From: Actinomycetales bacterium
GTDB lineage: Bacteria; Actinomycetota; Actinomycetes; Actinomycetales; JBBRBF01
NCBI GenBank assembly: GCA_038206105.1
Contig: JBBRBF010000016.1
Coordinates: 655 to 64,654 of the forward strand
Length of the DNA stretch: 64,000 nucleotides
Reading direction: 5' to 3'
The notes beneath the pieces were generated by a model. That model saw only the letters and a list, made by a program, of their open reading frames with translations, had not been told where the DNA came from and made no database searches. Shown in pieces: positions 1 to 64,000 of this stretch (positions are counted from its first letter, which is position 1; every line of letters starts with the position of its first letter). Both the position numbers and the translations under genes were made by a program.

Positions 1-136
1 GCGTGCGCTCCTCGAACTGCGGCAGGATGTACCGGCTGGACGGCGCCGGTGCGGCGGCCCCACCGGGCTCGCCGGCGCGGGCTCCCACCACCGGCAGCTG
101 TGGACCGCGGTACGGGGGGCGGGTCGGGTCGATCAT
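1..136 (-). CDS. clpP2: ATP-dependent Clp protease proteolytic subunit 2 (5' part only, runs off the window edge; not in ORF track)
   Basis: ATG at 136 with AGGAG RBS; translation MIDPTRPP...SSRYILPQFEERT matches the actinobacterial ClpP2 N-terminal motif; directly downstream of clpP1. Confidence 0.9.
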   Translation of the reverse strand, partial: MIDPTRPPYRGPQLPVVGARAGEPGGAAAPAPSSRYILPQFEERT

Positions 137-218
137 GTCGGCGGTCTCCTCGCCTGGATGTCGTGCTGCCTGGGGGTCGGGGGGTGCCGCCGCCCGCGTC
201 GGGAGGCGTCGCGGGCGG

Positions 219-845
219 TCAGGCGCTCGTGCCGCCGCCGCCGCTGACGTCGTGGGCGCTGGCCTCGACGTGGTCGATGAAGCCGTAGTCCTTCGCCTCC
301 GCCGCGGTGAACCAGCGGTCGCGGTCGGCGTCACGGGTGATCTGCTCGATCGTCTGACCGGTCTGCTCGGCGGTGAGCTCGGTGAGCTGGCGCTTCATGT
401 GCAGGATCAGCTCGGCCTGGATCCGGATGTCGGTGGCGGTGCCGCCGATGCCACCAGAGGGCTGGTGCATCATGATCCGCGCGTGCGGCGTGGCGTACCG
501 CTTGCCGTTCGCGCCCGAGGACAGCAGGAACTGTCCCATCGACGCGGCCAGACCCATCGCGACCGTCGCGACGGCGGGCTTGACGAACTGCATCGTGTCG
601 TAGATCGCCATCCCGGCCGTGACGGAGCCACCCGGGGAGTTGATGTACAGGAAGATGTCCTTGTCGGGGTCCTCGGCGGCCAGCAGCAGCATCTGCGCGC
701 AGATCGCGTTGGCGTTGTCGTCACGGACCTCCGAGCCCAGCCAGATGATCCGCTCGCGCAGCAGTCGCTGGTAGATGTGGTCGTCCAGGCCCATCGACGC
801 CCCGTTGCTGCGGGCGGACGGCGTGGCGGGAACGGTGTCGCTCAC
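219..845 (-). CDS. clpP1: ATP-dependent Clp protease proteolytic subunit 1
   Basis: [21 protein letters not shown] (catalytic Ser), IMMHQP, DRDRWF motifs; GTG at 845 with GGAG upstream. Confidence 0.97.
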
Positions 846-904
846 CTTCGGTTCGCTCCATCTCGTCTCGGGTCCGCGTGACACGGTGGTCACGCGCGTG
901 TTCG

Positions 905-935
905 ACCCTAACGCCGCCCGGTGACGGGCCACTCC
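905..935 (-). promoter_or_regulatory. clpP promoter region: sigmaA-like -10 TAGGGT (905-910) overlapping a sigmaR/sigmaH-like GGAGT-N18-GTT (910-935)
   Basis: Motifs read on the minus strand; the sigmaR/H consensus is GGAAT-N18-GTT (one mismatch). Confidence 0.5.
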
Positions 936-949
936 CGCCACCGGGGGGT

Positions 950-963
950 GTTCGCTGTCGGCG
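950..963. promoter_or_regulatory. ClgR-binding box
   Basis: GTTCGC-TGTCG-GCG exactly matches the Streptomyces ClgR consensus GTTCGC-N5-GCG and lies upstream of clpP1P2, a known ClgR target. Confidence 0.7.
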
Positions 964-1013
964 CACGGTCCGGACCCCGTCCGGGTCAGCGTGCCGAGAC
1001 GCCGGCGGGGGCC

Positions 1014-1709
1014 TCAGATCAGCCCGACCCCCATCGCGCGGGTCACCGCCAGGGTCCGGTCGTCGACGTCCAGCTTGGCGAACACGCGCAGCAGGTGGGT
1101 CTTGACGGTCGCCTCGCCGATGTACAGCCGGCGTCCGATCTCGGCGTTGCTCCACCCCTGCGCGACGCCGCGCAGCACCTCGGTCTCGCGGGGCGTGAGG
1201 GTCACCGGGGCCGGAGCGCGCACCTGGTGCACGAGCCGCGCGGCCACGGCCGGCGCGAGCACCGTCTCGCCCCGGGCCGCCGCGCGCACCGCGTCCACGA
1301 GCACGTCGGCGGGCGAGTCCTTCAGCAGGTAGCCGCGGGCCCCGGCCTCCACGGCCCGCAGGATGTCGGCGTCGGTGTCGTACGTGGTGAGCACGAGCAC
1401 GGCGGCGTCGGGACGGTCCGCGAGGATCCGCTCGGTCGCCGCGGCCCCGTCCGTGCCGGGCATCCGCAGGTCGGTAAGGACGACGTCGGGCCGCAGCCGC
1501 GCGGCCAGGGTGACGGCGCTGTCCCCGTCCCCCGCCTCGGCGACGACGGCGAGGCCGTCCTCGGCGGACAGCAGCGCCACGATCCCGGCGCGCACCACGG
1601 GGTGGTCGTCGACGACGAGCACCCGGACCGTGGCGGCGGCTGCGCCGGTCGCGGCGCCGGCGGCGGAGTCGTCGCAGGAGTCGGCGCCGGAACGTGCCCG
1701 CGCGCTCAC
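1014..1709 (-). CDS. NarL/LuxR-family response regulator
   Basis: VLVVDDHPVV, LTDLRMP, GYLLK receiver motifs; LTPRETEVL...TVKTHL HTH. Confidence 0.95.
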   Translation of the reverse strand: MSARARSGADSCDDSAAGAATGAAAATVRVLVVDDHPVVRAGIVALLSAEDGLAVVAEAGDGDSAVTLAARLRPDVVLTDLRMPGTDGAAATERILADRPDAAVLVLTTYDTDADILRAVEAGARGYLLKDSPADVLVDAVRAAARGETVLAPAVAARLVHQVRAPAPVTLTPRETEVLRGVAQGWSNAEIGRRLYIGEATVKTHLLRVFAKLDVDDRTLAVTRAMGVGLI

Positions 1710-2996
1710 GGCTGCCCCTCGGGGACGGGCACCCGCACCGTCAGCCGGGTGCCGCGGTCCGAGCCCGACTCCACCCCGAGGTCGCCCCCGACGTCCTCGG
1801 CCCTACGCCGGACGCCGTCCAGGCCGAACCCGTTCGCCGGCGGCTCGCCGATGCCCACACCGTCGTCGCCGACCGTGAGGCGGACGCGGCCGTCGCAACG
1901 GTCCAGGCCGATCGCGACCCGTCCCGCGGCGGCGTGCTTGCGCACGTTCGCGAGCCCCTCCTGCGCCGAGCGCAGCAGGACGACGGCGCGGTCGGGCCCC
2001 AGCCCGTCCGCGGCCCCGTCGGCGATCCGGACGTCGACGCTCACCCCGGTCTCGGCGCCGAAGCGCTGGGCGAGGCGGCGCAGGGCGCCGGCGAGGTCGC
2101 CGCCGTGCACGTCGACCGGGGACGCCGCCGCGACGAGGCCCCGAGCCTCGGCGAGGTTGGTGCGCGCGACGTCCTCGATAGCGTCGAGCCGGGCGACGGC
2201 GGCCGCGGGGCCGCCGGGACGTCGGAGCTCCCGTCGGGCCACCTGGGCGAGCATCACGACGCTCGTGAAGCCCTGGGCCAGGGTGTCGTGGATCTCGCGC
2301 GCCAGGCGCTCCCGCTCGGCGGCCGCCCCGGCGCTGCGGTCGGCCTCGGCCAGGTCGGCGCGCGCCGACTCCAGCTCGGCCAGCAGCGCGGCCCGGTCGG
2401 CGGACTGCTCGATGATCCGGCCGATCCACAGCCCGAGGCCGAGGCTGAACACGAAAGACACCGCCGCCGACACCGTCGCTCTGCGCCAGCACCTCCGGGC
2501 TCGGCCCCGCCGCGAGCACGAACCCGAGAGCGCCCGCGACGGCGACACCCGCCGTGTACGCCACGGCCTCGCGCCGCGAGTCGACCAGGTACCAGACCTG
2601 CGGGTAGGCCAGGAAGAACAGGAAGAACAGCCCGGGCGCGAGCCACAGCAGGACCGGGAGCGTGAGCACGACGGTGAGCACGTAGGCGTGCGCCGACCGC
2701 TGGTCGCGGGTGCGGGCGGCCGGCCCGCCGAAGACGGCGTACGCCACCACCCAGAGCGCGAGGACGCCCACGACCACGGCGCGGTCCGACCGTTCGACGC
2801 CGGCGTCGGTGAGCGCGACGAGCAGGGAGAGCGCGAGCAGCAGCCAGAACGCGGCGTGCCACCCGACGACCGTCCGCTCCCAGACGCTCGCCGCGCCCGC
2901 CGGGCGCGCGGTGCGGGCGGCTTGCTCGGCGCGGTCCGCGCGGCCGGGCGGGCACGCGACGTCCCCGGACGCCGGGGCGGTGGACCGGGTGCTCAC
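1706..2996 (-). pseudogene. Membrane sensor histidine kinase (HisKA_3) with an apparent frameshift near 2480
   Basis: GTG at 2996 overlaps the permease stop; TM sensor helices are in one frame up to ...EVLAQS, and the last TM plus ERERLAREIHDTLAQGF and the ATPase motifs (EGLANVRKHA, DDGVG, GFGL) are in another. Confidence 0.85.
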
Positions 2997-3841
2997 CCGT
3001 GCCGCTTCGGCAGCCACCGGAACGTGAGCCGCGCGAGGACGAGACCGGCGACGAGCCACACCGCCAGGATGACGGCGGTCTCGGTCGTCTGCCAGGACCC
3101 GCCGGGCTCGGCCACGAGATAGGAGTCGGGCAGGAACACCGACCGCATCCCCTGTGCCATCCACTTCAGCGGGAACAGCGAAGCGACCGCGCGCATCCAC
3201 TCCGGCAGGTCGCTGAACACGAAGAAGACCCCTGAGATGAACTGGAGCACGATCAGCGGCGGGGTCACCACCGCGGACGCCGAGCGCGCGTTCGGGGGCA
3301 CCGAGGAGACCGCGATCCCGAGCGTGGTGCCTGCCGCCGAGCCGAGCAGCACCACCCAGGTGAAGGTCCCCCACGACGCGGCGTCGGTCGGCATCGGGAC
3401 GTCGAACAGCAGTGCGGCGGCCAGCAGCAGCAGCGTCAGCTGCGCCACGGTCGTCACCAGGACCTGCCCGATCTTGCCGAGGAAGAACGCGGTCGCCGGC
3501 ATCGGCGTGCCCCGCAGCCGCTTCAGGGTGCCGTTGTCGCGCTCCATCGCGATCTCGATCGCAAGGGTCTGGAAGCTCGTGAGCATGACGCCGGACGCCG
3601 CGATCCCGGCGAGGAAGTACTGCGGGAACGTGACCCCGCCCCCGATGTCGCCGGTGAACACCGACCCGAAGATCGCCATCATGATGATGGGGAACAGGAA
3701 GCTGAAGATCACGGACTCGCGCTGCCGGAAGAACTGGCGCGTCTCCACGCGGGTGCGCGACAACGCCACGGACACCGTGCTCACCGTCCGGCTGCTCGTC
3801 GTCGTCCCGCCGGTCGTCGTCCCGCCGGTCGTCGCGCTCAT
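2993..3841 (-). CDS. ABC-2 type exporter permease
   Basis: Six TM segments, ERDNGTLKRLRGTP motif; coupled to the upstream ATPase. Confidence 0.92.
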   Translation of the reverse strand: MSATTGGTTTGGTTTSSRTVSTVSVALSRTRVETRQFFRQRESVIFSFLFPIIMMAIFGSVFTGDIGGGVTFPQYFLAGIAASGVMLTSFQTLAIEIAMERDNGTLKRLRGTPMPATAFFLGKIGQVLVTTVAQLTLLLLAAALLFDVPMPTDAASWGTFTWVVLLGSAAGTTLGIAVSSVPPNARSASAVVTPPLIVLQFISGVFFVFSDLPEWMRAVASLFPLKWMAQGMRSVFLPDSYLVAEPGGSWQTTETAVILAVWLVAGLVLARLTFRWLPKRHG

Positions 3842-4824
3842 CGCCGTGCCCCCGCCCGCTCGCCGGTCATCGGTTCGTCACCGGGGAGCACCTCGTCGCG
3901 GGGCGCCTCGACCAGTGCCAGGTAGACGTCCTCCAGGCTCATCCGGCGCACCTCGAGGTCGGGCACCTCCCCGCCGTCCGGCCGCTGCCCCGCAAGCGAT
4001 GCGACCAGCGCGGTCGGGTGGTCCGTCGCCTCGCTGCGGGTGCGGCCGCCGCTGTCGGTCCACCGCACGACGGCCCCGGTGCGCAGCTCGCGCCCGAGCT
4101 CGTCGGGGCGGGCAGAGGCCACGAGCCGGCCCCGGGCGATCACGGCGAGCCGGTCCGCGAGCCGCTCCGCCTCGTCCAGGTAGTGCGTGGTGAGCAGGAT
4201 CGTCGTGCCCTCGGCGCGGAGCCGCTCGACCAGGTCCCAGAACTGGCGGCGCGCGGCCGGGTCGAAGCCGGTGGTCGGCTCGTCGAGGAAGAGCAGCTCG
4301 GGGCGCCCGAGGATCCCCAGACCGACGTCCAGGCGCCGTCGCTGACCACCGGAGAGGGAGGCGACCCGGGCCTTGCGCTTGCTCTCCAGACCGACCATGT
4401 CGATCACCTCGGCCACGGGCCGCGGGCAGGGGTACAGGGTGGTGAAGTGGCGGACCACCTCGGTGACGGTCAGGTCGGGGGCCTCGGAGGTCTCCTGCAG
4501 CACGATGCCGGTGCGGGCGCGCCACGACCCCGGGGCCCGCCACGGGTCGTGCCCGAGCACGTCGACCTGCCCGGAGTCACGCCGCCGGTACCCCTCGAGC
4601 ACCTCGGTGAGCGTCGACTTGCCGGCGCCGTTCGGCCCCAGCAGGCCGAGGATCTCTCCCCGCGCGACGTCGAGGTCGACGCCGTCGACGGCGACCCGGT
4701 TCTCGCCGCGGGAGACGTGGTACGTCTTGGTCAGGCCCCGGACGCGGACGGCGCAGTCGGCGTCGGCCGGCAGGGTCGCGTCGGGGGTACCGACGTGGTT
4801 GGCGATGACGGCTGTCGTGTCCAC
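3838..4824 (-). CDS. ABC exporter ATP-binding protein
   Basis: GPNGAGKST, LSGGQRRR, LLFLDEPT, TTH; GTG at 4824 after GAGG. Confidence 0.93.
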   Translation of the reverse strand: MDTTAVIANHVGTPDATLPADADCAVRVRGLTKTYHVSRGENRVAVDGVDLDVARGEILGLLGPNGAGKSTLTEVLEGYRRRDSGQVDVLGHDPWRAPGSWRARTGIVLQETSEAPDLTVTEVVRHFTTLYPCPRPVAEVIDMVGLESKRKARVASLSGGQRRRLDVGLGILGRPELLFLDEPTTGFDPAARRQFWDLVERLRAEGTTILLTTHYLDEAERLADRLAVIARGRLVASARPDELGRELRTGAVVRWTDSGGRTRSEATDHPTALVASLAGQRPDGGEVPDLEVRRMSLEDVYLALVEAPRDEVLPGDEPMTGERAGARR

Positions 4825-4881
4825 GTCCTCGAGTCTGGCGGCGGGCACACGCCCGCGACCAGCACCGGACGACGGCCCGCG

Positions 4882-4903
4882 GCGTCCACCGTCCGGTGGA
4901 TGC
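4882..4903. promoter_or_regulatory. Inverted repeat upstream of the ABC-TCS operon, candidate response-regulator operator
   Basis: GCGTCCACCG-TC-CGGTGGATGC, 10-bp arms with one mismatch. Confidence 0.4.
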
Positions 4904-4962
4904 GCTGCGTCACCGCTACCCCGCCCGGGCCCTGCGCGCGACGTCACGCCGGCGGCGTCACC

Positions 4963-6378
4963 TCAGAGGCGCACGGATGCCGGGTCGTCCGCGCCGGGCT
5001 CCTGCTCGTCGCCGGGCTGCTCGTCCGAAGGCTCCTCGTCCAAAGGCTCCTCGTCCGTGCCGTCCTCGACGCCCTGCTCGGCCGCGGCGGCGGCCTCCGC
5101 TGCACGCCGGCCGGGCACGACGTCGTCCAGGTCCACGACGGTGCCGGACGCGTCGGTGACCGTCGCGTTCTCCAGCACCACGGCGAGCGCCTTGCGACGC
5201 CCGACCTCGGCGACCATGGCCTGGATCTGGCCGGCCTCCTGGATCGCCTGGGCGAAGGCGTTCGGGTCCATCCCGTACTGCGGGGCCTGCGCGACGAGGT
5301 ACTCGATGAGCTCCTCCTGGCCGACCTGCACCTCCTCGCGCTCCACGATCGCGTCGAGCAGCAGCTGGGTGCGCAGCGCCTTGCGTGCCTCCTCGGCGAC
5401 CTCGGTGCGGTGCTCGTCGTCCTCGAGGCGCTCCTCGGCCTCGAGGTGGCGGTGCACCTCGGTCTCCACGAGGGAGTCCGGGACGGGCACCTCGACGCGC
5501 TCGAGCAGCAGGTCGAGCAACCGGTCGCGCGCCTGCACACCCTGCTCGAAGCGCTTGGTCTGGGTGGCCTGGCCCCGCAGGTCGGCGCGCAGCTCGTCGA
5601 CGGTGTCGAACTCGCTGGCCATCTGCGCGAAGTCGTCGTCGACGTCCGGCAGCTCACGCTCCTTCACCGACTGCACCGTGACGGTGACCTCGGCGTCGTC
5701 GCCGGCGTGGTCGCCGCCGGCCAGAGGGGCCGTGAACGTCGCCGTCTCGCCGGCGGAGACGCCGACGAGGGCCTCGTCGAGGCCGTCGAGCATGTTCTTC
5801 GAGCCGACCTGGTAGCTGATCCCGGTCGCGGAGTCGATGTCCTCGTCGCCGATCGTCGCCGCGACGTCGATGGAGACGAAGTCGCCGTCGGCGACCGGGC
5901 GGTCCACCCCCACGAGGGCACCGAAGCGCTCGCGGAGCTGGTCGACCCGCGCGTCGACGTCGGCGTCGGTGACGTCGACGTCGTCGACACCGACCTCGAG
6001 CGTCGAGAAGTCGGGCAGGTCGAGCTCGGGACGCACGTCGACCTCGACGGTGAACTTCAGGTCACCGCCCTGGCCAGGGTCGGGGACCTCGGTGACCTCG
6101 ACCTCGGGCTGCCCGAGCGGGCGCACCTCGTTCTCCTGCGCCGCCTGGGCGTAGAAGCCGGGCAGCGCGTCGTTGACGGCCTCCTGCAGGACGGCGGCGC
6201 GGCCGATGCGCTGGTCGATGATCCGCGGCGGCACCTTGCCCTTGCGGAAGCCCGGGACCTGCACCTGCTGGCCGATCGTCTTGTAGGCACTGGCCATGCT
6301 CGGCTCGAGCTCGTCGAACGGGACCTCGACGGTGAGCTTCACCCGGGTCGCGTTCAGGGTCTCGACGGCGCTCTTCAC
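4963..6378 (-). CDS. tig: Trigger factor
   Basis: VKSAVETLNATRVKLTVEV start, GFRKGKVP ribosome-binding signature; AGGAG RBS; synteny with tRNA-Pro and clpP. Confidence 0.97.
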   Translation of the reverse strand: MKSAVETLNATRVKLTVEVPFDELEPSMASAYKTIGQQVQVPGFRKGKVPPRIIDQRIGRAAVLQEAVNDALPGFYAQAAQENEVRPLGQPEVEVTEVPDPGQGGDLKFTVEVDVRPELDLPDFSTLEVGVDDVDVTDADVDARVDQLRERFGALVGVDRPVADGDFVSIDVAATIGDEDIDSATGISYQVGSKNMLDGLDEALVGVSAGETATFTAPLAGGDHAGDDAEVTVTVQSVKERELPDVDDDFAQMASEFDTVDELRADLRGQATQTKRFEQGVQARDRLLDLLLERVEVPVPDSLVETEVHRHLEAEERLEDDEHRTEVAEEARKALRTQLLLDAIVEREEVQVGQEELIEYLVAQAPQYGMDPNAFAQAIQEAGQIQAMVAEVGRRKALAVVLENATVTDASGTVVDLDDVVPGRRAAEAAAAAEQGVEDGTDEEPLDEEPSDEQPGDEQEPGADDPASVRL

Positions 6379-6561
6379 TGCAGTGCTCTCCTGGGATCGG
6401 GGCTGGGTGCGGGAGTGCGGGTCCGCCCGAGGACGTCGGGGGGGCGACGGGACGGCACCGGCAGGTCCGTGCCCGGTACGACCGCCGCCCGCGGCGGGCC
6501 GACCCGCCATGCTAGCCGCCACCGCTGCCGAACCGAGCACCCGGTGCTGCGGACCAGGCGG

Positions 6562-6635
6562 TCGGGGTACCCGGATTCGAACCGGGGGCCTTCCGCTCCC
6601 AAAGCGGACGCGCTACCACGCTGCGCCATACCCCG
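6562..6635 (-). tRNA. tRNA-Pro(TGG)
   Basis: Cloverleaf CGGGGTA...TACCCCG, anticodon arm TCCGC-TTTGGGA-GCGGA, GGTTCGAATCC T-arm; CCA not encoded. Confidence 0.96.
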
Positions 6636-6670
6636 CGCGCGCCCGGAGCCTGCCGCTGGGCGCGCCCGGC

Positions 6671-6736
6671 AGCCTACGCGCCTCGCCGTACCCCGCCCGC
6701 CGCTCGGGCGTACCGCCCGCACCGCCCCGGTAGGCT
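6671..6736. promoter_or_regulatory. Divergent tRNA promoters, each with a TAGGCT -10 hexamer
   Basis: AGCCTA at 6671-6676 (minus strand, tRNA-Pro) and TAGGCT at 6731-6736 (plus strand, tRNA-Gly). Confidence 0.6.
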
Positions 6737-6768
6737 CACGTCTCGCACGGCCCCGAGGGGCCGGTTGC

Positions 6769-6842
6769 GCGGGTGTAGCTCAATGGCAGAGCCCCAGCCT
6801 TCCAAGCTGGTCATGCGGGTTCGATCCCCGTCACCCGCTCCA
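6769..6842 (+). tRNA. tRNA-Gly(TCC)
   Basis: GCGGGTG...CACCCGC-T-CCA, anticodon arm CCAGC-CTTCCAA-GCTGG. Confidence 0.97.
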
Positions 6843-6913
6843 CGGGCCCCACGACGGCCCGAACCCCGCGCACGGCGCCGGGACGTCGTGCGGTCACCGC
6901 GCCGGTCGCCCGG

Positions 6914-8626
6914 TCAGCCTCGCCGGACCCCGACGGCGCGCAGCGCCCCCGCCTCGCGCAGCAGGACGACGTCCTGGGCCGCGGTGTCCGCCAGCGCCGC
7001 CATCACCTCGTCGACCGACCAGGGCGGGTCGTCGTCGGTCCGCGCCCACGCCTGCACGTGGCCGCCGGTACGGCGGGCGACCTCGCGGGCGACCTCAGGA
7101 CCGGCGCTGCCGACGAGCAGGACGTACCGCGGCCCGGGCGCCTCGACCGCGGCCGGCCTCCGCGCGCCGTCGTCGCGGTAGACCGCCGCGTGGTAGGCGC
7201 CGACGGCAGCCGCCGTCAGCAGCACGCCCACCGCGAACCGCATCCGGCGCAGCGTCTCGGCGCCCAGGGTCCCCGCCACGACGTCCACGAAGAGCAGGAA
7301 CACGGTGGTGACCAGGGCGACGACGCCCGCGACGACGCCCAGCCCGAGCAGCACGAGGACGTACAGGCGCCGGGTGGGCGACGCGAGCTCCTCGGCCGGC
7401 GCGCGGCCGGCTGCGGCCTGGACCCGGCGCCAGTACAGCCACCACACCGGCCCGCCGACCCCGACCAGGGTGGCCGCCGCCAGCAGGGTGTTCACGGCGT
7501 CGCCGCCGACGAGCGTGGCCCCGGTCGCCGCCTCGACGAACGCGGCGAGCACCGTCAGCAGGCCGCCGGCGGCGGCCAGCAGGCCGATCGCGGCCATCAG
7601 GTACTCGTACACCCGGTGCACCTCGGTGCGGGGTCCGCCACCCTCTCCGCCAGCACCCGCGCGCACCACCGCGGCGTGGTACCACCACACGAGGGCGCCG
7701 ACGGCGACCCCGGCCGCCGCACCGGGTGCACCGTCGAAGTGCTCCGCGGCCGAGGAGGTCCCCGGCTCGCCGACGAGCCAGACGAGCACGGAGTACAGCA
7801 GCGTGCTGGCGGCGACGACGGCGACGAGGAGCCCGGCGCCGACCCCGGCCAGCAGCACGTAGACGAGCCACAGGGGGTGCCGGTCGGACTTCGCGGCGGT
7901 CCGCAGCCAGTAGACGACCCAGACCGGCGCCCCCACGAGCAGCGTGACGACGCCGGGGAGCACGGGGTCGTCGCCACGGGCGAGCAACGACTCGTCCCCC
8001 AACCGCAGCAGGACGCGCAGCGAGCCCGCCAGCACGGCGGCCAGGCCGGTCGCGGCCACCGCGAGACCGATCAGCGACCCGGCGACGTGGTGCACCCGGG
8101 CATGCTCCCGGGGGGTGACCCGCGCGTCGACGGCCCGGTGCACGACCCACACGCCACCCCACACCAGGGTCGTGGCCACCGCGGGACCGTCGTGGTCCTC
8201 CAGCCCGACGGCCCACTCCAGCACCCGGTGCAGGCTCGTCATCGCCACCACGAGGGCGGTCAGGGACGCCGCGGTGACGTAGACCGCCCACGACAGCGCC
8301 CCGGCCTCTGCGCCGTCCCCGGCGAACCTGCGACGGGTCCACAGCGTCGCCCCGACGAGCAGGGGCCCGCCGACGACGACGAAGGCCAGGTCGCGTGCCA
8401 GCCCCACGTCGTCCCCCGCGACGAGCAGGTCCGTGACGAGCAGGCGCCCCAGGAGGCCCGAGACGCCGGCCGCCGTGACGACGACCAGGCCGTACAGCAA
8501 GAGGTACTGGAAGACGCGGCGCACCGTCCGCGCGTCGCCCGACCCGCCGGTGCCCCGCGACCCCCTGCGGACGGCGACCGTGACGCCGGCTGCGATGACG
8601 ACCAGCAGCAGCAGGCTGGAGACCAC
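6914..8626 (-). CDS. Multi-pass membrane protein, DUF5671-like repeats
   Basis: Repeated hydrophobic units (VRRVFQYLLLY..., VHRVYEYLMAAIGL..., TRRLYVLVLLG...); GTG 1 nt after the upstream stop. Confidence 0.75.
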   Translation of the reverse strand: MVSSLLLLVVIAAGVTVAVRRGSRGTGGSGDARTVRRVFQYLLLYGLVVVTAAGVSGLLGRLLVTDLLVAGDDVGLARDLAFVVVGGPLLVGATLWTRRRFAGDGAEAGALSWAVYVTAASLTALVVAMTSLHRVLEWAVGLEDHDGPAVATTLVWGGVWVVHRAVDARVTPREHARVHHVAGSLIGLAVAATGLAAVLAGSLRVLLRLGDESLLARGDDPVLPGVVTLLVGAPVWVVYWLRTAAKSDRHPLWLVYVLLAGVGAGLLVAVVAASTLLYSVLVWLVGEPGTSSAAEHFDGAPGAAAGVAVGALVWWYHAAVVRAGAGGEGGGPRTEVHRVYEYLMAAIGLLAAAGGLLTVLAAFVEAATGATLVGGDAVNTLLAAATLVGVGGPVWWLYWRRVQAAAGRAPAEELASPTRRLYVLVLLGLGVVAGVVALVTTVFLLFVDVVAGTLGAETLRRMRFAVGVLLTAAAVGAYHAAVYRDDGARRPAAVEAPGPRYVLLVGSAGPEVAREVARRTGGHVQAWARTDDDPPWSVDEVMAALADTAAQDVVLLREAGALRAVGVRRG

Positions 8627-8627
8627 G

Positions 8628-9071
8628 TCAGCCCACCGCGTCGCACTCGAAGACGGGCCACGGCTCGCCCTCGATGCGCCAGTCCCCGTCGCTGCGGCCC
8701 AGGCGGAAGGTCTGCTGCTCGGAGAACTCCGAGCCCCCGAGGACGTCCCCCGGCGACTGCACCACGTCGACCACGACCCGCGCCGAGTCGCCGTCGACGT
8801 CGGCCTCGACGAGGACGACGCGGACGTCGTCCGGGACGAACGCACGGTCGAGGTCGGACACGTCGCAGGGACCGTCCGCGGCGAACAGCTCCGCTGCCGC
8901 CGCGTTGTCGCCGTCGACCACCGCGGACAGGTACTCCTGCACCGCGGCCTCCGGCGAGCCGGGGTCGTACTCCGTCGGGTCGCGGGTGGCCGAGAGCACG
9001 ACCGCGAGCACAGCGACGACCGCCACGAGGACGACGACGACCGCGAGGACGACGTTCGGTCGACCGGTCAC
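8628..9071 (-). CDS. Membrane-anchored hypothetical protein (NTF2/LpqB-N-like PEAAVQEYLSAV motif)
   Basis: N-terminal TM helix, strong GC3 codon bias, operonic with the DUF5671-like gene. Confidence 0.75.
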   Translation of the reverse strand: MTGRPNVVLAVVVVLVAVVAVLAVVLSATRDPTEYDPGSPEAAVQEYLSAVVDGDNAAAAELFAADGPCDVSDLDRAFVPDDVRVVLVEADVDGDSARVVVDVVQSPGDVLGGSEFSEQQTFRLGRSDGDWRIEGEPWPVFECDAVG

Positions 9072-9377
9072 CGCGTCACCCCCACTCGCACGGCCGTGGC
9101 ACCACGGTCCGGGCTCCGCCGTGCGACCTGCATCGGCGACGGCCTCCTCGTCCGGGTCACGGAATGATCATTGCGCATGCCGGTGACAGCCGGGCACGGT
9201 CGGGCGACCCGGTGCCCGCGCGAGACCGTCCCGAGGCGAGACCGTGATCTCCGCGTATGACCGCCTCGAGCTCCTGCACGAGCCCGGCTGCGCTCCCGAG
9301 CGCAGCCGCGTCCGTTCCGCCGAACGAGCACGCACCGTCGCGGGAGGGCGTCGTGTGTCCTCGAGGAGGTCTCTCCT

Positions 9378-9850
9378 GAGCGCACGTCCGCGGGCGACGG
9401 GGACCAGCTCGACCGGTTGCGCCTCGTGCCCGCCTTCGCCGACGACTTCACCGAGGGCACCCCGGCGGCGGGACCGCTGGGTCGACCACTACGTGCCGCA
9501 CCGGTCGACGCCGGAGCGCTCGGCGGCGCGGTACGTGCTCGGGGACGCGGGCGGTCCTTGGTATGGATGGGGGTCAATGCGCACCACGACCCTGCCCTGC
9601 GGACCTACATAGTCGACGTCGGCGTCGACATCGACGCCACGCAGCTGCACACCTACGCCGCCGAGCGGGACGCCCACCGCACCCGCTTCTCCGTCGACGA
9701 CGTGCTCGTCAGGACGGTCGAGCAGGGGATCGGCTACCCACAGCAGCTCATGGTGGACCTGTTCGAGCTCCCGGCCCGCAACGGGACCCGGCGTGCTACC
9801 CCAAGTCGTCGGACGTCCGGGAGGTGCGTGAGTGGACGGTCCGCGGGTAG
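9378..9850 (+). pseudogene. Degraded glycoside hydrolase family 16-like gene (frameshifts plus internal deletion)
   Basis: Fragments in three frames: LDRLRLVPAFADDF / DRWVDHYVPHRSTPERSAARY / VWMGVNAHHDPAL...HTYAAE...YPQQLMVDLFELP / YPKSSDVREVREW; no catalytic E-x-x-x-x-E segment; GAGGAGG RBS with no in-frame start. Confidence 0.6.
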
Positions 9851-9854
9851 GCCG

Positions 9855-10316
9855 TCACCCGGCCGCCGACGACCCCTCCCCGCTCCCGGTGCGGGCGAGC
9901 CGGTCAGCCACGAGGGCGACCGCACGCCCCGGGTCCGGCACCTCCCGCGCGCTGACGACGACGCCGTCGACCACCACCGTGGCAGGGCCACCGGCGGCCG
10001 CGCTCTCGCGCGCCGCCCGCCACGGGTCCAGGCCCGACGCGCGGGCGTCGCGGTAGACCGCGGGCCACAGCCACATCCAGTTGCGCGGGTCCACGACCGT
10101 GACGTCGACGTCGGGGAACGCCTCGCGCACCGCCCGGTACACCGCGCCCATCTCGACCATCGTGGTGCGGGCGTGCGCGAAGTCCTCCGGGCGACCGAGC
10201 TCGGTGTCGACGCCGCCGAGCCGCCCGCAGCAGCCGGAGCTGCCGTGCTGGGAGTCCCACTCGCGAACGAGCAGGACGCGGTGCTGCCGGTCGCCGGCGC
10301 GTCGTCGGGCCATCAC
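9855..10316 (-). CDS. Hypothetical protein with SGCCG motif and a thioredoxin/ArsD-like C-terminal pattern
   Basis: C-terminal part of ORF 9855..11285; GTGA overlap with the DUF998 stop; VLLVREWD..SSGCCG...VVDPRN...VVVDGVVVS..EVP. Confidence 0.75.
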   Translation of the reverse strand: MMARRRAGDRQHRVLLVREWDSQHGSSGCCGRLGGVDTELGRPEDFAHARTTMVEMGAVYRAVREAFPDVDVTVVDPRNWMWLWPAVYRDARASGLDPWRAARESAAAGGPATVVVDGVVVSAREVPDPGRAVALVADRLARTGSGEGSSAAG

Positions 10317-10945
10317 GTCACGGTACTGCTGCTCGCCGACCGGAGGCGGGTCGTCGTGACCGCGGTCGCGACGACGAGCAGCGGCCACCCGGCCTGCGCG
10401 GCGGCCGCGACCCGCTCCGCGAGGCCCAGGCGGTCGCCGCCGGTGACGAGCTCGGCACCGAACCAGGCGACCAGCGCCAGCAGCCCGCAGCCGGCCGCCA
10501 CGCTGCGGCCGCGGCGCAGCAGCGGTGCTTCGCCGGGCCGGTCCCGCCCGGCGACGAGCGGCCACGCCGCCATCGCCGTGAAGGCGACCGCCGCGGCGAC
10601 GGTGTGCGGCACCGACGCGCCGTCCGCCGGCAGCGGGAACGCGGCGACGCCGACGGTGCCGGCCCCGCCCACGGCGAGCACCGCACGCCCGGCCGGTGCG
10701 GCGGCCCGCAGCCCGGCCGCGGTCGCCAGGTGGCACAGACCCGTGCCGGCGAGCCCGACCGTCATCACCCAGCGGTCCGCGGCGCCGTCGGCCGCGAGCG
10801 CGCTGATGGTCAGCCGGACGGCGTCGAAGTCGCCGGGCTGGCGGGCGGCGGCCAGGGTCCACCCCCCGACGAGGAGCACCGGAGCGGCAGCCGACGAGAC
10901 CCGGGTCCAGACGCGGATGGCGCCGGGGTCCGCCGCACGACTCAT
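10313..10945 (-). CDS. DUF998-family membrane protein
   Basis: FDAVRLTISALAA, HTVAA.VAF and GLAER motifs; ATGA overlap with the upstream stop. Confidence 0.8.
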   Translation of the reverse strand: MSRAADPGAIRVWTRVSSAAAPVLLVGGWTLAAARQPGDFDAVRLTISALAADGAADRWVMTVGLAGTGLCHLATAAGLRAAAPAGRAVLAVGGAGTVGVAAFPLPADGASVPHTVAAAVAFTAMAAWPLVAGRDRPGEAPLLRRGRSVAAGCGLLALVAWFGAELVTGGDRLGLAERVAAAAQAGWPLLVVATAVTTTRLRSASSSTVT

Positions 10946-11277
10946 CGCCGGGAGCCGGCGGACGCGCACGCGATGCACGTGGTCGCCCAGGGGACCGCCT
11001 CGAGCCGGGCCGGGCCGATGGCATCGCCGCACGGCTCGCACCGGCCCCACGTGCCGTCGGCGAGCCGCGCCTCGGCACGCTCGACCGCCTCGAGGAGCTC
11101 GCGCAGCCGCTCGTGCGCGGCGACCTGCGACAACCGCTCCACTGCCAGTGCCGTGCCCTCCCCGACGCGCTTGCCGAAGCCGATCCCGCTCTGATCGGTC
11201 GGCGCCGTGAGCACGGCCAGCTCGGCGAGCAGCTGACCTCGCTTGGCGGCGAGCAGGGCGGCGACGTCTGTGGGCAC
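10942..11277 (-). CDS. TraR/DksA C4-type zinc-finger protein
   Basis: RLADGTWGRCEPCGDAIGPARLEAVPWATTCIAC. Confidence 0.9.
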   Translation of the reverse strand: MPTDVAALLAAKRGQLLAELAVLTAPTDQSGIGFGKRVGEGTALAVERLSQVAAHERLRELLEAVERAEARLADGTWGRCEPCGDAIGPARLEAVPWATTCIACASAGSRR

Positions 11278-11436
11278 CGCCCCATCCTCGCAGCGCCCGC
11301 CGCGTCGGCGGTCCACGTCGCCCCGCCGCTCGTCGGTGGGTCACCCGGCCGGCGAGCAGGGGCGAGCAGGCCGGATCATGGACCGGACCGGCCCGGGCAC
11401 GGGCGCGACCAGCCCCGACCAGCCCCGAGGAGGCCC

Positions 11437-12162
11437 GTGGACGCCGTCACCCGCACCTGGGAGCAGGTTGCCGGCACCCAGCCCGTGCCGCCGGCCTGGA
11501 CCGTGGCGGTGACGGCGGCCGTGGCCCTCGCGCTCGTCGTCGCACCGGCGACGTGGCCGGTCGTGCGGCACGTGGTGACCACCGCCCACGAGGGCGCCCA
11601 CGGAGTCGCGGCCCTGCTCACCGGTCGCCGCCTGCGCGGCATCAGGCTGCACTCCGACAGCTCGGGGCTTGCGGTGTCGTCCGGACCCGCCCGCGGTCCG
11701 GGGATGGTGGTGACCCTGCTCGCGGGCTATCCCGGGCCGGCGCTCGTCGGGCTGGCGGCGGCAGCCGTGCTCGCCACCGGCCGGTCCCTGGCGGTGCTGT
11801 GGGGCCTGCTCGCGCTGCTGGCCCTGCTGCTGCTGCAGATCCGCAACCTCTTCGGGCTGTGGTCGGTCGTCGCGACCGGTGCCGCGCTCGCCGCCGTGAC
11901 GGTCTGGGCGCCCCCGGCCGTGCAGTCCACGGCGGCCTACGGCGTCACGTGGTTCCTGCTGCTCGCCGCGCCGCGGACCGTGCTCGAGCTGCAGCGGTCG
12001 CGCCGGCGAGGCCGAGGGCGGTCGTCGGACGCCGACCAGCTCGCCGCCCTCACCGGCCTGCCCGGCCTGCTCTGGGTCGCGGTGCTCGCGCTGCTCACGC
12101 TCGGCGCGTCGGGCGCCGGCGCGCTGCTGCTCCTCGGTGCCACGACCACAGGGCTGCCGTAG
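11437..12162 (+). CDS. M50B-family membrane metallopeptidase
   Basis: HEGAH zinc motif, LHSDSSG, AGYPGP, SDADQLA; GAGGAGG RBS. Confidence 0.88.
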   Translation: MDAVTRTWEQVAGTQPVPPAWTVAVTAAVALALVVAPATWPVVRHVVTTAHEGAHGVAALLTGRRLRGIRLHSDSSGLAVSSGPARGPGMVVTLLAGYPGPALVGLAAAAVLATGRSLAVLWGLLALLALLLLQIRNLFGLWSVVATGAALAAVTVWAPPAVQSTAAYGVTWFLLLAAPRTVLELQRSRRRGRGRSSDADQLAALTGLPGLLWVAVLALLTLGASGAGALLLLGATTTGLP

Positions 12163-12169
12163 CCGGACC

Positions 12170-13534
12170 CTAGCCGGCGCCCCCGGCGTCGCAGTCGACG
12201 AGCCCGGCGCGGGCCTTGGCGGTCAGGACGCGGGTGGTCGCCTGCTCGACGCGGGCGGAGAAGTCCGGCTCGCCCGACCGCTCGACCAGCGCGTCGAGCA
12301 TCACCTGCGCGTCCTCGGCGCGGACGGTGAGCACGAGGTCGCCGCCGGCTGCGACGAAGCGGGTGGCGCGCTCGCCCACCGGGACACCGGCGAGCGCCAC
12401 CGCGGCACCGACGTCGTCGGTCATCACGACGCCCTCGAAGTCCAGTGCCGACCGCGCGAGACCCACCACCGTCGGCGAGAACAGGGCGGGGCGGTCGGGG
12501 TCGATCCCGAGGTACGTGGCCGACGACATCATCACGAAGCCGGCGCCCGCACCGACCCCGGCGCGGAACGGTTCGAGGAACGCGTCGTCGGGGACCGTGA
12601 CGTCGTCGACGACGCCGGCGCTGTCGTCGGTGTTGCCGGTGGCGCGCCCCAGCCCGGGGAAGTGCTTCACGCTCGTCGCGACCCCGGCACCGTCCATGCC
12701 CGCGACGAAGGCGGCGACGCCGGGCGCCGCCGTCGCAGGCGTGTCGCCGTAGTGGCGCCCGAAGCGCCCGATCGGGGCGTTGTCGGCACCCGGTGCCACG
12801 ACGCCCGCGACGGGGGCCAGGTCGAGGTCCACACCGGCGGCGGCGAGCTCGGCCCCCCAGCCGGCGGCGCGCTCGCGGAGCGTGGCCGTGTCCCAGGAGC
12901 CCTGCTCGCGAGGGCGGGGGATGTCGCTGAACCCGGGCCCGGAAAGCACCTGCACGGCCCCGCCCTCCTGGTCGACCGCCACGAGCGGCGCGGGTCCGCC
13001 GCCCTCGACCAGCGCCCGGACGGCGCGCACGAGCGCCCTCGTGGCGTCGACGCCGCGCCGGGACCGTCCGGTGAGGATCACGCCACCGACACCGAGGTCG
13101 CCGACGGCGTGGGCCGCCGCGGCGGGGGGCGAGTCCGCGTCGGCCGGGAGCCCGACCACCAGCAGCTGCGCGGCACGGCGGTCGGCGGGCATGGCCGTGA
13201 CCAGGCGGACGGCGCACGCCACCTCCGATGGCACGTCGGCACCGGAGGACGGGGCCCCCGCGGCCGTGGACGCGGAGGCCGGGGGCGAGACGGCCGGGGA
13301 CGAGCTGGCCGGGGACGAGACGGCTGGGGACGAGGCGGCCGGGGACGAGGCGGCTCGTGTCGCCGACGGCGGTCGGGACCCCTGCCCGGCACCGGGGGTG
13401 CCGGAGCACGCGGCGAGCCCGACCGCGACGAGCCCGACCGCGGCCAGCATCGCGGGCGTCGTCCCGGCCACCGGCACCCGCGCGGCACCCTGCCGGCGGC
13501 GGTGCCCATACCGGGGACGAGTGGTCGTGCTCAC
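12170..13534 (-). CDS. GH3 beta-N-acetylhexosaminidase-like lipoprotein
   Basis: Lipobox LAAC, Ser/Pro/Ala linker, VDQEGG, LAPVAG, KHFPGLG, VMTDD; start uncertain. Confidence 0.88.
   Translation of the reverse strand: MSTTTRPRYGHRRRQGAARVPVAGTTPAMLAAVGLVAVGLAACSGTPGAGQGSRPPSATRAASSPAASSPAVSSPASSSPAVSPPASASTAAGAPSSGADVPSEVACAVRLVTAMPADRRAAQLLVVGLPADADSPPAAAAHAVGDLGVGGVILTGRSRRGVDATRALVRAVRALVEGGGPAPLVAVDQEGGAVQVLSGPGFSDIPRPREQGSWDTATLRERAAGWGAELAAAGVDLDLAPVAGVVAPGADNAPIGRFGRHYGDTPATAAPGVAAFVAGMDGAGVATSVKHFPGLGRATGNTDDSAGVVDDVTVPDDAFLEPFRAGVGAGAGFVMMSSATYLGIDPDRPALFSPTVVGLARSALDFEGVVMTDDVGAAVALAGVPVGERATRFVAAGGDLVLTVRAEDAQVMLDALVERSGEPDFSARVEQATTRVLTAKARAGLVDCDAGGAG
13277..13351. repeat. 15-bp x5 coding tandem repeat (SSPAA/SSPAV units)
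   Basis: GG(C/T)CGGGG(A/G)CGAGxx-type units read directly at 15-bp period. Confidence 0.85.
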
Positions 13535-13637
13535 GCCGCCGACGCTAACGGGGAGCTCGTTCGGAGTCGCACGGCACCGACAGGGCGCCGGCGCGGCACC
13601 GACGGGCACCGGCACCGCGGCCGGCACGCGACCGCGC

Positions 13638-13663
13638 TCAAGGCGTGCCCCGCCCAGCCCGAT
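13638..13663 (+). promoter_or_regulatory. sigma28/WhiG(FliA)-like promoter upstream of the GGDEF-EAL gene
   Basis: TCAAG-N15-CCCGAT(GA); family consensus TAAA-N15/16-GCCGAT. Confidence 0.55.
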
Positions 13664-13721
13664 GAGGTGAGCACGAGGCCCGACCGGATGCTCCGGGGGG
13701 CCGTGCGCGGACGGGACGGTC

Positions 13722-15191
13722 GTGGCAGACAGCGAGTGGCTCGTGACGGCGACGATCGTGGCGCCGGTTGCGTGCGCCATGGTGCTGCTCGTCGTCCTGC
13801 TGCGACGCCAGCAGCGCGAGCGGGACCGGATGGCGCACCGCGACCCGCTGACGGGGCTGGGCAACCGGACCGCCCTGATGGCGCGCGCCAAGGAGCTGCT
13901 GCTGCGGATGCCTCCCGACGAGGAGGCCGACGGCGACGGCGACCACGGCCCCGCCCTGCTGCTGATCGACCTCGACGGCTTCAAAAACGTGAACGACACC
14001 CTCGGCCACGCCGCGGGCGACCTCCTGCTCGACCAGGTGGCGCAGCGGCTGGCGACGGGCGCCGGCCCCGGCACCGACGTGATGCGCCTGGGCGGCGACG
14101 AGTTCGCCGTCCTCGTCGAGGGGCCGGTCAGCGCGACCCAGGCGAGCATGGTGGGCAAGAAGCTGCTGGCCGCGCTCGGCGCCGGCGGCTTCACGGCGGC
14201 GGGCGTCGCCCTCGACGTCGGCGCCAGCATCGGGGTGGTCGTGGCGCACAGCCGTCGCGTGACCCTCACCGACCTGCTCAAGCACGCCGACGTGGCGATG
14301 TACGCCGCCAAGCGGACCCGCAGCGGCGTCCTCGTGTACACCCCTGACCTCGACCCCCACAGCAGCGACCGCCTCGGCACCCTCAGCCTGCTGCGCGGCG
14401 CGATGGACGACGGACAGCTCGAGCTGCGCTACCAGCCGGTCGTCGCGGCCGACGACCAGCGGCTGCTCGGCTTCGAGACCCTGCTGCGGTGGCGGCACCC
14501 GACCCGCGGCCTGCTGCTGCCCGCCGAGTTCCTCCCCCTGGCGGAGCGGACCGCGCTGATCCGGCCGCTGACCCGCTGGGTACTGCTGACCGCGCTGCGC
14601 CAGGGCTCCACGTGGCGCAGCGAGGGGCTGCAGGCCACGATCGCCGTCAACGTCAGCGCCGCCGTCCTCGAACCGGGGCTGCTCGGCATGATCGACGAGG
14701 CGCTCGCCCTGACGCGCTGGCCCCCGGATCAGCTCGTGCTGGAGATCACCGAGTCCGCGCTCGCCCAGAACCCCGCCGAGGCCGTCTCGGTGGTGGGGCG
14801 GCTGCGCGAGCGCGGCGTCCACGTGGCCATCGACGACTTCGGCGCGGGCTTCACCGGCCTCGGGCAGCTGCGCGGCCTGCCCGTGCAGGTGCTCAAGATC
14901 GACCGCCAGTTCGTCGCCGGTGTCGGCGTCGACGCGACCGACGAGGCGATCGTCACCACGATCGTGGAGCTGGCGCACCGGCTCGGGATGCGCGTGATCG
15001 CCGAGGGCGTCGAGACCGCGGACGTCGCGCGGCGGCTGCACGCGATGGGCTGCGACGAGCTGCAGGGCTTCGGCCTGGGCCGCCCGATGGACGCCCCCGG
15101 TGTCGAGGCCTGGATGCGGACCCGCCGGTCCCCGGCGACGACGGCGCTCTCGGTGCGCCGACCGGAGCGCACCCACGAGCCCTCGGCCTGA
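13722..15191 (+). CDS. Membrane-anchored GGDEF-EAL c-di-GMP cyclase/phosphodiesterase
   Basis: DPLTGLGNR, DLDGFKNVNDTLGH, RLGGDEF; ETLLRW, LEITE, IDDFG, LKIDRQF, AEGVET, QGF; one N-terminal TM. Confidence 0.95.
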   Translation: MADSEWLVTATIVAPVACAMVLLVVLLRRQQRERDRMAHRDPLTGLGNRTALMARAKELLLRMPPDEEADGDGDHGPALLLIDLDGFKNVNDTLGHAAGDLLLDQVAQRLATGAGPGTDVMRLGGDEFAVLVEGPVSATQASMVGKKLLAALGAGGFTAAGVALDVGASIGVVVAHSRRVTLTDLLKHADVAMYAAKRTRSGVLVYTPDLDPHSSDRLGTLSLLRGAMDDGQLELRYQPVVAADDQRLLGFETLLRWRHPTRGLLLPAEFLPLAERTALIRPLTRWVLLTALRQGSTWRSEGLQATIAVNVSAAVLEPGLLGMIDEALALTRWPPDQLVLEITESALAQNPAEAVSVVGRLRERGVHVAIDDFGAGFTGLGQLRGLPVQVLKIDRQFVAGVGVDATDEAIVTTIVELAHRLGMRVIAEGVETADVARRLHAMGCDELQGFGLGRPMDAPGVEAWMRTRRSPATTALSVRRPERTHEPSA

Positions 15192-15234
15192 CACGGCCCT
15201 GATCCCGGACAGACCGTCGGTCCGCGGCAACGGG

Positions 15235-15272
15235 CCAGATCAGTCCCGCCAGATCAGTCCCGCCAGATCAGT
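15235..15272. repeat. 14-bp tandem repeat (about 2.7 copies) spanning the PP2C stop codon
   Basis: CCAGATCAGTCCCG twice, then CCAGATCAGT. Confidence 0.9.
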
Positions 15273-16381
15273 ACGAGCCCGCGGTCGTCGTTCTCCCCGT
15301 CGCGGGTGGCGTCGACGATCCGCCGCGCACCGCCGGCGAAGCCGCCCGCCGCCACGAGGCTCTCCGCCTGCCCGACGAGCCGGTCGATGCCGAGCCCGAG
15401 GTCACGGCCCGGCGTCTCGACCAGGCCGTCGGTGTACAGCAGCAGGGCGTCGCCCCGCTGCAGACGCGCGGTGTGCGCCGGGTAGCCGACGTCCTCCACG
15501 ATGCCGAGGGCAGGCCCGTGGTCGGAGCTGATCACCTCCCAGCGACCCGACCCCGCGTGGTAGTGGGCCGCGGGCGGGTGCCCGGCGCTGGCGATCCGGT
15601 AGCCGCCGGTGCCGAGGTCGACGGCGAGGTGGACGGCGGTGGCGAAGCCCTCGTCCCAGTCCTGGTGCAGCAGGTACGCGTTCGCGGCGGGCAGGAACTG
15701 CTCGCGGCCGAGTGCGCCGAGCAGGCCCCCGAAGGCGCCCGAGAGCAGCAGTGCCCGCGTGCCGGCAGGCTGGCCCTTGCCGGAGACGTCGACGAGCACC
15801 ATCTCGAGCAGCTGCCCGTCCCCGGAGCGGCTTGCCACGAGGAAGTCGCCGGAGAAGGAGTCCCCGTACGCGGGCCGCAGCTCGCGCTCGACGTGCCAGC
15901 CCGGCGGCATCTGGCCGGGCACCTGGTCCTGGGCGCGCAGCCGGTCCCGCATGTCGACGAGCATCGTGTCGCCGGCGGTGCCCTGGACCCCGAGGCGCTC
16001 GCGGCTGCGGGCGAACAGGAGCACGACGACGGCGCTGCCGACGAGGACGGCGACCTCGCCGGGCAGCACCTCCTCGCCCCTGTCGTTCGAGATGATGAGC
16101 AGCGTCGCGGCCGCGACGACGAGGTACAGCAGGCCCAGGGCGCGCAGCCGCAGCAGGAACCCGCCGACCATCATCACGAGCACGAGGGCCGTCGGCGGCA
16201 CCGCCATCGGCTCGCCCCGCGACAGCAGCGAGACCGCGACCGTCAGCAGCGTCAGCGCGAGCAGGGCGAACGGCTGCGAGGGCAGCACGCGCCGCTGCAG
16301 CGTCATATGGGCGCGCCGGGCGACCCGGCTCCAGGACCAGGACCGGGCCGGCTCGGCCCGGTGCCGGGTGCCTGTGGCCAC
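15254..16381 (-). CDS. Membrane PP2C/SpoIIE-family protein Ser/Thr phosphatase
   Basis: SGDF, VDVSGKG, SAGHPP, LYTDGL, NDDR; N-terminal TMs; TAGGGT -10 six nt before the GTG. Confidence 0.92.
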   Translation of the reverse strand: MATGTRHRAEPARSWSWSRVARRAHMTLQRRVLPSQPFALLALTLLTVAVSLLSRGEPMAVPPTALVLVMMVGGFLLRLRALGLLYLVVAAATLLIISNDRGEEVLPGEVAVLVGSAVVVLLFARSRERLGVQGTAGDTMLVDMRDRLRAQDQVPGQMPPGWHVERELRPAYGDSFSGDFLVASRSGDGQLLEMVLVDVSGKGQPAGTRALLLSGAFGGLLGALGREQFLPAANAYLLHQDWDEGFATAVHLAVDLGTGGYRIASAGHPPAAHYHAGSGRWEVISSDHGPALGIVEDVGYPAHTARLQRGDALLLYTDGLVETPGRDLGLGIDRLVGQAESLVAAGGFAGGARRIVDATRDGENDDRGLVLIWRD

Positions 16382-16521
16382 GCGCGGACCCTACTCGTCG
16401 GCCGGAGCCCGTCAGGGCGGCTCCCGAGCACCGCCATCCGGTCCGCCGAAGGGGCGCCTCGCGGTGGTTCCGCGACGACGAACCCGTGGGCAGCCCGGGG
16501 AGACCTGGCAGCATCGCGGGC

Positions 16522-17826
16522 GTGGACGAGCAGGGCTCCGGTAGGGACGACGAGCGCGCAGGCGGACGAAGTGTGCAGGTGGTCGCCGTCGGTGAGGACC
16601 GCGCCGACGAGGTGCTCGACGTCGACCGCTGGGCGTTCGGCGTCCCCGACAGCGAGGACCGCGAGGTCTCGCTGCGCGGGATGGAGTGGGACCGCACGGC
16701 GGGAGCGGTGCTCCCGGCAGCGGGCGACGCGGGAGAGGGCGACGACGCGCCGTTGGCGGGGGTCTACTCGGTGCGCACGGCCCGCCTGCAGGTGCCCGGC
16801 GGCGAGGTGCCCGCTGCGGGCCTGACCTGGGTGGGGGTGCACCCGCAGCACCGCCGCCGCGGCGTGCTCAGCGCGATGATGGACCACCACCTGCGCGGCG
16901 CGCGCGCTGCCGGTGAGCCGGTCTCGGTGCTGTGGACCGCCGAGCCGGCGATCTACGGGCGGTACGGCTACGGGCTCGGGACGATGGTGACCCGGATGAC
17001 CCTCGCTCGCGGCGCCTCGCTGCGCGACGTGCCCGGCGCGGACGCGCTGCACGTGACGCTGGAGCGGGCGGACCCGCGGCGTCACGCCGCGCTGGTCGCG
17101 CAGGGGTACGAGGCGTCCCGGCATGGCCGCCCCGGTGCCGTCTCGCGCGACTCCGAGGGGCTGCAGGGCTCCGTGCTGGACGACCCGGCCCGCGGCCGCG
17201 ACGGTGCCGAGGCGCTGCGGCTGCTCGCGGTCCGTGACGACTCCGGCGACCTGCGCGGCTACGCGCTGTTCCGGCGCAAGGAGCACTGGGGACAGGGCGG
17301 CCCGGACGGCGAGGTGCAGGTCCGTGAGGCGGTCGCCCTCGACGCCGCCGCGGCCCGGGCGCTGTGGGGTCGCCTGACGGACCTGGACCTGACGGCGCGT
17401 GTGCGCACCGACCTGCGCGCCACCGACGACGCCCTGGTGCACCTGCTCGTCGACGTGCGGGCGGCGCTGGTCACGGTCGGCGACGGGCTGTGGGTCCGGC
17501 TCGTCGACGTCGACGCGGCGCTCGCCGCCCGGCGGTACCCCCGGCCCGTCGACGTCGTGGTGGACGTCACCGACTCCCGCTGTCCGTGGAACGCGGGTCG
17601 CCACCACCTGGTGGGCGGACCGGACGGCGCCACCTGCGCCCCGACGCAACGGCCCGCCGACCTGGCCTGCGACGTCTCGGCGCTCGGGTCGGCCTACCTC
17701 GGCGGGCAGACCCTCGGCGCCCTCGCCGCGGCCGGCCGCGTCACCGAGCTCACCGACGCGGCGCTGACGCGAGCGGCCGCCGCGCTCTCGTGGCCCGTCG
17801 CGCCCCACTGCTCGTGGGAGTTCTGA
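16522..17826 (+). CDS. eis: Eis-family GNAT acetyltransferase
   Basis: VGVHPQHRRRG, EPAIYGRYGYG, SCP2-like C-terminal domain, terminal ..WEF. Confidence 0.88.
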   Translation: MDEQGSGRDDERAGGRSVQVVAVGEDRADEVLDVDRWAFGVPDSEDREVSLRGMEWDRTAGAVLPAAGDAGEGDDAPLAGVYSVRTARLQVPGGEVPAAGLTWVGVHPQHRRRGVLSAMMDHHLRGARAAGEPVSVLWTAEPAIYGRYGYGLGTMVTRMTLARGASLRDVPGADALHVTLERADPRRHAALVAQGYEASRHGRPGAVSRDSEGLQGSVLDDPARGRDGAEALRLLAVRDDSGDLRGYALFRRKEHWGQGGPDGEVQVREAVALDAAAARALWGRLTDLDLTARVRTDLRATDDALVHLLVDVRAALVTVGDGLWVRLVDVDAALAARRYPRPVDVVVDVTDSRCPWNAGRHHLVGGPDGATCAPTQRPADLACDVSALGSAYLGGQTLGALAAAGRVTELTDAALTRAAAALSWPVAPHCSWEF

Positions 17827-17847
17827 GGGCCTGCCGCGACGCGCGGC

Positions 17848-18672
17848 TCACGCCGCCTGGCACGTCGGGCACCAGAACAGGTTCCGGCCGGCGACCACCC
17901 GGGTCGCGACCGCGGTGCCACAGACCCGGCACGGCTGGCCCGTGCGGCGGTAGACGTAGTGGGCGTGCTCCCGGCGTACCGCGCCACCCGGCCGGTGCTC
18001 CGGCCGCGTCGTGACGATGCGGCCCCGCCGGACGCCGTCGCGCAACAGCACCCGCAGGTCGTCCCACAGGCCGGCCACGCGGTCGGCGTCGACGTCGCGG
18101 CCGGGCAGCGCGGGGTCGAGCCCCGCCCGGAACAGCGCCTCGGCGCGGTACACGTTGCCGACCCCGGCGACGACGTCCTGCTGCATCAGCAGCGCGCCGA
18201 CCGGAGTCCGGGAACGCCCCACCCGTGCCAGCAGCGGCGCCGGGGTTCCGTCGCGACGCAACGGGTCGGGGCCGAGCCGGGCGTGGACGGCGTCCTTCTC
18301 CGCCTCGTCGTGCATCTCGCAGGCGGTCGGGCCGCGCAGGTCCGCCCACGCCCCGGGCGCCACCAGCCGGAGCCGCAGCGCGCCGCGGGGCGCGGGCGGA
18401 TCACCGGCACCGAGGGCCCAGGCCCCGTACAGGCCGAGGTGGACGTGCAGCCACCGCCGCGGCGTGCCATCGGCAGCATCGGGGGCAGTGGCGGGACAGA
18501 GACCGAGCCACAGGTGCTTGCCGTGCGCGTCGCTGCGCACCACGTGCAGACCGTCGAGCCGCGCGGCCCCGTCGACGAACCGGCCCTGGGGGCTCGACGC
18601 CGCCACCGGCCCGCCGGCGAGGTCGCGTACGAGCCGCCGCGCCAGCCGGTGGACGGTATGACCCTCGGGCAC
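17848..18672 (-). CDS. nei: Fpg/Nei-family DNA glycosylase/AP lyase
   Basis: N-terminal PEGHT, HLGLYG, GVGNVYRAE H2TH motif, CRVC..CPTC zinc finger; synteny with rpiB. Confidence 0.93.
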   Translation of the reverse strand: MPEGHTVHRLARRLVRDLAGGPVAASSPQGRFVDGAARLDGLHVVRSDAHGKHLWLGLCPATAPDAADGTPRRWLHVHLGLYGAWALGAGDPPAPRGALRLRLVAPGAWADLRGPTACEMHDEAEKDAVHARLGPDPLRRDGTPAPLLARVGRSRTPVGALLMQQDVVAGVGNVYRAEALFRAGLDPALPGRDVDADRVAGLWDDLRVLLRDGVRRGRIVTTRPEHRPGGAVRREHAHYVYRRTGQPCRVCGTAVATRVVAGRNLFWCPTCQAA

Positions 18673-18673
18673 C

Positions 18674-19168
18674 TCAGCCGGCCGACGGGTCGGCCGGCGG
18701 CTCGGGCAGCGGTGGCAGCTCGCCGCTCGCCTCGTACCGGGCGACCTGCTCGATCCGGCGCAGGTGCCGGTCGGCGCCGCTGAACCGGGTCCGCACGAAG
18801 GCGTCGACGATCTCGGCCGCCTCGTCGAGGCCGTGCATCCGCGCCCCCACCCCGACGACGGTGGCGTCGTTGTGCTCCCGCGCCAGCACGGCGGTCTCCA
18901 CGTTCCAGGCCAGGGCCGCCCGCACCCCGGCGACCTTGTTCGCCGCGATCTGCTCCCCGTTGCCGGAGCCGCCCAGCACCACACCCAGGCTGCCCGGCTC
19001 GGCGGCGACCGCCCGGGCCGCCCGCAGGCAGAACGCGGGGTAGTCGTCCTCGGCGTCGTAGCGCCGCGGGCCGTGGCTGACCACGTCGTCCCCCGCGTCG
19101 GAGAGGTGGGCGACGAGGTGGTCCAGCAGCTCGAGGGCGGCGTGGTCCCCGCCGATGTGCACGCGCAT
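18674..19168 (-). CDS. rpiB: Ribose-5-phosphate isomerase B
   Basis: GGDHA, DDYP, GGSGNGEQIAANKV.GVRAAL, REHND, RHLRRI. Confidence 0.96.
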   Translation of the reverse strand: MRVHIGGDHAALELLDHLVAHLSDAGDDVVSHGPRRYDAEDDYPAFCLRAARAVAAEPGSLGVVLGGSGNGEQIAANKVAGVRAALAWNVETAVLAREHNDATVVGVGARMHGLDEAAEIVDAFVRTRFSGADRHLRRIEQVARYEASGELPPLPEPPADPSAG

Positions 19169-19244
19169 GCGTGCATCCTCCCAGCACCTGGGACCAGCAG
19201 CCCCCGGGACCGGCGCGCGCGCAGTCGCGGCGCCGGGCAGGGCG

Positions 19245-19895
19245 TCAGTCGAAGATCGGGCCCTGCTCGCGCGAGCGCTTGAGCTCGTAGAATCCCGGCG
19301 TGGACGCGACGGCGACGACGCCGTCCCACAGCCGCGCCGCGGCCTCGCCCTGAGGGGCGGGGGTGACGACCGGCCCGAAGAAGGCGACCCCCTCCACGGC
19401 GATCACGGGCGTGCCGACGTCCAGCCCGACGAGGGAGATGCCCCGCTCGTGGCTGGCGTGCAGCTGCTCGTCGTACTCGGTGGACGTGGCGTAGCCGGCG
19501 AGGTCGGCCGGCAGGCCGACGTCGGCGAGGGCACCCGCGACGACCGTGTCGAGGTCCTTCTCGCCGCCGGGGTGGATGCGCGTACCCAGCGCGTCGTACA
19601 GCGGCTTGACGACTTCGTCGCCGTGCAGCTGCTGCGCCGCCACCACGACCCGGACCGGGCCGAGGGCGGCGCGCATCGCCTCGGCGTACTCCTCGGGCAC
19701 GTCGTTGCCCTCGTTCAGCAGCGACAGGCTCATCACGTTCCAGCGCACGTCCACCGGACGCACCTGCTCGACCTGCTCCATCCAGCGGGACGTCATCCAG
19801 GCCCACGGGCACACCGGGTCGAACCAGAAGTCCGCCGTCACCCGCCGCTCGCCGGGGTTGTCCGCGGCGCGCGTCTCGTCGTGGGTCAGGGTCAT
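19245..19895 (-). CDS. Rv2466c-like DsbA-fold mycothiol-dependent reductase (mycoredoxin)
   Basis: DFWFDPVCPWAW, VGTPVI, FFGPV, FYELKRSR; GGAGG RBS; divergent from pepN as in Mycobacterium. Confidence 0.92.
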   Translation of the reverse strand: MTLTHDETRAADNPGERRVTADFWFDPVCPWAWMTSRWMEQVEQVRPVDVRWNVMSLSLLNEGNDVPEEYAEAMRAALGPVRVVVAAQQLHGDEVVKPLYDALGTRIHPGGEKDLDTVVAGALADVGLPADLAGYATSTEYDEQLHASHERGISLVGLDVGTPVIAVEGVAFFGPVVTPAPQGEAAARLWDGVVAVASTPGFYELKRSREQGPIFD

Positions 19896-19956
19896 CGCCG
19901 GGCCTCCGTGCGTCGATCGGGTGTCCCGTGCTCCTGCCAGGACCGTCGAGGGCGCC

Positions 19957-19982
19957 AGCGTCGGGCAGCGTGAGAACATTCC
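19957..19982 (-). promoter_or_regulatory. sigmaR/sigmaH-like promoter of the Rv2466c homolog
   Basis: GGAAT-N18-GCT(GG) versus consensus GGAAT-N18-GTT; Rv2466c is a known SigH target. Confidence 0.55.
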
Positions 19983-20078
19983 GCTCGTCCGCGGCGCCGA
20001 CCCCTGCGCCCGGCCCGCCCGGCCCGGGACCGGCGCAGACCGCGCCGCCCTGTCCGACGAGACCCGCCTGGAGCAGCC

Positions 20079-22667
20079 GTGCCCGGCATGAACCTCACCC
20101 GCGACGAGGCCCGCGAGCGCGCAGCCACCGTCGAGGTCTCCAGCTACGACGTCACGCTCGACGTGCGGTCGCCGGGCGAGACGTTCCGCTCGACCAGCGT
20201 CGTCCGGTTCCGGCACTGCGGCGGCCCGGCGTCCACGTTCGTCGACCTCGTCTCCACACGGGTGCATGTGGTTCGCCTCAACGGCACCGACCTCGACCCG
20301 GCCGAGGTCTGCGACGGCACGCGCGTGCACCTGCCTGCCCTCGCGGAGACCAACGAGCTCGTCGTCGAGGCCGACTGCGACTACATGAACACGGGCGAGG
20401 GCCTGCACCGCTTCGTCGACCCGGTCGACTCCGAGGTCTACCTGTACAGCCAGTTCGAAGTGGCCGACGCGCGACGGGTGTTCGCGGTCTTCGACCAGCC
20501 CGACGTCAAGGCGGCCTTCTCGTTCACGGTGCACGCACCGGGTCACTGGGAGGTCGTGTCGAACTCGCCGACGCCGAGGCCCGAGCGGGCGGACGACGAC
20601 TCGGCCGTGTGGCGCTTCGCCCCGACCCCCCGGCTGGCGCCGTACGTGACCGCCGTCGTCGCGGGCCCGTACCACCGCGTCGGGTCCGAGCTCCGGAGCC
20701 GCGACGGACGGACGATCCCCGCGTCGGTGTACTGCCGTCGCTCGCTGGCGGAGCACCTGGACGCCGAGGAGATCCTCGACGTCACCCGCAGGGGGTTCGC
20801 CTACTACGAGGACCTGTTCGACCTGGCGTACCCCTTCGAGAAGTACGACCAGCTGTTCGTGCCGGAGTTCAACGCCGGGGCGATGGAGAACGCCGGCGCT
20901 GTGACGATCCTCGAGTCGTACGTCTTCCGCTCCAAGGTGCCCGACGCGACGGTCGAGCGCCGCGCCCTGACGATCCTGCACGAGCTCGCCCACATGTGGT
21001 TCGGCGACCTCGTCACGATGCGCTGGTGGGACGACCTGTGGCTGAACGAGTCGTTCGCGGAGTTCGTCTCGACGCTGGCACTGGTCGAGGCCACGCGCTG
21101 GCGGCAGGCGTGGACGACGTTCTCGTCGGTGGAGAAGTCGTGGGCCTACCGCCAGGACCAGCTGTCGTCGACCCACCCGATCGTCGCCGACATCCGCGAC
21201 CTCGAGGACGTCGAGGTCAACTTCGACGGGATCACCTACGCCAAGGGCGCCAGCGTGCTCAAGCAGCTCGTGGCGTGGGTGGGGCGCGACGAGTTCGTCG
21301 CCGGTGTGCGGCACTACTTCCGACGGCACGCGTGGGGCAACACCGAGCTGGCCGACCTGCTCGCCGAGCTGGAGGCGACGTCGGGGCGCGACCTGACGGC
21401 CTGGTCCCGGCTGTGGCTCGAGCAGGCCGGCGTGACCACGCTGCGTCCCGACCTCGAGGTCGACGCCGACGGGTGCGTGGTGGCCGCCGCCGTCGTCCAG
21501 GAGGTCCCGGAGTCCCACCCCCTGCACCGGCCGCACCGCGTGGCCATCGGTGGGTACGACCTCGACGGCGACCGACTGGTCCGCACCACCCGCGTCGAGC
21601 TGGACGTGGCCGGGGAGCGCACCGAGGTCCCCGACCTCGTCGGACGGACGCGACCCGACCTGCTGCTGGTCAACGACGACGACCTCGCCTACGCCAAGAT
21701 CCGCCTCGACGCGACGTCGCTGGCGACGGCCGTGGCCCACCTCGGCGGCTTCGCCGACTCCCTGCCCCGCAGCCTCGTGCTCGCCGCGTCGTGGGACATG
21801 ACGCGGGACGCCGAGATGGCCCCCCGCGACTACGCCGACCTCGTGCTCGACAACCTGGCGGCCGAGTCGGACTCCTCGGTGGTGATGGTGCTGCTGCGCC
21901 AGCTCGCCGCCACGTTGAGGCTGTACGTCGCCCCGGAGCACCGCGGGGACTCGGTGCGCGCCGCGGCCGACCGGCTCTGGGAGCTCGCGCGGACCGCCGC
22001 CCACGGGTCCGACACCCAGCTACAGCTGGTGAAGTCGGCGGCGGGCCTGTCCCGCAGCGGCACCCAGCTCGACGCGGTCGCCGCCCAGCTGGACGGCGCC
22101 ACCCAGTTCGACGGCGCCACCCAGTTCGACGGCGAAGGGGCCCTGCCGGGGCTGACGGTCGACACCGACCTGCGGTGGGAGCTGCTGATCGCGCTGGTGG
22201 CGGGCGGCCGCGCCGGGACCGCGGAGATCAACGCGGAGGTCGCCCGGGACGACACCGCGACGGGCCGGCGCGCGGCTGCCGCCGCGCGCGCAGCGGTGCC
22301 CGCCCTCGCGGCGAAGGCCGCGGCCTGGCACGACGTGGTGGACTCCGACGAGCTGCCGAACGCGGTGCAGGCCTCGATCATCTCCGGCTTCTCGCACACC
22401 GACGACGCCGGACTGCTGGAGCCGTTCGTCGAGCCGTACTTCGACGCCCTGGTCCCCACCTGGACCACGAGGACCAACGAGATGGCCCAGCAGGTCGTCG
22501 TCGGCCTCTACCCGGTGCTGCTGGCCTCGGCCGGGCTGCTGGAGCGCACCGACGCCTTCCTGACAGGCCTCGGCGCCGACCACCCCGCGCTCGCCCGCCT
22601 GGTCGGTGAGAGCCGCGACGCCGTCGTGCGCGCGCTCCGGGCGCAGGAGCGCGACCGGTCGCGCTGA
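20079..22667 (+). CDS. pepN: Aminopeptidase N (M1 family)
   Basis: GAMENAG, HELAHMWFGD, WLNESFAE, ITYAKG. Confidence 0.97.
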   Translation: MPGMNLTRDEARERAATVEVSSYDVTLDVRSPGETFRSTSVVRFRHCGGPASTFVDLVSTRVHVVRLNGTDLDPAEVCDGTRVHLPALAETNELVVEADCDYMNTGEGLHRFVDPVDSEVYLYSQFEVADARRVFAVFDQPDVKAAFSFTVHAPGHWEVVSNSPTPRPERADDDSAVWRFAPTPRLAPYVTAVVAGPYHRVGSELRSRDGRTIPASVYCRRSLAEHLDAEEILDVTRRGFAYYEDLFDLAYPFEKYDQLFVPEFNAGAMENAGAVTILESYVFRSKVPDATVERRALTILHELAHMWFGDLVTMRWWDDLWLNESFAEFVSTLALVEATRWRQAWTTFSSVEKSWAYRQDQLSSTHPIVADIRDLEDVEVNFDGITYAKGASVLKQLVAWVGRDEFVAGVRHYFRRHAWGNTELADLLAELEATSGRDLTAWSRLWLEQAGVTTLRPDLEVDADGCVVAAAVVQEVPESHPLHRPHRVAIGGYDLDGDRLVRTTRVELDVAGERTEVPDLVGRTRPDLLLVNDDDLAYAKIRLDATSLATAVAHLGGFADSLPRSLVLAASWDMTRDAEMAPRDYADLVLDNLAAESDSSVVMVLLRQLAATLRLYVAPEHRGDSVRAAADRLWELARTAAHGSDTQLQLVKSAAGLSRSGTQLDAVAAQLDGATQFDGATQFDGEGALPGLTVDTDLRWELLIALVAGGRAGTAEINAEVARDDTATGRRAAAAARAAVPALAAKAAAWHDVVDSDELPNAVQASIISGFSHTDDAGLLEPFVEPYFDALVPTWTTRTNEMAQQVVVGLYPVLLASAGLLERTDAFLTGLGADHPALARLVGESRDAVVRALRAQERDRSR
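22092..22134. repeat. In-frame 18-bp tandem duplication in pepN (DGATQF x2)
   Basis: GACGGCGCCACCCAGTTC twice, then GACGGCG. Confidence 0.9.
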
Positions 22668-22685
22668 TCCGCAGGCCGGACCGGG

Positions 22686-24821
22686 TCAGCGGCGGGTGAC
22701 GGCCTCGGCGAGGGACAGCGCACGTGGCCGGGTGCGCAGGTCCTCGACGAGCACCACCTGGCCGGCGCCGTCCGCCAGCGGCAGCCTCCAGTTCGGGTAC
22801 TCGTCCGAGGTCCCGGGCTGGTTCTGCGCCCTGCGGTCCCCGACCGCGTCGGGCAGCGCGACCCCGAGCAACCGGCACGGGGTCCACGTGAGGTAGCGGT
22901 GCAGGGCCTCGACCACCTGGCGCTCCGTGGCCTCCGGCGGCAGCAGGCCCAGCTCACGCAGCCGCGCCAGGACCGCGGCACGCTCCGCCTCGTCCACGGC
23001 GTACTCCTCCGCGACCGGGCGCGTCAGCAGACCCAGCCGGTCCCGCAGCTCGATGTGCTCGCCGGCGAGGTAGCCGGCCGTCGGGGGGAGGTCGTGCGTG
23101 GTGACCGTCGCCAGGCACAGCTCGCGCCAGCGCTCGGGACGCAGCGGCGCGCCGTCGTCGTCCTTCTCGAACCACAGGATCGACGTGCCGAGCACCCCCC
23201 GCTCCTGCAGGTAGTCGCGGACCCAGGGCTCGACCGTGCCGAGGTCCTCGCCGACGACGAAGGCTCCGGCCCGGTGGGCCTCCAGCGCGAGGATGCCGAT
23301 GAGCGCCTCGTGGTCGTAGCGCACGTATGTGCCCGCGGCGGGCCCCGCGCCCGGCGGAACCCACCAGAGCCGGAACAACCCGATCACGTGGTCGACCCGC
23401 AGCCCGCCCGCGTGCCGCAGCACCGTGCGCAGCATGTCGCGGTAGGGGGCGTAGCCGGCCTCGGCCAGCCCGTCGGGGCGCCACGGCGGCTGGCTCCAGT
23501 CCTGGCCCTGCTGGTTGAACGCGTCCGGCGGGGCTCCCACCGTCACCCCCGACGCGAGCACGCCCTGCAGGGCCCACGTGTCTGCCCCCTCCGGGTGCAC
23601 GCCGACGGCCAGGTCGTGCACCACCCCGACCGACATGCCCGCCTCACGCGCACCGGCCTGCACCGCGGCGAGCTGGCAGTCCGCCACCCACTGCAGCCAC
23701 GCGTGGAACTCGACGCGGTCGGCGAGACTGTGCCGCAGGCCGGCGACGAGGTCGCTGCCGGGGTCGTGGGCCTCCGGCGGCCACGTCGAGGAGGGCAGCC
23801 CGAAGTGCTCGGCGAGCGCGCACCAGAGCGCGAAGTCGGCCAGGCCCCGCCCCTCGCGCTGCTGGAACGCGTCGAACGCGGCCTGGCGGGCCGGGCTGCG
23901 CGGGTGCATGAAGACGGTCTCGAGCGCGGCGCGCTTCGCCGGCCAGGCCGCGTCGCGGTCGATCCGGCCCGGGTCGGTGACGGTGGCCCGCAACGCCTCC
24001 GCCTGCCACTCCACCAGGGCGCGGTCGGTCGAGGGCAGGTACGCGGTCTCGCGCACGTCCTCAACGCGGACGTACAGCGGGTTGACGAACCGGCGGGTGG
24101 TCGGCAGGTACGGCGACGGCTCCATCCGGCCCACGGGCTCCGCGGCGTGCAGCGGGTTGACGAGCACGAAGTCCGCGCCGAGGTCGCGCCCGCTCCAGTC
24201 GACGAGCTCGGCGAGGTCGGCGAGGTCGCCGACCCCCCAGGACGCCTTCGAGCGCACCGCGTACAGCTGCGCCATGAAGCCCCAGGACTGCCCCTCGGCG
24301 AGCCCCGGCGGCAGCTGCAGGCGCTCCGGGGTCACCACCAGCGGGCACGACGCGGCGGACCGGCCCCCGACCTCCGCGTGCAGCACGTGCCAGCCGAGCG
24401 GCAGGTCGCCGGGCACCTCCACGGTGGCGCGCCCGACGAGCGCGCCGTCGACGGTGCGGGGCTCGACCCAGGTGTCGCGCTGGCGCACGTCTCGCGTGCC
24501 GCCGTCCTCGAGCTCGACCCACGCGTGCACGGGCTCGCCGTGGGTGACGTGCACCGCGACCGTGGGGGTGCGGCCCTGGCGGGTCACCACGACGGGGGGC
24601 AGCGTGCGGCGCCAGGGCGCGTCGGCGTCGTCCGCGAGGGACCGCTCGACGGCGGCCTCGTCGTCGCAAGGCACGTCGAGCGCCCCGAGGACGGCCCGGA
24701 TCGTCGACCGGGGCACGCTCGTGTGCTGGCCCTGCCAGTCCCAGAACTCCGTGGCGACGCCGTGCGCGTGGGCCAGCTCGACGAGTCGTGTCGACGGTGC
24801 GTCGGGGGTCGAGTCGCTCAC
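22686..24821 (-). CDS. malQ: 4-alpha-glucanotransferase (amylomaltase, GH77)
   Basis: QLYAVRS..SWG.GD, PSPY, HDLAVG, RVDHVIG, GEDLG, TTHDLP, QPGT..EYPNW. Confidence 0.96.
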   Translation of the reverse strand: MSDSTPDAPSTRLVELAHAHGVATEFWDWQGQHTSVPRSTIRAVLGALDVPCDDEAAVERSLADDADAPWRRTLPPVVVTRQGRTPTVAVHVTHGEPVHAWVELEDGGTRDVRQRDTWVEPRTVDGALVGRATVEVPGDLPLGWHVLHAEVGGRSAASCPLVVTPERLQLPPGLAEGQSWGFMAQLYAVRSKASWGVGDLADLAELVDWSGRDLGADFVLVNPLHAAEPVGRMEPSPYLPTTRRFVNPLYVRVEDVRETAYLPSTDRALVEWQAEALRATVTDPGRIDRDAAWPAKRAALETVFMHPRSPARQAAFDAFQQREGRGLADFALWCALAEHFGLPSSTWPPEAHDPGSDLVAGLRHSLADRVEFHAWLQWVADCQLAAVQAGAREAGMSVGVVHDLAVGVHPEGADTWALQGVLASGVTVGAPPDAFNQQGQDWSQPPWRPDGLAEAGYAPYRDMLRTVLRHAGGLRVDHVIGLFRLWWVPPGAGPAAGTYVRYDHEALIGILALEAHRAGAFVVGEDLGTVEPWVRDYLQERGVLGTSILWFEKDDDGAPLRPERWRELCLATVTTHDLPPTAGYLAGEHIELRDRLGLLTRPVAEEYAVDEAERAAVLARLRELGLLPPEATERQVVEALHRYLTWTPCRLLGVALPDAVGDRRAQNQPGTSDEYPNWRLPLADGAGQVVLVEDLRTRPRALSLAEAVTRR

Positions 24822-24993
24822 GTGGTGGGGCTCCCGGAGTGCGGCGGGGTGTCGCAGGGCGCGCCAACCCTGCCACGTCGGTCGGCGGACGACGCGACGA
24901 GGACGACGCAGGGGCGATGGCCGGGCGCCGCCGACCGTCGGGCGCCGCCGTCCTGGCCCGCGAGGGGTCCCGGCAGCCCTAGGCTCAGCGACC

Positions 24994-27177
24994 ATGACCG
25001 TGCCCTCCCCGGCGGCCCCGGACTACCCGCCCGCCGAACGGCTCGACCTGGTCGAGCAGCTCCCGCCGGACGCCCCGCGGCACGCCGTCGCCGACCCCTA
25101 CCGCTGGCTCGAGGACGCCGACGACCCCCGCACGCAGGCCTGGTCGCGGGCCCAGGACGAGCTGCTCACGGCCCAGCGCGCGACGTGGGACGGCCGCCCG
25201 AGGATGGCGCAGCGGGTCCGCGAGCTGTTGTCCGCCGGCACCGTGGGACCACCGGTGTGGCGTCAGGACCGCCACTTCCTGGTGCGCCGGCTCGGCCACC
25301 AGGAGCACGGCGTGCTGCTGCTGCGCGAGCCCGACGGCGACGGCGGCTGGGTCGAGCGGGTGCTCGTCGACCCGATGGCACGGGACCCGGCCGGCACGAC
25401 GACCCTGGACGCCTACCGGCCCAGCCCGGACGGGGAGCTGTTGGCGTACCAGCTCTCCGAGGGCGGCACCGAGGAGAGCGTGCTGCGGGTGATGGACGTC
25501 TTCACCGGCTATGACGTCGACGGCCCGCTGGACCGGACCCGGTTCTCACCGGTGTCGTGGCTGCCGGACGGGCGCCGCTTCTTCTACGTGCGCCGGCTCG
25601 ACCCCGCGACCCTGCCCGCCGGCGAGGAGCAGTACCACCGCCGGGTGTGGCTGCACACCGTCGGCGCCGACCCGGCCACCGACGTCGAGGTGTTCGGCGC
25701 CGGCCGTGCCGCTACCACCTACTACGGCACGTCGGTCTCCCGGGACGGCCGCTGGCTGAGCGTCTCCGCCGCCGAGGGCACCGCCCCGCGCAACGACGTG
25801 TGGCTGGCCGACCTGCACGCCTCGTCCCCCGAGGCACCGGCCCTCGTCGAGGTCGCCGTCGGGCTCGACTCGCACACCGGCGCCTTCGTCGGTCGCGACG
25901 GCCGGCTGTACGTCGCCACCGACCAGGACGCACCGCGTGGCCGGCTCGCGGTCGCCGACCCCTCGTCCCCCGGCCGCGACGCGTGGCGCGACCTGCTGCC
26001 GGAGCGCGCGGACGCCGTCCTGGAGGACTTCGCAGTGCTGGACGGCCCGGAGCTCGGTGACCGGCCCGTCCTCGTCGCGTCGTGGACGCGCCACGCGGTC
26101 AGCGAGGTCACCGTGCACGACCTGTCGGACGGGCGGCAGGTCGGCGACGTCGCGCTGCCCGGGCTCGGCACCGTCGGTGGGCTGATCGAGCGCCCCGAGG
26201 GCGGGCACGAGGTGTGGTTCACCTACACCGACCACACCACGCTGCCCCAGGTGCACCGGTACGACGCCCGCACCGGACGCCTCGACGTCTGGGCGACCCC
26301 GCCCGGGGCTGTGCGCGTGCCGGACGTCACGGCGCGCCAGGTCGCGACCACGAGCCCCGACGGCACGACGGTGCGCTACTTCGTGGTGGCCCGGTCCGAC
26401 GTCCTCGACGCCGACGGCGGCCCGACCGCGCCGGCGCCGACCGTGCTCTACGGCTACGGCGGCTTCGGGCTGTCGATGAGCCCCGGCTACTCCGCCACGG
26501 CGCTGGCGTGGGTCGAGGCGGGCGGGGTGTGGGTCGTCGCGTGCCTGCGCGGCGGCGGCGAGGAGGGCGAGTCGTGGCACCGCGACGGTATGCGCGCGGT
26601 GAAGCAGCACACGTTCGACGACTTCCACGCGGTCGCCGATGCCCTCGTGGCCGACGGCTGGACCGCTCCCGAGCTGCTCGCGGCGTCCGGCGGCTCCAAC
26701 GGCGGCCTGCTCGTGGGGGCGGCGCTGACCCAGCGGCCGAGCACTTTCGCAGCGGTGCTGTGCGCCGCGCCGCTGCTCGACATGGTCCGCTACCAGCGCC
26801 ACGGGCTGGGCGTGACGTGGAGCGAGGAGTACGGCGACGCCTCCGACCCCGACCAGCTCGGCTGGCTGCTCGGCTACTCCCCGTACCACGCGGTGTCCCC
26901 CGGCACCCGGTACCCGGCGACGCTGTTCACGATCTTCGAGGGCGACACGCGGGTCGACCCGCTGCACGCGCGCAAGATGGCCGCGGCCCTGCAGCACGCG
27001 ACGTGCGTCGAGGTGGACGACGCCCCCGTGCTCGTGCGCCTCGAGACCGGCGTCGGTCACGGCGCGCGGGCCCTGTCGCGCACGATCGAGCTCGTCGCCG
27101 ACACGCTCGCCTTCGCGGCCCGTCACACCGGTCTGGACCTCCGGACGCCGGAGCCGCCGGTCGCCGGAGTCCGCTAG
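24994..27177 (+). CDS. Prolyl oligopeptidase (S9A)
   Basis: DPYRWLED, YGYGGF, GGSNGGL (catalytic Ser), DTRV, GHG; TAGGCT -10 eight nt upstream. Confidence 0.95.
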   Translation: MTVPSPAAPDYPPAERLDLVEQLPPDAPRHAVADPYRWLEDADDPRTQAWSRAQDELLTAQRATWDGRPRMAQRVRELLSAGTVGPPVWRQDRHFLVRRLGHQEHGVLLLREPDGDGGWVERVLVDPMARDPAGTTTLDAYRPSPDGELLAYQLSEGGTEESVLRVMDVFTGYDVDGPLDRTRFSPVSWLPDGRRFFYVRRLDPATLPAGEEQYHRRVWLHTVGADPATDVEVFGAGRAATTYYGTSVSRDGRWLSVSAAEGTAPRNDVWLADLHASSPEAPALVEVAVGLDSHTGAFVGRDGRLYVATDQDAPRGRLAVADPSSPGRDAWRDLLPERADAVLEDFAVLDGPELGDRPVLVASWTRHAVSEVTVHDLSDGRQVGDVALPGLGTVGGLIERPEGGHEVWFTYTDHTTLPQVHRYDARTGRLDVWATPPGAVRVPDVTARQVATTSPDGTTVRYFVVARSDVLDADGGPTAPAPTVLYGYGGFGLSMSPGYSATALAWVEAGGVWVVACLRGGGEEGESWHRDGMRAVKQHTFDDFHAVADALVADGWTAPELLAASGGSNGGLLVGAALTQRPSTFAAVLCAAPLLDMVRYQRHGLGVTWSEEYGDASDPDQLGWLLGYSPYHAVSPGTRYPATLFTIFEGDTRVDPLHARKMAAALQHATCVEVDDAPVLVRLETGVGHGARALSRTIELVADTLAFAARHTGLDLRTPEPPVAGVR

Positions 27178-27225
27178 CCTCGACGGCTCGTTCCCCCGTC
27201 CCCGCTCGAGGAGCCTGACGCCGTC

Positions 27226-28449
27226 GTGCCCGGCACCGCCCCCGCCACCCTGCTCGCCCTCCCGTCCACGCTGCTGGCCCCGGGCGCCGGCTCGACGGAG
27301 ACACCGACGCCGGCACCGACGCGGACGACGTCCGTGACGGAGGAGGCGCAGAGCGCCGTCACCAACCCGTGCGTCACCGGTGACGGCAGCTTCTGCGGCC
27401 TGCTGCGCGACGTCGGTGTCGGCGAGTCGTGGGCGCGGACCCTGACCGGGTACGGCGACACGGTGCTCCAGCTCGTGCTCATCGTCGTCGTCGGCCTCGT
27501 CGCCCGGTACCTGCTGCACAAGGCGATCGGGAGGCTCGCCGAGGGGATCGCCAGCGGGCGTACCGGCCTCGGCCGGCCGGGTGGGCACGCCGACGGCACC
27601 CGGAGCATCCGCAAGCGCGCCGCCGGTCTCGGCGAGGTGGCCCCCCTGGTCGGCGAGCGGCGCCAGCAGCGCGCCCGCACGATCGGGTCGGTGCTCAAGA
27701 GCATCACCACCGGCGCGGTCGCCGTCGTGGTGGTGCTGATGCTGCTCGGGGTGTTCGGGATCAACCTGGCGCCACTGATCGCCGGCGCCGGCGTGGTGGG
27801 CGTCGCCGTCGGGTTCGGCTCCCAGGCGCTGATCAAGGACTTCCTGTCCGGCATCTTCATGATCGTCGAGGACCAGTACGGCGTCGGCGACGTCGTCGAC
27901 GTCGGGGAGGCCACCGGAGCGGTCGAGGCGGTGGGGCTGCGGGTGACGCGGCTGCGCAGCGTCGACGGCACCGTCTGGTACGTCCGCAACGGCGAGATCC
28001 TGCGGGTCGGCAACCAGTCGCAGGGCTGGGCGCGCGCCGTCCTCGACATCGGCGTCGCCTACCACGAGGACGTCGTCCGCGTGCAGGACCTGCTGCGCGA
28101 CGTCGGCCGCGAGCTGTTCGCCGACGCCGACTGGGGCCCGCTGGTGCTCGAGGAGCCCGAGGTCTGGGGCGTCGAGGCGCTGTCCGCGGACTCCGTCGTG
28201 GTCCGGTTGGTGGTCAAGACGGCCCCGCTGGAGCAGTGGCGCGTGGCCCGCGAGGCCCGGCGCCGGATCAAGGCCACCTTCGACCGCGAGGGCGTCGAGA
28301 TCCCGTTCCCGCAGCGCGCCGTGTGGATGCGCACCGACGAGCCTCCGGCCCCGGCACGCGACACCGGGCCGGAGCGGCACGAGGCGCCGCCACGGGGGGA
28401 GGCCGACGTCGCCCACGACACCGAGCCGGACCCCTCCAAGGGGCTCTGA
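27226..28449 (+). CDS. mscS: Small-conductance mechanosensitive channel (MscS/YbiO-like)
   Basis: AGAGVVGVAVGFGSQALIKDFLSG, EDQYGVGD, DGTVWYVRNGEI, EIPFPQ. Confidence 0.93.
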   Translation: MPGTAPATLLALPSTLLAPGAGSTETPTPAPTRTTSVTEEAQSAVTNPCVTGDGSFCGLLRDVGVGESWARTLTGYGDTVLQLVLIVVVGLVARYLLHKAIGRLAEGIASGRTGLGRPGGHADGTRSIRKRAAGLGEVAPLVGERRQQRARTIGSVLKSITTGAVAVVVVLMLLGVFGINLAPLIAGAGVVGVAVGFGSQALIKDFLSGIFMIVEDQYGVGDVVDVGEATGAVEAVGLRVTRLRSVDGTVWYVRNGEILRVGNQSQGWARAVLDIGVAYHEDVVRVQDLLRDVGRELFADADWGPLVLEEPEVWGVEALSADSVVVRLVVKTAPLEQWRVAREARRRIKATFDREGVEIPFPQRAVWMRTDEPPAPARDTGPERHEAPPRGEADVAHDTEPDPSKGL

Positions 28450-28492
28450 TCCACGGCGAGCGATCCACGAGGCTCTGATCCACGGGGCTGTG
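28441..28492. repeat. Imperfect short tandem repeat at the mscS stop (GATCCACG core x3)
   Basis: GGCTCTGATCCACGG...GATCCACGA-GGCTCTGATCCACGG. Confidence 0.7.
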
Positions 28493-28589
28493 ACGCCGTC
28501 TCGGGGCTGCAACGCAGCGCCCCCCGAGTGCGAGGTGGCGCGCGCGCGGGGATGCTGGCCTGGTGAACGCCCCCGGCTACCACGCGACA

Positions 28590-30131
28590 GTGACCGACCT
28601 GCCGGACCTGCCCGGTCTGGGCGAGGGCCGGCTCGTGCTCGTCACCGGCGCCACCGGGTACATCGGCGGCCGGCTGATACCCGAGCTGCTGGACGCCGGT
28701 TTCCGGGTGCGGGCACTGGCCCGCGACCCGCACCGGCTCCGTGACCGGCCGTGGGCGGCCGACGTCGAGGTGGTGCAGGGCGACGCCACCGACCTGGAGT
28801 CGCTGCACGGCGCGCTCGACGGCGTCGAGGTGGCGTACTACCTGCTGCACTCCCTCGCCACCGGCTCGCGCTTCGAGGCCCTCGACCGGGAGATGGCCCG
28901 CACCTTCGGCCGCGCCGCCCGCGAGTGCGGTGTCGGGCGGATCGTCTACCTCGGCGGGCTGCACCCGGACAAGGAGGTGCTCTCCCCGCACCTGGACTCG
29001 CGCCGCGAGGTCGGGGACATCCTGCTCGCCAGCGGCGTGCCCACCACGGTGCTCGAGGCTGCGGTCATCATCGGGTCGGGGTCCGCCTCGTTCGAGATGC
29101 TCCGCTACCTCACCGAGCGGCTGCCGGTGATGGTCACCCCGCGGTGGGTGGACACCCGGATCCAGCCGATCGGCGTCCGCGACGTGCTGCGCTACCTCGT
29201 CGGCTCCTCGACGATGCCGCCGGAGGTGAACCGCACCTTCGACATCGGCGGGCCCGACGTCCTGACCTACCGGCAGATGATGCAGCGCTACGCGGCCATC
29301 TCCGGGCTTCCACCGCGGCGGATCGTGCCGGTGCCGGTGCTCACCCCGCGGCTGTCGAGCCACTGGGTGCAGGTGGTGACGCCGGTGCCGAACCGGGTCG
29401 CGCGCCCCCTGGTGCAGTCCCTGGTGCACGAGGTCGTGTGTACCGAGCACGACATCGAGCAGTACGTGCCGTCGCCGGCCGCCGGGCTGATGACCTTCGA
29501 GCGCGCCGTGGAGCTCGCCCTGACCCGGGTCCGCGAGCTCGACGTCTCGACGTCCTGGTCGCAGGCCTCGGTCCCCGGGATCGCCTCGGACCCGCTGCCG
29601 AGCGACCCGGACTGGGCCGGTGGGTCGCTGTACGTGGACGAGCGGTCGCAGGTCGTCGACGCGTCCCCGCGGGCGCTGTGGGGCGTGATCGAGGGCATCG
29701 GCGGGCAGAACGGCTGGTACTCCTGGTCCCTGGGCTGGCGGCTGCGGGGGCTGGCGGACCGCTTCGCCGGTGGCCCGGGGCTGCGCCGCGGCCGCCGCAA
29801 CCCAAACGACCTGTCGGTCGGGGACGCCCTCGACTGGTGGCGCGTCGAGGAGATCGAGGACTGCCGGCTGCTGCGCCTACGGGCCGAGATGCGGCTGCCG
29901 GGCCTGGCGTGGCTGGAGCTCCGCGTCGACACCGACGAGCAGGAGCGCACCGTGTTCACGCAACGCGCCCTGTTCCACCCTCGCGGCCTGCTCGGGCACG
30001 CCTACTGGGCCGCCGTCTACCCGTTCCACGGCATCGTGTTCGGGGGCATGCAGCGTAACGTGGCCGTCGCCGCGGAGACCGCCGAGGCCACGCACGAGGA
30101 GCCTCGCTGGCGGCCGTCGCGCTCGGCCTGA
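28590..30131 (+). CDS. NAD(P)-binding atypical SDR with C-terminal DUF2867 (YbjT-like)
   Basis: VTGATGYIGG, YYLLHS, SASFEM, GGQNGWY..., GDALDWWRV, AEMRLPG; start could be 28563. Confidence 0.9.
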   Translation: MTDLPDLPGLGEGRLVLVTGATGYIGGRLIPELLDAGFRVRALARDPHRLRDRPWAADVEVVQGDATDLESLHGALDGVEVAYYLLHSLATGSRFEALDREMARTFGRAARECGVGRIVYLGGLHPDKEVLSPHLDSRREVGDILLASGVPTTVLEAAVIIGSGSASFEMLRYLTERLPVMVTPRWVDTRIQPIGVRDVLRYLVGSSTMPPEVNRTFDIGGPDVLTYRQMMQRYAAISGLPPRRIVPVPVLTPRLSSHWVQVVTPVPNRVARPLVQSLVHEVVCTEHDIEQYVPSPAAGLMTFERAVELALTRVRELDVSTSWSQASVPGIASDPLPSDPDWAGGSLYVDERSQVVDASPRALWGVIEGIGGQNGWYSWSLGWRLRGLADRFAGGPGLRRGRRNPNDLSVGDALDWWRVEEIEDCRLLRLRAEMRLPGLAWLELRVDTDEQERTVFTQRALFHPRGLLGHAYWAAVYPFHGIVFGGMQRNVAVAAETAEATHEEPRWRPSRSA

Positions 30132-30134
30132 CGC

Positions 30135-30171
30135 GCCACCGCCCCAACCCGCTGCCACCGCCCCAACCCGC
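30135..30171. repeat. 19-bp tandem duplication in the intergenic region
   Basis: GCCACCGCCCCAACCCGC-T-GCCACCGCCCCAACCCGC. Confidence 0.85.
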
Positions 30172-30210
30172 CGTGTGGGTCGCGGGCTCGCTCGGAGAGC
30201 TCCGCGATCG

Positions 30211-31278
30211 GTGAGTCTCGCGTCCGTGGCCGACCTCCCCCTCCCACTGCTGCCCGGTGCCCACCGTCGCCGCGACCTCGCAGCCGCAGACATCCCGCCC
30301 GCCGAGGTCCGCTCGCCGCTGTGGACACAGGCGCTGCCCCGCCGCCACGCCTGGGCGGCTACCGACATCTCGCACCCACGGCAGCGTGCGCTCGTCGCGG
30401 CCTCGGTGCTCCCGGACGGCGGCGCGGTCGGGGGCTGGGCAGCCGCCTACCTCCTCGGCGCCCGACGGCTGGACGGCAGCACGCCGGCCCCCGACAGACT
30501 CGAGCCCGTGCTGCTGTGCATGGACCGCGAGCGACAGCGCCCCTGGTGGCCCGGGGTCCGGCCGTTCCGTAGCCACCTCGGCACCGGCGACGTCGCGGTC
30601 GCGGACGGCGTCCCGGTCACCTCCCCGCTGCGCACGGCGTTCGACCTGGCCCGGCTCGCACCTGGCGTCGCCGAGGCGGTCGTCGCCGACGTGCTGGCCC
30701 GCGACCTCGCTGTCGCACCCGGCGACGTCCGGGACTACGCACGGGCTCGGCCCCGGTGGCGCGGCACGCCGCAGGTCCGTCGCGCCACGCCGCTGGTCGA
30801 CGCCCGCAGCGCCTCGCTGCAGGAGACCAGGTTCCGCATGCTGTGGGTACTCGATGCGCGCCTGCCCCCGCCGATGTGCAACTGGCCCGTCCTGGACGGC
30901 GACGGGCACCTGCTGGGCATGGTCGACCTGCTCGACGCCGAGGCCGCGCTGTGCGGCGAGTACGACGGCGCCGACCACGCAGCCCCGGACCGCCGCTCCC
31001 TCGACCACGTCCGGCAGGAGCAGCTGCAGCTGCACGGCGTGGACGTCGTCCGCGTCGCCGGTCCCGACCTCGCCGCCCGGCGCCGCCGGACGGTGCAGCG
31101 CCTCCGCCGCCGGCACGCCCGGGGTGTGCAGCGCGACCGCGCACGGGACCGTTGGGCCCTCGCGCCGGCACCCGGCCCGCTCCCCCCCCCTGACTCGAGT
31201 GTGAGCCCTCTACCCGGGCCACCCGCGGTGACCGGCGGGGACACCGCCGCGGCGCCCCTGCGAGGATGGGCGCCGTGA
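30211..31278 (+). CDS. Actinobacterial AbiEi-like protein with a C-terminal DUF559/Vsr-like domain
   Basis: [41 protein letters not shown] pattern. Confidence 0.75.
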
Positions 31279-31673
31279 GCGAGCCGTCCCCGCAGCAACA
31301 GAGCCTCTACGACGCCGTCGGCGGGCACGCGACGTTCGTCACGCTCGTGGACCGCTTCTACGACGGCGTCGCGACTGACCCGGTGCTCCGCCCGCTGTAC
31401 CCGGAGCAGGACCTCGCCCCCGCCGCCGAGCGGCTGCGGATGTTCCTGGAGCAGTACTGGGGCGGTCCGACCACGTACAGCGAGCAGCGTGGCCACCCCC
31501 GGCTGCGGATGCGCCACGCGCCGTTCAAGGTCAACCCGGACGCGCGGGACCGGTGGATCACCCACATGCGCGCCGCCGTCGACTCGCTCGACCTGGCGCC
31601 GCTGTACCACTCGCTGCTGTGGGACTACCTGGAGCGAGCCGCCCACAGCATGCTCAACACCTTCGAGGACTGA
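31275..31673 (+). CDS. glbO: Group II truncated hemoglobin
   Basis: [36 protein letters not shown]. Confidence 0.95.
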
Positions 31674-31740
31674 GCCCGCGACCCCGGTCGGGGGCCGGGC
31701 GATGTGCCCCACCCCCTGGCGCGGCTCCTACCCTTGGTCG

Positions 31741-33435
31741 GTGACGACACTCGACTCGCTCTCCCCTGCCCTCGACGACCGCTCGGCCACGGCCTGGTGG
31801 CGCGACGCCGTGATCTACCAGGTGTACCCGCTGTCGTTCGCGGACTCCGACGGCGACGGCGTCGGGGACCTGCCGGGCATCACCGCGCGCCTCGACCACC
31901 TCGCCGAGCTCGGGGTGGACGCCATCTGGCTCTCCCCCTTCTACGTCTCCCCCCGCGCCGACGCCGGCTACGACGTCGCCGACTACCGCGACATCGACCC
32001 CGTGTTCGGCACGCTGGCGGACGCCGACGCAATGCTGGCCCGCGCCCGGGAGCTCGGCCTGCGGGTGCTCGTCGACCTCGTCCCGAACCACACCAGCGAC
32101 GAGCACGCCTGGTTCCGCGCCGCGCTGGGGGCCGGCCGGGGGACGCCGGAGCGGGCGCGGTACATCTTCCGCGAGGGCCGGGGCGAGGACGGCGAGCAGC
32201 CGCCGAACGACTGGGGCAGCGTCTTCGGCGGGCCGGCGTGGACACGCGTGACCGAGCCCGACGGCTCCCCCGGGCAGTGGTACCTGCACCTGTTCGACGT
32301 CAAGCAGCCCGACCTCGACTGGTCGAACCCCGAGGTCTGGGAGGAGTTCCGCTCGGTGCTGCGGTTCTGGCTCGACCGCGGCGTCGACGGCTTCCGCGTG
32401 GACGTCGCCCACGGCCTGGTGAAGGCGCCGGGACTGCCCGACTGGAGCGAGGGACCCCGGATGCTCGACAGCGGCGTCGCGCAGGACGCCCCGCCGCCGA
32501 TGTGGGACCAGGAGGGCGTGCACGAGATCTACCGCGACTGGCACGCCGTCCTGGCCGAGTACGACGGCGACCGAGCGCTCGTCGCGGAGGCGTGGGTGCA
32601 GCCGCTGGCGCGGCTGGCCCGGTACGTGCGGCCCGACGAGATGCACCAGGCCTTCAACTTCGACTTCCTGCTCTCGCCGTGGCGGGCCGAGGACCTGCGG
32701 ACCGTCGTGACCGACTCGCTGCGCGAGATGGGTGCCGTCGGCGCCCCCGCGACGTGGGTCCTCAGCAACCACGACGTCGTCCGGCACACCTCGCGGCTCG
32801 GCCTACCGGTCGGCACGCCGAAGCCCAACGGCATCAACCGCGACAGCGCCGTGCAGCCCGACGACGAGGTCGGGCTGCGACGGGCCCGCGCGGCGACGCT
32901 TCTGATGCTGGCGCTGCCCGGCTCCTCCTACCTGTTCCAGGGCGAGGAGCTCGGGCTGCCGGAGCACGTCGCACTCGACAACGACGTCCGCCAGGACCCG
33001 ACGTTCGTGCGCAGCGAGGGCCTCGAGCTCGGTCGTGACGGGTGCCGGGTGCCGCTGCCGTGGGACCACGCCGCGCCCGCGTTCGGGTTCGGCCCCTCGG
33101 AGCGCACCTGGCTGCCGCAGCCGGAGTCGTTCGCGCGCCACGCCGCCGACCTGCAGCGGGGCGTCCCGGGATCGACGCTGGAGCTGTACCGCGCGGCGCT
33201 GCGGCTGCGCCGAGACCTGGGGCTCGGAGCCGGCGAGCTGCAGTGGCTCGACGGCTACGGCGAGGACGTCGTCGCGTTCCGCAGTGCCACGACGACCGTT
33301 GTCGCGAACCTGGGTGCCGAAACGATGGCGCTGCCGCGTGACGCCGAGGTGCTCGTCGTCAGCGGCGACCTCGTCACCGTCGACGGGGACCGGTCCGCCG
33401 TCCCCAGCGACACCACCGTGTGGCTGCGCGCCTGA
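31741..33435 (+). CDS. aglA: GH13 alpha-glucosidase
   Basis: WWRDAVIYQVYP, DLVPNHTSD, GFRVDVAHG, EAW, SNHD, QGEELGL; synteny with glbO. Confidence 0.92.
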   Translation: MTTLDSLSPALDDRSATAWWRDAVIYQVYPLSFADSDGDGVGDLPGITARLDHLAELGVDAIWLSPFYVSPRADAGYDVADYRDIDPVFGTLADADAMLARARELGLRVLVDLVPNHTSDEHAWFRAALGAGRGTPERARYIFREGRGEDGEQPPNDWGSVFGGPAWTRVTEPDGSPGQWYLHLFDVKQPDLDWSNPEVWEEFRSVLRFWLDRGVDGFRVDVAHGLVKAPGLPDWSEGPRMLDSGVAQDAPPPMWDQEGVHEIYRDWHAVLAEYDGDRALVAEAWVQPLARLARYVRPDEMHQAFNFDFLLSPWRAEDLRTVVTDSLREMGAVGAPATWVLSNHDVVRHTSRLGLPVGTPKPNGINRDSAVQPDDEVGLRRARAATLLMLALPGSSYLFQGEELGLPEHVALDNDVRQDPTFVRSEGLELGRDGCRVPLPWDHAAPAFGFGPSERTWLPQPESFARHAADLQRGVPGSTLELYRAALRLRRDLGLGAGELQWLDGYGEDVVAFRSATTTVVANLGAETMALPRDAEVLVVSGDLVTVDGDRSAVPSDTTVWLRA

Positions 33436-33441
33436 CCCACT

Positions 33442-33521
33442 CCCCTGCCCCCGTCCCCCCACCACCCCCCGGTGATCATGCATGTCGGGTACGGCCTGCG
33501 TACCCGACGCGCATGATCACC
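33442..33521. repeat. REP-like element A: four C-runs followed by a 23-bp-arm palindrome
   Basis: C4-TG-C5-GT-C6-ACCA-C6, then GGTGATCATGCATGTCGGGTACG-GCCTG-CGTACCCGACGCGCATGATCACC. Confidence 0.85.
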
Positions 33522-33553
33522 TAGGGGTGCTGGTGCGTGGCAGGCTGGGCACC

Positions 33554-34435
33554 GTGGAAAGGCCTCGCTGCGGCATCGTCGTCACGCCGATGCTGGACGC
33601 AGACGCGACCGCCGACGTCGCCCGCGCCGCCGAGCGCGCCGGCTGGGACGCCGTCTTCGTGTGGGAGGCGGTCTGGGGCCTCGACGCCTGGGTCCGGATG
33701 ACGGCCGCCGCCGCCGCGACGAGCACGATCCGGCTCGGCACGATGCTCACCCCGCTGCCCCGCGTTCGCCCCTGGGACCTGGCGTCCAGAGCGGTCACCC
33801 TGGACCGGTACAGCGGCGGGCGGTTGCAGCTGGCGGTGGGGATCGGCGCGCCGCACGAGGGCTGGACGGCGTTCGAGGCCGATCCGGGCCGACGCGAGCG
33901 GGCGCTGCTGCTGGACGAGGGCCTCGACGTCTACGACGGCCTGATGCGCGGCCAGCCGTTCGGCTACGACGGTCGCCGCTACCGGGTGCGACCGACGGAG
34001 TTCTTCCCGCCGCCGCCGCCCGTGCAACGCCCCCGGGTGCCGGTGTGGGTGGTCGGTGCGTGGGACGCCGAGTCCGCCGCGGCCACCGGTGACGGCACCA
34101 CCCCGTCGCTGCGACGCGCCGCCCGCTGGGACGGCGTGATCCCCACCGTTCTCGGACCGCCGACGACGGTGGGGGGCCTGGCAACACGGGTCCGGTCCCT
34201 GGCCGGCCCCGACGAGCTCGCCACGCTGCTGGAGGACACCCGCCGCGTCCGGGCCGCTGCGGGCCTGCCCTGGGAGGGCTTCGACGTCGTCCACGAGGCG
34301 GACGGCGGCCCCTCGAGCGCCGACGCCATGGCGCCGTGGGCCGATGCCGGCGTCACGTGGTGGCTGCAGAGCGACTGGGAGCACATGGACGCCGCGACCC
34401 TCGAGCGCCACGTGGACGCCGGTCCCCCGTTCTGA
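33554..34435 (+). CDS. LLM-class (luciferase-like) flavin-dependent oxidoreductase
   Basis: AERAGWDAVFVWE, IRLGTMLTPLPR.RPW.LA, TLDRYSGGRL.L.VG.G, PVWVVG, RAARWDG; start placed downstream of the palindrome. Confidence 0.9.
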   Translation: MERPRCGIVVTPMLDADATADVARAAERAGWDAVFVWEAVWGLDAWVRMTAAAAATSTIRLGTMLTPLPRVRPWDLASRAVTLDRYSGGRLQLAVGIGAPHEGWTAFEADPGRRERALLLDEGLDVYDGLMRGQPFGYDGRRYRVRPTEFFPPPPPVQRPRVPVWVVGAWDAESAAATGDGTTPSLRRAARWDGVIPTVLGPPTTVGGLATRVRSLAGPDELATLLEDTRRVRAAAGLPWEGFDVVHEADGGPSSADAMAPWADAGVTWWLQSDWEHMDAATLERHVDAGPPF

Positions 34436-34451
34436 CCACCCCGCCACACAC

Positions 34452-34565
34452 GTGATCATGCACGTCGGGTACGTGACGCGTACCCGACGTGCATGATCAC
34501 CGCGGGGTCGGGGGGCGGGGGCGTACCCGACGTGCATGATCACCGAGGGGGGCTGGGGACGGGGG
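34452..34565. repeat. REP-like element B: perfect 22-bp-arm palindrome, an extra right arm and G-tracts
   Basis: GTGATCATGCACGTCGGGTACG-TGACG-CGTACCCGACGTGCATGATCAC, second arm copy at 34522-34544, six G-runs. Confidence 0.9.
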
Positions 34566-34570
34566 TGCGG

Positions 34571-36058
34571 TCAGGGGACGGTGGCGCCGGTTGCCACGGA
34601 GGCGACTGTGGCGGCGGCGCCACGCTCGTGCAGCGAGCGCAGGGCCGCGGTGTACGCCGCCACGAAACGCTCGTCGTCCACCAGGTCCCCGAAGACCTCG
34701 CGGTCGGCGATGAACGCCGTCGCATCCTCGCGGTTTCGGGCGGCGCTGGCCATCAGCCGGTCGCGGAGCCGGTCCACGACTTGGATCGGCTCACCCTGCT
34801 CGTCGGTGCCCTCGGCGTAGCGCGCCCACGCCGCCACCACGAGCGCGGACCGCTCGATCTCCGCGCCGGTGGCGAGCTGGTGGCGGATCACGGGCAGCAG
34901 CCACTTCGGGATCCGGTCGGAGGACTCCGCGCAGAGCCGCGCCAGGGTGTCGCGGACCTCGGGGTTGGCGAACCGCTCGATCAGGGTCCGCCGGTAGGTG
35001 TCGAGCTCGACGCCCGGCACCGGGTCGAGGCTGGGAGTCCCCTCGTGCTCCATGTAGCCCAGCAGGAACTCCACGAACGTGGGGTCCGCGCACACGTCGT
35101 GGGCGTAGCGGTACCCGGCCAGGTAACCGAGGTAGCACAGGGACTGGTGCCCGGCGTTGAGCAGCCGCAGCTTCATCAGCTCGTAGGGGTGCACGTCGTC
35201 GACGACCTGGACGCCGACCTCCTCCACCGGTGGCCTGCCGGCGGCGAAGTCGTCCTCGAGCACCCACTGCGTGAAGGGCTCGCACACGACCGGCCAGCGG
35301 TCCTCGATGCCGAAGCGCTCGGCGAGCACGGCACGGTCGGTGTCGCTGGTGACCGGTGTGATCCGGTCGACCATGGAGCTCGGGAACCGCACGTGCTCGG
35401 CGACCCACTCCCCCAGCGCGGCGTCCTTGGCCCGGGCGAAGCCGATGACCGCCTTGCGCGCGACCTCGCCGTTGCCCTGGATGTTGTCGCACGACATCAC
35501 GGTCAGCGGCCCCACGCCGCGCTCGCGTCGCCGGGCCAGCCCCTCGGTCAGCAGCCCGAGGAACGAGGCCGGGACGGCGCCGGGCGACAGGTCCGCCCGC
35601 ACCCCAGGGTCGCGCTCGTCGAGCTCGCCGGTCTCCGGGTGCGTCGGGTAGCCGCCCTCGGTGACGGTGAGGGACACCACCCGCACCTGTGGCGAGGCGA
35701 TCCGTTCGACCACGGCCGCCGGGTCGTCGGGTGCGAAGAGGTACTCGACCATCGAACCCACCACGTGGGGCTCGAGCGTGCCGTCCGGGTGCTTCACGAC
35801 GAGGGTGAACAGGCAGTCCTGCGCCGCCATCGCGTCCCGCATCGCGGTGTCCCCCGGCAGCACACCGACGCCGCAGACCCCCCAGTCCAGGGCTGAGCCG
35901 GCGTTCATCAGGGCGTCGAGGTACATCGCCTGGTGCGCCCGGTGGAAGCCCCCGACGCCGAAGTGGACGATGCCGACCGAGACGGCGTCGCGGTCGTACG
36001 AGGGCACGGGCACCCTCCCGCCGACGTCCGGCAGGCCGGCGGTGGACAGAGCGGTCAT
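34571..36058 (-). CDS. Mannitol dehydrogenase family (mannitol/D-arabinitol 2-dehydrogenase)
   Basis: IVHFGVGGFHRAHQ, SLTVTEGGY, SCDN, SMVDRITP, KLRLLNAGH, DRIPK; AAGGAG RBS. Confidence 0.95.
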   Translation of the reverse strand: MTALSTAGLPDVGGRVPVPSYDRDAVSVGIVHFGVGGFHRAHQAMYLDALMNAGSALDWGVCGVGVLPGDTAMRDAMAAQDCLFTLVVKHPDGTLEPHVVGSMVEYLFAPDDPAAVVERIASPQVRVVSLTVTEGGYPTHPETGELDERDPGVRADLSPGAVPASFLGLLTEGLARRRERGVGPLTVMSCDNIQGNGEVARKAVIGFARAKDAALGEWVAEHVRFPSSMVDRITPVTSDTDRAVLAERFGIEDRWPVVCEPFTQWVLEDDFAAGRPPVEEVGVQVVDDVHPYELMKLRLLNAGHQSLCYLGYLAGYRYAHDVCADPTFVEFLLGYMEHEGTPSLDPVPGVELDTYRRTLIERFANPEVRDTLARLCAESSDRIPKWLLPVIRHQLATGAEIERSALVVAAWARYAEGTDEQGEPIQVVDRLRDRLMASAARNREDATAFIADREVFGDLVDDERFVAAYTAALRSLHERGAAATVASVATGATVP

Positions 36059-36104
36059 CGTCGGGCTCCTTCGCACGTGGTGACGGTCCGGGCGACTCGT
36101 CGGG

Positions 36105-36998
36105 TCACTTGATCGCCCCCATCGAGAGGCCGCGCACCAGCTGCTTCTGGGCGACCCAGCCGGCGATGATGACCGGCAGCGAGGCGAGCGTCGCGGCTGC
36201 TGACAGCTGGGCGAAGAACAGGCCCTGGCTCGTGATGAAACCGACGAGGTAGACGGGCACGGTGCTCGCCGCCGACGCCGTCAGGTTCACCGCGAAGAAG
36301 AACTCGTTCCACGCGAAGATGACGCAGATGAGGGCGGTGGCCGCGATGCCGGGTCCGACCATCGGCAGCATCACGTAGCGCCACGTCTTCATCAGACCGG
36401 CGCCGTCCATCTGCGCGGCCTCCAGGACCTCTCCGGGGATCTCCTGCATGAAGGACCGCATCATCCACAGCGCGATCGGCAGGTTCATCGACGTGTAGAG
36501 CACGATGAGCAACCCGATGCTGTCGATCGCTTTGATCTGGCCGGCGATCACGTAGAGCGGCACGATGACCGCCACGACGGGCAGCATCTTGGTGGAGATC
36601 GCGAAGAACAGCACGTCCTGCGTCTTCTTCACCGGTCGGATGGACAGCGCGTAGGCGGCGGGCACCCCGAGCACGAGCACCAGCAGCGTGGACAGCACGG
36701 TCGCCACCATCGAGTTGACGAAGAACGGTGCACCGCGGTCGAGCACCGTGGCGAACTGCTCCAATGTCGGGGTGAAGAACAGGTTCGGAGTCTCGGTGTA
36801 CGCGTCCGCCTCGTTCTTGAAGCCGGTGACCACCATCCAGAACACCGGGAAGAAGAACAGGCCTGCGAGCACCCACGTGAGGACGGTCAGCGCGGTCCCC
36901 TTGGAGCCCCCGCCGGAGGGGGTACGCCCCGGGGCGCGGGGCGCGCGGGACGGGCGGGTGCCGGCGCTGTCGCCGGCCGTCTGTGCCTGCGTGCTCAT
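36105..36998 (-). CDS. Polyol ABC transporter permease (SmoG/MtlG-like)
   Basis: EAA motif EVLEAAQMDGA, FAWNEFFFA. Confidence 0.93.
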   Translation of the reverse strand: MSTQAQTAGDSAGTRPSRAPRAPGRTPSGGGSKGTALTVLTWVLAGLFFFPVFWMVVTGFKNEADAYTETPNLFFTPTLEQFATVLDRGAPFFVNSMVATVLSTLLVLVLGVPAAYALSIRPVKKTQDVLFFAISTKMLPVVAVIVPLYVIAGQIKAIDSIGLLIVLYTSMNLPIALWMMRSFMQEIPGEVLEAAQMDGAGLMKTWRYVMLPMVGPGIAATALICVIFAWNEFFFAVNLTASAASTVPVYLVGFITSQGLFFAQLSAAATLASLPVIIAGWVAQKQLVRGLSMGAIK

Positions 36999-37954
36999 GG
37001 CGTCTCCTTGGTGAAGCTCGTGAAGATGAGGCGCAGGGCCACGGTCGCCACGATGATCGTGCCGATCACGACGACCACGCCCATCGCGGCGGCCTGTCCG
37101 ACGTCGAAGCCGAGGAACGCCCGCTGGTAGATGTAGAAGGGCAGGTTCGCGCTCGCTGTGCCCGGCCCGCCCTGCGTCATCATGTAGATGTGGTCGAAGG
37201 TGTTGACCACGTAGATGGCGCCGAGCAGCACGGACAGCTCGATGTAGCGGCGCATGTGCGGCAGCGTGATGTAGAGGAACGTGCGCCAGGGACCGGCGCC
37301 GTCGACCTGCGCCGCCTCCAGCGACGACCGGTCCTGGCTCTGCAGCCCGGCGAGGAGCAGCAGCATCATGAACGGCGTCCACTGCCAGACGAGCGCCGTC
37401 ACCACGGCGCCGACGGGGAACTGCGAGATCCAGTCGATGTCCCCGAGACCGAATGGGCTGAGCACCCAGCCGACGATCCCGTAGGTCGGGTCGAACATCG
37501 TCGTCTTCCACAGGAGCGCACCCGCGACGGGCATCACGAGGAACGGTGTGATGAGCATCGTCCGCGCCAGGCTCCGGCCGCGGAACGGCCGGTCGAGCAG
37601 CACGGCGAGCAGCAGGCCGATGAGCAGCGCGATGAGCACGCAGGCCCCCGTGATGACAATCGTGTTCAGCGCCGCCTGCCGGAACACTCTGTCCTGGAAC
37701 ACTTCCACGTAGTTGCTCAGGCCGACGAACTGCCGCGAGCCGGGGCGCACGAGGTTCCAGGACTGCAGGGAGTACCAGACCGTCACGAGGAACGGGAACT
37801 GCGTGACGAGGATGAGGAACACCAGGGCGGGCAGGAGCGGCGCGCGCCGCACCCAGCCGGCCCGCCGCTCGTCACGCTTCGGGTGGTGACCGTCTCCGCT
37901 CGCCGGCGCGGTCGGAGTCCCCGACGCTGGGGGCCCCTTCGTCAGTGTGGTCAT
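36995..37954 (-). CDS. Polyol ABC transporter permease (SmoF/MtlF-like)
   Basis: WQWTPFMMLLLLAGLQS, EAAQVDGA, TQGGPG. Confidence 0.93.
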   Translation of the reverse strand: MTTLTKGPPASGTPTAPASGDGHHPKRDERRAGWVRRAPLLPALVFLILVTQFPFLVTVWYSLQSWNLVRPGSRQFVGLSNYVEVFQDRVFRQAALNTIVITGACVLIALLIGLLLAVLLDRPFRGRSLARTMLITPFLVMPVAGALLWKTTMFDPTYGIVGWVLSPFGLGDIDWISQFPVGAVVTALVWQWTPFMMLLLLAGLQSQDRSSLEAAQVDGAGPWRTFLYITLPHMRRYIELSVLLGAIYVVNTFDHIYMMTQGGPGTASANLPFYIYQRAFLGFDVGQAAAMGVVVVIGTIIVATVALRLIFTSFTKETP

Positions 37955-39342
37955 CGCCCGTCCTCCTGGTAGCTGTCGCCCACGTTCTGCGCGTACTTCT
38001 GTGACTGCTCGATGGCCTGGTCCACCGTGATCTGACCCGCGATCGCGGCCGAGATCTGCTGGCTGACACGGGTTCCGAGGTCCTGGAACTCGGGGATGCC
38101 GACGAACTGGATGCCGCGGTAGGGAACCGGGTCCACCGTGGGGTCCTCCGGGTCTGCCAGCGCCAGCGCCGTCAGGGTCGGCTCGGCGAACGCCTGCGCA
38201 GCCGCGGCGTACTCCGGGATCTCGTACGTCGACAGGCGACTGCCCGGCGGCACGGCCGACCAGCCCTTCTCCTCGCCGACGAGCTGCATGTAGTCCTTGT
38301 TCGTCATCCAGGAGATGAACTCCCAGGCGTCGTCCTTGCGCTCGGAGGTCTCCGGGATCGCCAGCGACCAGGCGTACAGCCACCCGGACGACTCCGTCTC
38401 CTCCACCGGCGCCTGCGCGTAGGCGTTGAGGCCGGCCACGGTGGAGTCGGTCTCGGACTCCGTGGTGCCGACCATGGACGTCGCGTCGTACCACATCGCA
38501 GCGTCGCCCTGGGTGTACTGGGTCGCGCAGCCCGAGAAGCCGGCCTGGGCGGCGCCGGGGGTGCCGTACTCACGCACGAGGTCGACATAGAACTCGATCG
38601 CGGCACGGCTCTCGGGCGAGTCGAGCTGGGCGTTCCAGTCCTCGTCGAACCAGCGGCCACCGAAGGTGTTGATGACCGTGTCGAGGGGCGCGAGGTTCTC
38701 GCCCCAGCCCGCCAGCCCGCGAAGGCAGATGCCGGCCAGCCCGGCCTCGTCGTCGTCGAGCTCGGCGGCGAAGTCGCGCACCTCCTGCCACGTGGGCTGC
38801 TCGGGCATCTCGAGGCCGGCGTCGTCGAAGAGGTCCTGGCGGTAGACGAGGAACGAGGACTCGCCGTAGAAGGGCACCGAGTACAGGTCACCGTCGACGG
38901 ACAGCGACTCGGCGATGCTCGGAACGAAGTCCTCCGGGTCGTAGCCCGGCGTCTGCTCGGCGTACGGCTGCAGGTTGACCAGCCAACCGTTGTCGGCCCA
39001 CATCGGCGTCTCGTAGTTGCTGATCATCACGATGTCGAACTCGCCGCCGCCGGTGGCGACCGACGCGGTGATCTTGGCGCGGGCCGAGTTCTCCGACAAA
39101 GACACGAACCGCAGGTCGATGTCGGGGTTGTCGGCCTCGAAGCGATCCGACAACGAGATCGCATCCTCCATCTGGGAGTTGGAGATGATGGCCACGACCA
39201 GCGGGTCGCTGCCGCCCGCGGACCAGCTGCCGGCCCCGCCGCAGGCGGCCAGCCCGGTCGACGCAGCCACGGCCGCCGCCGCCGCTGCGACACGTCGCCG
39301 CCGGCGGCCGGCGCCGTGTGCGCGCCTTGTCGCTCTGCTCAT
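37951..39342 (-). CDS. Polyol/sugar ABC substrate-binding lipoprotein (SmoE/MtlE-like)
   Basis: Lipobox LAAC, YETPMWA, PFYGESS, CLRGLAGWGE, WLYAWSL, PEFQDLG. Confidence 0.92.
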   Translation of the reverse strand: MSRATRRAHGAGRRRRRVAAAAAAVAASTGLAACGGAGSWSAGGSDPLVVAIISNSQMEDAISLSDRFEADNPDIDLRFVSLSENSARAKITASVATGGGEFDIVMISNYETPMWADNGWLVNLQPYAEQTPGYDPEDFVPSIAESLSVDGDLYSVPFYGESSFLVYRQDLFDDAGLEMPEQPTWQEVRDFAAELDDDEAGLAGICLRGLAGWGENLAPLDTVINTFGGRWFDEDWNAQLDSPESRAAIEFYVDLVREYGTPGAAQAGFSGCATQYTQGDAAMWYDATSMVGTTESETDSTVAGLNAYAQAPVEETESSGWLYAWSLAIPETSERKDDAWEFISWMTNKDYMQLVGEEKGWSAVPPGSRLSTYEIPEYAAAAQAFAEPTLTALALADPEDPTVDPVPYRGIQFVGIPEFQDLGTRVSQQISAAIAGQITVDQAIEQSQKYAQNVGDSYQEDGR

Positions 39343-39736
39343 CGAAGGGTCCCTTCACTATCGCCCCGGGGTTCCGGGGCGTCCTGGACGATCGCGACCT
39401 TGCCCGCGGCGCCGGAGTCGGCGACGCGGTAGGCCTCGTCGGCGTCGGCGATGCCGAGCCGGTGGGTCACGACGACGTCGAGGTGGACGTCGTGGCGGTC
39501 GACGCCAGAGCCGACGGCGACCACGTCGCCGCACGGCTCGTGCCCGGCGACCACGCCCTGGTAGGCCTCCGGCCCGGTCCCGAGGTGCTCGCGATAGATC
39601 GCGCGGACGTCGCTGCCGCAGATGGTGGAGGCACGCGGCCGCACCAGCACCTGGCCGTGACCGGGCTGCAGGTCGGGCAGGTCGGGCAGGTCGCGCAGCT
39701 CGGTGCGCGAGGCGCCGGGCAGCAGGACCCGTGCAT
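39339..39736 (-). pseudogene. Zinc-binding alcohol/polyol dehydrogenase remnant (codon-3 frameshift and large internal deletion)
   Basis: GAGGAGG-ATG at 39736 is out of frame with VLLPG...ICGSD...GHEPCG.VVAVGSGV, which is fused directly to the C-terminal VVTHRL...EAY...GKV. Confidence 0.85.
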
Positions 39737-39810
39737 CGCGTCCTCCTCGCCCGCGGTCACACCGCGCTGTCGCTTGACCGCGACATGTTCTTGCTCTTAT
39801 GAGTGCTACC

Positions 39811-39840
39811 CATCTCATCTGAGATGTGATGTGATGTCAT
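39811..39840. promoter_or_regulatory. AT-rich divergent promoter/operator with palindrome CATCTCA-TC-TGAGATG and GATGT direct repeats
   Basis: Lies between the divergent polyol operon and the SorC/DeoR-type regulator. Confidence 0.6.
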
Positions 39841-39902
39841 TCATAGGGCCCCGGTCCTGGGACTGTCAAGGCTCGGTCACGTAACGTCGGGAGGATCTAC
39901 GT

Positions 39903-40958
39903 ATGAGCGGCACGACTGCCGTCCCGCCGGCCGCGGACCCCGCGGACCGTCCCGACGACGACGGCGGCCGGTCGGCGCGTGGACGACCACCCGGCCCGGC
40001 GCCCGAGGTCACCGACCAGGCCCTGCTCGCCGAGATCGCCCGCCGCTACTACCTGCAGGACGCCTCGAAGGTCGACATCGGCCGGTCCTTGGGGATCAGC
40101 CGCTTCAAGGTCGCCCGGTTGCTCGACGAGGCCCGCACCCGCGGCGTGGTCACCATCACGGTGAACGCCCCGCTGGGGGTGGACGCCGAGCTGTCGGTGG
40201 GGCTCGCGTCCGCACTCGGACTGGCGCCGTGTACCGCGGTCGGGTCCGAGCCGGGCGGATCGGCGGCGCAGGCGCGCCTCGACGTCGCCGAGGTGGCGGC
40301 CAGGCTGCTGCCGGACATGCTGCGCCCCGGTGATCGGCTCGGGCTGACCTGGAGCCGCACCGTCGACCTGCTGGTCGACGCGCTGACCTGGCTGCCGCCG
40401 TGCACCGTCGTCCAGCTCGCGGGCACCCAGTACGCGGCCAGCGGCAGTGCCACCGTGGAGGTGGCCCGCAGGGCCGCGGACCTGTCCGGCGGCCGCGCCT
40501 ACCCCGTGCACGCGCCGCTGCTGCTGGACGACCCGTCGGCGGCCGCCGTGATGCGTCGCCACCCGGTGATCGCGACCACCCTGGCGATGGCCGACGACCT
40601 CGACGTCGCGGTCGTCTCGATCGGGGCGTGGCGCCCGGACGGCTCCACGATGTGGGACTCGGTGGACCAGGCGCAGCGCGACGAGGGGCTCGCGGGTGGG
40701 GCCGTCGCGGAGGTCAGCGGCCGCCTGCTCGACGCGCAGGGGCGACCCGTGGTGACGTCCCTCGACGACATGGTGATCGGGGCCACGCTGTCCCAGATGC
40801 TCGGGGCGCGCCGCCGGGTCGGGCTCGTGGCGGGCCGGCACCGCGCTGCCGCGGTCCGTGCGGTGGTCCGCGCCGGTCTCGTCACCGACCTCGTCGTCAG
40901 CGCCGAGGTGGCGCACGAGGTGCTGCACGCCTCGGGCGCGGCCCTTGCCGACGGCTGA
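39903..40958 (+). CDS. SorC/DeoR-family sugar-binding transcriptional regulator
   Basis: IARRYYLQD.SK.DIG..LGISRFKVARLL..AR HTH plus sugar-binding domain; GGAGG RBS. Confidence 0.92.
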   Translation: MSGTTAVPPAADPADRPDDDGGRSARGRPPGPAPEVTDQALLAEIARRYYLQDASKVDIGRSLGISRFKVARLLDEARTRGVVTITVNAPLGVDAELSVGLASALGLAPCTAVGSEPGGSAAQARLDVAEVAARLLPDMLRPGDRLGLTWSRTVDLLVDALTWLPPCTVVQLAGTQYAASGSATVEVARRAADLSGGRAYPVHAPLLLDDPSAAAVMRRHPVIATTLAMADDLDVAVVSIGAWRPDGSTMWDSVDQAQRDEGLAGGAVAEVSGRLLDAQGRPVVTSLDDMVIGATLSQMLGARRRVGLVAGRHRAAAVRAVVRAGLVTDLVVSAEVAHEVLHASGAALADG

Positions 40959-40964
40959 GGAACC

Positions 40965-41603
40965 TCAGCCGAGCGCAGGCCGCCGGCTCAGCACATGACC
41001 CCGGTCGGTGCTCAGCCGCCGCCAGGGCCCGACCGCGTGCAGACCCACGGGTTCGTCGGTCAGGAACCCCAGGGCGTGCGCGGCGAACCCGGCGCCGGCC
41101 GGGACGTCGTCCGTGCCGTCCAGCGTCCGTCCCCACACGCTCGCCCGCAGCCGCGCGACGGCCGCCGCACCGGCGACGTCCGGGGTGCCGGCCGCGACCT
41201 CGGAGATCCCGGCGACCGCCGCCGCCCGGAGCGTGTCCGCGGGCAGCGGCGGGAGCGGCGCCCAGCCCGACCGGGGCGGGGCCACCCCCGCCCACGGCGC
41301 GGGGTGCGTGACCGGCGGCACCGCGAGCGAGCTGCCCCCCTCGTCGCGCGCGAACCGGTCCGCGAGGGCGGCCAGCGGCACCGTGGCATCGAGGTCCGCG
41401 GGTTCGGCGAGCCCGACCACCCGCAGCCCCAGCACCGTCGGGCCACCTCCCCCGGACAGGGCACCGACGTACACCGCCAACGCGGTCCCGTGACCGACGA
41501 GTCGCGCCCCACCGTCCGGGTCGATCCGGCGCGCACGCGCGACGTACGTGGCGAGATCGCGGCGGGTCGCGACGTCGGCGAGCAGCAGGTCGCCTGCGGT
41601 CAC
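40965..41603 (-). CDS. Conserved actinobacterial hypothetical protein (Rv2474c-like)
   Basis: DLATYVARA.R.DPDG..RL, W.G..PPRSGW, W.RLST.RGHVL; GTGA overlap with the thioesterase. Confidence 0.8.
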   Translation of the reverse strand: MTAGDLLLADVATRRDLATYVARARRIDPDGGARLVGHGTALAVYVGALSGGGGPTVLGLRVVGLAEPADLDATVPLAALADRFARDEGGSSLAVPPVTHPAPWAGVAPPRSGWAPLPPLPADTLRAAAVAGISEVAAGTPDVAGAAAVARLRASVWGRTLDGTDDVPAGAGFAAHALGFLTDEPVGLHAVGPWRRLSTDRGHVLSRRPALG

Positions 41604-42118
41604 CGCCCCGCCCCGGCGCCGGCGTCCCGCCGGTCGCGCTCCCGGCGGCGCAGCCGGACAGGCTCGTCGAGCCAGGCCTCCAGCCGTCCGCGCTCGACGG
41701 CCGTGAGCCGCCGAGGCCGGCCGGCGTCCAGGTCGTAGACGACCATCGTGGACTCGGCCCGGGCGTACACGGTCGTCCTCGCACGGCGGCCGTCGACGCC
41801 ACCGTCCCCGTCGCCATCGGCCCCTGCCACGTCCAGCACCTCGTAGCCCATCTCGAAGCTGGCGGCCCGCAGGTTGCTCACCCACAGGTCGATCGCCACC
41901 GGCTCCGGGCGCCAGTGCAGCGGCTCCAGGTAGTCGATCTCGTGCCGCGCGACGAGCAGCCCGGTGCCCACCATGTCGCCGCCGTCGTCACTGCCCGCGG
42001 CGTGGAACGCCTGCACCCGCGCGTCCTCGAGCAACCGCAGGAAGACGACGTTGTTCACGTGTCCGTACGCGTCCATGTCGGACCAGCGAAGCGGGGTCGG
42101 GAAGCGGAGCCGGCTCAT
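41600..42118 (-). CDS. 4HBT-family acyl-CoA thioesterase (Rv2475c-like)
   Basis: LRWSDMDAYGHVNNVVFLRLLEDAR. Confidence 0.92.
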   Translation of the reverse strand: MSRLRFPTPLRWSDMDAYGHVNNVVFLRLLEDARVQAFHAAGSDDGGDMVGTGLLVARHEIDYLEPLHWRPEPVAIDLWVSNLRAASFEMGYEVLDVAGADGDGDGGVDGRRARTTVYARAESTMVVYDLDAGRPRRLTAVERGRLEAWLDEPVRLRRRERDRRDAGAGAGR

Positions 42119-42207
42119 GGGTCCATCGTGCCGCACCGCCGCGCGGCCGCCGCGGCGCCGCGGGGCCGTCCCCGCACCGACCCGCGTTGTGGGTAGCGTG
42201 CGCAGGT

Positions 42208-43287
42208 GTGAGCGAGAGCACCCCGGGCGAGGCCGGTCCCGACGGCGACCTGCCCGGTCTCGACCTCGCCGCCCTGCGGCGGTGGCTCGCCTCGACCGGC
42301 CTGCACGACGGGCCCGTCGAGGCGGAGCTGGTCGTCGGCGGCCGCTCCAACCTCACCTTCGCCGTGGACGCCGGGGCGCAGCAGTGGGTGCTGCGCCGAC
42401 CCCCGCTCGGGCACGTGCTCGCGACAGCCCACGACATGGCGCGCGAGCACCGCGTCATCAGCGCGCTGACCGGCACGGCCGTGCCGGTGCCGGCCACCGT
42501 GGCGCTGTGCACCGACACGGGCGTCCTCGGTGCGCCCTTCTACCTCATGGAGCGCGTCGAGGGCGTCGTCGCGCGCTCCCGCGCCGACGTGGGCCGGTGG
42601 TCGAAGCCGCAGCGCCATGACCTGGCGATGCGGATGATGGACGTGCTCGCCGACCTGCACGCCGTGGACCCCGAGGCGGTCGGGCTCGGCGACCTCGGCC
42701 GGCCCGACGGCTACGCGCACCGGCAGGTGAAGCGGTGGGGCCAGCAGCTGGACCGCAGCCGCAGCCGGCAGGTCCCCGGGATCGACCGCCTCAAGGTGCG
42801 CCTCGCGGCCTCCGTGCCACGGCTTCCCCGGACCGGGATCGTGCACGGGGACTACCGCCTGGACAACCTCGTGCTCGACGCGGACGACGCGAGCATCCTC
42901 GCCGTCCTGGACTGGGAGATGTCGACGCTCGGCGCCACCCTCACCGATGTCGGCCTGCTGCTCGCCTACGCCACCGCGCTCGGCCCGAAGAACCCGGTCG
43001 CCGACGGCTTCGGGCCCGCGAGCGGCTTCCCCGACGTCGCGGAGCTCGTCGCGCGCTACGCGGAACGGGCGAGCCTCGACGACACCGGCCTCGCGGCGCT
43101 GCCGTGGTGCACCGCGCTGGGATGCTTCAAGGTGGCGGTGATCCTGGAGGGCATCCACTACCGCTGGTCGAAGGGCCAGACCGTCGGGGAGGGCTTCGAG
43201 CGGATCGGCGCATTCGTGCCGGGTGCGGTCGACCGCGGTCTCGCCGTCCTGGACGACCCGGCGTCCGTGCTGCCAGCCGGGGCCTGA
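42208..43287 (+). CDS. APH/choline-kinase-fold phosphotransferase (ACAD10/11-kinase or LvaA-like)
   Basis: GGRSNLT, LRRPP.G....TAHDMAREHRV, FYLME, HGDYRLDN, LDWEMSTLG. Confidence 0.9.
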   Translation: MSESTPGEAGPDGDLPGLDLAALRRWLASTGLHDGPVEAELVVGGRSNLTFAVDAGAQQWVLRRPPLGHVLATAHDMAREHRVISALTGTAVPVPATVALCTDTGVLGAPFYLMERVEGVVARSRADVGRWSKPQRHDLAMRMMDVLADLHAVDPEAVGLGDLGRPDGYAHRQVKRWGQQLDRSRSRQVPGIDRLKVRLAASVPRLPRTGIVHGDYRLDNLVLDADDASILAVLDWEMSTLGATLTDVGLLLAYATALGPKNPVADGFGPASGFPDVAELVARYAERASLDDTGLAALPWCTALGCFKVAVILEGIHYRWSKGQTVGEGFERIGAFVPGAVDRGLAVLDDPASVLPAGA

Positions 43288-43288
43288 C

Positions 43289-44524
43289 GTGGACTTCGCC
43301 CCGGACGCGGTGACCCGCGACCACGCCGCCCGGCTCGAGGCGTTCATGGCGGAGGAGGTGCTGCCCGCCGAACCGGTCCTCTCGGAACAGGTGGCGCGCG
43401 CCAGGGGCGACGGCGACCCGTGGCGCCGGCCGCCGGTGATGGCCGACCTGCAAGCCTCGGCGCGCCGCCGCGGGCTGTGGAACCTGTTCCTGCCCGACCC
43501 GGCGCTCGGCGCCGGACTGTCGGTGCTGCAGTACGCGCCGCTGGCGGAGATCACCGGCCGGTCCCCCCACCTGGCGCCCGAGGCCCTGAACTGCGCGGCG
43601 CCCGACACCGGCAACATGGAGCTGCTCGCCGAGTTCGGCACCGCCGAGCAGCGTGAGACGTGGCTGGAACCGTTGCTGGACGCGCGGATCCGGTCTGCGT
43701 TCTGCATGACGGAGCCGGACGTCGCCTCCTCCGACGCGACGAACATCCGCACCCGCATCCGGCGGGACGGCGACGACTACGTCGTCTCGGGCCGCAAGTG
43801 GTGGTCCACCGGCGCGATGGACCCGCAGGCGGAGGTGCTCGTCGTGATGGGGCAGTCGGCGGACCCCGACGACCCCGACGTGCCCCGCCACCGGCGGCAG
43901 TCGATGGTGCTCGTCCCCCGGAGAGCGCCGGGCGTCCGCGTGGTCCGGGCGCTTCACACGTTCGGCTTCGACGACGCCGCCCACGGTGGGCACGCCGAGG
44001 TGCACTTCGACGACGTCCGGGTTCCCGCGTCAGCGCTGGTCGCAGGCGAGGGCGACGGGTTCGCGATCGCCCAGGCCCGGCTCGGGCCGGGCCGGATCCA
44101 CCACTGCATGCGCCTCATCGGCATGGCGGAGAGGGCGATCGAGGCGATGTGCCGCCGCGCCCTGGACCGCGTGGCGTTCGGCCGCCCACTCGCGGAGCAG
44201 GGGGTCGTCGCCGAGCGCGTCGCCCAGGCCCGGGTGGAGGTCGAGGCGGCCCGGCTGCTCGTGCTGAAGACCGCCTGGCTGATGGACACCGTCGGCAACC
44301 GCGGGGCCCACACCGAGATCCAGGCGATCAAGGTGCTCGTCCCGCCGCTCGTGCAGCGCGTCGTCGACGATGCGATCCAGGTCCACGGCGGGGCAGGCGT
44401 CAGCCAGGACACGCCGCTGGCCGAGCTGTGGGTCGCGGCCCGGACGTTGCGGCTCGCTGACGGGCCCGACGAGGTGCACCGCGCCTCGCTCGCGCGCCGC
44501 GAGATGCGCCGCTACTCCGGCTGA
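43289..44524 (+). CDS. Acyl-CoA dehydrogenase (ACAD10/11, FadE2 or LvaC-like)
   Basis: LWNLFLP, NCAAPDTGNME, MTEPDVASSDATN, AQARLGPGRIHHCMR, DGPDEVH. Confidence 0.93.
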   Translation: MDFAPDAVTRDHAARLEAFMAEEVLPAEPVLSEQVARARGDGDPWRRPPVMADLQASARRRGLWNLFLPDPALGAGLSVLQYAPLAEITGRSPHLAPEALNCAAPDTGNMELLAEFGTAEQRETWLEPLLDARIRSAFCMTEPDVASSDATNIRTRIRRDGDDYVVSGRKWWSTGAMDPQAEVLVVMGQSADPDDPDVPRHRRQSMVLVPRRAPGVRVVRALHTFGFDDAAHGGHAEVHFDDVRVPASALVAGEGDGFAIAQARLGPGRIHHCMRLIGMAERAIEAMCRRALDRVAFGRPLAEQGVVAERVAQARVEVEAARLLVLKTAWLMDTVGNRGAHTEIQAIKVLVPPLVQRVVDDAIQVHGGAGVSQDTPLAELWVAARTLRLADGPDEVHRASLARREMRRYSG

Positions 44525-45294
44525 CGACCGGCCTCCAGGGACTGCTGCAACCGGTTCATCCGCGTCAGCCAGCCGTCGCGGTCGCCGGCCCGGAACTGCT
44601 CGTGCTCGGCGACCCGGGGGTGCGGCAGCACGAGGAACCGACCGTCGCGGAGGGCCTCCAGCACGGCCTCGACCACCACGTCGACGTCCACGGCCTCGGA
44701 CGCCAGCAGCGCCTCGGCGTCCGGGCCGGCGGCGAGCATCATCGGGGTGCGGACCCCCATCGGGCACAGGGCCTGCACCGTGACGCCACGGTGGTCGTAG
44801 GTCGCGCGCAGCCACTCGGCGTGGGCCACGGCGGCGTGCTTGGTCGCGGCGTAGCAGGCGCTGCCGAGCATCGTCAGCAGGCCCGCGGCGGAGGCCGTCA
44901 TGAGCAGGTGTCCGCGACCTCGCTCCAGCCAGTGTGGCAGCAGCGCCCGCGCAGCCCGCACGTGCGCCATCACGTTCACCTGCCACGCCGCCTCCCAGCC
45001 CTGCTCGTCGGGGCTCGGGGCGACGCCTGCGTTGGCGCAGAACAGGTCCACGTCGCCCAGGCGGTCGAGAGCCGCACCCACGAGGCCCTCCGGACGCGCG
45101 GCGTCGGCGACCACCGCCGTGGCGCCGAGGTCCGAGGCGACGCGCTCCAGACCCGAGCTGTCGACGTCCGAGAGCACCGGCCGCGCACCGTCGGCGGCGA
45201 ACCGCGCCGCCAGCGCCGCGCCGATCCCGGACGCCGCGCCGGTGACGACGACCCCGGCGCCGGCCAGGCGTAGCGGGCGTAGCGGCTCAGCCAC
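44512..45294 (-). CDS. SDR-family oxidoreductase
   Basis: TGAASGIG, ANAGV, YAATKHA. Confidence 0.92.
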   Translation of the reverse strand: MAEPLRPLRLAGAGVVVTGAASGIGAALAARFAADGARPVLSDVDSSGLERVASDLGATAVVADAARPEGLVGAALDRLGDVDLFCANAGVAPSPDEQGWEAAWQVNVMAHVRAARALLPHWLERGRGHLLMTASAAGLLTMLGSACYAATKHAAVAHAEWLRATYDHRGVTVQALCPMGVRTPMMLAAGPDAEALLASEAVDVDVVVEAVLEALRDGRFLVLPHPRVAEHEQFRAGDRDGWLTRMNRLQQSLEAGRQPE

Positions 45295-46324
45295 GGTGGG
45301 GTTCGACGGCGTCCGCAGCGATCTCGACCACGAGGCGTCCGGTCGTGCCAGCGGCCGCGAGGCGGGTGAGACCGTCGGTGGCGCGGTCGAGGCCGAGCCG
45401 CTCACCCACGAGCGGGTCCACCACGCCCGCGTCGGCCAGCGCGCAGATCTCGCGGTGCGCCTCGCGCACGAGCTCCGGCGCTCGGTGGGTGTACAGCCCC
45501 CAGTGCAGCCCGAGCACGGAGTAGTTCTTCACGAGGGCGTGGTTCGTCGCCACGGAGGGGATCTCGCCGCTGGCGAAGCCGACCACGACGATGCGGCCCT
45601 CGAAGGCGACGGCACGCGTCGAGGCGGCGAAGGCGTCGCCGCCCACGGGGTCGAAGACGACGTCCGCGCCCCGGCCGCCCGTGGCGTCCTTGATCGCGGC
45701 CACGAGGTCGTCGTTGGTCCGGTCGAGCACGACGTGGGCGCCCAGCCCCCGGGCGACGTCGACCTTGGCGCCTCCCCCGACGACGGCGACCACGCGTGCC
45801 CCTGCTGCGACCCCCAGCTGGACGGCGGCGCTGCCGACGCCGCCGGCGGCGGCGTGCACGAGCAGGGCCTCCCCGCGCTGCAGCCGGGCCCGGCGGTGCA
45901 GGGCGAACCAGCCTGTCTGGTAGGCGATATGAAGTCCCGCCGCCCTGGCGTCGTCCAGGGACTCCGGGGCGAGGTGCACGTCGCCCGCCGGCGCCAGCGC
46001 GTACCCGCCCAGCGACCCGTGCGGCAGGTCCGCCGTCCCGACCACCCGGCTTCCGAGCAGCCCGTCGCCGACGCCGGGACCGAGCGCAACGACGTCACCG
46101 ACGCACTCGACGCCCGGCGTGAACGGCAGCGGCGGGCGGACCTGGTACGCACCTCGCGCCAGCAGCACGTCGGGAAAGCCCAGGGCCATCGCGCGTACGC
46201 GCACCAGCACCTGTCCCGGGCCGGGGGCCGGCACGACGACGTCGCGCAGCGACATCGCTGCTTCCGGCTCGCCGTGGTGGGTGACCTGCCAGGCGCGGGT
46301 GGGCGTGCCGCCTTCCGCGCTCAC
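45287..46324 (-). CDS. NADPH:quinone oxidoreductase-family (zinc-independent MDR) protein
   Basis: PFTPGVE, LVHAAAGGVGSA, VFDPVGG, GFASG, GLHWG. Confidence 0.92.
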   Translation of the reverse strand: MSAEGGTPTRAWQVTHHGEPEAAMSLRDVVVPAPGPGQVLVRVRAMALGFPDVLLARGAYQVRPPLPFTPGVECVGDVVALGPGVGDGLLGSRVVGTADLPHGSLGGYALAPAGDVHLAPESLDDARAAGLHIAYQTGWFALHRRARLQRGEALLVHAAAGGVGSAAVQLGVAAGARVVAVVGGGAKVDVARGLGAHVVLDRTNDDLVAAIKDATGGRGADVVFDPVGGDAFAASTRAVAFEGRIVVVGFASGEIPSVATNHALVKNYSVLGLHWGLYTHRAPELVREAHREICALADAGVVDPLVGERLGLDRATDGLTRLAAAGTTGRLVVEIAADAVEPHRG

Positions 46325-47121
46325 CCCAGCCCCCCGACGCGGGAGACGCCGCCGTCGAGCACGACCGTCTGCCCGGTGAGCCAGGCCGCGTCGTCCGAGA
46401 GCAGGAACGCGACGGCACCCGCGACGTCGTCGGGCACGCCGAGGCGGCCCAGGGGGTAGGCGGCGGCGACCTGCTCCTCGCGGCCGGAGTACAGCGCACT
46501 CGCGAACTGCGTCTTGACGATCGCGGGCGCGACCGCGTTGACGCGCACCGCCGGCGCCAGCTCGACCGCCAGGCAGGCGGTGAGGTGGGCGACGGCGGCC
46601 TTGCTGACCCCGTACATCGCGATGCCGGGGGCGGGCTGGACGCCCGCGATCGACGACAGGGCGACGACGGCTCCGCCACGCTCGCGCAGCGACGCCCGCC
46701 AGGCCTGCTGCACCCAGCCGAGGGTTGCCAGCACGTTCACGTCGAGGATCTTGCGACCGGCAGCGAGGTCGAGGTCGACCAGCGGTCCGTGCACGGGGTT
46801 GATGCCCGCGTTGGCGACGAGCAGGTCCACCGGGCCGAACGCCGCGGCGGTGCGCTCCAGCGTCTCGACCTGGTGGTCCGGGTCGTCCGCGGGGCCGGCG
46901 ACCCCGAGCGCCGACACCTCGCCGCCGAGGTCCGCGACGGCCGTGGCCAGTGCGTCGGCGTGGCGCGCGGTCACGCACACCCGAGCGCCCTCGTCGACCA
47001 GACGCCGCGCCACGGCGAGCCCGATCCCGCGGCTCGCGCCGGTGACGACCGCCACCCGGCCGGTGAACCGGCCGCCGGGCGCCGTGTCGGGGTGCGCCTG
47101 CACTGCCCCGGCGGCGCTCAC
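46321..47121 (-). CDS. SDR-family 3-oxoacyl reductase-like oxidoreductase
   Basis: TGASRGIG, NAGINP, YGVSKAA, RVNAVAP.IVKT.F. Confidence 0.93.
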   Translation of the reverse strand: MSAAGAVQAHPDTAPGGRFTGRVAVVTGASRGIGLAVARRLVDEGARVCVTARHADALATAVADLGGEVSALGVAGPADDPDHQVETLERTAAAFGPVDLLVANAGINPVHGPLVDLDLAAGRKILDVNVLATLGWVQQAWRASLRERGGAVVALSSIAGVQPAPGIAMYGVSKAAVAHLTACLAVELAPAVRVNAVAPAIVKTQFASALYSGREEQVAAAYPLGRLGVPDDVAGAVAFLLSDDAAWLTGQTVVLDGGVSRVGGLG

Positions 47122-48263
47122 AGCCCGAGGTCCCGGCCGACGATCTCCTTCATGATCTCGTTCGAGCCCGCCCAGATCTTCGTGACGCGGGCGTCCCGCC
47201 AGGCTCGCGCGACGCGGTACTCGTTCATGTACCCGTAGCCGCCGTGCAGCTGCACGCAGGCGTCGATCACGTCGTTCTGCACCTCGGCGGACCACCACTT
47301 CGCCTTCGCCGCGTCGGGCGCGGAGAGGTCCCCGTCGCCGTGCAGGGCGACGCACTGGTCGACGAAGGCGCGCGTCACGTCGATCTTGGTGACGAGCTCG
47401 GCGATCGTGAACTTGTTGTGCTGGAACGAGCCGATGCTCTGCCCGAACGCCGTCCGCTCGCGCGTGTACTCGATCGTCTCGGCGAGGATCTGGGCGGCAT
47501 GCGCGGTGTTCGACACCGCAGCACCGATCCGCTCCCCCACCAGGTGCTCCATCATGTGCACGAAGCCGCGGTCGACCTCCCCGATCACGTTGCCCGCAGG
47601 CACCCGGACGCCGTCGAAGAAGAGCTCGGCGGTGTCGGACTCGGTCTGGCCGACCTTGTCGAGCTTGCGCCCGCGGTCGAAGCCCGCCATACCCGTCTCG
47701 ACGGCGAACAGCGTGATCCCCCTGGAGCCGCCCTCGGCTGTCGTCCGCGCCGCCACGATCACGAGGTCCGCGGACCAGCCGTTGGTGATGAACGTCTTCG
47801 AGCCGCTCAGCACCCAGTCGCCGCCGTCACGGCGGGCCGACGTCCGCAGTGCCGCCAGGTCGGACCCGCCCCCGGGCTCGGTCATGGCGATCGCGGTGAG
47901 CAGCTCACCCGTGCAGAAACGGGGAAGCCACCGCTGCCGCTGCTCCTCGGTGGTCAGCTCGACGAGGTACGGCGCGACGACGGAGGAGTGGATCCCGAAG
48001 CACGAGGAGATCGAGGCTGACAGCGCCGAGAGCTCCTCGGCGACCACCACGCCGAAGCGGGGGTCCTCGGACCCCTGGCCGCCGTAGGCGTCCGGTACGC
48101 GCATCCCGAGGAAGCCCTGCTTGCCCGCCTCGATCCACACGTCGCGCGGCAGGCCGCGCGCCTCGACGAACTCGTCCATCCGCGGTCGCAGGGACCGGTC
48201 GCAGAACTCGCGGACGGACGCGCGCAGCGCCTCGTGCTCGGCGGTGAACAGCGTACGACGCAC
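47118..48263 (-). CDS. Long-chain acyl-CoA dehydrogenase
   Basis: IAMTEPGGGSDL, SKTFITNG, ER, QLHGGYGYMNEY, IWAGSNEIMK. Confidence 0.95.
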   Translation of the reverse strand: MRRTLFTAEHEALRASVREFCDRSLRPRMDEFVEARGLPRDVWIEAGKQGFLGMRVPDAYGGQGSEDPRFGVVVAEELSALSASISSCFGIHSSVVAPYLVELTTEEQRQRWLPRFCTGELLTAIAMTEPGGGSDLAALRTSARRDGGDWVLSGSKTFITNGWSADLVIVAARTTAEGGSRGITLFAVETGMAGFDRGRKLDKVGQTESDTAELFFDGVRVPAGNVIGEVDRGFVHMMEHLVGERIGAAVSNTAHAAQILAETIEYTRERTAFGQSIGSFQHNKFTIAELVTKIDVTRAFVDQCVALHGDGDLSAPDAAKAKWWSAEVQNDVIDACVQLHGGYGYMNEYRVARAWRDARVTKIWAGSNEIMKEIVGRDLGL

Positions 48264-48295
48264 GGTGCCTCCGGGGTGTTACGGTCGCGGCATGA

Positions 48296-48311
48296 GTGAG
48301 CGCTTGCTCAC
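48296..48311. promoter_or_regulatory. Candidate TetR operator
   Basis: GTGAGC-GCTT-GCTCAC palindrome between the divergent ACAD and TetR genes. Confidence 0.65.
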
Positions 48312-48360
48312 CGCTCAGCGTCGGTCCCCCCGGGCCCGGGTGTCAAGGCGGTCCGACGCG

Positions 48361-49005
48361 GTGACCGCGGGCAATGTCGGTGGGCGGCCCGCTGTCGCCC
48401 AGGTGTGGCCGGACGACGTCCCTCCGGCCGCGCGACGACTGCTCGACGCTGCCGTCGCCGCCTTCGCCGAGCGCGGCTACCACGGCACGACGACCCGCGA
48501 CATCACGGGCCGCGCGGGGCTGAGCCCCGCCGGGCTGTACGTGCACTACCCCTCCAAGGCAGCGGTGCTCGGGCACGTCAGCCGGATCGGCCACGAACGG
48601 GCGCTCGACCTTGTGCGGGAGTGCCTCGCCGGTGGCGGCCGGCCCCGGGACCGGCTGCACGACCTCGTCGCCACGTTCGTCGCCTGGCACGCCGAGCACC
48701 ACACGATGGCCCGGGTGGTGCAGCACGAGCTCGCGGCGCTGACGCCGGAGGACCGGGCCGAGGTGACACGGCTGCGCCGGGCCCTGGAGCGCGCGGTGGC
48801 CGCGGAGGTCCGCCGCGGCGCGGCCGTCGGTGACCTGGTCGTGCCCGCTCCGCGCCAGGCGACGCGTGCCATGCTCTCCCTCGCCGTGGACGTGGCCCGC
48901 TGGTACGACCCTGGAGGTCGGGAGTCGCCCCAGCGTCTCGGCCGCGTGTACGCCGACCTCGCCCTGCGGATGCTGGGCGCCGCCGAGACGAAGGACGCTC
49001 CGTGA
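48361..49005 (+). CDS. TetR/AcrR-family transcriptional regulator
   Basis: LLDAAVAAFAERGYHGTTTRDI..RAGLSPAGLYVHYPSK; start uncertain (48292, 48361 or 48403). Confidence 0.92.
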   Translation: MTAGNVGGRPAVAQVWPDDVPPAARRLLDAAVAAFAERGYHGTTTRDITGRAGLSPAGLYVHYPSKAAVLGHVSRIGHERALDLVRECLAGGGRPRDRLHDLVATFVAWHAEHHTMARVVQHELAALTPEDRAEVTRLRRALERAVAAEVRRGAAVGDLVVPAPRQATRAMLSLAVDVARWYDPGGRESPQRLGRVYADLALRMLGAAETKDAP

Positions 49006-49889
49006 GCCAGGCCGCGACGACCCCCCTCGCCGAGCTGTGCGCCGTCCTCGACCTGGAGGAGCACGGCAGCGACGACCGAGGTCAGGACCGATTCCTCGGG
49101 CAGAGCCAGCGCCAGCCGCACGGCAGGGTGTTCGGCGGGCAGGTGCTCGGGCAGGCCCTCGTCGCCGCGGGGCGGACTGTGGCGGCGGACCGCCCGGTGC
49201 ACTCGATGCACGGGTACTTCCTGCGCGCCGGCGACTCCACGGAGCCGATCGAGTTCGCCGTCGAGCGGCTGCGCGACGGCCGGTCGTTCAGCGCCCGGCG
49301 GGTGCACGCGCTGCAGCAGGACCGGCCGATCCTGTCGATGATCGCGTCGTTCCAGCACGACGACCCCGGCCTGGACCACGCCGACCCGATGCCGGACGTC
49401 CCCGCGCCGGAGGACCTGCCCACCACCGCGGACCTGATCGGCCACATCGACCACCCGGCCGCCCGGTACTGGAGTCGCGAGCGGCCGATCGACGTGCGCC
49501 ACGTGCAGGACCCGGTGTACCTCGTCGCGGCCGACGAGCGCACCGCGCGGCAGGCGGTGTGGCTGCGTGCGGACGGCACGCTGCCCGACGCCCCGCTGCT
49601 GCACCGGGCCGTGCTGGGCTACGCGAGCGACTACACGCTGCTCGAGGCGGTGCTGCGCCGCCACGGCGTCGCATGGGCGACGCCGGGGCTGAAGGCGGCG
49701 AGCCTCGACCACGCGATGTGGTGGCACCGCCCGGGTCGCGCCGACGACTGGCTCCTGTACGTGCAGGGCAGCCCGTCGGCATCGGGGTCGCGCGGCCTGG
49801 GCATCGGCCGGCTCTTCGCGCGCGACGGCACCCTCGTGGCCTCCGTGGCGCAGGAGGGGATGGTCCGCGTCCCGCCCCCGCAGGGCTGA
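49002..49889 (+). CDS. tesB: Acyl-CoA thioesterase II
   Basis: RVFGGQVLGQAL, HSMHGYFLRAGD, RDGRSF, YASD, SLDHAMW, SVAQEG. Confidence 0.95.
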   Translation: MSQAATTPLAELCAVLDLEEHGSDDRGQDRFLGQSQRQPHGRVFGGQVLGQALVAAGRTVAADRPVHSMHGYFLRAGDSTEPIEFAVERLRDGRSFSARRVHALQQDRPILSMIASFQHDDPGLDHADPMPDVPAPEDLPTTADLIGHIDHPAARYWSRERPIDVRHVQDPVYLVAADERTARQAVWLRADGTLPDAPLLHRAVLGYASDYTLLEAVLRRHGVAWATPGLKAASLDHAMWWHRPGRADDWLLYVQGSPSASGSRGLGIGRLFARDGTLVASVAQEGMVRVPPPQG

Positions 49890-49902
49890 GACGCCGGCCC
49901 GC

Positions 49903-51249
49903 TCACAGACCGGCCCGCGCGATCTCGCGGCAGGCGTCCGCCACGTGGGTGCGGAAGACCTCGACGTCGCGCTCGTGGTGACCGCCGCCCTCGAACGCGT
50001 CCACAAGGAGGTCAAGCTCGCCGAGCAGGCGGGCGCGCACGGTCCGGTCGGACGAGCGGGTGCCGACCCGCTCGGCGAGCTCGACGGCGGTGTGCATCAC
50101 CGACGGCGCGCTCGCGGCGTACCAGCGCATCGCGTCGAGCACCATTCCCACCATCTCGGTGAGGTCGGCGCGCGGTGCGTAGAGCCGGATCGTCCCCTGC
50201 TCGTCGTAGCGCGCGGCCGACGGCGTGACCCGACCCGCGAGCAGGCCCAGCCCCGAGGACAGGTCGTCCAGGGCGTTCACCGCGGTGAAGGGGTCGTTGG
50301 TGCCGGGCGACAGTGCCCGGACGGCCATCTCGGTGAGCTGCTGCACGGCGAACTCGAGGTCCTGGTAGGGGCTGCGCGCATTGGCGAGCGTGAAGGCGCC
50401 GCGGACGGCGTCGACGAGCTCGGCTCGGTCGTCGTCGTCGGGTAGTCCGTGCACCACTGCCAGGACCGTGTCGTCGAGCACGTACTGCCCGGGGCGCACC
50501 TGCAACGCGAGCAGCACGTCGTACCGGCGCGCCGTCCGCATCAAGGAGTCCTCGCGCACCGACTGCACGTAGCCGGGCGCCTCGGCGAGCACCGGGACAC
50601 CCTCCCCGGCCGCGTCGTCCGGCACGGCCGTGGCCTGTGCGTCGACCTCGGACTCACCCCGGCCACCGAGCTCCGGGTACAGCCGCTGCACGGTCGCGCG
50701 CAGGTCGGTGCGCACCGCGCTGGACAACGTGGCGACCTGGATCGAGTCGCTGATGTGGTGGATGAAGTAGACGAGCATGCCGACGTTGAGGATCGCGAGC
50801 AGGACGGCCACGTTGACGGCGATGTGCGGCACGAAGACGTCGCCCTGCTGCGCCCCCGGGTCGCCGATCACCCGGACGGACCGGAGCACGAGCAGGCTGT
50901 ACAGGAAGGTCGCGACGTAGACACCGAGGACCAGCTGGTTGCCCCGGTCGACCATGAAGTTGCGCACGAGCCGTGGCCCGTAGGTCGAGGAGGTCAGGGC
51001 CAGCACGGCCATCGTGATCGAGAACGTCGTCCCCGCGACGGCGAGCGCCGACGCGCCGATGGTGCCGAGGATGTCGCGGCTGCCACTGCCCCCGACGCGG
51101 ACGACGAAGAGGTCCAGCACCGGGCCGGGTGTGATGTCGCCCAGGGTCTGGTCGAGCCGCACGAGGCTCTGGGCGAGCACGAACGCTGCCAGGCAGAGGA
51201 TCGCAGGCAGGAACCAGAACTTCTCGCGGAGCCGCAGCAGCAGGTTCAC
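49903..51249 (-). CDS. DUF2254-family membrane protein
   Basis: FSIT...L.L.SSTYGPRL, FVATFLYSL, QDLEFAVQQL.EMAVRALSPG.NDP.TA. Confidence 0.9.
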   Translation of the reverse strand: MNLLLRLREKFWFLPAILCLAAFVLAQSLVRLDQTLGDITPGPVLDLFVVRVGGSGSRDILGTIGASALAVAGTTFSITMAVLALTSSTYGPRLVRNFMVDRGNQLVLGVYVATFLYSLLVLRSVRVIGDPGAQQGDVFVPHIAVNVAVLLAILNVGMLVYFIHHISDSIQVATLSSAVRTDLRATVQRLYPELGGRGESEVDAQATAVPDDAAGEGVPVLAEAPGYVQSVREDSLMRTARRYDVLLALQVRPGQYVLDDTVLAVVHGLPDDDDRAELVDAVRGAFTLANARSPYQDLEFAVQQLTEMAVRALSPGTNDPFTAVNALDDLSSGLGLLAGRVTPSAARYDEQGTIRLYAPRADLTEMVGMVLDAMRWYAASAPSVMHTAVELAERVGTRSSDRTVRARLLGELDLLVDAFEGGGHHERDVEVFRTHVADACREIARAGL

Positions 51250-51274
51250 GCCCGCGAGCCTGCCAGGTCCGCGC

Positions 51275-52957
51275 TCAGTCGCGAGTCAGCTTGCGGTACG
51301 TGACGCGGTGGGGGCGGGCGGCGTCGGCGCCCAGGCGCTCGACCTTGTTCTCCTCGTAGGACGCGAAGTTGCCCTCGAACCAGTACCACGTCGCCGGGTC
51401 CGTCTCGTCGCCCTCGTAGGCGAGGATGTGCGTGCAGACCCGGTCGAGGAACCACCGGTCGTGGGAGATCACCACGGCGCAGCCGGGGAAGTCGAGCAGC
51501 GCGTTCTCCAGCGAGCCGAGCGTCTCGACGTCCAGGTCGTTCGTCGGCTCGTCGAGCAGCAGCAGGTTGCCGCCCTCCTTGAGGGTCAGCGCCAGGTTGA
51601 GCCGGTTGCGCTCCCCGCCGGAGAGCACGCCGGCCGGCTTCTGCTGGTCCGGACCCTTGAAGCCGAACGAGGACACGTAGGCCCGCGACGGGATCTCGAC
51701 GTTGCCGACCTGGATGTAGTCGAGCCCGTCGGAAACCACCTCCCAGAGCGTCTTCTTCGGGTCCAGGCGCCCACGCTCCTGGTCCACGTAGGAGATCTTC
51801 ACGGTGTCGCCGATCTTCACCGTGCCGTCGTCAGGCTCCTCGAGCCCCACGATCGTCTTGAAGAGCGTGGTCTTGCCGACGCCGTTGGGTCCGATGACAC
51901 CGACGATCCCGTTGCGCGGCAGCGAGAACGACAGGTCGTCGATGAGGACCCGGTCACCGAAGCCCTTGCGCAGCCCGGTGGTCTCGATCACCTGGCTCCC
52001 CAGCCGCGGCCCCGGGGGGATCTGGATCTCCTCGAAGTCGAGCTTGCGGGTGCGCTCGGCCTCGGCGGCCATCTCCTCGTACCGAGCGAGGCGGGAGCGC
52101 GACTTGGTCTGGCGGGCCTTGGCGTTGGAGCGCACCCACTCCAGCTCGTCCTTGAGCCGCTTGGCGAGCTTGACGTCCTTCTTGCCCTGGACGCTGAGCC
52201 GCTCCTGCTTCTTCTCCAGGTACGTGGAGTAGTTGCCCTCGTAGGGGTAGAGCCGACCGCGGTCGACCTCGGCGATCCACCCGGCGACGTTGTCGAGGAA
52301 GTACCGGTCGTGCGTCACGGCGAGCACGGCGCCCGGGTACTTCGCCAGGTGCTGCTCGAGCCAGCTCACCGACTCGGCGTCGAGGTGGTTCGTGGGCTCG
52401 TCGAGCAGCAGCAGGTCGGGCTTGGACAGCAGCAGCTTGCACAGCGCGACCCGGCGCCGCTCGCCGCCGGACAGCACCGTGACGTCTGCGTCGGCGGGCG
52501 GGCAGCGCAGCGCGTCCATCGCCTGCTCGAGCTGGGAGTCCAGGTCCCAGGCGTCGGCGTGGTCGAGGGCCTCCTGCAGCTCGCCCATCTCGGCGAGCAG
52601 CGCGTCGTAGTCGGCGTCGGGCGAGGCCATCTCGGCCGAGATCGCCTCGAACCGGTCGGCCTTGGCCTTGATCTCGCCCAGGCCCTCCTCGACGTTGCCG
52701 AGGACCGACTTCTCCTCGTTCAGCGTCGGCTCCTGCTGCAGGATGCCGACGCTGTACCCCGGGGACAGGCGCGCCTCACCGTTCGACGGCTGGTCGAGCC
52801 CCGCCATGATCTTGAGGATCGTGGACTTGCCGGCCCCGTTCGGACCCACGACGCCGATCTTGGCGCCGGGGAGGAAGTTGAGGGTGACGTCGTCCAGGAT
52901 GACCTTGTCGCCGAGCGCCTTGCGCGCCTTGTACATGCTGTAGATGAACTCCGCCAT
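51275..52957 (-). CDS. ettA: ABC-F energy-dependent translational throttle protein
   Basis: MAEFIYSM, two ABC cassettes (GPNGAGKST and GPNGVGKTT, LSGGE twice), WFEGNF..YE. Confidence 0.97.
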   Translation of the reverse strand: MAEFIYSMYKARKALGDKVILDDVTLNFLPGAKIGVVGPNGAGKSTILKIMAGLDQPSNGEARLSPGYSVGILQQEPTLNEEKSVLGNVEEGLGEIKAKADRFEAISAEMASPDADYDALLAEMGELQEALDHADAWDLDSQLEQAMDALRCPPADADVTVLSGGERRRVALCKLLLSKPDLLLLDEPTNHLDAESVSWLEQHLAKYPGAVLAVTHDRYFLDNVAGWIAEVDRGRLYPYEGNYSTYLEKKQERLSVQGKKDVKLAKRLKDELEWVRSNAKARQTKSRSRLARYEEMAAEAERTRKLDFEEIQIPPGPRLGSQVIETTGLRKGFGDRVLIDDLSFSLPRNGIVGVIGPNGVGKTTLFKTIVGLEEPDDGTVKIGDTVKISYVDQERGRLDPKKTLWEVVSDGLDYIQVGNVEIPSRAYVSSFGFKGPDQQKPAGVLSGGERNRLNLALTLKEGGNLLLLDEPTNDLDVETLGSLENALLDFPGCAVVISHDRWFLDRVCTHILAYEGDETDPATWYWFEGNFASYEENKVERLGADAARPHRVTYRKLTRD

Positions 52958-53051
52958 GGCGACCAGGCTAGTCGCCGGTGACGGGGCCACCGGCCAGCGG
53001 CCACCGGCACGGGCGACCAGCCGGCCGGACGGTCGGCGACGCGGCCGTCGC

Positions 53052-53537
53052 TCAGCCGGACGCCGCCGCGGCAGCCACGCTGTCGCCGGCTCCCGCGTCA
53101 CCGGCGTCCGACTCCGGGGTTCCGAGGACGGCGGCGTCCGGCGCCACGGCGGCGTCGGGTGGTCCTCCGCTCGACGCGCGCACCACGCGGGTGAACCGCG
53201 TCGTCCCGAACGTCAGGTCGTGCCCCACGTGGTCCGCGGTGATCTCGACCGTGCTGCGGCTGTTGCCGTCGCGGTCCTCCCAGGTGTCCACGCCGAGCCG
53301 ACCGACGACGACCACCCGCTCGCCCTTGCGCAGCGACTCCCCGGTGTTCGCGCCGAGCTGGCGCCAGGCGCTGACCTGGTAGAAGCACGTCCGCCCGTCG
53401 GTCCACCCGCCTGACCCGTCGGGCACCCGGGGCGTGCACGCGAGTCGGAAGCCGGTGACGCGGACGTCGTCGGCCACCTGGCGCTGCACCGGGTCCGCGA
53501 CGAGGTTGCCGACGACGGTGACGCTCGTGCTGTTCAT
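53052..53537 (-). CDS. ssb: Single-stranded DNA-binding protein, second paralog (SsbB/Rv2478c type)
   Basis: VTVVGNLVADP, FRLACTPR, V.AWRQLG.N...SL.KG.RV.V.GRL, VGHDL..G; no DDxPF tail. Confidence 0.92.
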   Translation of the reverse strand: MNSTSVTVVGNLVADPVQRQVADDVRVTGFRLACTPRVPDGSGGWTDGRTCFYQVSAWRQLGANTGESLRKGERVVVVGRLGVDTWEDRDGNSRSTVEITADHVGHDLTFGTTRFTRVVRASSGGPPDAAVAPDAAVLGTPESDAGDAGAGDSVAAAAASG

Positions 53538-53701
53538 GGGTCCCTACCTCCTCCTCCCGCCGGCGGCGGGACGCAGCAGAGGCTGCCGCCGCACCGGGCA
53601 CGTCGGCACCCCTGCGGCGGTGGGCCGGGGACAGCCGGACCCACCTGCGGACCTGGGGACGGGTCGCTCGCAGCGGCGACGGGCCGCGCCGCGCGCGCAA
53701 G

Positions 53702-53817
53702 CGAACCCGACGTGCATGACCACCGCGCGGGAGCGGACCCGAGGTGCATGATCACCGCGCGGGAGCGGACCCGGAGTGCATGATCACCGGGGGTCCGGGG
53801 GCGGGGCGTCAGCGGGG
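53702..53817. repeat. REP-like element C: three tandem right-arm copies at 32-bp period followed by four G-runs
   Basis: ACCCGACGTGCATGACCACC / ACCCGAGGTGCATGATCACC / ACCCGGAGTGCATGATCACC, then G5-TCC-G5-C-G4-CGTCAGC-G4. Confidence 0.85.
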
Positions 53818-55428
53818 CGCGGCGTCGAGCAGCTCGCGGGTGCGGGCGTGGTCGGCGAGCACGGCTGCGACGGGGTCGAGCACCCGTGCCTCGGCGACGC
53901 CGGCCACCTGCCGGCGCAGGGCACGGCCGACCCGACGGCCGCGGCGACGTGCCCCGATGCCGGCCAGCACACGACCGAGCACCGCGAGCAGCACACCCCC
54001 GAGCAGCCCCCCGAGCAGCAGCACGGTCGGCCAGGGCAGCGGCCCCAGGTCGGGCACGGGGGGCTCCGGCACCCGCAGCCAGGTGAGGACGCCGAGGGTG
54101 ACGAGCCAGGCCAGCCCGGCCACGGCGGCGACAGCGAGCAGCACCTGCAGCGCCCCGGCCACCGGCCACCACCACGACGTCCGCTGCTGCAGGTCCACCC
54201 CCGTGACGGCCTGGTCCAGGGCGTCGGACAGGTTCTCGCCGCCCGGGTCGGCGGCCTCGCGCACCGCGCCGGCCCACCGCGGCGGCAGTCCCTGCGACGC
54301 GCCCTGCGCGACCCGTCGCGTCGCGAGCCCGACCCGGGCGCGCTGCGTCTGCGTCGGCTCCGGCAGCGAGGAGCGGGTCATCCGAATGAGCTCGGCGGAC
54401 CCGACACCGCTGAGCCGCAGCCGGCGCAGCGGGTCGGGCCGCAGCCGGCGCAGCCACCGGGTGAACGGCCACCCGACGTAGCCGGCGGCTCGGCGGCGGT
54501 GGTCTGCGTCCACCGCGCGCACCACCGCGGGCACGCCCGCGGCGTCGGCGAGCACGTCGACGAGCTGTTCGCGACCCACCCCACCGTCCGGGTCGGGCTC
54601 GGAGTCGCCGACGCCGGCCCGCAGCGCCCGGGCCGAACGCACCAGGTCGGCCCGGGCGCGGTCCTCCACGGCGGAGCGGGCGGCGACGGTGGCCGCGACG
54701 TGGGCCCGCAGGTCGGCCACGCCGTTCCCGGTGAGCGCGGACGTGGTGAGCACCCGCACGTCGGCGAGGCCGTCGGCCGCGAGCAGCCGCCGCAGGTCGC
54801 GCCGGCACGCCTCGACGTCCGCCGCGGCGAGCGTGTCGACCTGGTTCAGCACGAGTAGGGTCACGGCGTCGTGGTCACCCAGGTCGCGCAGGTACCCGGC
54901 GTGCAGCGCCTGGTCGGCGTACTTCTGGGGGTCGACCACCCAGACGAGCAGGTCGACGAGCGCGACCATCCGGTCGACCTCGACCCGGTGCTCCACCCGT
55001 GTCGAGTCGTGGTCGGGCAGGTCGAGCAGCACGAGACCGGCGAGGTCGCTCTCGTGGGCGGCGTCGAGCGCGGACTCCCGCTCGGTGCGGTGCCGCCGGG
55101 GGACGTCCAGCCAGTCGAGCAGCGCCTCGCCCCCAGGTCCCCACACGCACGCCGACGGCGTGGACGTCGTCGGCCGCCGCGCGCCCACCGTCGCGAGCTC
55201 GAGCCCGGCGAGCGCGTTGAACAGGCTCGACTTGCCGCTACCGGTGGCCCCGCCGAGTGCGACGACGGTGTGACCCGCCCCCAGTCGGAGCCGCTCACCG
55301 GTGCGCTCGAGCACGCGGCGGGTCTCGTCCACCGCGGTCGGGTCGAGCCGCCGGCTTCCGGTGTCGAGCGCGGCGCGCAGCGCGTCGACCCGGGCGGGCA
55401 GGTCGACCACCGGGTCCCGCCGGGTCAC
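53809..55428 (-). CDS. dynB: Dynamin-like GTPase (YfjP/DynB type)
   Basis: GATGSGKSSLFN, RPTT, LLDLPDHDS, DPQKYAD, LNQVD; two C-terminal TMs; GTGA overlap. Confidence 0.8.
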   Translation of the reverse strand: MTRRDPVVDLPARVDALRAALDTGSRRLDPTAVDETRRVLERTGERLRLGAGHTVVALGGATGSGKSSLFNALAGLELATVGARRPTTSTPSACVWGPGGEALLDWLDVPRRHRTERESALDAAHESDLAGLVLLDLPDHDSTRVEHRVEVDRMVALVDLLVWVVDPQKYADQALHAGYLRDLGDHDAVTLLVLNQVDTLAAADVEACRRDLRRLLAADGLADVRVLTTSALTGNGVADLRAHVAATVAARSAVEDRARADLVRSARALRAGVGDSEPDPDGGVGREQLVDVLADAAGVPAVVRAVDADHRRRAAGYVGWPFTRWLRRLRPDPLRRLRLSGVGSAELIRMTRSSLPEPTQTQRARVGLATRRVAQGASQGLPPRWAGAVREAADPGGENLSDALDQAVTGVDLQQRTSWWWPVAGALQVLLAVAAVAGLAWLVTLGVLTWLRVPEPPVPDLGPLPWPTVLLLGGLLGGVLLAVLGRVLAGIGARRRGRRVGRALRRQVAGVAEARVLDPVAAVLADHARTRELLDAAPR

Positions 55429-57278
55429 CTGCCGGCCCCGGCGGCGGCCTCGACCTCGACCTCGGCGCCACGGGACCGCAGCCGCGCACCGGCGTCGGGG
55501 TCCACCCCGGCCGCGACGAGGAGCGCCTCCAGGCGGGCCCGCTCCGCGGCCACGAGCTGCTCCACCCGGTCGACGAGGTCGGCCCTCGCCCGGGCCGCCA
55601 GTGCGCGCACGGCCTGGTCGCCGAAGACCGCCTCCAGCAGCTTCTGGCCGACGACGGCGGTGCCGGCGCCCACCCCGACCTCCGCACCGGTCGGGATGAA
55701 CGCGGTCGACGCGAACACGACCACCATCAGGACGACGCCGAGGGCGTTCACGCCCAGGCTCAGCACCCGGGCCTGCGAGCGCCGTCCCTGCCCCTCGGTG
55801 CGCACGAGCTCGAGCACCGCGCGCTGCCAGTCGCGCACCATCCGCTCGAGGCGGTCGTCGAAGTCCGGCGCGAGCGCCAGGTCGTGCTCCGGCACGGACG
55901 CGAGCAGGTCCGCGCCGGCGGGCCGCTCCCGCCACGCGGCGACCGAGGCCTCGACGGCGTCCTCGGCCTGGGCGCGCACCAGGGCGGCGACCCCGGTCTG
56001 CAGCGCCTCCCCCAGTGGCTCGGCCGGCGGCCGGCGGCCCCGCACGAGGGCCACGGCGCGGTCGCGCAGCCGCCCGACCGCGCTCTCCAGGCCGCGGAAC
56101 AGGTCACCGGTCCCGACGAACTCCTGCCAGCGGGCGAGCACCTCGCCGCGCAGCAGCGACCCGTCGGTGAGGCCCCGCTCGAGCTGACGGTCGGCCGCGC
56201 GCCAGGCCTCGTCGAGGACGGCGCGCAGCGTGGCCTGCTCGCCCGCCTGCGCGTCGGCGGCCGCGGCGAGCGCAGGCACCCGCGCCCGCAGCGACGCCAC
56301 CGCCCCGGCCAGGGTCCGGCGCACCACCGCCTGTCGGGAGCGGGCGTCCGAGGCCAGCGACGTGAGCCAGCCGTGCAGCGGTGCGACGGTCTCGACGGGC
56401 AGCATGCCGTCGACGGGGTGGGTCTCGTCCACCGTGAACACCGGGGCCCCGGCCAGGCCGCCGTCCCGCAGCATCCGCGCCAGGTCGGACCGAACCTCGA
56501 CCAGGTGCTGCGGCGGCACGCGGTCGAGGACGACGGCGACGCTCGTGCCGCGCTCGACGGCGGTGCGCAGCAGGTCCCACGGGACCGCGTCGGCGTAGCG
56601 GGCGGCGGTCGTGACGAACAGCCAGAGGTCGGCGGCGCCGAGCAGCTGCGCGGCCAGCTCGCGGTTGGCCTCGACGACGGAGTCGATGTCGGGGGCGTCC
56701 AGCAGCGCCAGCCCCGCCGGCAGTCCAGCGGCGGACGCCAGGCGGACGGTGGTGATCCGCTGCCCCCCGGCCCCGCCGTCGCCGCCGCTCGCGCCGCCGG
56801 CGCGGTCGCCGGCCACGCCCGTGACGCGGGCCAGCGATGGCAGCACGCGGTCGCCGTCGAACCAGGCCGCGTCGTCGGGGTGGTGCACGAGGACGGGCGA
56901 GCGGGTGGTGGGCCGCAGCACCCCCGACCGGCTCACAGGTACGCGCAGCAGCGAGTTGACCAGCGTCGACTTGCCGGCGCCGGTGGAGCCGCCGACGACG
57001 GCGAGCAGCGGCGCGTCGAGGCGCCGCAGCCGCGGCAGCAGGTAGTCGTCGAGCTGGTGGACCAGCGCCTCCCGCTGCTCCCGGCCGGTCCGGACGTCGG
57101 GGAGCGCGAGTGGCAGCGACAGCGTGGCCGCGTCGGAACGCAGCCCCTCCAGCGCGACCAGCAGGGCGTCGCCGTCGGTCCCGTCGGTGTCGGTCCCGCC
57201 GGTGTCGGACGCATCGGCGCCGCCGGTCGCGGCCCTGCCGGCGGGCGCGTCCGGTCGCGAGGGCGGGGCCGGGGTCAC
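55425..57278 (-). CDS. dynA: Dynamin-like GTPase (DynA type)
   Basis: GGSTGAGKSTLVNS, RPTT, LLDAPDIDS, TTAARYADAVPW, VLDR; hydrophobic hairpin near the C-terminus. Confidence 0.8.
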   Translation of the reverse strand: MTPAPPSRPDAPAGRAATGGADASDTGGTDTDGTDGDALLVALEGLRSDAATLSLPLALPDVRTGREQREALVHQLDDYLLPRLRRLDAPLLAVVGGSTGAGKSTLVNSLLRVPVSRSGVLRPTTRSPVLVHHPDDAAWFDGDRVLPSLARVTGVAGDRAGGASGGDGGAGGQRITTVRLASAAGLPAGLALLDAPDIDSVVEANRELAAQLLGAADLWLFVTTAARYADAVPWDLLRTAVERGTSVAVVLDRVPPQHLVEVRSDLARMLRDGGLAGAPVFTVDETHPVDGMLPVETVAPLHGWLTSLASDARSRQAVVRRTLAGAVASLRARVPALAAAADAQAGEQATLRAVLDEAWRAADRQLERGLTDGSLLRGEVLARWQEFVGTGDLFRGLESAVGRLRDRAVALVRGRRPPAEPLGEALQTGVAALVRAQAEDAVEASVAAWRERPAGADLLASVPEHDLALAPDFDDRLERMVRDWQRAVLELVRTEGQGRRSQARVLSLGVNALGVVLMVVVFASTAFIPTGAEVGVGAGTAVVGQKLLEAVFGDQAVRALAARARADLVDRVEQLVAAERARLEALLVAAGVDPDAGARLRSRGAEVEVEAAAGAGR

Positions 57279-57394
57279 GGGGGCAAGCCTGCCGGGGGTC
57301 CCGGGCCCCCACAACACCGCCCCGGCGACGCCGGGGCGCCGCGAGGGCGGGCTCGGCTACGGTGCCGGAGCCGGCCGCCCCTCGCGGCCCGACG

Positions 57395-57467
57395 GCCCCC
57401 GTAGCTCAACGGACAGAGCAGCGGCCTTCTAATCCGCAGGTTGCAGGTTCGAATCCTGCCGGGGGCG
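57395..57467 (+). tRNA. tRNA-Arg(TCT)
   Basis: GCCCCCG...CGGGGGC-G, anticodon loop CTTCTAA; TACGGT -10 upstream. Confidence 0.95.
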
Positions 57468-57482
57468 CCCCGCGACCGCCCG

Positions 57483-58679
57483 TCAGCGCGTGACGAGCTG
57501 CCGGGGCAGGAAGGCTGCCCGCAGGTGCCACATGGTCTGCACCAGCCGCACCTCGGTCTCGGCGGCGTCGTCCGGCGCCGTCCCGTGACCGATCCGGTGC
57601 CGCAGGAACGCGAGCTCGGTGCCCAGCTCCTGGAAGTCCCGCATCGCGCGACGTGCGCCCGGTCCCCCCGTGCGCTGCGCCCACCCGCGCGCCGCCCCGC
57701 GTTCGGTCAGCGAGCCGAGCATGAGGACCTCCGCCGGCGTCAGCCACCCCGAGTCGGCGTAGACACCGAGGTGCTCGCGCACGACGCGCCCCTCGCGCCG
57801 GCGGGCGGCGAGGGCGAGCCAGAGCGCCGCCAGGAACACCGGGACCTGGAGGAACAGGTACCCGGTGACGAAGCCGTTCATCCCCGAGACGGCGGCGAGG
57901 TTCCACGCGGCGTGCAGCCCCACGGCCACCAGCCAGCCCACCACCGGCGCGAGCCGCCACGCACCGCCGCGCCGCGTGAGCGCCAGGCCCACGCCGACGC
58001 CGATCGCCATCGTGAACAGCGGGTGCGCGAACGGGGAGACCATGGCGCGGAGCACGAAGACGACCGCCGTGCCGCCGGCCCCGGTCTCCATGAAGGCACG
58101 GCCCAGGTAGAGCACGTTCTCGACGAACGCGAACCCGAGGCCGGCCAGGCCCGCGTACACGATCCCGTCGACGACGCCGTCGAACTCGCGGCGGCGCAGC
58201 AGGAGCACCCCGAGCAGCGCCAGGCCCTTGGCGCTCTCCTCCACCACGGGCGCGACGACGACCGCAGCGACGTCGGGGCTGCCGCCACCGGCCTCGAGTG
58301 CCACCACCGAGGCGGTGTTGAGCACGAGGGCGGCGAGGGTCGCGACCAGGGCGCCCCAGCCGAAAGCGAACAGCAGCAGGGACGGCGGCTCGGCCTCGTA
58401 GCGGTCGAGCCACAGGAACACCGCGAGCACCGGCAGCACCGGTAGCGCCGCGAGCGCACCTCCGACCGCGAGCCCCGCCAGACCGGTGGACCCGGCCACG
58501 GCGAGGACGACGAGCACCCCGCAGACGGCGAACACGGCGACCACGGCGGTGACGACGAGGAACCGGCGCAGACCCCGCCCCCGGGCACGCGCCGGGCGCT
58601 CCGGCGCCGGTGGCACGTAGCGGTGCGCGGTCGCGGCGGTCGCTCCGCCCACACGGCCGGCGGGGCTCGTCGGGTCCAT
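57483..58679 (-). CDS. PrsW-family intramembrane metalloprotease
   Basis: WLDRYEAEP, VVEESAKG, GFAFVEN, HPLF, LHAAWN. Confidence 0.93.
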   Translation of the reverse strand: MDPTSPAGRVGGATAATAHRYVPPAPERPARARGRGLRRFLVVTAVVAVFAVCGVLVVLAVAGSTGLAGLAVGGALAALPVLPVLAVFLWLDRYEAEPPSLLLFAFGWGALVATLAALVLNTASVVALEAGGGSPDVAAVVVAPVVEESAKGLALLGVLLLRRREFDGVVDGIVYAGLAGLGFAFVENVLYLGRAFMETGAGGTAVVFVLRAMVSPFAHPLFTMAIGVGVGLALTRRGGAWRLAPVVGWLVAVGLHAAWNLAAVSGMNGFVTGYLFLQVPVFLAALWLALAARRREGRVVREHLGVYADSGWLTPAEVLMLGSLTERGAARGWAQRTGGPGARRAMRDFQELGTELAFLRHRIGHGTAPDDAAETEVRLVQTMWHLRAAFLPRQLVTR

Positions 58680-58793
58680 GCCAGGAGGGTAACGACGCGC
58701 CCGCCACCTCCCGGGACGGCGCGCACCCGCCCGACCCGGCGAGTGGTCGCGGGCGGCCGTGATCGCGGGTGCACGCACGGTAGGTTCGCCGTC

Positions 58794-59408
58794 ATGGCGA
58801 GCCCCTCCTCCGACCGGATCGTGTGGATCGACTGCGAGATGACCGGGCTCGACCTGACCCGTGACGCGCTCGTCGAGGTCGCCGTCCTCGTCACCGACTC
58901 CGATCTGACCGTGCTCGGCGAGGGCGTCGACGTCGTGATCAAGCCGCCGGACGCGGCCGTGGAGCAGATGCGGGACGTCGTCCGCGAGATGCACACCGCC
59001 TCCGGGCTGCTCACCGAGCTCGCCGGCGGCACCACGCTGGCCGACGCCCAGGAGCAGGTGATGGCGTACGTGCGCGAGTGGGTGCCCGATCTTGGCAAGG
59101 CGCCGCTGGCCGGCAACTCCGTCGGCACGGACCGCGGGTTCCTGGCCCGGGACATGCCCGAGCTCGAGGCGTGGCTGCACTACCGGATCGTCGACGTCTC
59201 CAGCGTCAAGGAGCTGGCCCGGCGCTGGTTCCCCCGCGCGTACTTCGCCGCGCCGGCCAAGGACGGCGGCCACCGCGCCCTCGCCGACATCCGGGACTCG
59301 ATCATCGAGCTGCGCTACTACCGCGAGGCGGTGTTCGTGCCGGCGCCGGGGCCGGACTCCCCCAGCGCGCAGGCCGTCGCGGCCCGCGTCGGCGCCGCCG
59401 CCGGCTGA
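58794..59408 (+). CDS. orn: Oligoribonuclease
   Basis: WIDCEMTGL, LAGNSVGTDR, HYRIVDVSSVKEL, HRALADI..SI.EL. Confidence 0.97.
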   Translation: MASPSSDRIVWIDCEMTGLDLTRDALVEVAVLVTDSDLTVLGEGVDVVIKPPDAAVEQMRDVVREMHTASGLLTELAGGTTLADAQEQVMAYVREWVPDLGKAPLAGNSVGTDRGFLARDMPELEAWLHYRIVDVSSVKELARRWFPRAYFAAPAKDGGHRALADIRDSIIELRYYREAVFVPAPGPDSPSAQAVAARVGAAAG

Positions 59409-59428
59409 CCCGGTACACTCCACTCTGC

Positions 59429-59451
59429 GGCCCGTCGCTCTGCGACGGGCC
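59429..59451 (+). terminator. GC-rich hairpin between orn and tRNA-His
   Basis: GGCCCGTCGC-TCT-GCGACGGGCC, perfect 10-bp stem with no U-tract. Confidence 0.5.
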
Positions 59452-59453
59452 AT

Positions 59454-59527
59454 GGTGGGTGTAGCTCAGCCGGTAGAGCGCCGCGTTGTGGTCGCGGATG
59501 TCGCGGGTTCAAGTCCCGTCACTCACC
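59454..59527 (+). tRNA. tRNA-His(GTG)
   Basis: G-1 then GTGGGTG...CACTCAC-C, anticodon arm CCGCG-TTGTGGT-CGCGG. Confidence 0.96.
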
Positions 59528-59675
59528 CCCGGACAGCACAGCCGCAGGACGTCGACGTCCCGCGTGACCGCGCCAGGACCGTTCTCGGTCCGACTCCCCG
59601 GCGGGGCGACGACGCCTCACCCAGCCTGCGACGCCCCCTCACCCGGGTCGGTCGGTGGGCGTCACGCCCCTTGCC

Positions 59676-59700
59676 GGCGTCCAGAGGACCTCTGGACGCC
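59676..59700. other. Perfect 11-bp-stem hairpin in the SulP leader
   Basis: GGCGTCCAGAG-GAC-CTCTGGACGCC. Confidence 0.7.
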
Positions 59701-59726
59701 GTCCCGCCGCGGCCGAGAGGTCCCCC

Positions 59727-61232
59727 GTGCCCACTGCCTCCGCACCGCCCGCCACCACCAGACCCCCGCGCCTGCGCCGACCCGCGTGGGCCGCGCCGCG
59801 CGTGATGCGCACCGAGGCCCTCGCCGGCCTCGTCGTGGCCTTCGCGCTGATCCCCGAGGCGATCTCGTTCTCGGTGCTCGCCGGCGTCGACCCCCGGGTC
59901 GGGCTGTTCGCGTCGTTCACGATGGCCGTGACGATCGCGTTCACCGGCGGGCGTCCGGCGATGATCAGCGCCGCGACCGGCGCCATCGCGCTCGTCGTGG
60001 CGCCGCTGGCCCGTGAGTACGGCGTCGAGTACCTCGTCGCCGCCGTGATCGTCGGTGGGGTCGTGCAGGCCATGCTCGCCGCGCTCGGTGTGGCGCGGCT
60101 GATGCGCTTCGTGCCCCGCAGCGTCATGGTGGGCTTCGTCAACGCGCTCGCGATCCTGATCTTGCTCGCGCAGGTCCCCCACCTGCTCGGCGTGCCGTGG
60201 CTGGTCTACCCCCTGGTGCTCGGCGCGCTGGCCGTCATCGTCGGGCTCCCCCGGCTGACCACCGCCGTACCGGGCCCGCTCGTCGCGATCGTCGCGGTCA
60301 GCGTCGTCGTCCTCGCCGGCGGCTTCTCGGTGCCGACCGTCGGCGACCAGGGCGAGCTGCCCGACAGCCTGCCGGTGCTCGGCATCCCGCAGGTCCCGTT
60401 CACGCTCGACACCCTCTCGATCATCGCGCCGTACGCGGTCGCGCTGGCCCTCGTGGGTCTGATGGAGTCGCTGATGACCGCCAAACTCGTCGACGACATC
60501 ACCGACACCGGCTCGAACAAGACCCGCGAGTCGTGGGGCCAGGGCGTCGCGAACATCGTCACGGGCTTCTTCGGAGGAATGGGCGGCTGCGCGATGATCG
60601 GCCAGACCATGATCAACGTGCGCTCCGGCGCGCGCACGCGGCTGTCGACGTTCCTGGCGGGCGTGCTGCTGCTCCTGCTGGTGGTCGTGCTCGGGGACGT
60701 CGTCGAGGTGATCCCGATGGCCGCCCTCGTCGCTGTGATGATCATCGTGTCGACGTCCACGATGGACTGGCACAGCATCACCCCCGCCACGTTGCGGCGG
60801 ATGCCCAAGGGCGAGACCACGGTGATGCTCACGACGGTCGCGGTCACCGTCGTCAGCCACAACCTCGCCTACGGGGTGGTCGCCGGCGTCATCACCGCGA
60901 TGGTGCTGTTCGCGCGCCGCGTCGCCCACCTCGTCACGGTGACCGCCGTGGTCGATCCGGACGGCGACACGGCCATCTACTCGGTCCACGGCCAGGTCTT
61001 CTTCGCCTCCAGCAACGACCTCGTGCACCAGTTCGACTACGCCGGCGACCCCGACCACGTCGTGATCGACCTCAGCGACGCCACCGTGTGGGACGCCTCG
61101 TCGGTCGCCGCGCTGGACGCCGTGACCACGAGGTACGGACGCCGCGGCAAGACCGTCGAGATCGTCGGGCTCGACGAGACCAGCGCACGGATCCACGACC
61201 GGCTCGCCGGGCAGCTCGCCGGCAGCCACTGA
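59727..61232 (+). CDS. SulP/SLC26-family anion transporter with STAS domain
   Basis: LAGLVVAFALIPEAISF, GGRPAMISAATGA, ESLMTA, GGMGGCAMIGQT, GQVFFASS; start uncertain. Confidence 0.94.
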   Translation: MPTASAPPATTRPPRLRRPAWAAPRVMRTEALAGLVVAFALIPEAISFSVLAGVDPRVGLFASFTMAVTIAFTGGRPAMISAATGAIALVVAPLAREYGVEYLVAAVIVGGVVQAMLAALGVARLMRFVPRSVMVGFVNALAILILLAQVPHLLGVPWLVYPLVLGALAVIVGLPRLTTAVPGPLVAIVAVSVVVLAGGFSVPTVGDQGELPDSLPVLGIPQVPFTLDTLSIIAPYAVALALVGLMESLMTAKLVDDITDTGSNKTRESWGQGVANIVTGFFGGMGGCAMIGQTMINVRSGARTRLSTFLAGVLLLLLVVVLGDVVEVIPMAALVAVMIIVSTSTMDWHSITPATLRRMPKGETTVMLTTVAVTVVSHNLAYGVVAGVITAMVLFARRVAHLVTVTAVVDPDGDTAIYSVHGQVFFASSNDLVHQFDYAGDPDHVVIDLSDATVWDASSVAALDAVTTRYGRRGKTVEIVGLDETSARIHDRLAGQLAGSH

Positions 61233-61280
61233 CTGCCGACCCCTGCCGGCTCGGGCGTGCCGGATTCACCCGTCCGGCCG

Positions 61281-61306
61281 TCAAGGCCGGCACCGGACCT
61301 GCCGAT
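61281..61306 (+). promoter_or_regulatory. sigma28/WhiG(FliA)-like promoter upstream of the 68-aa ORF
   Basis: TCAAG-N15-GCCGAT. Confidence 0.6.
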
Positions 61307-61353
61307 GCCACCGGAGCAGGCCGCTCCGAGCCACGTCCGAGAAGGCAGGGACC

Positions 61354-61560
61354 ATGCAGCACCCACAGGACCACAGCCCGCACGACGCGCCGCAGCCCGC
61401 CGAGTCCGCGGACCCCGCGGACGCAGCCGTGATGCACATGCTGCAGGACGGCGTCCCGCTGTCCCTGCTCGTGGACCTCGGCACCCCCAGGGGACCGGAC
61501 TCCGCGGCCATCCTCGACGCCGAGGGTCCCCCCGAGTCCGAGTGGTGGCACCAGTCCTGA
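61354..61560 (+). CDS. Small acidic hypothetical protein (68 aa)
   Basis: ATG with GAAGG upstream, GC3 bias, fills the SulP-tRNA gap; VMHMLQDGVPLSLLVDL...GPDSAAIL..EG core. Confidence 0.7.
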   Translation: MQHPQDHSPHDAPQPAESADPADAAVMHMLQDGVPLSLLVDLGTPRGPDSAAILDAEGPPESEWWHQS

Positions 61561-61612
61561 CGGGCGATTTCGCCCGGCCCGCAGGCCGTTGCTATCGTGG
61601 CGCGCGCCGCAG

Positions 61613-61685
<73 letters not shown>

Positions 61686-61689
61686 CTCT

Positions 61690-62251
61690 TCACGCCGGAT
61701 CGATCGTGGTCCGTCCGGCGACCGACGGACGGGCAGGCTCGTCGTAGCGACGCGTCGGGTCGCGGCGGCTGTCGTCGTCTCGTCGGGGTGATCGTCGCAG
61801 GGCCTTGGTCAGGAACCACCTCCTCGAGCTCGAAACCCCGCTGCTCGTAGAAGGATCGGGCGCCCGCGTCGGCCGCGCCCGTCTCGAGCCGGATCCGTGC
61901 ATGACCAAGGCTGCGCGCCCACGACTCGAAGCGCGCGAGGAGCAGGGCTCCGACTCCCCGCCGTTCGTGGCTGCCGTCGACGACCAGCTCCCCGACGTAG
62001 GCGTCCATGTCACCGGTCCAGTGCGCACTGGCGCCTCCGGCGATGAACCCGACGACCTCACCCTCGATCACCGCCACCCACACCGGATGCTCGGCGTCGT
62101 GTCGTTCTACGGCGTCGCGAACCCACTCATCGACAGCCGGGAGGACCGCGTCGTGCGGTCGCCACGGCGCGACCCCGACGCAGAGCCGAGGCGCCAGGCC
62201 GAGCAGACGGTCCCCATCGCCAGGCTCGAGGGGCCTGATCACCGCGTCCAT
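61690..62251 (-). pseudogene. GNAT acetyltransferase with a C-terminal frameshift near 61813
   Basis: VGELVVD..HERRGVGALLL, LETGAA..GARSFYEQRGF; the expected LTKAL ending is in a different frame. Confidence 0.7.
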
Positions 62252-62333
62252 CGCCTGAGGGTGTCATCACGACCGGGGCTTGATAGATGGCTCGATCCGG
62301 GCCCGGGCCGGCCGATGCCGGCCGACGACAGGC

Positions 62334-62918
62334 TCACGCGAGCACTCCCCCGCCCGACCGCTCGGCGATGTCGCGCAGTCGCGCGACGTGGGCTCGCCGC
62401 CAGGCGTCGTCGACGTCCGACAGGTTCGGTACCTCCCGGAGCATGCCGCGCTGCCCGTCGAGGGACTCGCGCAGCACGTCCATGTGCCCGGCGTGCCGCG
62501 CCGTCTCCGCGACCATGTGCACGAGCAGCCGGTGCAGCGTCGTGTCCGGCGGGCTCCACCAGGGCACGTGCGCGGCGGCGTCTGGGGGCAGCTCCGCGAT
62601 GGCCGCGTCCGCCCTGGCACGCGCGTCGCGGTAGAGCGCCACGATGCGCTCCGGCGTCTCCTCAGCCGTGGCCCACATGTCGGCGTCGGGCTCGGCGGAC
62701 TTGTCCCACCACGGCATCGGCTCCGGCGGTGGACGTCGCAGGCAGGTCCCGAAGTACTCGGCCTCGAGGCCGGCGAGGTGCTTCACCAGCCCCAGCAGGT
62801 TCGTGCCCGAGGCCGTCAGGGGCATTCGCAGGTCCCGCTCCGCGACACCCTCGACCTTCCACACCACGCTGTCGCGCAGCGCGTCCAGGTAGCGGCACAG
62901 GGTCTCCTTCAGGTCCAC
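62334..62918 (-). CDS. DinB/DUF664-family protein (mycothiol-transferase-like superfamily)
   Basis: SGTNLLGLVKHLA.LE..YF, HMVAETARHAGHMDVLRE..DG. Confidence 0.9.
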   Translation of the reverse strand: MDLKETLCRYLDALRDSVVWKVEGVAERDLRMPLTASGTNLLGLVKHLAGLEAEYFGTCLRRPPPEPMPWWDKSAEPDADMWATAEETPERIVALYRDARARADAAIAELPPDAAAHVPWWSPPDTTLHRLLVHMVAETARHAGHMDVLRESLDGQRGMLREVPNLSDVDDAWRRAHVARLRDIAERSGGGVLA

Positions 62919-62940
62919 GCACCGACCCTGCCACGTCGCC

Positions 62941-63804
62941 TCAGCCGGTCAGCACCGCGTCGAGGTCGACCCGGGACCGGCCGGCGGTGCCGGCGTTCAC
63001 GAGCGTGACGGTGTGGGTACCGGCAGGCATCCAGCGGTCGAAGACCACGACGCGGTTCTCGTTGGCGGCCGCGTACGTGTCGACCGTGCGCACCCGGCGG
63101 CCGTTCACGAGGACGTCGACCGCCCCCCGCGCGGGGCCTTTCGCCATCACGAGGGCGAGGTGCTCGCCGCGGCGGAGCTCCTTGGTGACGCTGACGCTCG
63201 CGCCGCGCTGCATCGAGTACTGCTGCTCCCCGCCGGATGCGCAGCGGCACGACGACGTCGACCAGCTACCCGTGGCGCGCAGCGTCGGCAGCGTGGCGAA
63301 CATCTGGCCCTCGGAGCCGCTCCGGCCGCTCTCCTGGGTCACGAGCACGCGACGGCCTGCGGTCGCCGACACGGGCTCGCCGCCGTCGCACGGCGTGGCG
63401 GTCACCCGCCACCCGGTCGCCTGCACGCTCCCGCCGCCGAAGGCCCCCTCGTAGTCGCTGAACGCGGTGTCGCCGTAGCGCGTCACGCGACGCTTCGCGA
63501 CCAGGCGATCCGGCTCGTCGCCGGCGTACAGTCGGTCGAGGTCGTAGGCGCACATGTCGCCCGGGCCGGCGGACCATCGCACGGTCATCGGGATGCCGTG
63601 CGTGAAGTCGTTCTCCGGAACGTCGTCGGTCAGGTCCGAGGTACCGATCTGCCCGCCGACGGTGAAGGGGGTGGACACCCGCACGGACAGGTCCGCCGCT
63701 GCTGCGGCGGCGCCCGGGGCGCAGACCGCGGCGGCCACGGCGGCGACCGCCACCGCGGCGGCGACGCGGGCTCGCACTCGGACTCGGGGACGGGGACGGC
63801 TCAC
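62941..63804 (-). CDS. Secreted protein with a C-terminal beta-sandwich (carbohydrate-binding-like) module
   Basis: Arg-rich and Ala-rich signal peptide; W...S...SGG...S..RGAS, KGP.RG.VDV.V.G...TVDTYA, DLDA pattern; GAGAGG RBS. Confidence 0.8.
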   Translation of the reverse strand: MSRPRPRVRVRARVAAAVAVAAVAAAVCAPGAAAAAADLSVRVSTPFTVGGQIGTSDLTDDVPENDFTHGIPMTVRWSAGPGDMCAYDLDRLYAGDEPDRLVAKRRVTRYGDTAFSDYEGAFGGGSVQATGWRVTATPCDGGEPVSATAGRRVLVTQESGRSGSEGQMFATLPTLRATGSWSTSSCRCASGGEQQYSMQRGASVSVTKELRRGEHLALVMAKGPARGAVDVLVNGRRVRTVDTYAAANENRVVVFDRWMPAGTHTVTLVNAGTAGRSRVDLDAVLTG

Positions 63805-64000
63805 ACCGGTGCCTCTCGCTGGACGACCCTGCCGCCGTCCGGGGCGCGCCGAGCGCCCGCGCGGCGGGAGTCCCACCATCGTCCAGGGCCACCCAGGGTG
63901 ACACCAGAGGCCGAACGAGTGACGTCCGGCGGCGCAGCGGGCCCCGGCGGTGACGTCCGGGCGACGACGACGCCCCGAGCGGCGTCAGGCCGCGGGCGGG

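What the first reader, a model, noticed from the sequence alone, without database searches (positions are those of the whole stretch)
33442..53817. REP-like palindrome family consistently fused to G-quadruplex-capable tracts
Three intergenic loci share the arm CGTACCCGACGTGCATGATCACC. A (33471-33521) is a full hairpin preceded by C4/C5/C6/C6 runs with 2-4 nt loops, a canonical four-tier G4 on the minus strand. B (34452-34565) is a perfect hairpin plus an extra arm and six G-runs. C (53702-53817) has three arms and then G5/G5/G4/G4 with loops 3, 1 and 7. The G-tract is always on the GATCACC side of the arm. There is no GTAG or CGTC tag like RAYT-associated REPs and no transposase in the window. 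Inference: an undescribed non-autonomous hairpin+G4 element acting at 3' ends or in nucleoid organisation.
Basis: partly seen in the sequence, partly recalled or inferred. Interest (0 to 1): 0.72.

Follow-up and report, generated by a model that had tools for sequence, protein, structure and literature searches.

The report
Gene-end repeat with G-run tail
A conserved 23-base DNA box with a tail of G-runs occurs about 190 times just past the stop codons of an uncultured high-GC actinobacterium; it is a new family of the REP/TRIT kind of gene-end repeat, and its G-quadruplex potential lies on the strand that is not copied into the neighbouring gene's mRNA.

Summary
The three loci, the shared arm and the listed G/C runs are in the sequence as described. 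Across the genome (3.1 Mb, 74.8% GC) I count 189 arms in 98 loci. The G-rich tail on the GATCACC side holds for the whole family: G is 0.61 and C 0.16 in the first 25 nt. Seventeen of the 37 strongest intergenic G4 motifs (four runs of G4 or more) in the genome sit on arm tails.

Two parts of the title are overstated. Only 29-40% of outer tails have four G-runs, and there is no preference for four. Only 37 of 98 loci contain a hairpin; single arms and direct arrays fold no better than shuffled sequence.

The tail lies flush against a TGA stop codon, and the adjacent gene's mRNA reads the C-rich complement (71% C, 10% G) followed by GGUGAUCAUGCAC. The G-strand is therefore the template strand.

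No RAYT (the REP-associated transposase) and no cargo gene was found. Orthologous sites are filled in one lineage and empty in another.

Best reading: a lineage-restricted, non-autonomous gene-end repeat (REP/BIME/TRIT-like) with a built-in strand-asymmetric tail. It probably acts at the RNA level, as a Rho entry tract plus a 3' hairpin. Its G4 potential looks like a by-product.

The parts
33433..33435 (+). TGA stop codon of the alpha-amylase-family gene. The C-tract of locus A starts at the next base.
   Evidence: Gene call 31741-33435; Pfam PF00128; sequence.
33436..33470 (+). Locus A C-tract (C3/C4/C5/C6/C6). This is the G-rich tail of arm A1 read on the minus strand, where it forms a canonical PQS.
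33471..33493 (-). Arm A1 (1 mismatch to the arm).
33499..33521 (+). Arm A2 (1 mismatch). It pairs with A1 across a 5-nt loop. The RNA fold of 33436-33550 is -75.4 kcal/mol, z = -6.6, and the C-tract pairs with the downstream G-rich stretch.
33522..33553 (+). Weak G-rich tail of A2 (only two G3+ runs). It faces the start of the LLM oxidoreductase gene.
34433..34435 (+). TGA stop codon of the LLM (luciferase-like) oxidoreductase gene.
34436..34450 (+). Short C-rich tract (tail of arm B1).
34451..34473 (-). Arm B1.
34479..34501 (+). Arm B2 (perfect match). It forms the hairpin with B1; the fold z-scores are -5.2 (+ strand) and -4.4 (- strand).
34502..34521 (+). 20-nt G-run spacer (G4, G6, G5) between B2 and B3. 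It gives a 43-bp period.
34522..34544 (+). Arm B3 (perfect match), a direct repeat of B2.
34545..34570 (+). G-run tail (G6, G4, G5). It runs up to the stop codon (34571-34573, minus strand) of the mannitol-dehydrogenase-family gene, whose mRNA reads it as a C-tract.
53702..53788 (+). Locus C: three direct arms (53702-53724, 53734-53756, 53766-53788) with two identical 9-nt spacers GCGCGGGAG and a 32-bp period. It has no more RNA structure than shuffled sequence (z = +0.7 and +0.8).
53789..53808 (+). G-run tail of locus C (G5, G5, G4). It abuts the stop codon (53809-53811, minus strand) of a GTPase-family gene. The fourth G-run (53814-53817) lies inside that gene.

Best explanation
This is a lineage-restricted, non-autonomous dispersed repeat of the REP/BIME/TRIT kind.

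Anatomy (shown). The basic unit is not a palindrome. It is an asymmetric module of about 32 nt: a conserved 23-nt box, CGTACC(C/T)G(A/G)N-GTGCATGATCACC, followed by a G-run tail (GNRRGGGG...; median about 27 nt, up to 95 nt). Units occur singly (36 loci), in direct arrays with a 31-33-bp period (25 loci), or head-to-head as long hairpins (37 loci). The element lies flush against TGA stop codons with its tail toward the gene. That gene's mRNA therefore reads stop, then a C-rich G-poor tract, then GGUGAUCAUGCAC..GGGUACG.

Evolution (shown in part, otherwise inferred). The tail belongs to the unit and is not imposed by context. Slippage has probably expanded it in places into (G4-5 N)n microsatellites, which would explain why so many of the genome's strongest G4 motifs hang on arms. 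Copies are gained and lost between lineages, and arrays grow by local tandem or inverted duplication. What disperses the element is unknown.

Likely action (inferred, not shown). At the RNA level, the unstructured poly-C-like tract right after the stop codon would be a good entry (rut) site for the genome's Rho factor. In the 38% of loci with inverted pairs, the very stable U-tract-less hairpin would set or protect transcript 3' ends, as proposed for REP and TRIT elements. The G4 potential on the template strand is most likely a by-product.
For: Copy number and conservation: 186 arms at 4 or fewer mismatches; 189 arms in 98 loci after removing chance hits inside genes. Box positions 12-23 are at least 94% invariant.

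Tail:
- G is 0.6-0.85 at +15 to +24 from the core start.
- The first 25 nt of outer tails are G 0.61 / C 0.16, with 3.3 G3+ runs per 50 nt against 1.5-1.7 in control 3' flanks.
- 17 of 37 intergenic four-tier PQS lie within 60 nt of an arm, although such DNA is only 2.2% of intergenic DNA. All 17 are on the tail side and the arm strand.
- The tail is intrinsic: tails facing 5' ends are as G-rich as those facing 3' ends (0.60 vs 0.61, p = 0.28).

Gene-end anchoring:
- 48 convergent, 39 co-directional and 9 divergent intergenic contexts.
- 99 of 126 outer tails face a stop codon (p = 7e-11).
- In co-directional contexts the tail lies at the upstream stop in 23 loci and at the downstream start in 6 (p = 0.002).
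- The stop-to-box interval is 71% C / 10% G. 97 of 99 stops are TGA, and 'TGA CCC' occurs in 38% against 9% genome-wide. Twelve genes stop at the TGA inside the box.
- 80% of tails reach the stop codon.

Structure: loci with inverted pairs have mean z = -7.7; single arms and direct arrays have z near 0 on either strand. No covariation was found within the unit. No U-tract terminators are present.

Local amplification: spacers are identical within arrays.

Gain and loss: locus A is empty in the syntenic contig L026. Own C41:10573-10579 is empty where L014 carries three arms and a C-tract that replaces the end of the orthologue.

The same box occurs in other Actinomycetota MAGs and in one metagenome population, in different architectures.

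Rho is present, with an actinobacterial-type R/Q/G/D-rich insertion.

A published parallel: TRIT elements are conserved palindromes at mycobacterial gene ends that overlap little with termination events and are probably RNase III substrates (PMC3152330, PMC13714241).
Against: - There is no transcript data.
- C-tracts are short (median about 20-27 nt) for a full rut site.
- The near-invariant box is unexplained by either the hairpin or the rut idea and points to an unidentified sequence-specific partner.
- Arm spacing is quantised at about 32, 42 and 52 bp. This hints at protein binding on one face of the DNA rather than an RNA role.
- The orientation bias could reflect an insertion preference rather than function.
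- The genome is a 92.7%-complete MAG, so a mobilising gene could have been missed.
Confidence: 0.6

Rival explanations
1. One reading: a hairpin plus DNA G-quadruplex element. The G-runs fold into G4 on the G-rich strand and, with the hairpin, block polymerases or organise the nucleoid at gene ends.
For: - G-runs are strongly enriched, and only on the tail side and arm strand.
- 46% of the genome's intergenic four-tier PQS are attached to arms.
- Loops are mostly 1 nt, which favours stable parallel G4.
- Mean G4Hunter score of the first 25 nt of tails is 1.60.
- The orientation bias is also compatible with a G4 roadblock on the template strand.
Against: - Only 29% of outer tails (40% with loops up to 12 nt) have four runs.
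- Run counts form a smooth distribution with its mode at 2-3 and no step at 4, unlike the four-unit preference reported for Xanthomonas G4 repeats (PMC4692102).
- The G-strand is the template strand, so the neighbouring mRNA cannot form the G4.
- Ahead of RNA polymerase, and between convergent genes, positive supercoiling disfavours strand opening. This last point rests on established knowledge, not a test here.
- In hairpin loci the G-tract can pair with the opposite C-tract.
- In the related Ga0081539 population, tails usually carry a single G5-7 run.
Confidence: 0.1
2. The element is selfish or neutral DNA with no host function. It spreads by an unknown copy-and-paste route, possibly template switching primed on G/C-run microhomology, and survives only where insertions are harmless, that is just past stop codons.
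For: - Orthologous sites are filled or empty between lineages.
- Positions are not conserved between lineages.
- The tail is equally G-rich in every context.
- Arrays grow locally.
- Divergent promoter regions are depleted, as for REPs and MITEs.
- Some copies truncate gene ends.
Against: - Harmlessness alone does not explain the flush abutment to the stop codon on the tail side only.
- It does not explain the 23:6 orientation bias in co-directional contexts.
- It does not explain the near-invariant 12-nt core shared by diverged lineages.
Confidence: 0.2
3. The box is a DNA-binding site for a host protein, such as a nucleoid-associated protein, a topoisomerase, a regulator like ArgR, or an uptake-sequence receptor. 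Arrays would then be phased multi-site platforms.
For: - The sequence, not the structure, is conserved. Single sites are common.
- Arm-to-arm distances cluster at 31-33, 41-43 and 52-53 bp, with none at 35-40 or 44-51.
- The 42-bp period recurs in the relative with an unrelated spacer.
- TGCATG(A/G)TCA resembles half of a Streptomyces ARG box (PMC5839063).
- Neisseria uptake sequences likewise occur singly or as inverted pairs at gene ends (PMC13714241).
Against: - A symmetric DNA role does not predict orientation relative to transcription.
- Sites are almost absent from promoters.
- The box is only a half-match to the ARG box and is not palindromic.
- Uptake sequences are not confined to intergenic DNA and do not form 32-bp arrays.
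- The number of independent loci behind the spacing pattern is small (9; my estimate is p about 0.01).
Confidence: 0.1

Closest known systems
REP / BIME / REPIN elements of Proteobacteria (with RAYT transposases)
   Same: Short, high-copy and extragenic. Enriched between convergent genes and at 3' ends. Occur singly, in inverted pairs and in clusters. Depleted from promoter regions.
   Different: The unit is not itself a palindrome. There is no GTAG/CGTC tag and no RAYT in the genome. It carries a strand-asymmetric G-run tail that abuts the stop codon. Direct arrays have a fixed 32-bp period.
TRIT motif of Mycobacterium (Gardner et al. 2011, PMC3152330; RNase III processing proposed in PMC13714241)
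   Same: Actinobacterial, lineage-restricted, about 150-200 copies, strongly conserved sequence. Placed at or overlapping stop codons, often bidirectional, without a U-tract. Its conservation also suggests an unknown protein partner.
   Different: TRIT is always a palindrome. Here 62% of loci have no hairpin, and the unit carries a C-tract/G-tract tail. I could not compare the sequences because no TRIT model was available.
G-quadruplex-forming GGGNATC / GGGGAYT heptamer repeats of Xanthomonas and Nostoc (Rehm et al. 2015, PMC4692102)
   Same: G-run repeats spread over intergenic DNA, close to ORF ends, and under-represented between divergent genes.
   Different: [quoted passage not shown] Here there is no preference for four, the G-runs are on the non-coding (template) strand, and they are appended to a conserved 23-nt box.
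Rho utilisation (rut) sites
   Same: A C-rich, G-poor, unstructured RNA tract immediately after the end of translation. Rho is encoded in the genome.
   Different: rut sites are not known as parts of a dispersed repeat with a conserved box. The tracts here are short. No termination data exist.

Membership tests
REP/REPIN (RAYT-associated) | The unit is an imperfect palindrome that folds into a hairpin. | tested here: not met
   Single arms (36 loci) and direct arrays (25 loci) fold no better than shuffles (mean z -0.15 to +0.04). Only the 37 loci with inverted pairs fold strongly (z = -7.7).
REP/REPIN (RAYT-associated) | A GTAG or CGTC tetranucleotide tag at the end of the palindrome. | tested here: not met
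   Hairpin ends read GGTGATCA...TGATCACC. CGTC occurs only inside the stem, in the 39% of arms with C at the variable position.
REP/REPIN (RAYT-associated) | A cognate Y1 (IS200/IS605-type) RAYT gene in the genome, usually flanked by REPs. | tested here: not met
   PF01797 found no match at E <= 0.01 in the 92.7%-complete genome, while the control genomes matched. Genes bracketed by two loci are unrelated housekeeping genes.
REP/REPIN (RAYT-associated) | High copy number, extragenic, enriched at 3' ends and between convergent genes. | tested here: met
   189 arms in 98 loci. Contexts: 48 convergent, 39 co-directional, 9 divergent.
MITE | Terminal inverted repeats, a target-site duplication, and a parent IS sharing the ends. 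| tested here: inconclusive
   Inverted arms exist (34 head-to-head and 4 tail-to-tail pairs). No target-site duplication could be defined, because the filled and empty sites are too diverged. No parent element was found.
TRIT (Mycobacterium) | A conserved palindromic motif at or overlapping stop codons. | tested here: inconclusive
   Position at stop codons is met (median 20 nt; 12 arms overlap the stop). The palindrome is met in only 38% of loci. Sequence relatedness to TRIT was not tested because no model was at hand. TRIT is reported as restricted to Mycobacterium (PMC3152330).
Canonical intrinsic terminator | A GC-rich hairpin followed by a U-tract. | tested here: not met
   No terminator-like sites in 33300-34700. 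The hairpins are followed by G-runs.
G4-forming intergenic repeats | At least four G-tracts with short loops, with selection for four. | tested here: not met
   Canonical PQS in 29% of outer tails. G3+ runs per 40 nt are distributed 0:2, 1:16, 2:29, 3:31, 4:23, 5:14, 6:10, 7:2, 8:1, with no step at 4.
G4-forming intergenic repeats | Quadruplex folding shown biophysically (CD, DMS, K+ dependence). | not testable with these tools
Rho-dependent terminator (rut + pause) | A C-rich, G-poor, unstructured RNA upstream of the release site. | tested here: met
   The stop-to-box interval is 71% C / 10% G (n = 62). Gene-sense RNA of single and direct loci is unstructured (z near 0). The tracts are short (median tail 27 nt).
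Rho-dependent terminator (rut + pause) | Rho-dependent transcript ends at the site. | not testable with these tools
Rho itself is encoded.

The most novel reading that the evidence does not exclude
The unit is a portable Rho-dependent terminator cassette. It would be a dispersed, possibly mobile module that delivers a poly-C-like Rho entry tract flush to a stop codon, followed by a conserved box that pauses RNA polymerase or binds a partner protein. If so, high-GC Actinomycetota, whose structured G=C-rich RNA offers Rho few natural entry sites, would acquire transcript ends by repeat insertion. The G/C-run tail might also be the microhomology that lets the element copy itself without a transposase.
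Probability: 0.2. Interest if true: 0.75.

Novelty: new variant of a known kind. Interest (0 to 1): 0.5.

Why it matters
Actinobacteria largely lack canonical U-tract terminators, and how their transcripts end is an open question. TRIT in Mycobacterium is the only described conserved gene-end repeat in the phylum, and its role is still debated.

This family offers a second, structurally different case: a sequence-conserved box with a built-in poly-C/poly-G tail, set flush to stop codons and oriented with respect to transcription. It gives a concrete construct for testing Rho entry against a template-strand G4 against hairpin protection: box plus or minus tail, in both orientations.

It also shows that G4-motif censuses in high-GC genomes can be dominated by one repeat family. 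Here 46% of the strongest intergenic motifs belong to it. Such enrichment at gene ends should therefore not be read as selection for G4.

In practice, gene callers extend ORFs into the repeat, and some genes take their stop codon from it.

Tried and rejected
- Partner gene. The DUF559/AbiEi-like gene at C15:2237-3154 sits between a '<<' and a '>>>>' array and looked like a nuclease in the loop of a giant hairpin. Its three paralogues have no arms nearby, so I rejected it.
- Bracketed genes. All 15 gene sets bracketed by two loci within 3 kb are unrelated housekeeping genes (FolD, aminotransferase, aldo-keto reductase, 5'-3' exonuclease and others). None looks like a cargo or transposase unit. 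The LLM gene between loci A and B sits in the same amylase-LLM synteny without repeats in L026.
- Palindromic extension. Left and right tails of inverted pairs are only marginally more complementary than tails from different loci (9.3 vs 8.2, p = 0.0125).
- Covariation inside the unit. None was found beyond adjacent positions 9-10.
- ARG-box similarity. Only a half-site matches.
- DnaA-box word. TTGTCCACA, seen between arms in the related metagenome population, is not enriched next to arms in this genome.
- Databases. Rfam gave only two sub-threshold chance hits. Plasmid and phage collections gave no match. Earlier-findings look-ups by sequence found nothing.
- Close relatives. None are in the databases: the best LLM orthologue is 72% identical. 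Insertion boundaries and target duplications therefore could not be defined.

Full report
**Observation**

The window holds eight copies of the arm CGTACCCGACGTGCATGATCACC with 3 or fewer mismatches, against 0 expected.

- Locus A is a head-to-head pair with a 5-nt loop. It is preceded by C3/C4/C5/C6/C6 runs that start at the base after the TGA of the upstream amylase-family gene.
- Locus B is a perfect pair plus a third, direct arm 43 bp on. It has G4/G6/G5 between the arms and G6/G4/G5 after them, running up to the stop codon of a convergent mannitol-dehydrogenase-family gene.
- Locus C is three direct arms with a 32-bp period and identical 9-nt spacers. They are followed by G5/G5/G4 up to the stop codon of a GTPase-family gene, and a fourth G4 run lies inside that gene.

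By the canonical rule (four runs of G3 or more, loops 1-7), A and C qualify. B does not unless an 8-nt loop and a run inside the coding sequence are allowed.

**Genome-wide picture**

The window belongs to a 3.11-Mb assembly of 96 contigs with 74.8% GC. It is 92.7% complete and is the only representative of its family among the 61 genomes searched in its order.

I found 186 arms at 4 or fewer mismatches, and 193 copies of the core GTGCATGATCACC at 1 or fewer. After dropping chance core matches inside genes, 189 arms remain in 98 loci: 36 single arms, 25 direct-only arrays and 37 loci with at least one inverted pair.

Variation is concentrated at arm positions 1, 3, 7 and 9-11. Positions 12-23 are at least 94% invariant.

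**The tail**

Aligned on the core, the sequence right after ...GATCACC reads G-N-R-R-GGGG. G frequency is 0.6-0.85 for about 12 nt and stays near 0.5 for about 35 nt more. Outer tails are G 0.61 / C 0.16 in their first 25 nt. Median length is about 27 nt, 10th-90th percentile 11-53, maximum 95.

Successive G-runs are mostly separated by a single base, with T more common than C and C more common than A. Some loci carry long (G4-5 N)n or longer-unit microsatellites.

Against real-genome controls the enrichment is clear:
- 3.3 G3+ runs per 50 nt, against 1.5-1.7 in arm-free 3' flanks.
- PQS in 19% of arms, against 2-3%.
- 31 of 316 intergenic PQS and 17 of 37 intergenic four-tier PQS lie within 60 nt of an arm, although such DNA is only 2.2% of intergenic DNA. 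All but one are on the tail side and arm strand.

It is not consistent, however. Only 29% of 128 outer tails have a canonical PQS (40% with loops up to 12 nt). The number of runs per tail is a smooth distribution with its mode at 2-3 and no step at four. That differs from the four-unit preference reported for the Xanthomonas/Nostoc G4 repeats (PMC4692102).

**Position and orientation**

I called genes with my own GC3-based caller (2,726 genes; stop codons are exact). Loci lie in 48 convergent, 39 co-directional and 9 divergent intergenic regions.

- 99 of 126 outer tails face a gene's 3' end (p = 7e-11).
- In co-directional contexts with arms in one orientation, the tail lies at the upstream gene's stop in 23 loci and at the downstream gene's start in 6 (p = 0.002).
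- The stop-to-box distance has a median of 20 nt. For the 62 cases with 0 < d <= 45 the whole interval is 71% C and 10% G on the sense strand.
- 97 of 99 stops are TGA. 'TGA CCC' occurs in 38% against 9% genome-wide. Twelve genes use the TGA inside GGTGATCA as their stop.
- 80% of tails reach to within 5 nt of the stop.

The mRNA of the abutting gene therefore carries the C-tract followed by GGUGAUCAUGCAC...GGGUACG. The G-rich strand is its template strand. This is the opposite arrangement to the Xanthomonas repeats, which lie on the coding strand after the stop.

Tails that happen to face a 5' end are just as G-rich (0.60 vs 0.61). The tail is therefore part of the unit and is not created by the 3'-UTR context.

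**Structure**

Loci with inverted pairs fold far better than shuffles (mean z = -7.7). Loci A and B give z = -6.6 and -5.2/-4.4, and in A the C-tract pairs with the downstream G-rich stretch. Single arms and direct arrays, including locus C, fold like shuffled sequence on either strand.

There is no long-range covariation within the unit and no U-tract terminator. The family is thus defined by sequence, not by a hairpin. That points to recognition by some protein or enzyme.

Same-orientation arm-to-arm distances cluster at 29-34 (42 cases), 41-43 (7) and 52-53 (2), with outliers at 58 and 60 and nothing at 35-40 or 44-51. This is suggestive of helical phasing, but it rests on few independent loci.

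**Evolution**

Spacers and arm variants are often identical within an array and differ between arrays, which indicates local tandem amplification. Adjacent inverted arms are only slightly more alike than random pairs (20.8 vs 20.1 of 23 positions).

The exact pattern is absent from 60 genomes of the same order. Among 185,579 species genomes it appears convincingly only in:
- an uncultured Actinomycetota MAG (L014, three arms);
- a Kineosporiaceae MAG (L021, a related 21-nt array);
- a Pseudonocardiaceae MAG (L010).

A metagenome scan found 21 contigs of one sample (Ga0081539; 72-77% GC; 68-79% nucleotide identity to this genome's genes). They carry the arm CGTACCGGAAGTGCATGATCAC[C/G] in other architectures: 42-nt direct pairs with an unrelated 19-nt spacer, tail-to-tail pairs, and usually one G5-7 run after the terminal arm.

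Orthologous sites differ in occupancy:
- The amylase-LLM spacer is filled here and empty in L026, whose LLM orthologue is 72% identical.
- A convergent pair separated by 7 nt here (C41:10573-10579) holds three arms in L014. There the C-tract plus the arm's TGA replace the last roughly 15 codons of the orthologue.

This is the behaviour of an insertional, turnover-prone repeat.

No mobilising gene was found. There is no Y1/RAYT, no transposase-like gene between paired loci, and a DUF559/AbiEi-like candidate was rejected.

**Mechanism**

What is shown:
- An asymmetric unit of box plus G-tail.
- Anchoring flush to stop codons with the C-rich strand in the mRNA.
- Hairpins in only 38% of loci.
- Gain and loss between lineages.

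What is inferred: the C-rich, G-poor, unstructured tract right after translation ends is what a Rho entry site looks like. The genome encodes a 716-aa Rho with the R/Q/G/D-rich insertion typical of Actinobacteria. The very stable U-tract-less hairpins would then set or protect 3' ends, as argued for REP and for TRIT (PMC3152330; PMC13714241). I give 0.6 to the overall reading: a dispersed gene-end repeat with an intrinsic tail, acting if at all at the RNA level, with G4 potential as a by-product.

The rivals are:
- Purely selfish DNA, 0.2.
- A phased DNA-binding site, 0.1.

The conserved box and the quantised spacing remain unexplained by my preferred reading.

**Comparison and novelty**

The family works like REP/BIME and most resembles TRIT in host phylum, copy number, placement and lack of a U-tract. 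It fails the defining REP/REPIN features that I could test: a palindromic unit, a GTAG/CGTC tag and a RAYT.

I found no description of it. Rfam gave nothing, the core word appears in no relevant paper, and there are no plasmid or phage matches.

Three earlier follow-ups of this scan had already noticed the same family in other windows of this genome. They proposed REP/TRIT-like status and a Rho-type idea. I re-derived and quantified those points independently. I add the G-run statistics, the strand assignment, the intrinsic-tail test, the structure census, the spacing pattern and the L014 filled/empty pair.

I rate it a new variant of a known kind, with interest 0.5.

**Limits**

I therefore have no per-genome counts in other carriers and no transcript evidence.

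Noticed in passing
window 33482-34435: The public gene call for the LLM oxidoreductase (317 aa, P0001) starts at the ATG inside the repeat arm (GGTGATCATG). Homologues are 266-303 aa long, so the true start is probably GTG 33554 or later. The repeat's SD-like GGTGATC followed by ATG can mislead gene callers.
   Followed up: partly
window 33440-34570: Another first-reader note suggests the LLM gene is cargo bracketed by repeat ends. In contig L026 the same amylase-LLM synteny exists without any repeat, so the gene was there first and the repeats are later additions at its two ends.
   Followed up: partly
L044, L050, L051, L058, L059 (Ga0081539 contigs), e.g. L058:1777-1842: In the related metagenome population, arms face each other tail-to-tail around GGTTGTCCACAACC-like palindromes. 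These contain the Streptomyces-type DnaA-box word TTGTCCACA. The word is not enriched next to arms in this genome.
   Followed up: partly
genome contig C42:20399-22546 (outside the window): The Rho factor is 716 aa long. It has an insertion of about 270 aa, rich in R/Q/G/D and built of QGQDGQ/QGKDRQ-type repeats, ahead of the RNA-binding domain.
   Followed up: no
genome contigs, e.g. C2:60045, C4:73543, C9:77859, C11:50249, C27:29705, C37:2959 (outside the window): Twelve genes run through the C-tract, giving Pro-rich C-terminal extensions, and stop at the TGA inside the arm. In L014 the same thing replaces the last roughly 15 codons of an orthologue (GGGRTPTPR* against GGGREAPSGQDGPDDTAQA* here).
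   Followed up: partly
genome contigs C20:7187-7256, C30:29455-29524, C22:39924 onward, C6:61469 onward, C1:126225 onward: Long C-run or G-run microsatellites, such as (CCCCCACCCCTGR)5, (GGGGC)6 and a 17-nt unit repeated three times, extend the tails of some arms. They are probably slippage products and would be length-variable in populations.
   Followed up: no
whole genome: 27% of all TGATCA sites (189 of 697) and half of all ATGCAT sites (10 of 20) in the genome lie inside arms.
   Followed up: no

Follow-up and report, generated by a model that had tools for sequence, protein, structure and literature searches.

A cluster of nine genes in an Actinomycetales genome holds two separate, coupled genes whose products, as judged from their sequences, correspond to the kinase and flavoenzyme parts of the mammalian fusion proteins ACAD10/ACAD11. 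The cluster lies in a stretch of 64,000 nucleotides, the window of this analysis. It probably strips the blocking C4 oxygen from 4-oxo and 4-hydroxy fatty acyl-CoAs so that beta-oxidation continues, and its most likely function is the conversion of 4-oxo- or 4-hydroxyacyl-CoA to 2-enoyl-CoA via a 4-phospho intermediate. The chemistry is already known; the conserved helper genes and the repressor site around the pair are undescribed. The following features were recognized.

41600..42136, minus strand: 4HBT/YbgC-FadM-like acyl-CoA thioesterase, 172-178 aa (PF13279, 6.5e-20), divergent from the kinase gene
42194..42199, plus strand: putative -10 box TAGCGT, 8 nt upstream of the kinase GTG
42208..43287, plus strand: ACAD10/11-type APH-fold kinase, 359 aa (PF01636, 1e-44), predicted 4-hydroxyacyl-CoA 4-kinase
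43289..44524, plus strand: ACAD10/11-type flavoenzyme, 411 aa (all three ACAD domains), predicted 4-phosphoacyl-CoA phosphate eliminase yielding 2-enoyl-CoA
44512..45294, minus strand: SDR1, classical SDR of NAD type (PF00106, 9e-35), last of the four operon genes
45287..46324, minus strand: QOR, MDR-family NADPH quinone-oxidoreductase/zeta-crystallin-like protein, 345 aa (ADH_N and ADH_zinc_N), predicted C=C (enone/enoyl) reductase
46321..47103, minus strand: SDR2, FabG/DHRS4-like SDR of NADPH type (PF13561, 8e-53), predicted 4-oxoacyl-CoA reductase (LvaD-like role)
47118..48263, minus strand: classical acyl-CoA dehydrogenase of LCAD type, 381 aa (three ACAD domains), first operon gene
48293..48310, no strand: imperfect palindrome of 18 bp, TGAGTGAGCGCTTGCTCA; its rarity by chance and its conservation mark it as the predicted operator of the neighbouring TetR
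48361..49005, plus strand: TetR-family repressor (Pfam TetR_N and TetR_C_24), start GTG 48361 or 48403
49002..49889, plus strand: TesB acyl-CoA thioesterase II, 295 aa (PF02551, 4.7e-41)

Third-position GC and Pfam domains indicate that all nine genes are genuine and lie where the initial annotation had placed them. Its layout, an adjacent APH-fold kinase and ACAD10/11-type dehydrogenase facing an operon of ACAD, SDR, quinone reductase and SDR, with TetR, a palindrome and tesB, was confirmed by coordinates and Pfam. The pair (plus strand) and the four-gene operon (minus strand) are convergent and their 3' ends share 13 bp (44512-44524); therefore, they have no common promoter in this genome. 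The TetR gene is divergent from the ACAD-SDR2-QOR-SDR1 operon. The entire cluster is kept in three genomes of two other families (L013-L015).

The local absence of a CoA ligase and of LvaB, also noted initially, holds: neither a ligase nor a spare small LvaB-like ORF is present in 41600-49889, and the ligases of the genome are unlinked to the cluster. The 92.7%-complete genome yielded neither a MaoC hydratase nor an oleate hydratase, whether linked to the cluster or elsewhere, and no lactonase is among the nine genes based on Pfam. In relatives, a CoA ligase and MaoC are linked to the pair. The cluster is flanked by sugar-transport and housekeeping genes. The 3.1-Mb genome has beta-oxidation capacity, with at least five full-length thiolase matches, at least five full-length crotonase matches, and eight ACAD-family genes.

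Kinase and flavoenzyme pair

Only 1 nt separates the kinase stop from the GTG start of the flavoenzyme, and the kinase gene is single-copy in the genome. The residues defining the ACAD10/11 system were taken from PMC12440821. The kinase matches the PDB entries 9o56 (1e-65, the best), 3dxp (7e-53), and the mouse ACAD11 kinase domain (5e-43). It retains HGDyrlDN (D220/N225), the alphaC RE (R86), the R176 equivalent, and the DWE motif, so that both CoA-contacting arginines (R86 and R176 equivalents) are present. The flavoenzyme matches 4hr3 (2e-138), human ACAD11 (2e-132), and mouse ACAD11 (7.5e-131), while the e-value for MCAD is 5e-39; the match to ACAD11 thus surpasses that to any ordinary ACAD by about 90 orders of magnitude. 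The ACAD has the eliminase-type active site, whose absence had been named beforehand as a refutation: it retains the HCMR motif, an equivalent of R626, and a catalytic Asp (laDGPDEVH) in place of Glu.

Compared with mouse ACAD11 (PDB 8v3u/8v3v; PMC12440821, PMC11342911), both halves are homologous over the full length, and all the named catalytic and substrate-binding residues are kept (D220, N225, R86, and R176 of the kinase; R626, HCMR, and D753 of the ACAD). The predicted shared chemistry is phosphorylation of the 4-hydroxy group followed by FAD-dependent elimination of phosphate to give 2-enoyl-CoA. In contrast to the mammalian fusion, the two proteins are separate and translationally coupled, the HAD domain is lacking, and the bacterial regulon around the genes adds the two SDRs, QOR as MDR reductase, the LCAD-type ACAD, the TesB and 4HBT thioesterases, and TetR.

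Separate genes for an ACAD10/11-type kinase and ACAD are likewise described for Burkholderia pseudomallei, which belongs to a different phylum from the host of this cluster (PMC11342911). The Burkholderia pair is nearer to the mammalian enzymes than Pseudomonas putida LvaA is; the split pairs substitute for ACAD10 domains in vitro, are active on 4-hydroxyhexanoyl-CoA, and, as far as reported, were assayed without LvaB (PMC11342911). The initial annotation had read the pair as Lva or ACAD10/11 type. The catalytic and CoA-contact residues of the kinase uphold the latter part, while the LvaA type is not supported; a kinase of the ACAD10/11-Burkholderia type would explain why LvaB is not needed.

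In L013-L016, a conserved TAGCGT or TACGGT is equally far from the start codon. The short distance of the -10 box to the kinase GTG, 8 nt, points to a transcript with a short leader or none.

Operon enzymes, regulator, and operator

The operon genes are tightly packed. A GGAGG ribosome-binding site precedes GTG 48263 of the LCAD-type ACAD, the QOR start and the SDR2 stop overlap in GTGA, and 8 nt are common to the end of QOR and the start of SDR1. The LCAD-type ACAD matches 2pg0 (1e-101) and mitochondrial LCAD (2.8e-100), and orthologues of 74-78% identity occupy the same position in L013-L015. SDR2 has the NADPH-type signature TGASRGIG...VTAR, and its best PDB matches are DHRS4 (5e-49) and then FabG (5e-38). 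SDR1 has the NAD-type signature VLSDVD together with YxxxK. QOR matches 4eye (1.5e-53), zeta-crystallin (8e-36), and also PKS enoylreductase domains; its score for the PIG3 family, 194 bits, is below the cut-off. The tesB gene is translationally coupled to tetR via a GTGA overlap. TesB scores 263 bits against TIGR00189, below the cut-off of 293, and its orthologues in L013-L015 are 76-77% identical. The 4HBT gene lies slightly before the start of the region initially annotated, yet its conservation makes it a member of the cluster: an orthologue (49-71% identity) adjoins the kinase gene in L014-L016 and lies about 2.9 kb away in L013.

The palindrome at 48293-48310 is genuine as an operator candidate, since only 0.14 matches are expected by chance in the window and it is conserved in relatives. 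It is the only strong site genome-wide; L013-L015 have it as TGAGCAAGCGCTTAGTCA, and over 20 other fetched loci carry it beside an orthologue of this TetR. In Kitasatospora (L059), the operator is directly upstream of the kinase, and in L105 it is directly upstream of a fused operon. The start of TetR was placed by alignment with relatives. Its PDB matches are 3him (1.5e-30), Mce3R (2e-15), KstR2 (3.5e-13), and FadR-type regulators. The operator resembles the KstR2 box AnCAAGnnCTTGnT (PMC3068626), from which the clade consensus GAGCAAGCGCTTAGTC differs at one of 14 positions. KstR2 (Rv3557c), itself a TetR-family protein, represses the steroid HIP-CoA regulon (PMC3068626), and its homology to the cluster TetR is that indicated by the e-value of 3.5e-13. 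The regulons differ: the cluster has no steroid genes and this genome has a single site, with no KstR2-like operator upstream of the kinase. Orthology with KstR2 was ruled out, as the 3him score is twice that of KstR2.

Linkage to the pair and alternative functions

Orthologues of both SDRs and QOR recur near the pair across Actinomycetota in shuffled gene order. SDR2-SDR1-kinase-ACAD is found in Nocardiopsis, Virgisporangium, Krasilnikovia, and one MAG, QOR-kinase-ACAD in Allorhizocola, and TetR|SDR2-SDR1-QOR adjoining the pair in Kitasatospora and a Nocardioidaceae MAG; a single operon unites SDR2 and the pair in L017, L044, L099, L104, L105, and G021. Of 80 named loci, 54 have an SDR1 orthologue of 44% identity or more no further than 10 kb from the pair; most of the 80 are from Streptomyces, so the counts are not independent. 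The cluster is also common in non-Streptomyces lineages. In five genomes with 66-117 SDR candidates, the SDR1 and SDR2 copies adjoining the pair are the genome-wide best matches, and in most of the five the sole ones. Within the order, SDR2 orthologues are present in 15 of 40 genomes, all 15 of which have the pair, and QOR orthologues (58-66% identity) are limited to pair-bearing genomes. This rearranged synteny, together with the uniqueness of the orthologues, the co-occurrence across genomes, and the shared operators, supports a functional link of the SDR/QOR operon and TetR to the pair, which had initially been a guess from adjacency.

It is unlikely that the operon, TetR, and TesB form an independent unit for fatty acids or xenobiotic-carbonyl detoxification that merely adjoins the pair. 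Such a unit would fit the predicted reach of the operator here, which covers only the operon and tetR-tesB while the pair has its own promoter, as well as the separation of the SDR2-QOR-SDR1 operon from the pair by 1.8 Mb in G026 and the Streptomyces TetR regulon, which extends to MaoC and a further ACAD at 5-10 kb from the pair. It fits poorly with the fused operons in several genera and the QOR-kinase-ACAD order in another, the operators immediately upstream of the kinase or fused operon, the 15 of 15 co-occurrence of SDR2, and the best-matching adjoining SDR copies. Turnover of gamma-butyrolactone-type signals or of a secondary-metabolite intermediate, instead of bulk lipid catabolism, is very improbable. 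TetR is weakly similar to the ScbR family, but its 50 bits are far below the cut-off of 150, and its nearest characterised relatives are acyl-CoA or steroid-CoA sensors. An MBL-fold hydrolase lies just upstream of the kinase in Streptomyces, and the MBL fold includes lactonases; however, the cluster in this 3.1-Mb genome has neither lactonase nor biosynthetic genes, its flanks hold sugar-transport and housekeeping genes, and it is widespread outside Streptomyces.

The kinase might instead be an alkylglycerol or monoacylglycerol kinase of ether- or ester-lipid salvage, not acting on acyl-CoA, with the adjoining ACAD doing a separate job. Phosphorylation of 1-O-alkylglycerol in vitro is reported for kinase domains of ACAD10 type and for several homologues from prokaryotes, including those nearest to the cluster kinase, and acetyl-CoA stimulates some of them (preprint 10.1101/2025.09.10.675409). 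The best PDB match of the cluster kinase is 9o56, whose residue numbering (N219, D234-W-E236) agrees with the C. thermarum kinase in that preprint. This reading is nevertheless improbable, given the translational coupling to a flavoenzyme with a phosphate-handling Arg/HCMR/Asp site, the retained CoA-contact arginines, the use of 4-hydroxyhexanoyl-CoA by the Burkholderia orthologues, and the company of the pair, which consists of acyl-CoA enzymes, CoA ligases, MaoC hydratases, and an acyl-CoA-type TetR, not glycerolipid genes.

Proposed pathway and the lva operon

In the favored C4-oxygen removal pathway, SDR2 would reduce 4-oxoacyl-CoA to 4-hydroxyacyl-CoA for the kinase, the role of LvaD, as its cofactor motifs and conserved linkage suggest. 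The kinase (42208-43287) is predicted to phosphorylate the 4-hydroxy group, and the flavoenzyme (43289-44524) to eliminate phosphate in a net redox-neutral, FAD-dependent step to 2-enoyl-CoA. From family and context, SDR1 may oxidise the downstream 3-hydroxyacyl-CoA, or the wrong 4-hydroxy enantiomer for re-reduction by SDR2; QOR may saturate a 4-oxo- or 4-hydroxy-2-enoyl intermediate; and the LCAD-type ACAD may act on a medium or long chain. The two thioesterases, TesB and 4HBT, could release CoA from stalled intermediates. TetR would bind 48293-48310 and repress ACAD-SDR2-QOR-SDR1 and tetR-tesB, with an acyl-CoA ligand lifting the repression, and the kinase and eliminase would use their own, probably leaderless, promoter in this genome.

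This pathway shares its logic (SDR, kinase, and phosphate removal by an ACAD-family enzyme) with lvaABCDE/LvaR of P. putida, as far as the cited accounts describe it (Rand et al. 2017, via PMC6692424, PMC12440821). Relative to the operon in those accounts, the cluster lacks LvaB and a local LvaE-type ligase, has two SDRs of opposite cofactor signatures instead of one, adds QOR, the LCAD-type ACAD, TesB, and 4HBT, replaces LvaR with TetR and a KstR2-like operator, and probably handles chains longer than C5. Reported lva homologues are from Alpha-, Beta-, and Gammaproteobacteria, and Actinomycetota is not among them.

The LCAD-type ACAD and TesB point to substrate chains that are probably medium or long. 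Partial beta-oxidation of keto- or hydroxy-fatty acids probably delivers the substrates as ready-made CoA esters; alternatively, one of the unlinked ligases may supply them. Lactones may also be substrates, a suggestion kept at the tentative level of the initial annotation. A natural source is exemplified by Micrococcus luteus, which converts oleate to 4-ketolauric acid and gamma-dodecalactone (PMC7411827).

Gene layout and the kinase/ACAD pair

The cluster at 41600-49889 is real and well supported. Its core is a predicted member of the ACAD10/11-LvaC/kinase system, in line with the initial annotation, which had proposed an actinobacterial version of the 4-hydroxyacid kinase/ACAD system; every defining feature and residue recognizable in the sequence is present. 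Only recently was the joint action of kinase and eliminase on 4-hydroxy acids established, and to our knowledge the bacterial work on it comes from Proteobacteria alone.

The window has about 75% G+C, and long spurious ORFs are therefore frequent; real genes were picked by third-position GC, Pfam, and NCBIfam. Nine real genes were recognized within 41600-49889.

Genes of the cluster (window coordinates, strand, product)
41600-42136, minus, 4HBT thioesterase
42208-43287, plus, APH-fold kinase
43289-44524, plus, ACAD (ACAD10/11-type)
48263-47118, minus, LCAD-type ACAD, operon gene 1
47103-46321, minus, SDR2, operon gene 2
46324-45287, minus, MDR "quinone oxidoreductase" (QOR), operon gene 3
45294-44512, minus, SDR1, operon gene 4
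about 48361-49005, plus, TetR
49002-49889, plus, TesB

A single nucleotide separates the kinase stop from the ACAD start, GTGA overlaps are found at SDR2/QOR and tetR/tesB, and the overlap of QOR with SDR1 is 8 nt. Pair and operon converge, with a 13-bp overlap of their 3' ends. The start codons and overlaps indicate tight coupling within the cluster. Together with third-position GC, Pfam, and NCBIfam, they agree with the gene layout of the initial annotation; its genes stand, while its left boundary, set at the kinase, has to be moved to include the conserved 4HBT thioesterase just outside. The flanks are unrelated: polyol/sugar transport genes on the left, and DUF2254, ABC-F ATPase, and SSB genes on the right. 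About 640 bp (40960-41600, 78% G+C) between a SorC/DeoR-like regulator and the 4HBT thioesterase contain overlapping ORFs with atypical codon-position GC and without a Pfam match, and either encode a low-complexity protein or are non-coding.

The kinase matches PF01636 (1e-44) and the kinase domain of ACAD11 (5e-43). In the alignment with ACAD11 and 9o56, the catalytic HGD..N loop (mouse D220 and N225) is kept as ivHGDyrlDN, and the metal-binding DWE motif as vlDWEmstlg. The equivalents of R86 (the alphaC Arg-Glu; maREhrv aligned with mouse dREfki) and R176 (ahRQVkrW aligned with mouse ckRQVstW) are also present; the CoA contacts of these two arginines are known from modelling alone (PMC12440821). 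Split orthologues from Burkholderia substitute for the ACAD10 domains in vitro, and such kinases resemble ACAD10/11 far more closely than does LvaA of P. putida (29% identity; PMC11342911). By its sequence, the window kinase belongs to this ACAD10/11-Burkholderia type rather than to LvaA, which fits the lack of an LvaB-like ORF.

The product of 43289-44524 has a full ACAD fold (PF02771, PF02770, and PF00441, each above cut-off). Its matches in PDB are Mycobacterium abscessus 4hr3 (2e-138), human ACAD11 (2e-132), and mouse ACAD11 (7.5e-131), whereas the best ordinary ACAD match is MCAD, with merely 5e-39. The family is defined by the catalytic aspartate D753, the HCMR motif H634-R637, and the upstream arginine R626 (mouse numbering; PMC12440821). 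All three features are found in the window ACAD (RLGPGRIHHCMR ... LADGPDEVH). The stretch aqaRLGPGRIHHCMRlig shows no difference from the mouse motif with R626 and H634-R637, and the Asp in place of the usual glutamate lies in lrlaDGPDEVH, aligned with mouse LRLADGPDEVH (D753); the same column reads N in the D753N mutant chain 8v3v. The R/HCMR/Asp features are invariant in 12 homologues from the same order (R264 and H272-R275 in A1). The proposal had been made to depend on an eliminase-type active site; the site was looked for and is present (R626 equivalent, HCMR, and Asp). At the sequence level, the cluster is shown to encode a predicted 4-hydroxyacyl-CoA-type kinase and a predicted phosphate-eliminating flavoenzyme of the ACAD10/11-LvaC clade. 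Each has one copy in the 3.1-Mb, 92.7%-complete genome.

Compared with the P. putida lva operon (lvaABCDE), the cluster is not lva in the strict sense. It contains a different regulator and extra enzymes, and two SDRs are linked to the pair, of which SDR2 is a candidate for the LvaD role. An LvaE-type acyl-CoA synthetase is absent from the cluster. The initial annotation had seen neither a CoA ligase nor LvaB locally, and both observations hold: the cluster has no AMP-binding gene, and inspection of ORFs, rather than homology, revealed no unassigned ORF with coding-type GC3 in 41600-49889.

Linkage of the neighbouring genes in Actinomycetota

Three genomes that belong to two other families of this order (loci L013-L015) have the whole arrangement, 4HBT / kinase-ACAD >< SDR1-QOR-SDR2-ACAD / TetR-TesB. 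Among 80 named loci from Actinomycetota, gene order is shuffled among lineages; the kinase immediately precedes the ACAD11-type gene in 72, and an SDR1 orthologue (at least 44% identity) is found within 10 kb of the pair in 54. A single tight operon SDR2-SDR1-kinase-ACAD is present in Nocardiopsis dassonvillei, Virgisporangium, Krasilnikovia, and one MAG. The order is SDR2-kinase-ACAD in locus L017 and QOR-kinase-ACAD in Allorhizocola, and TetR / SDR2-SDR1-QOR adjoins the pair in Kitasatospora and one Nocardioidaceae MAG. Among the 66-117 SDR candidates in each of five whole genomes, the pair-adjacent copy, where present, is the best match and mostly the sole strong one.

Co-occurrence was counted in 40 genomes of the same order, which are related and thus non-independent samples. 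SDR2 orthologues were found in 15 of them, 13 of which have an ACAD11-type gene at E 1e-80 or better; the remaining two (G021 and G022) have a more diverged ACAD-kinase pair instead, and in G021 this pair is directly behind the SDR2 orthologue (SDR2-ACAD-kinase). SDR1 and QOR orthologues were each found in 8 genomes, solely pair-bearing ones. Despite the relatedness of the genomes, a linkage that has survived many rearrangements argues strongly for a shared pathway, with the neighbour genes as functional partners of the pair.

The diverged pairs (G021:C409:3601-6626 and G022:C1:1957434-1959709) have the reverse order, ACAD (39% identity) and then kinase (39-44%), as do loci L021 and L022; they possibly represent a second module subtype. 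Genome G001, also from this order and complete at 3.1 Mb, has two kinase homologues (C1:175183-176142 and 2120439-2121482) and two SDR2 orthologues (C1:203892-204677 and 662338-663087), all at separate sites, which hints at duplicated modules.

Regulator and operator

The palindrome TGAGTGAGCGCTTGCTCA is located at 48293-48310, between the operon and tetR. It had been noticed in the initial annotation and proved real, as 0.14 matches are expected per window by chance, the clade consensus TGAGCAAGCGCTTAGTCA is at the equivalent place in L013-L015, and the same element is found beside the TetR orthologues of more than 20 further loci, mainly from Streptomyces, but also from Kitasatospora and others. 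The Kitasatospora locus L059 has another copy, 60 bp upstream of the kinase, and in locus L105 the operator is between tetR and a fused SDR2-SDR1-MaoC-kinase-ACAD operon. Searches with a pattern allowing 3 mismatches and with a PWM built from 28 sites revealed no operator other than 48293-48310 in the window or the whole genome, including upstream of the kinase; in the PWM scan of the genome it was the one strong site. A conserved TAGCGT box 8 nt ahead of the kinase GTG suggests that the kinase transcript is leaderless.

The operator motif differs at one position from the KstR2 box AnCAAGnnCTTGnT, defined by experiment (PMC3068626), and KstR2 sites were the sole result of a literature search for the operator sequence. 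The similarity to the KstR2 regulon does not extend to an orthologous protein. The TetR matches 3him (1.5e-30), Mce3R (2e-15), KstR2 (3.5e-13), and FadR types in PDB; the difference between 3.5e-13 and 1.5e-30 rules out KstR2 itself, and by these similarities the TetR is assigned as a paralogue related to KstR2. By analogy, its ligand is likely an acyl-CoA.

A second conserved element, (G/C)TGTCAAG(G/C), is found at 48335-48350 and at the same position in L013-L015. In each of the four genomes it belongs to the tetR leader, some 35 bp further downstream than the operator, and could be a promoter or leader element.

Proposed pathway and alternatives

SDR2 has an NADPH-type signature (TGASRGIG ... 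VTAR), and its nearest solved relatives are DHRS4 carbonyl reductases (5e-49, versus 5e-38 for FabG). It is the best candidate for an LvaD-like 4-oxoacyl-CoA reductase, and would convert 4-oxoacyl-CoA to 4-hydroxyacyl-CoA using NADPH, supplying the kinase substrate. The kinase would then phosphorylate 4-hydroxyacyl-CoA at the 4-OH, and the ACAD11-type flavoenzyme would eliminate phosphate to give 2-enoyl-CoA. QOR has zeta-crystallin, 2-haloacrylate reductase, and PKS enoylreductases among its relatives, and plausibly saturates a 4-oxo/4-hydroxy-2-enoyl intermediate. The second ACAD is LCAD-type (2.8e-100), and this and TesB point to medium- or long-chain substrates rather than C5. For the remaining beta-oxidation, the genome has at least five full-length matches each for thiolase and crotonase, together with eight ACAD-family genes.

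The acidic residue of SDR1 (VLSDVD) is of the NAD type, and two roles can be considered. It may catalyze downstream 3-hydroxyacyl-CoA oxidation, as an MFE-2-like pair with MaoC, since MaoC hydratases are inside the operon in many relatives; HSD17B4 was not among its PDB matches at E < 1e-20. Alternatively, since the kinase of ACAD10 has a strong preference for the R form (PMC11342911), SDR1 may oxidize the non-substrate 4-OH enantiomer for inversion via SDR2. A MaoC-type (R-specific) enoyl-CoA hydratase is present in 36 of the fetched loci (L105:8512-8946, L097:9533-9961, L098:1199-1633, L038:6049-6480, L020:9048-9473, and others). In about ten of them it immediately precedes the kinase or ACAD11-type gene, and in L097 and L038 it lies directly behind the TetR operator.

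The main rival, a live alternative, is that the primary role of the kinase is 1-O-alkylglycerol phosphorylation. In vitro phosphorylation of 1-O-alkylglycerols is reported for kinase domains of the ACAD10 type, prokaryotic ones among them (preprint 10.1101/2025.09.10.675409), and the best PDB match of the window kinase, 9o56, is numbered like the C. thermarum kinase of that preprint. However, the genomic context argues against such a primary role here: the window kinase has an intact eliminase coupled to it, and its linked genes encode acyl-CoA enzymes, ligases, hydratases, and a repressor of acyl-CoA type. It is less likely that the convergent operon is independent of the pair, given the linkage kept through rearrangements, or that the cluster serves a butyrolactone signal.

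The helper set that recurs around the 4-hydroxyacyl-CoA pair consists of two SDRs (one NADPH-type and DHRS4-like, the other NAD-type), a C=C reductase of the MDR family, and a TetR with a well-defined 18-bp operator; a MaoC hydratase and a CoA ligase are frequently part of it. A literature search found no description of this conserved actinobacterial helper set and KstR2-like operator regulon. The ACAD10/11-type version is borne by Actinomycetota such as Streptomyces, Micromonospora, Nocardiopsis, and Microbacterium, and candidates are gained for 4-oxoacyl-CoA reduction, handling of the "wrong" 4-hydroxy enantiomer, and pathway regulation. In a bolder and rather unlikely version, the cluster would be a conserved, self-contained bypass regulon for 4-oxygenated acyl-CoA in Actinomycetota under a KstR2-like TetR, with the DHRS4-like NADPH reductase SDR2 as obligate supplier of the kinase substrate, and SDR1 either deracemising 4-hydroxyacyl-CoA or acting in an MFE-2-like step with MaoC. 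As SDR2 is nearest to peroxisomal DHRS4, and ACAD11 is peroxisomal, mammalian DHRS4 would be predicted as the missing 4-oxoacyl-CoA reductase upstream of ACAD11, a cross-kingdom lead offered by the bacterial linkage.

For intermediates of this kind, a natural origin in actinobacteria is on record. Micrococcus luteus converts oleate to 10-ketostearate, and then to gamma-dodecalactone and 4-ketolauric acid, the latter of which was suggested to stop further beta-oxidation (PMC7411827). The module may explain why these compounds build up from oleate in some actinobacteria while others could burn them, which is relevant to lactone flavour production. No oleate hydratase (PF06100) was found in the 92.7%-complete genome studied here.

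The substrates probably enter as CoA esters, or via a general ligase. The cluster has no AMP-binding ligase gene; at least seven full-length ones are on other contigs, and none is a close orthologue of the cluster-linked ligases of relatives (best 33-36% identity). A ligase adjoins the pair or SDR1 in 41 of 93 related loci. In Streptomyces (L033, L034, L043, L047, and many others; about 12300-14500), an AMP-binding CoA ligase follows the SDR1 orthologue on the same strand, convergent with the kinase/ACAD pair, and in Microbacterium and the same-order genome G014 it is directly after the ACAD11-type gene. These shifting positions indicate that the ligase is a frequent yet movable part of the module.

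MaoC, an MBL-fold hydrolase, and a His-rich small protein were not found by tblastn in the window's genome. In about 20 Streptomyces loci (such as L055:7348-8776 and L077:7534-8862), two co-directional genes are just upstream of the kinase. One encodes a histidine-rich protein of 98-101 aa in which HGDHVDY..DGH.H motifs are repeated, and the other an MBL-fold (Lactamase_B) hydrolase; they could provide a lactonase or thioesterase step, or be an unrelated metal-related pair.
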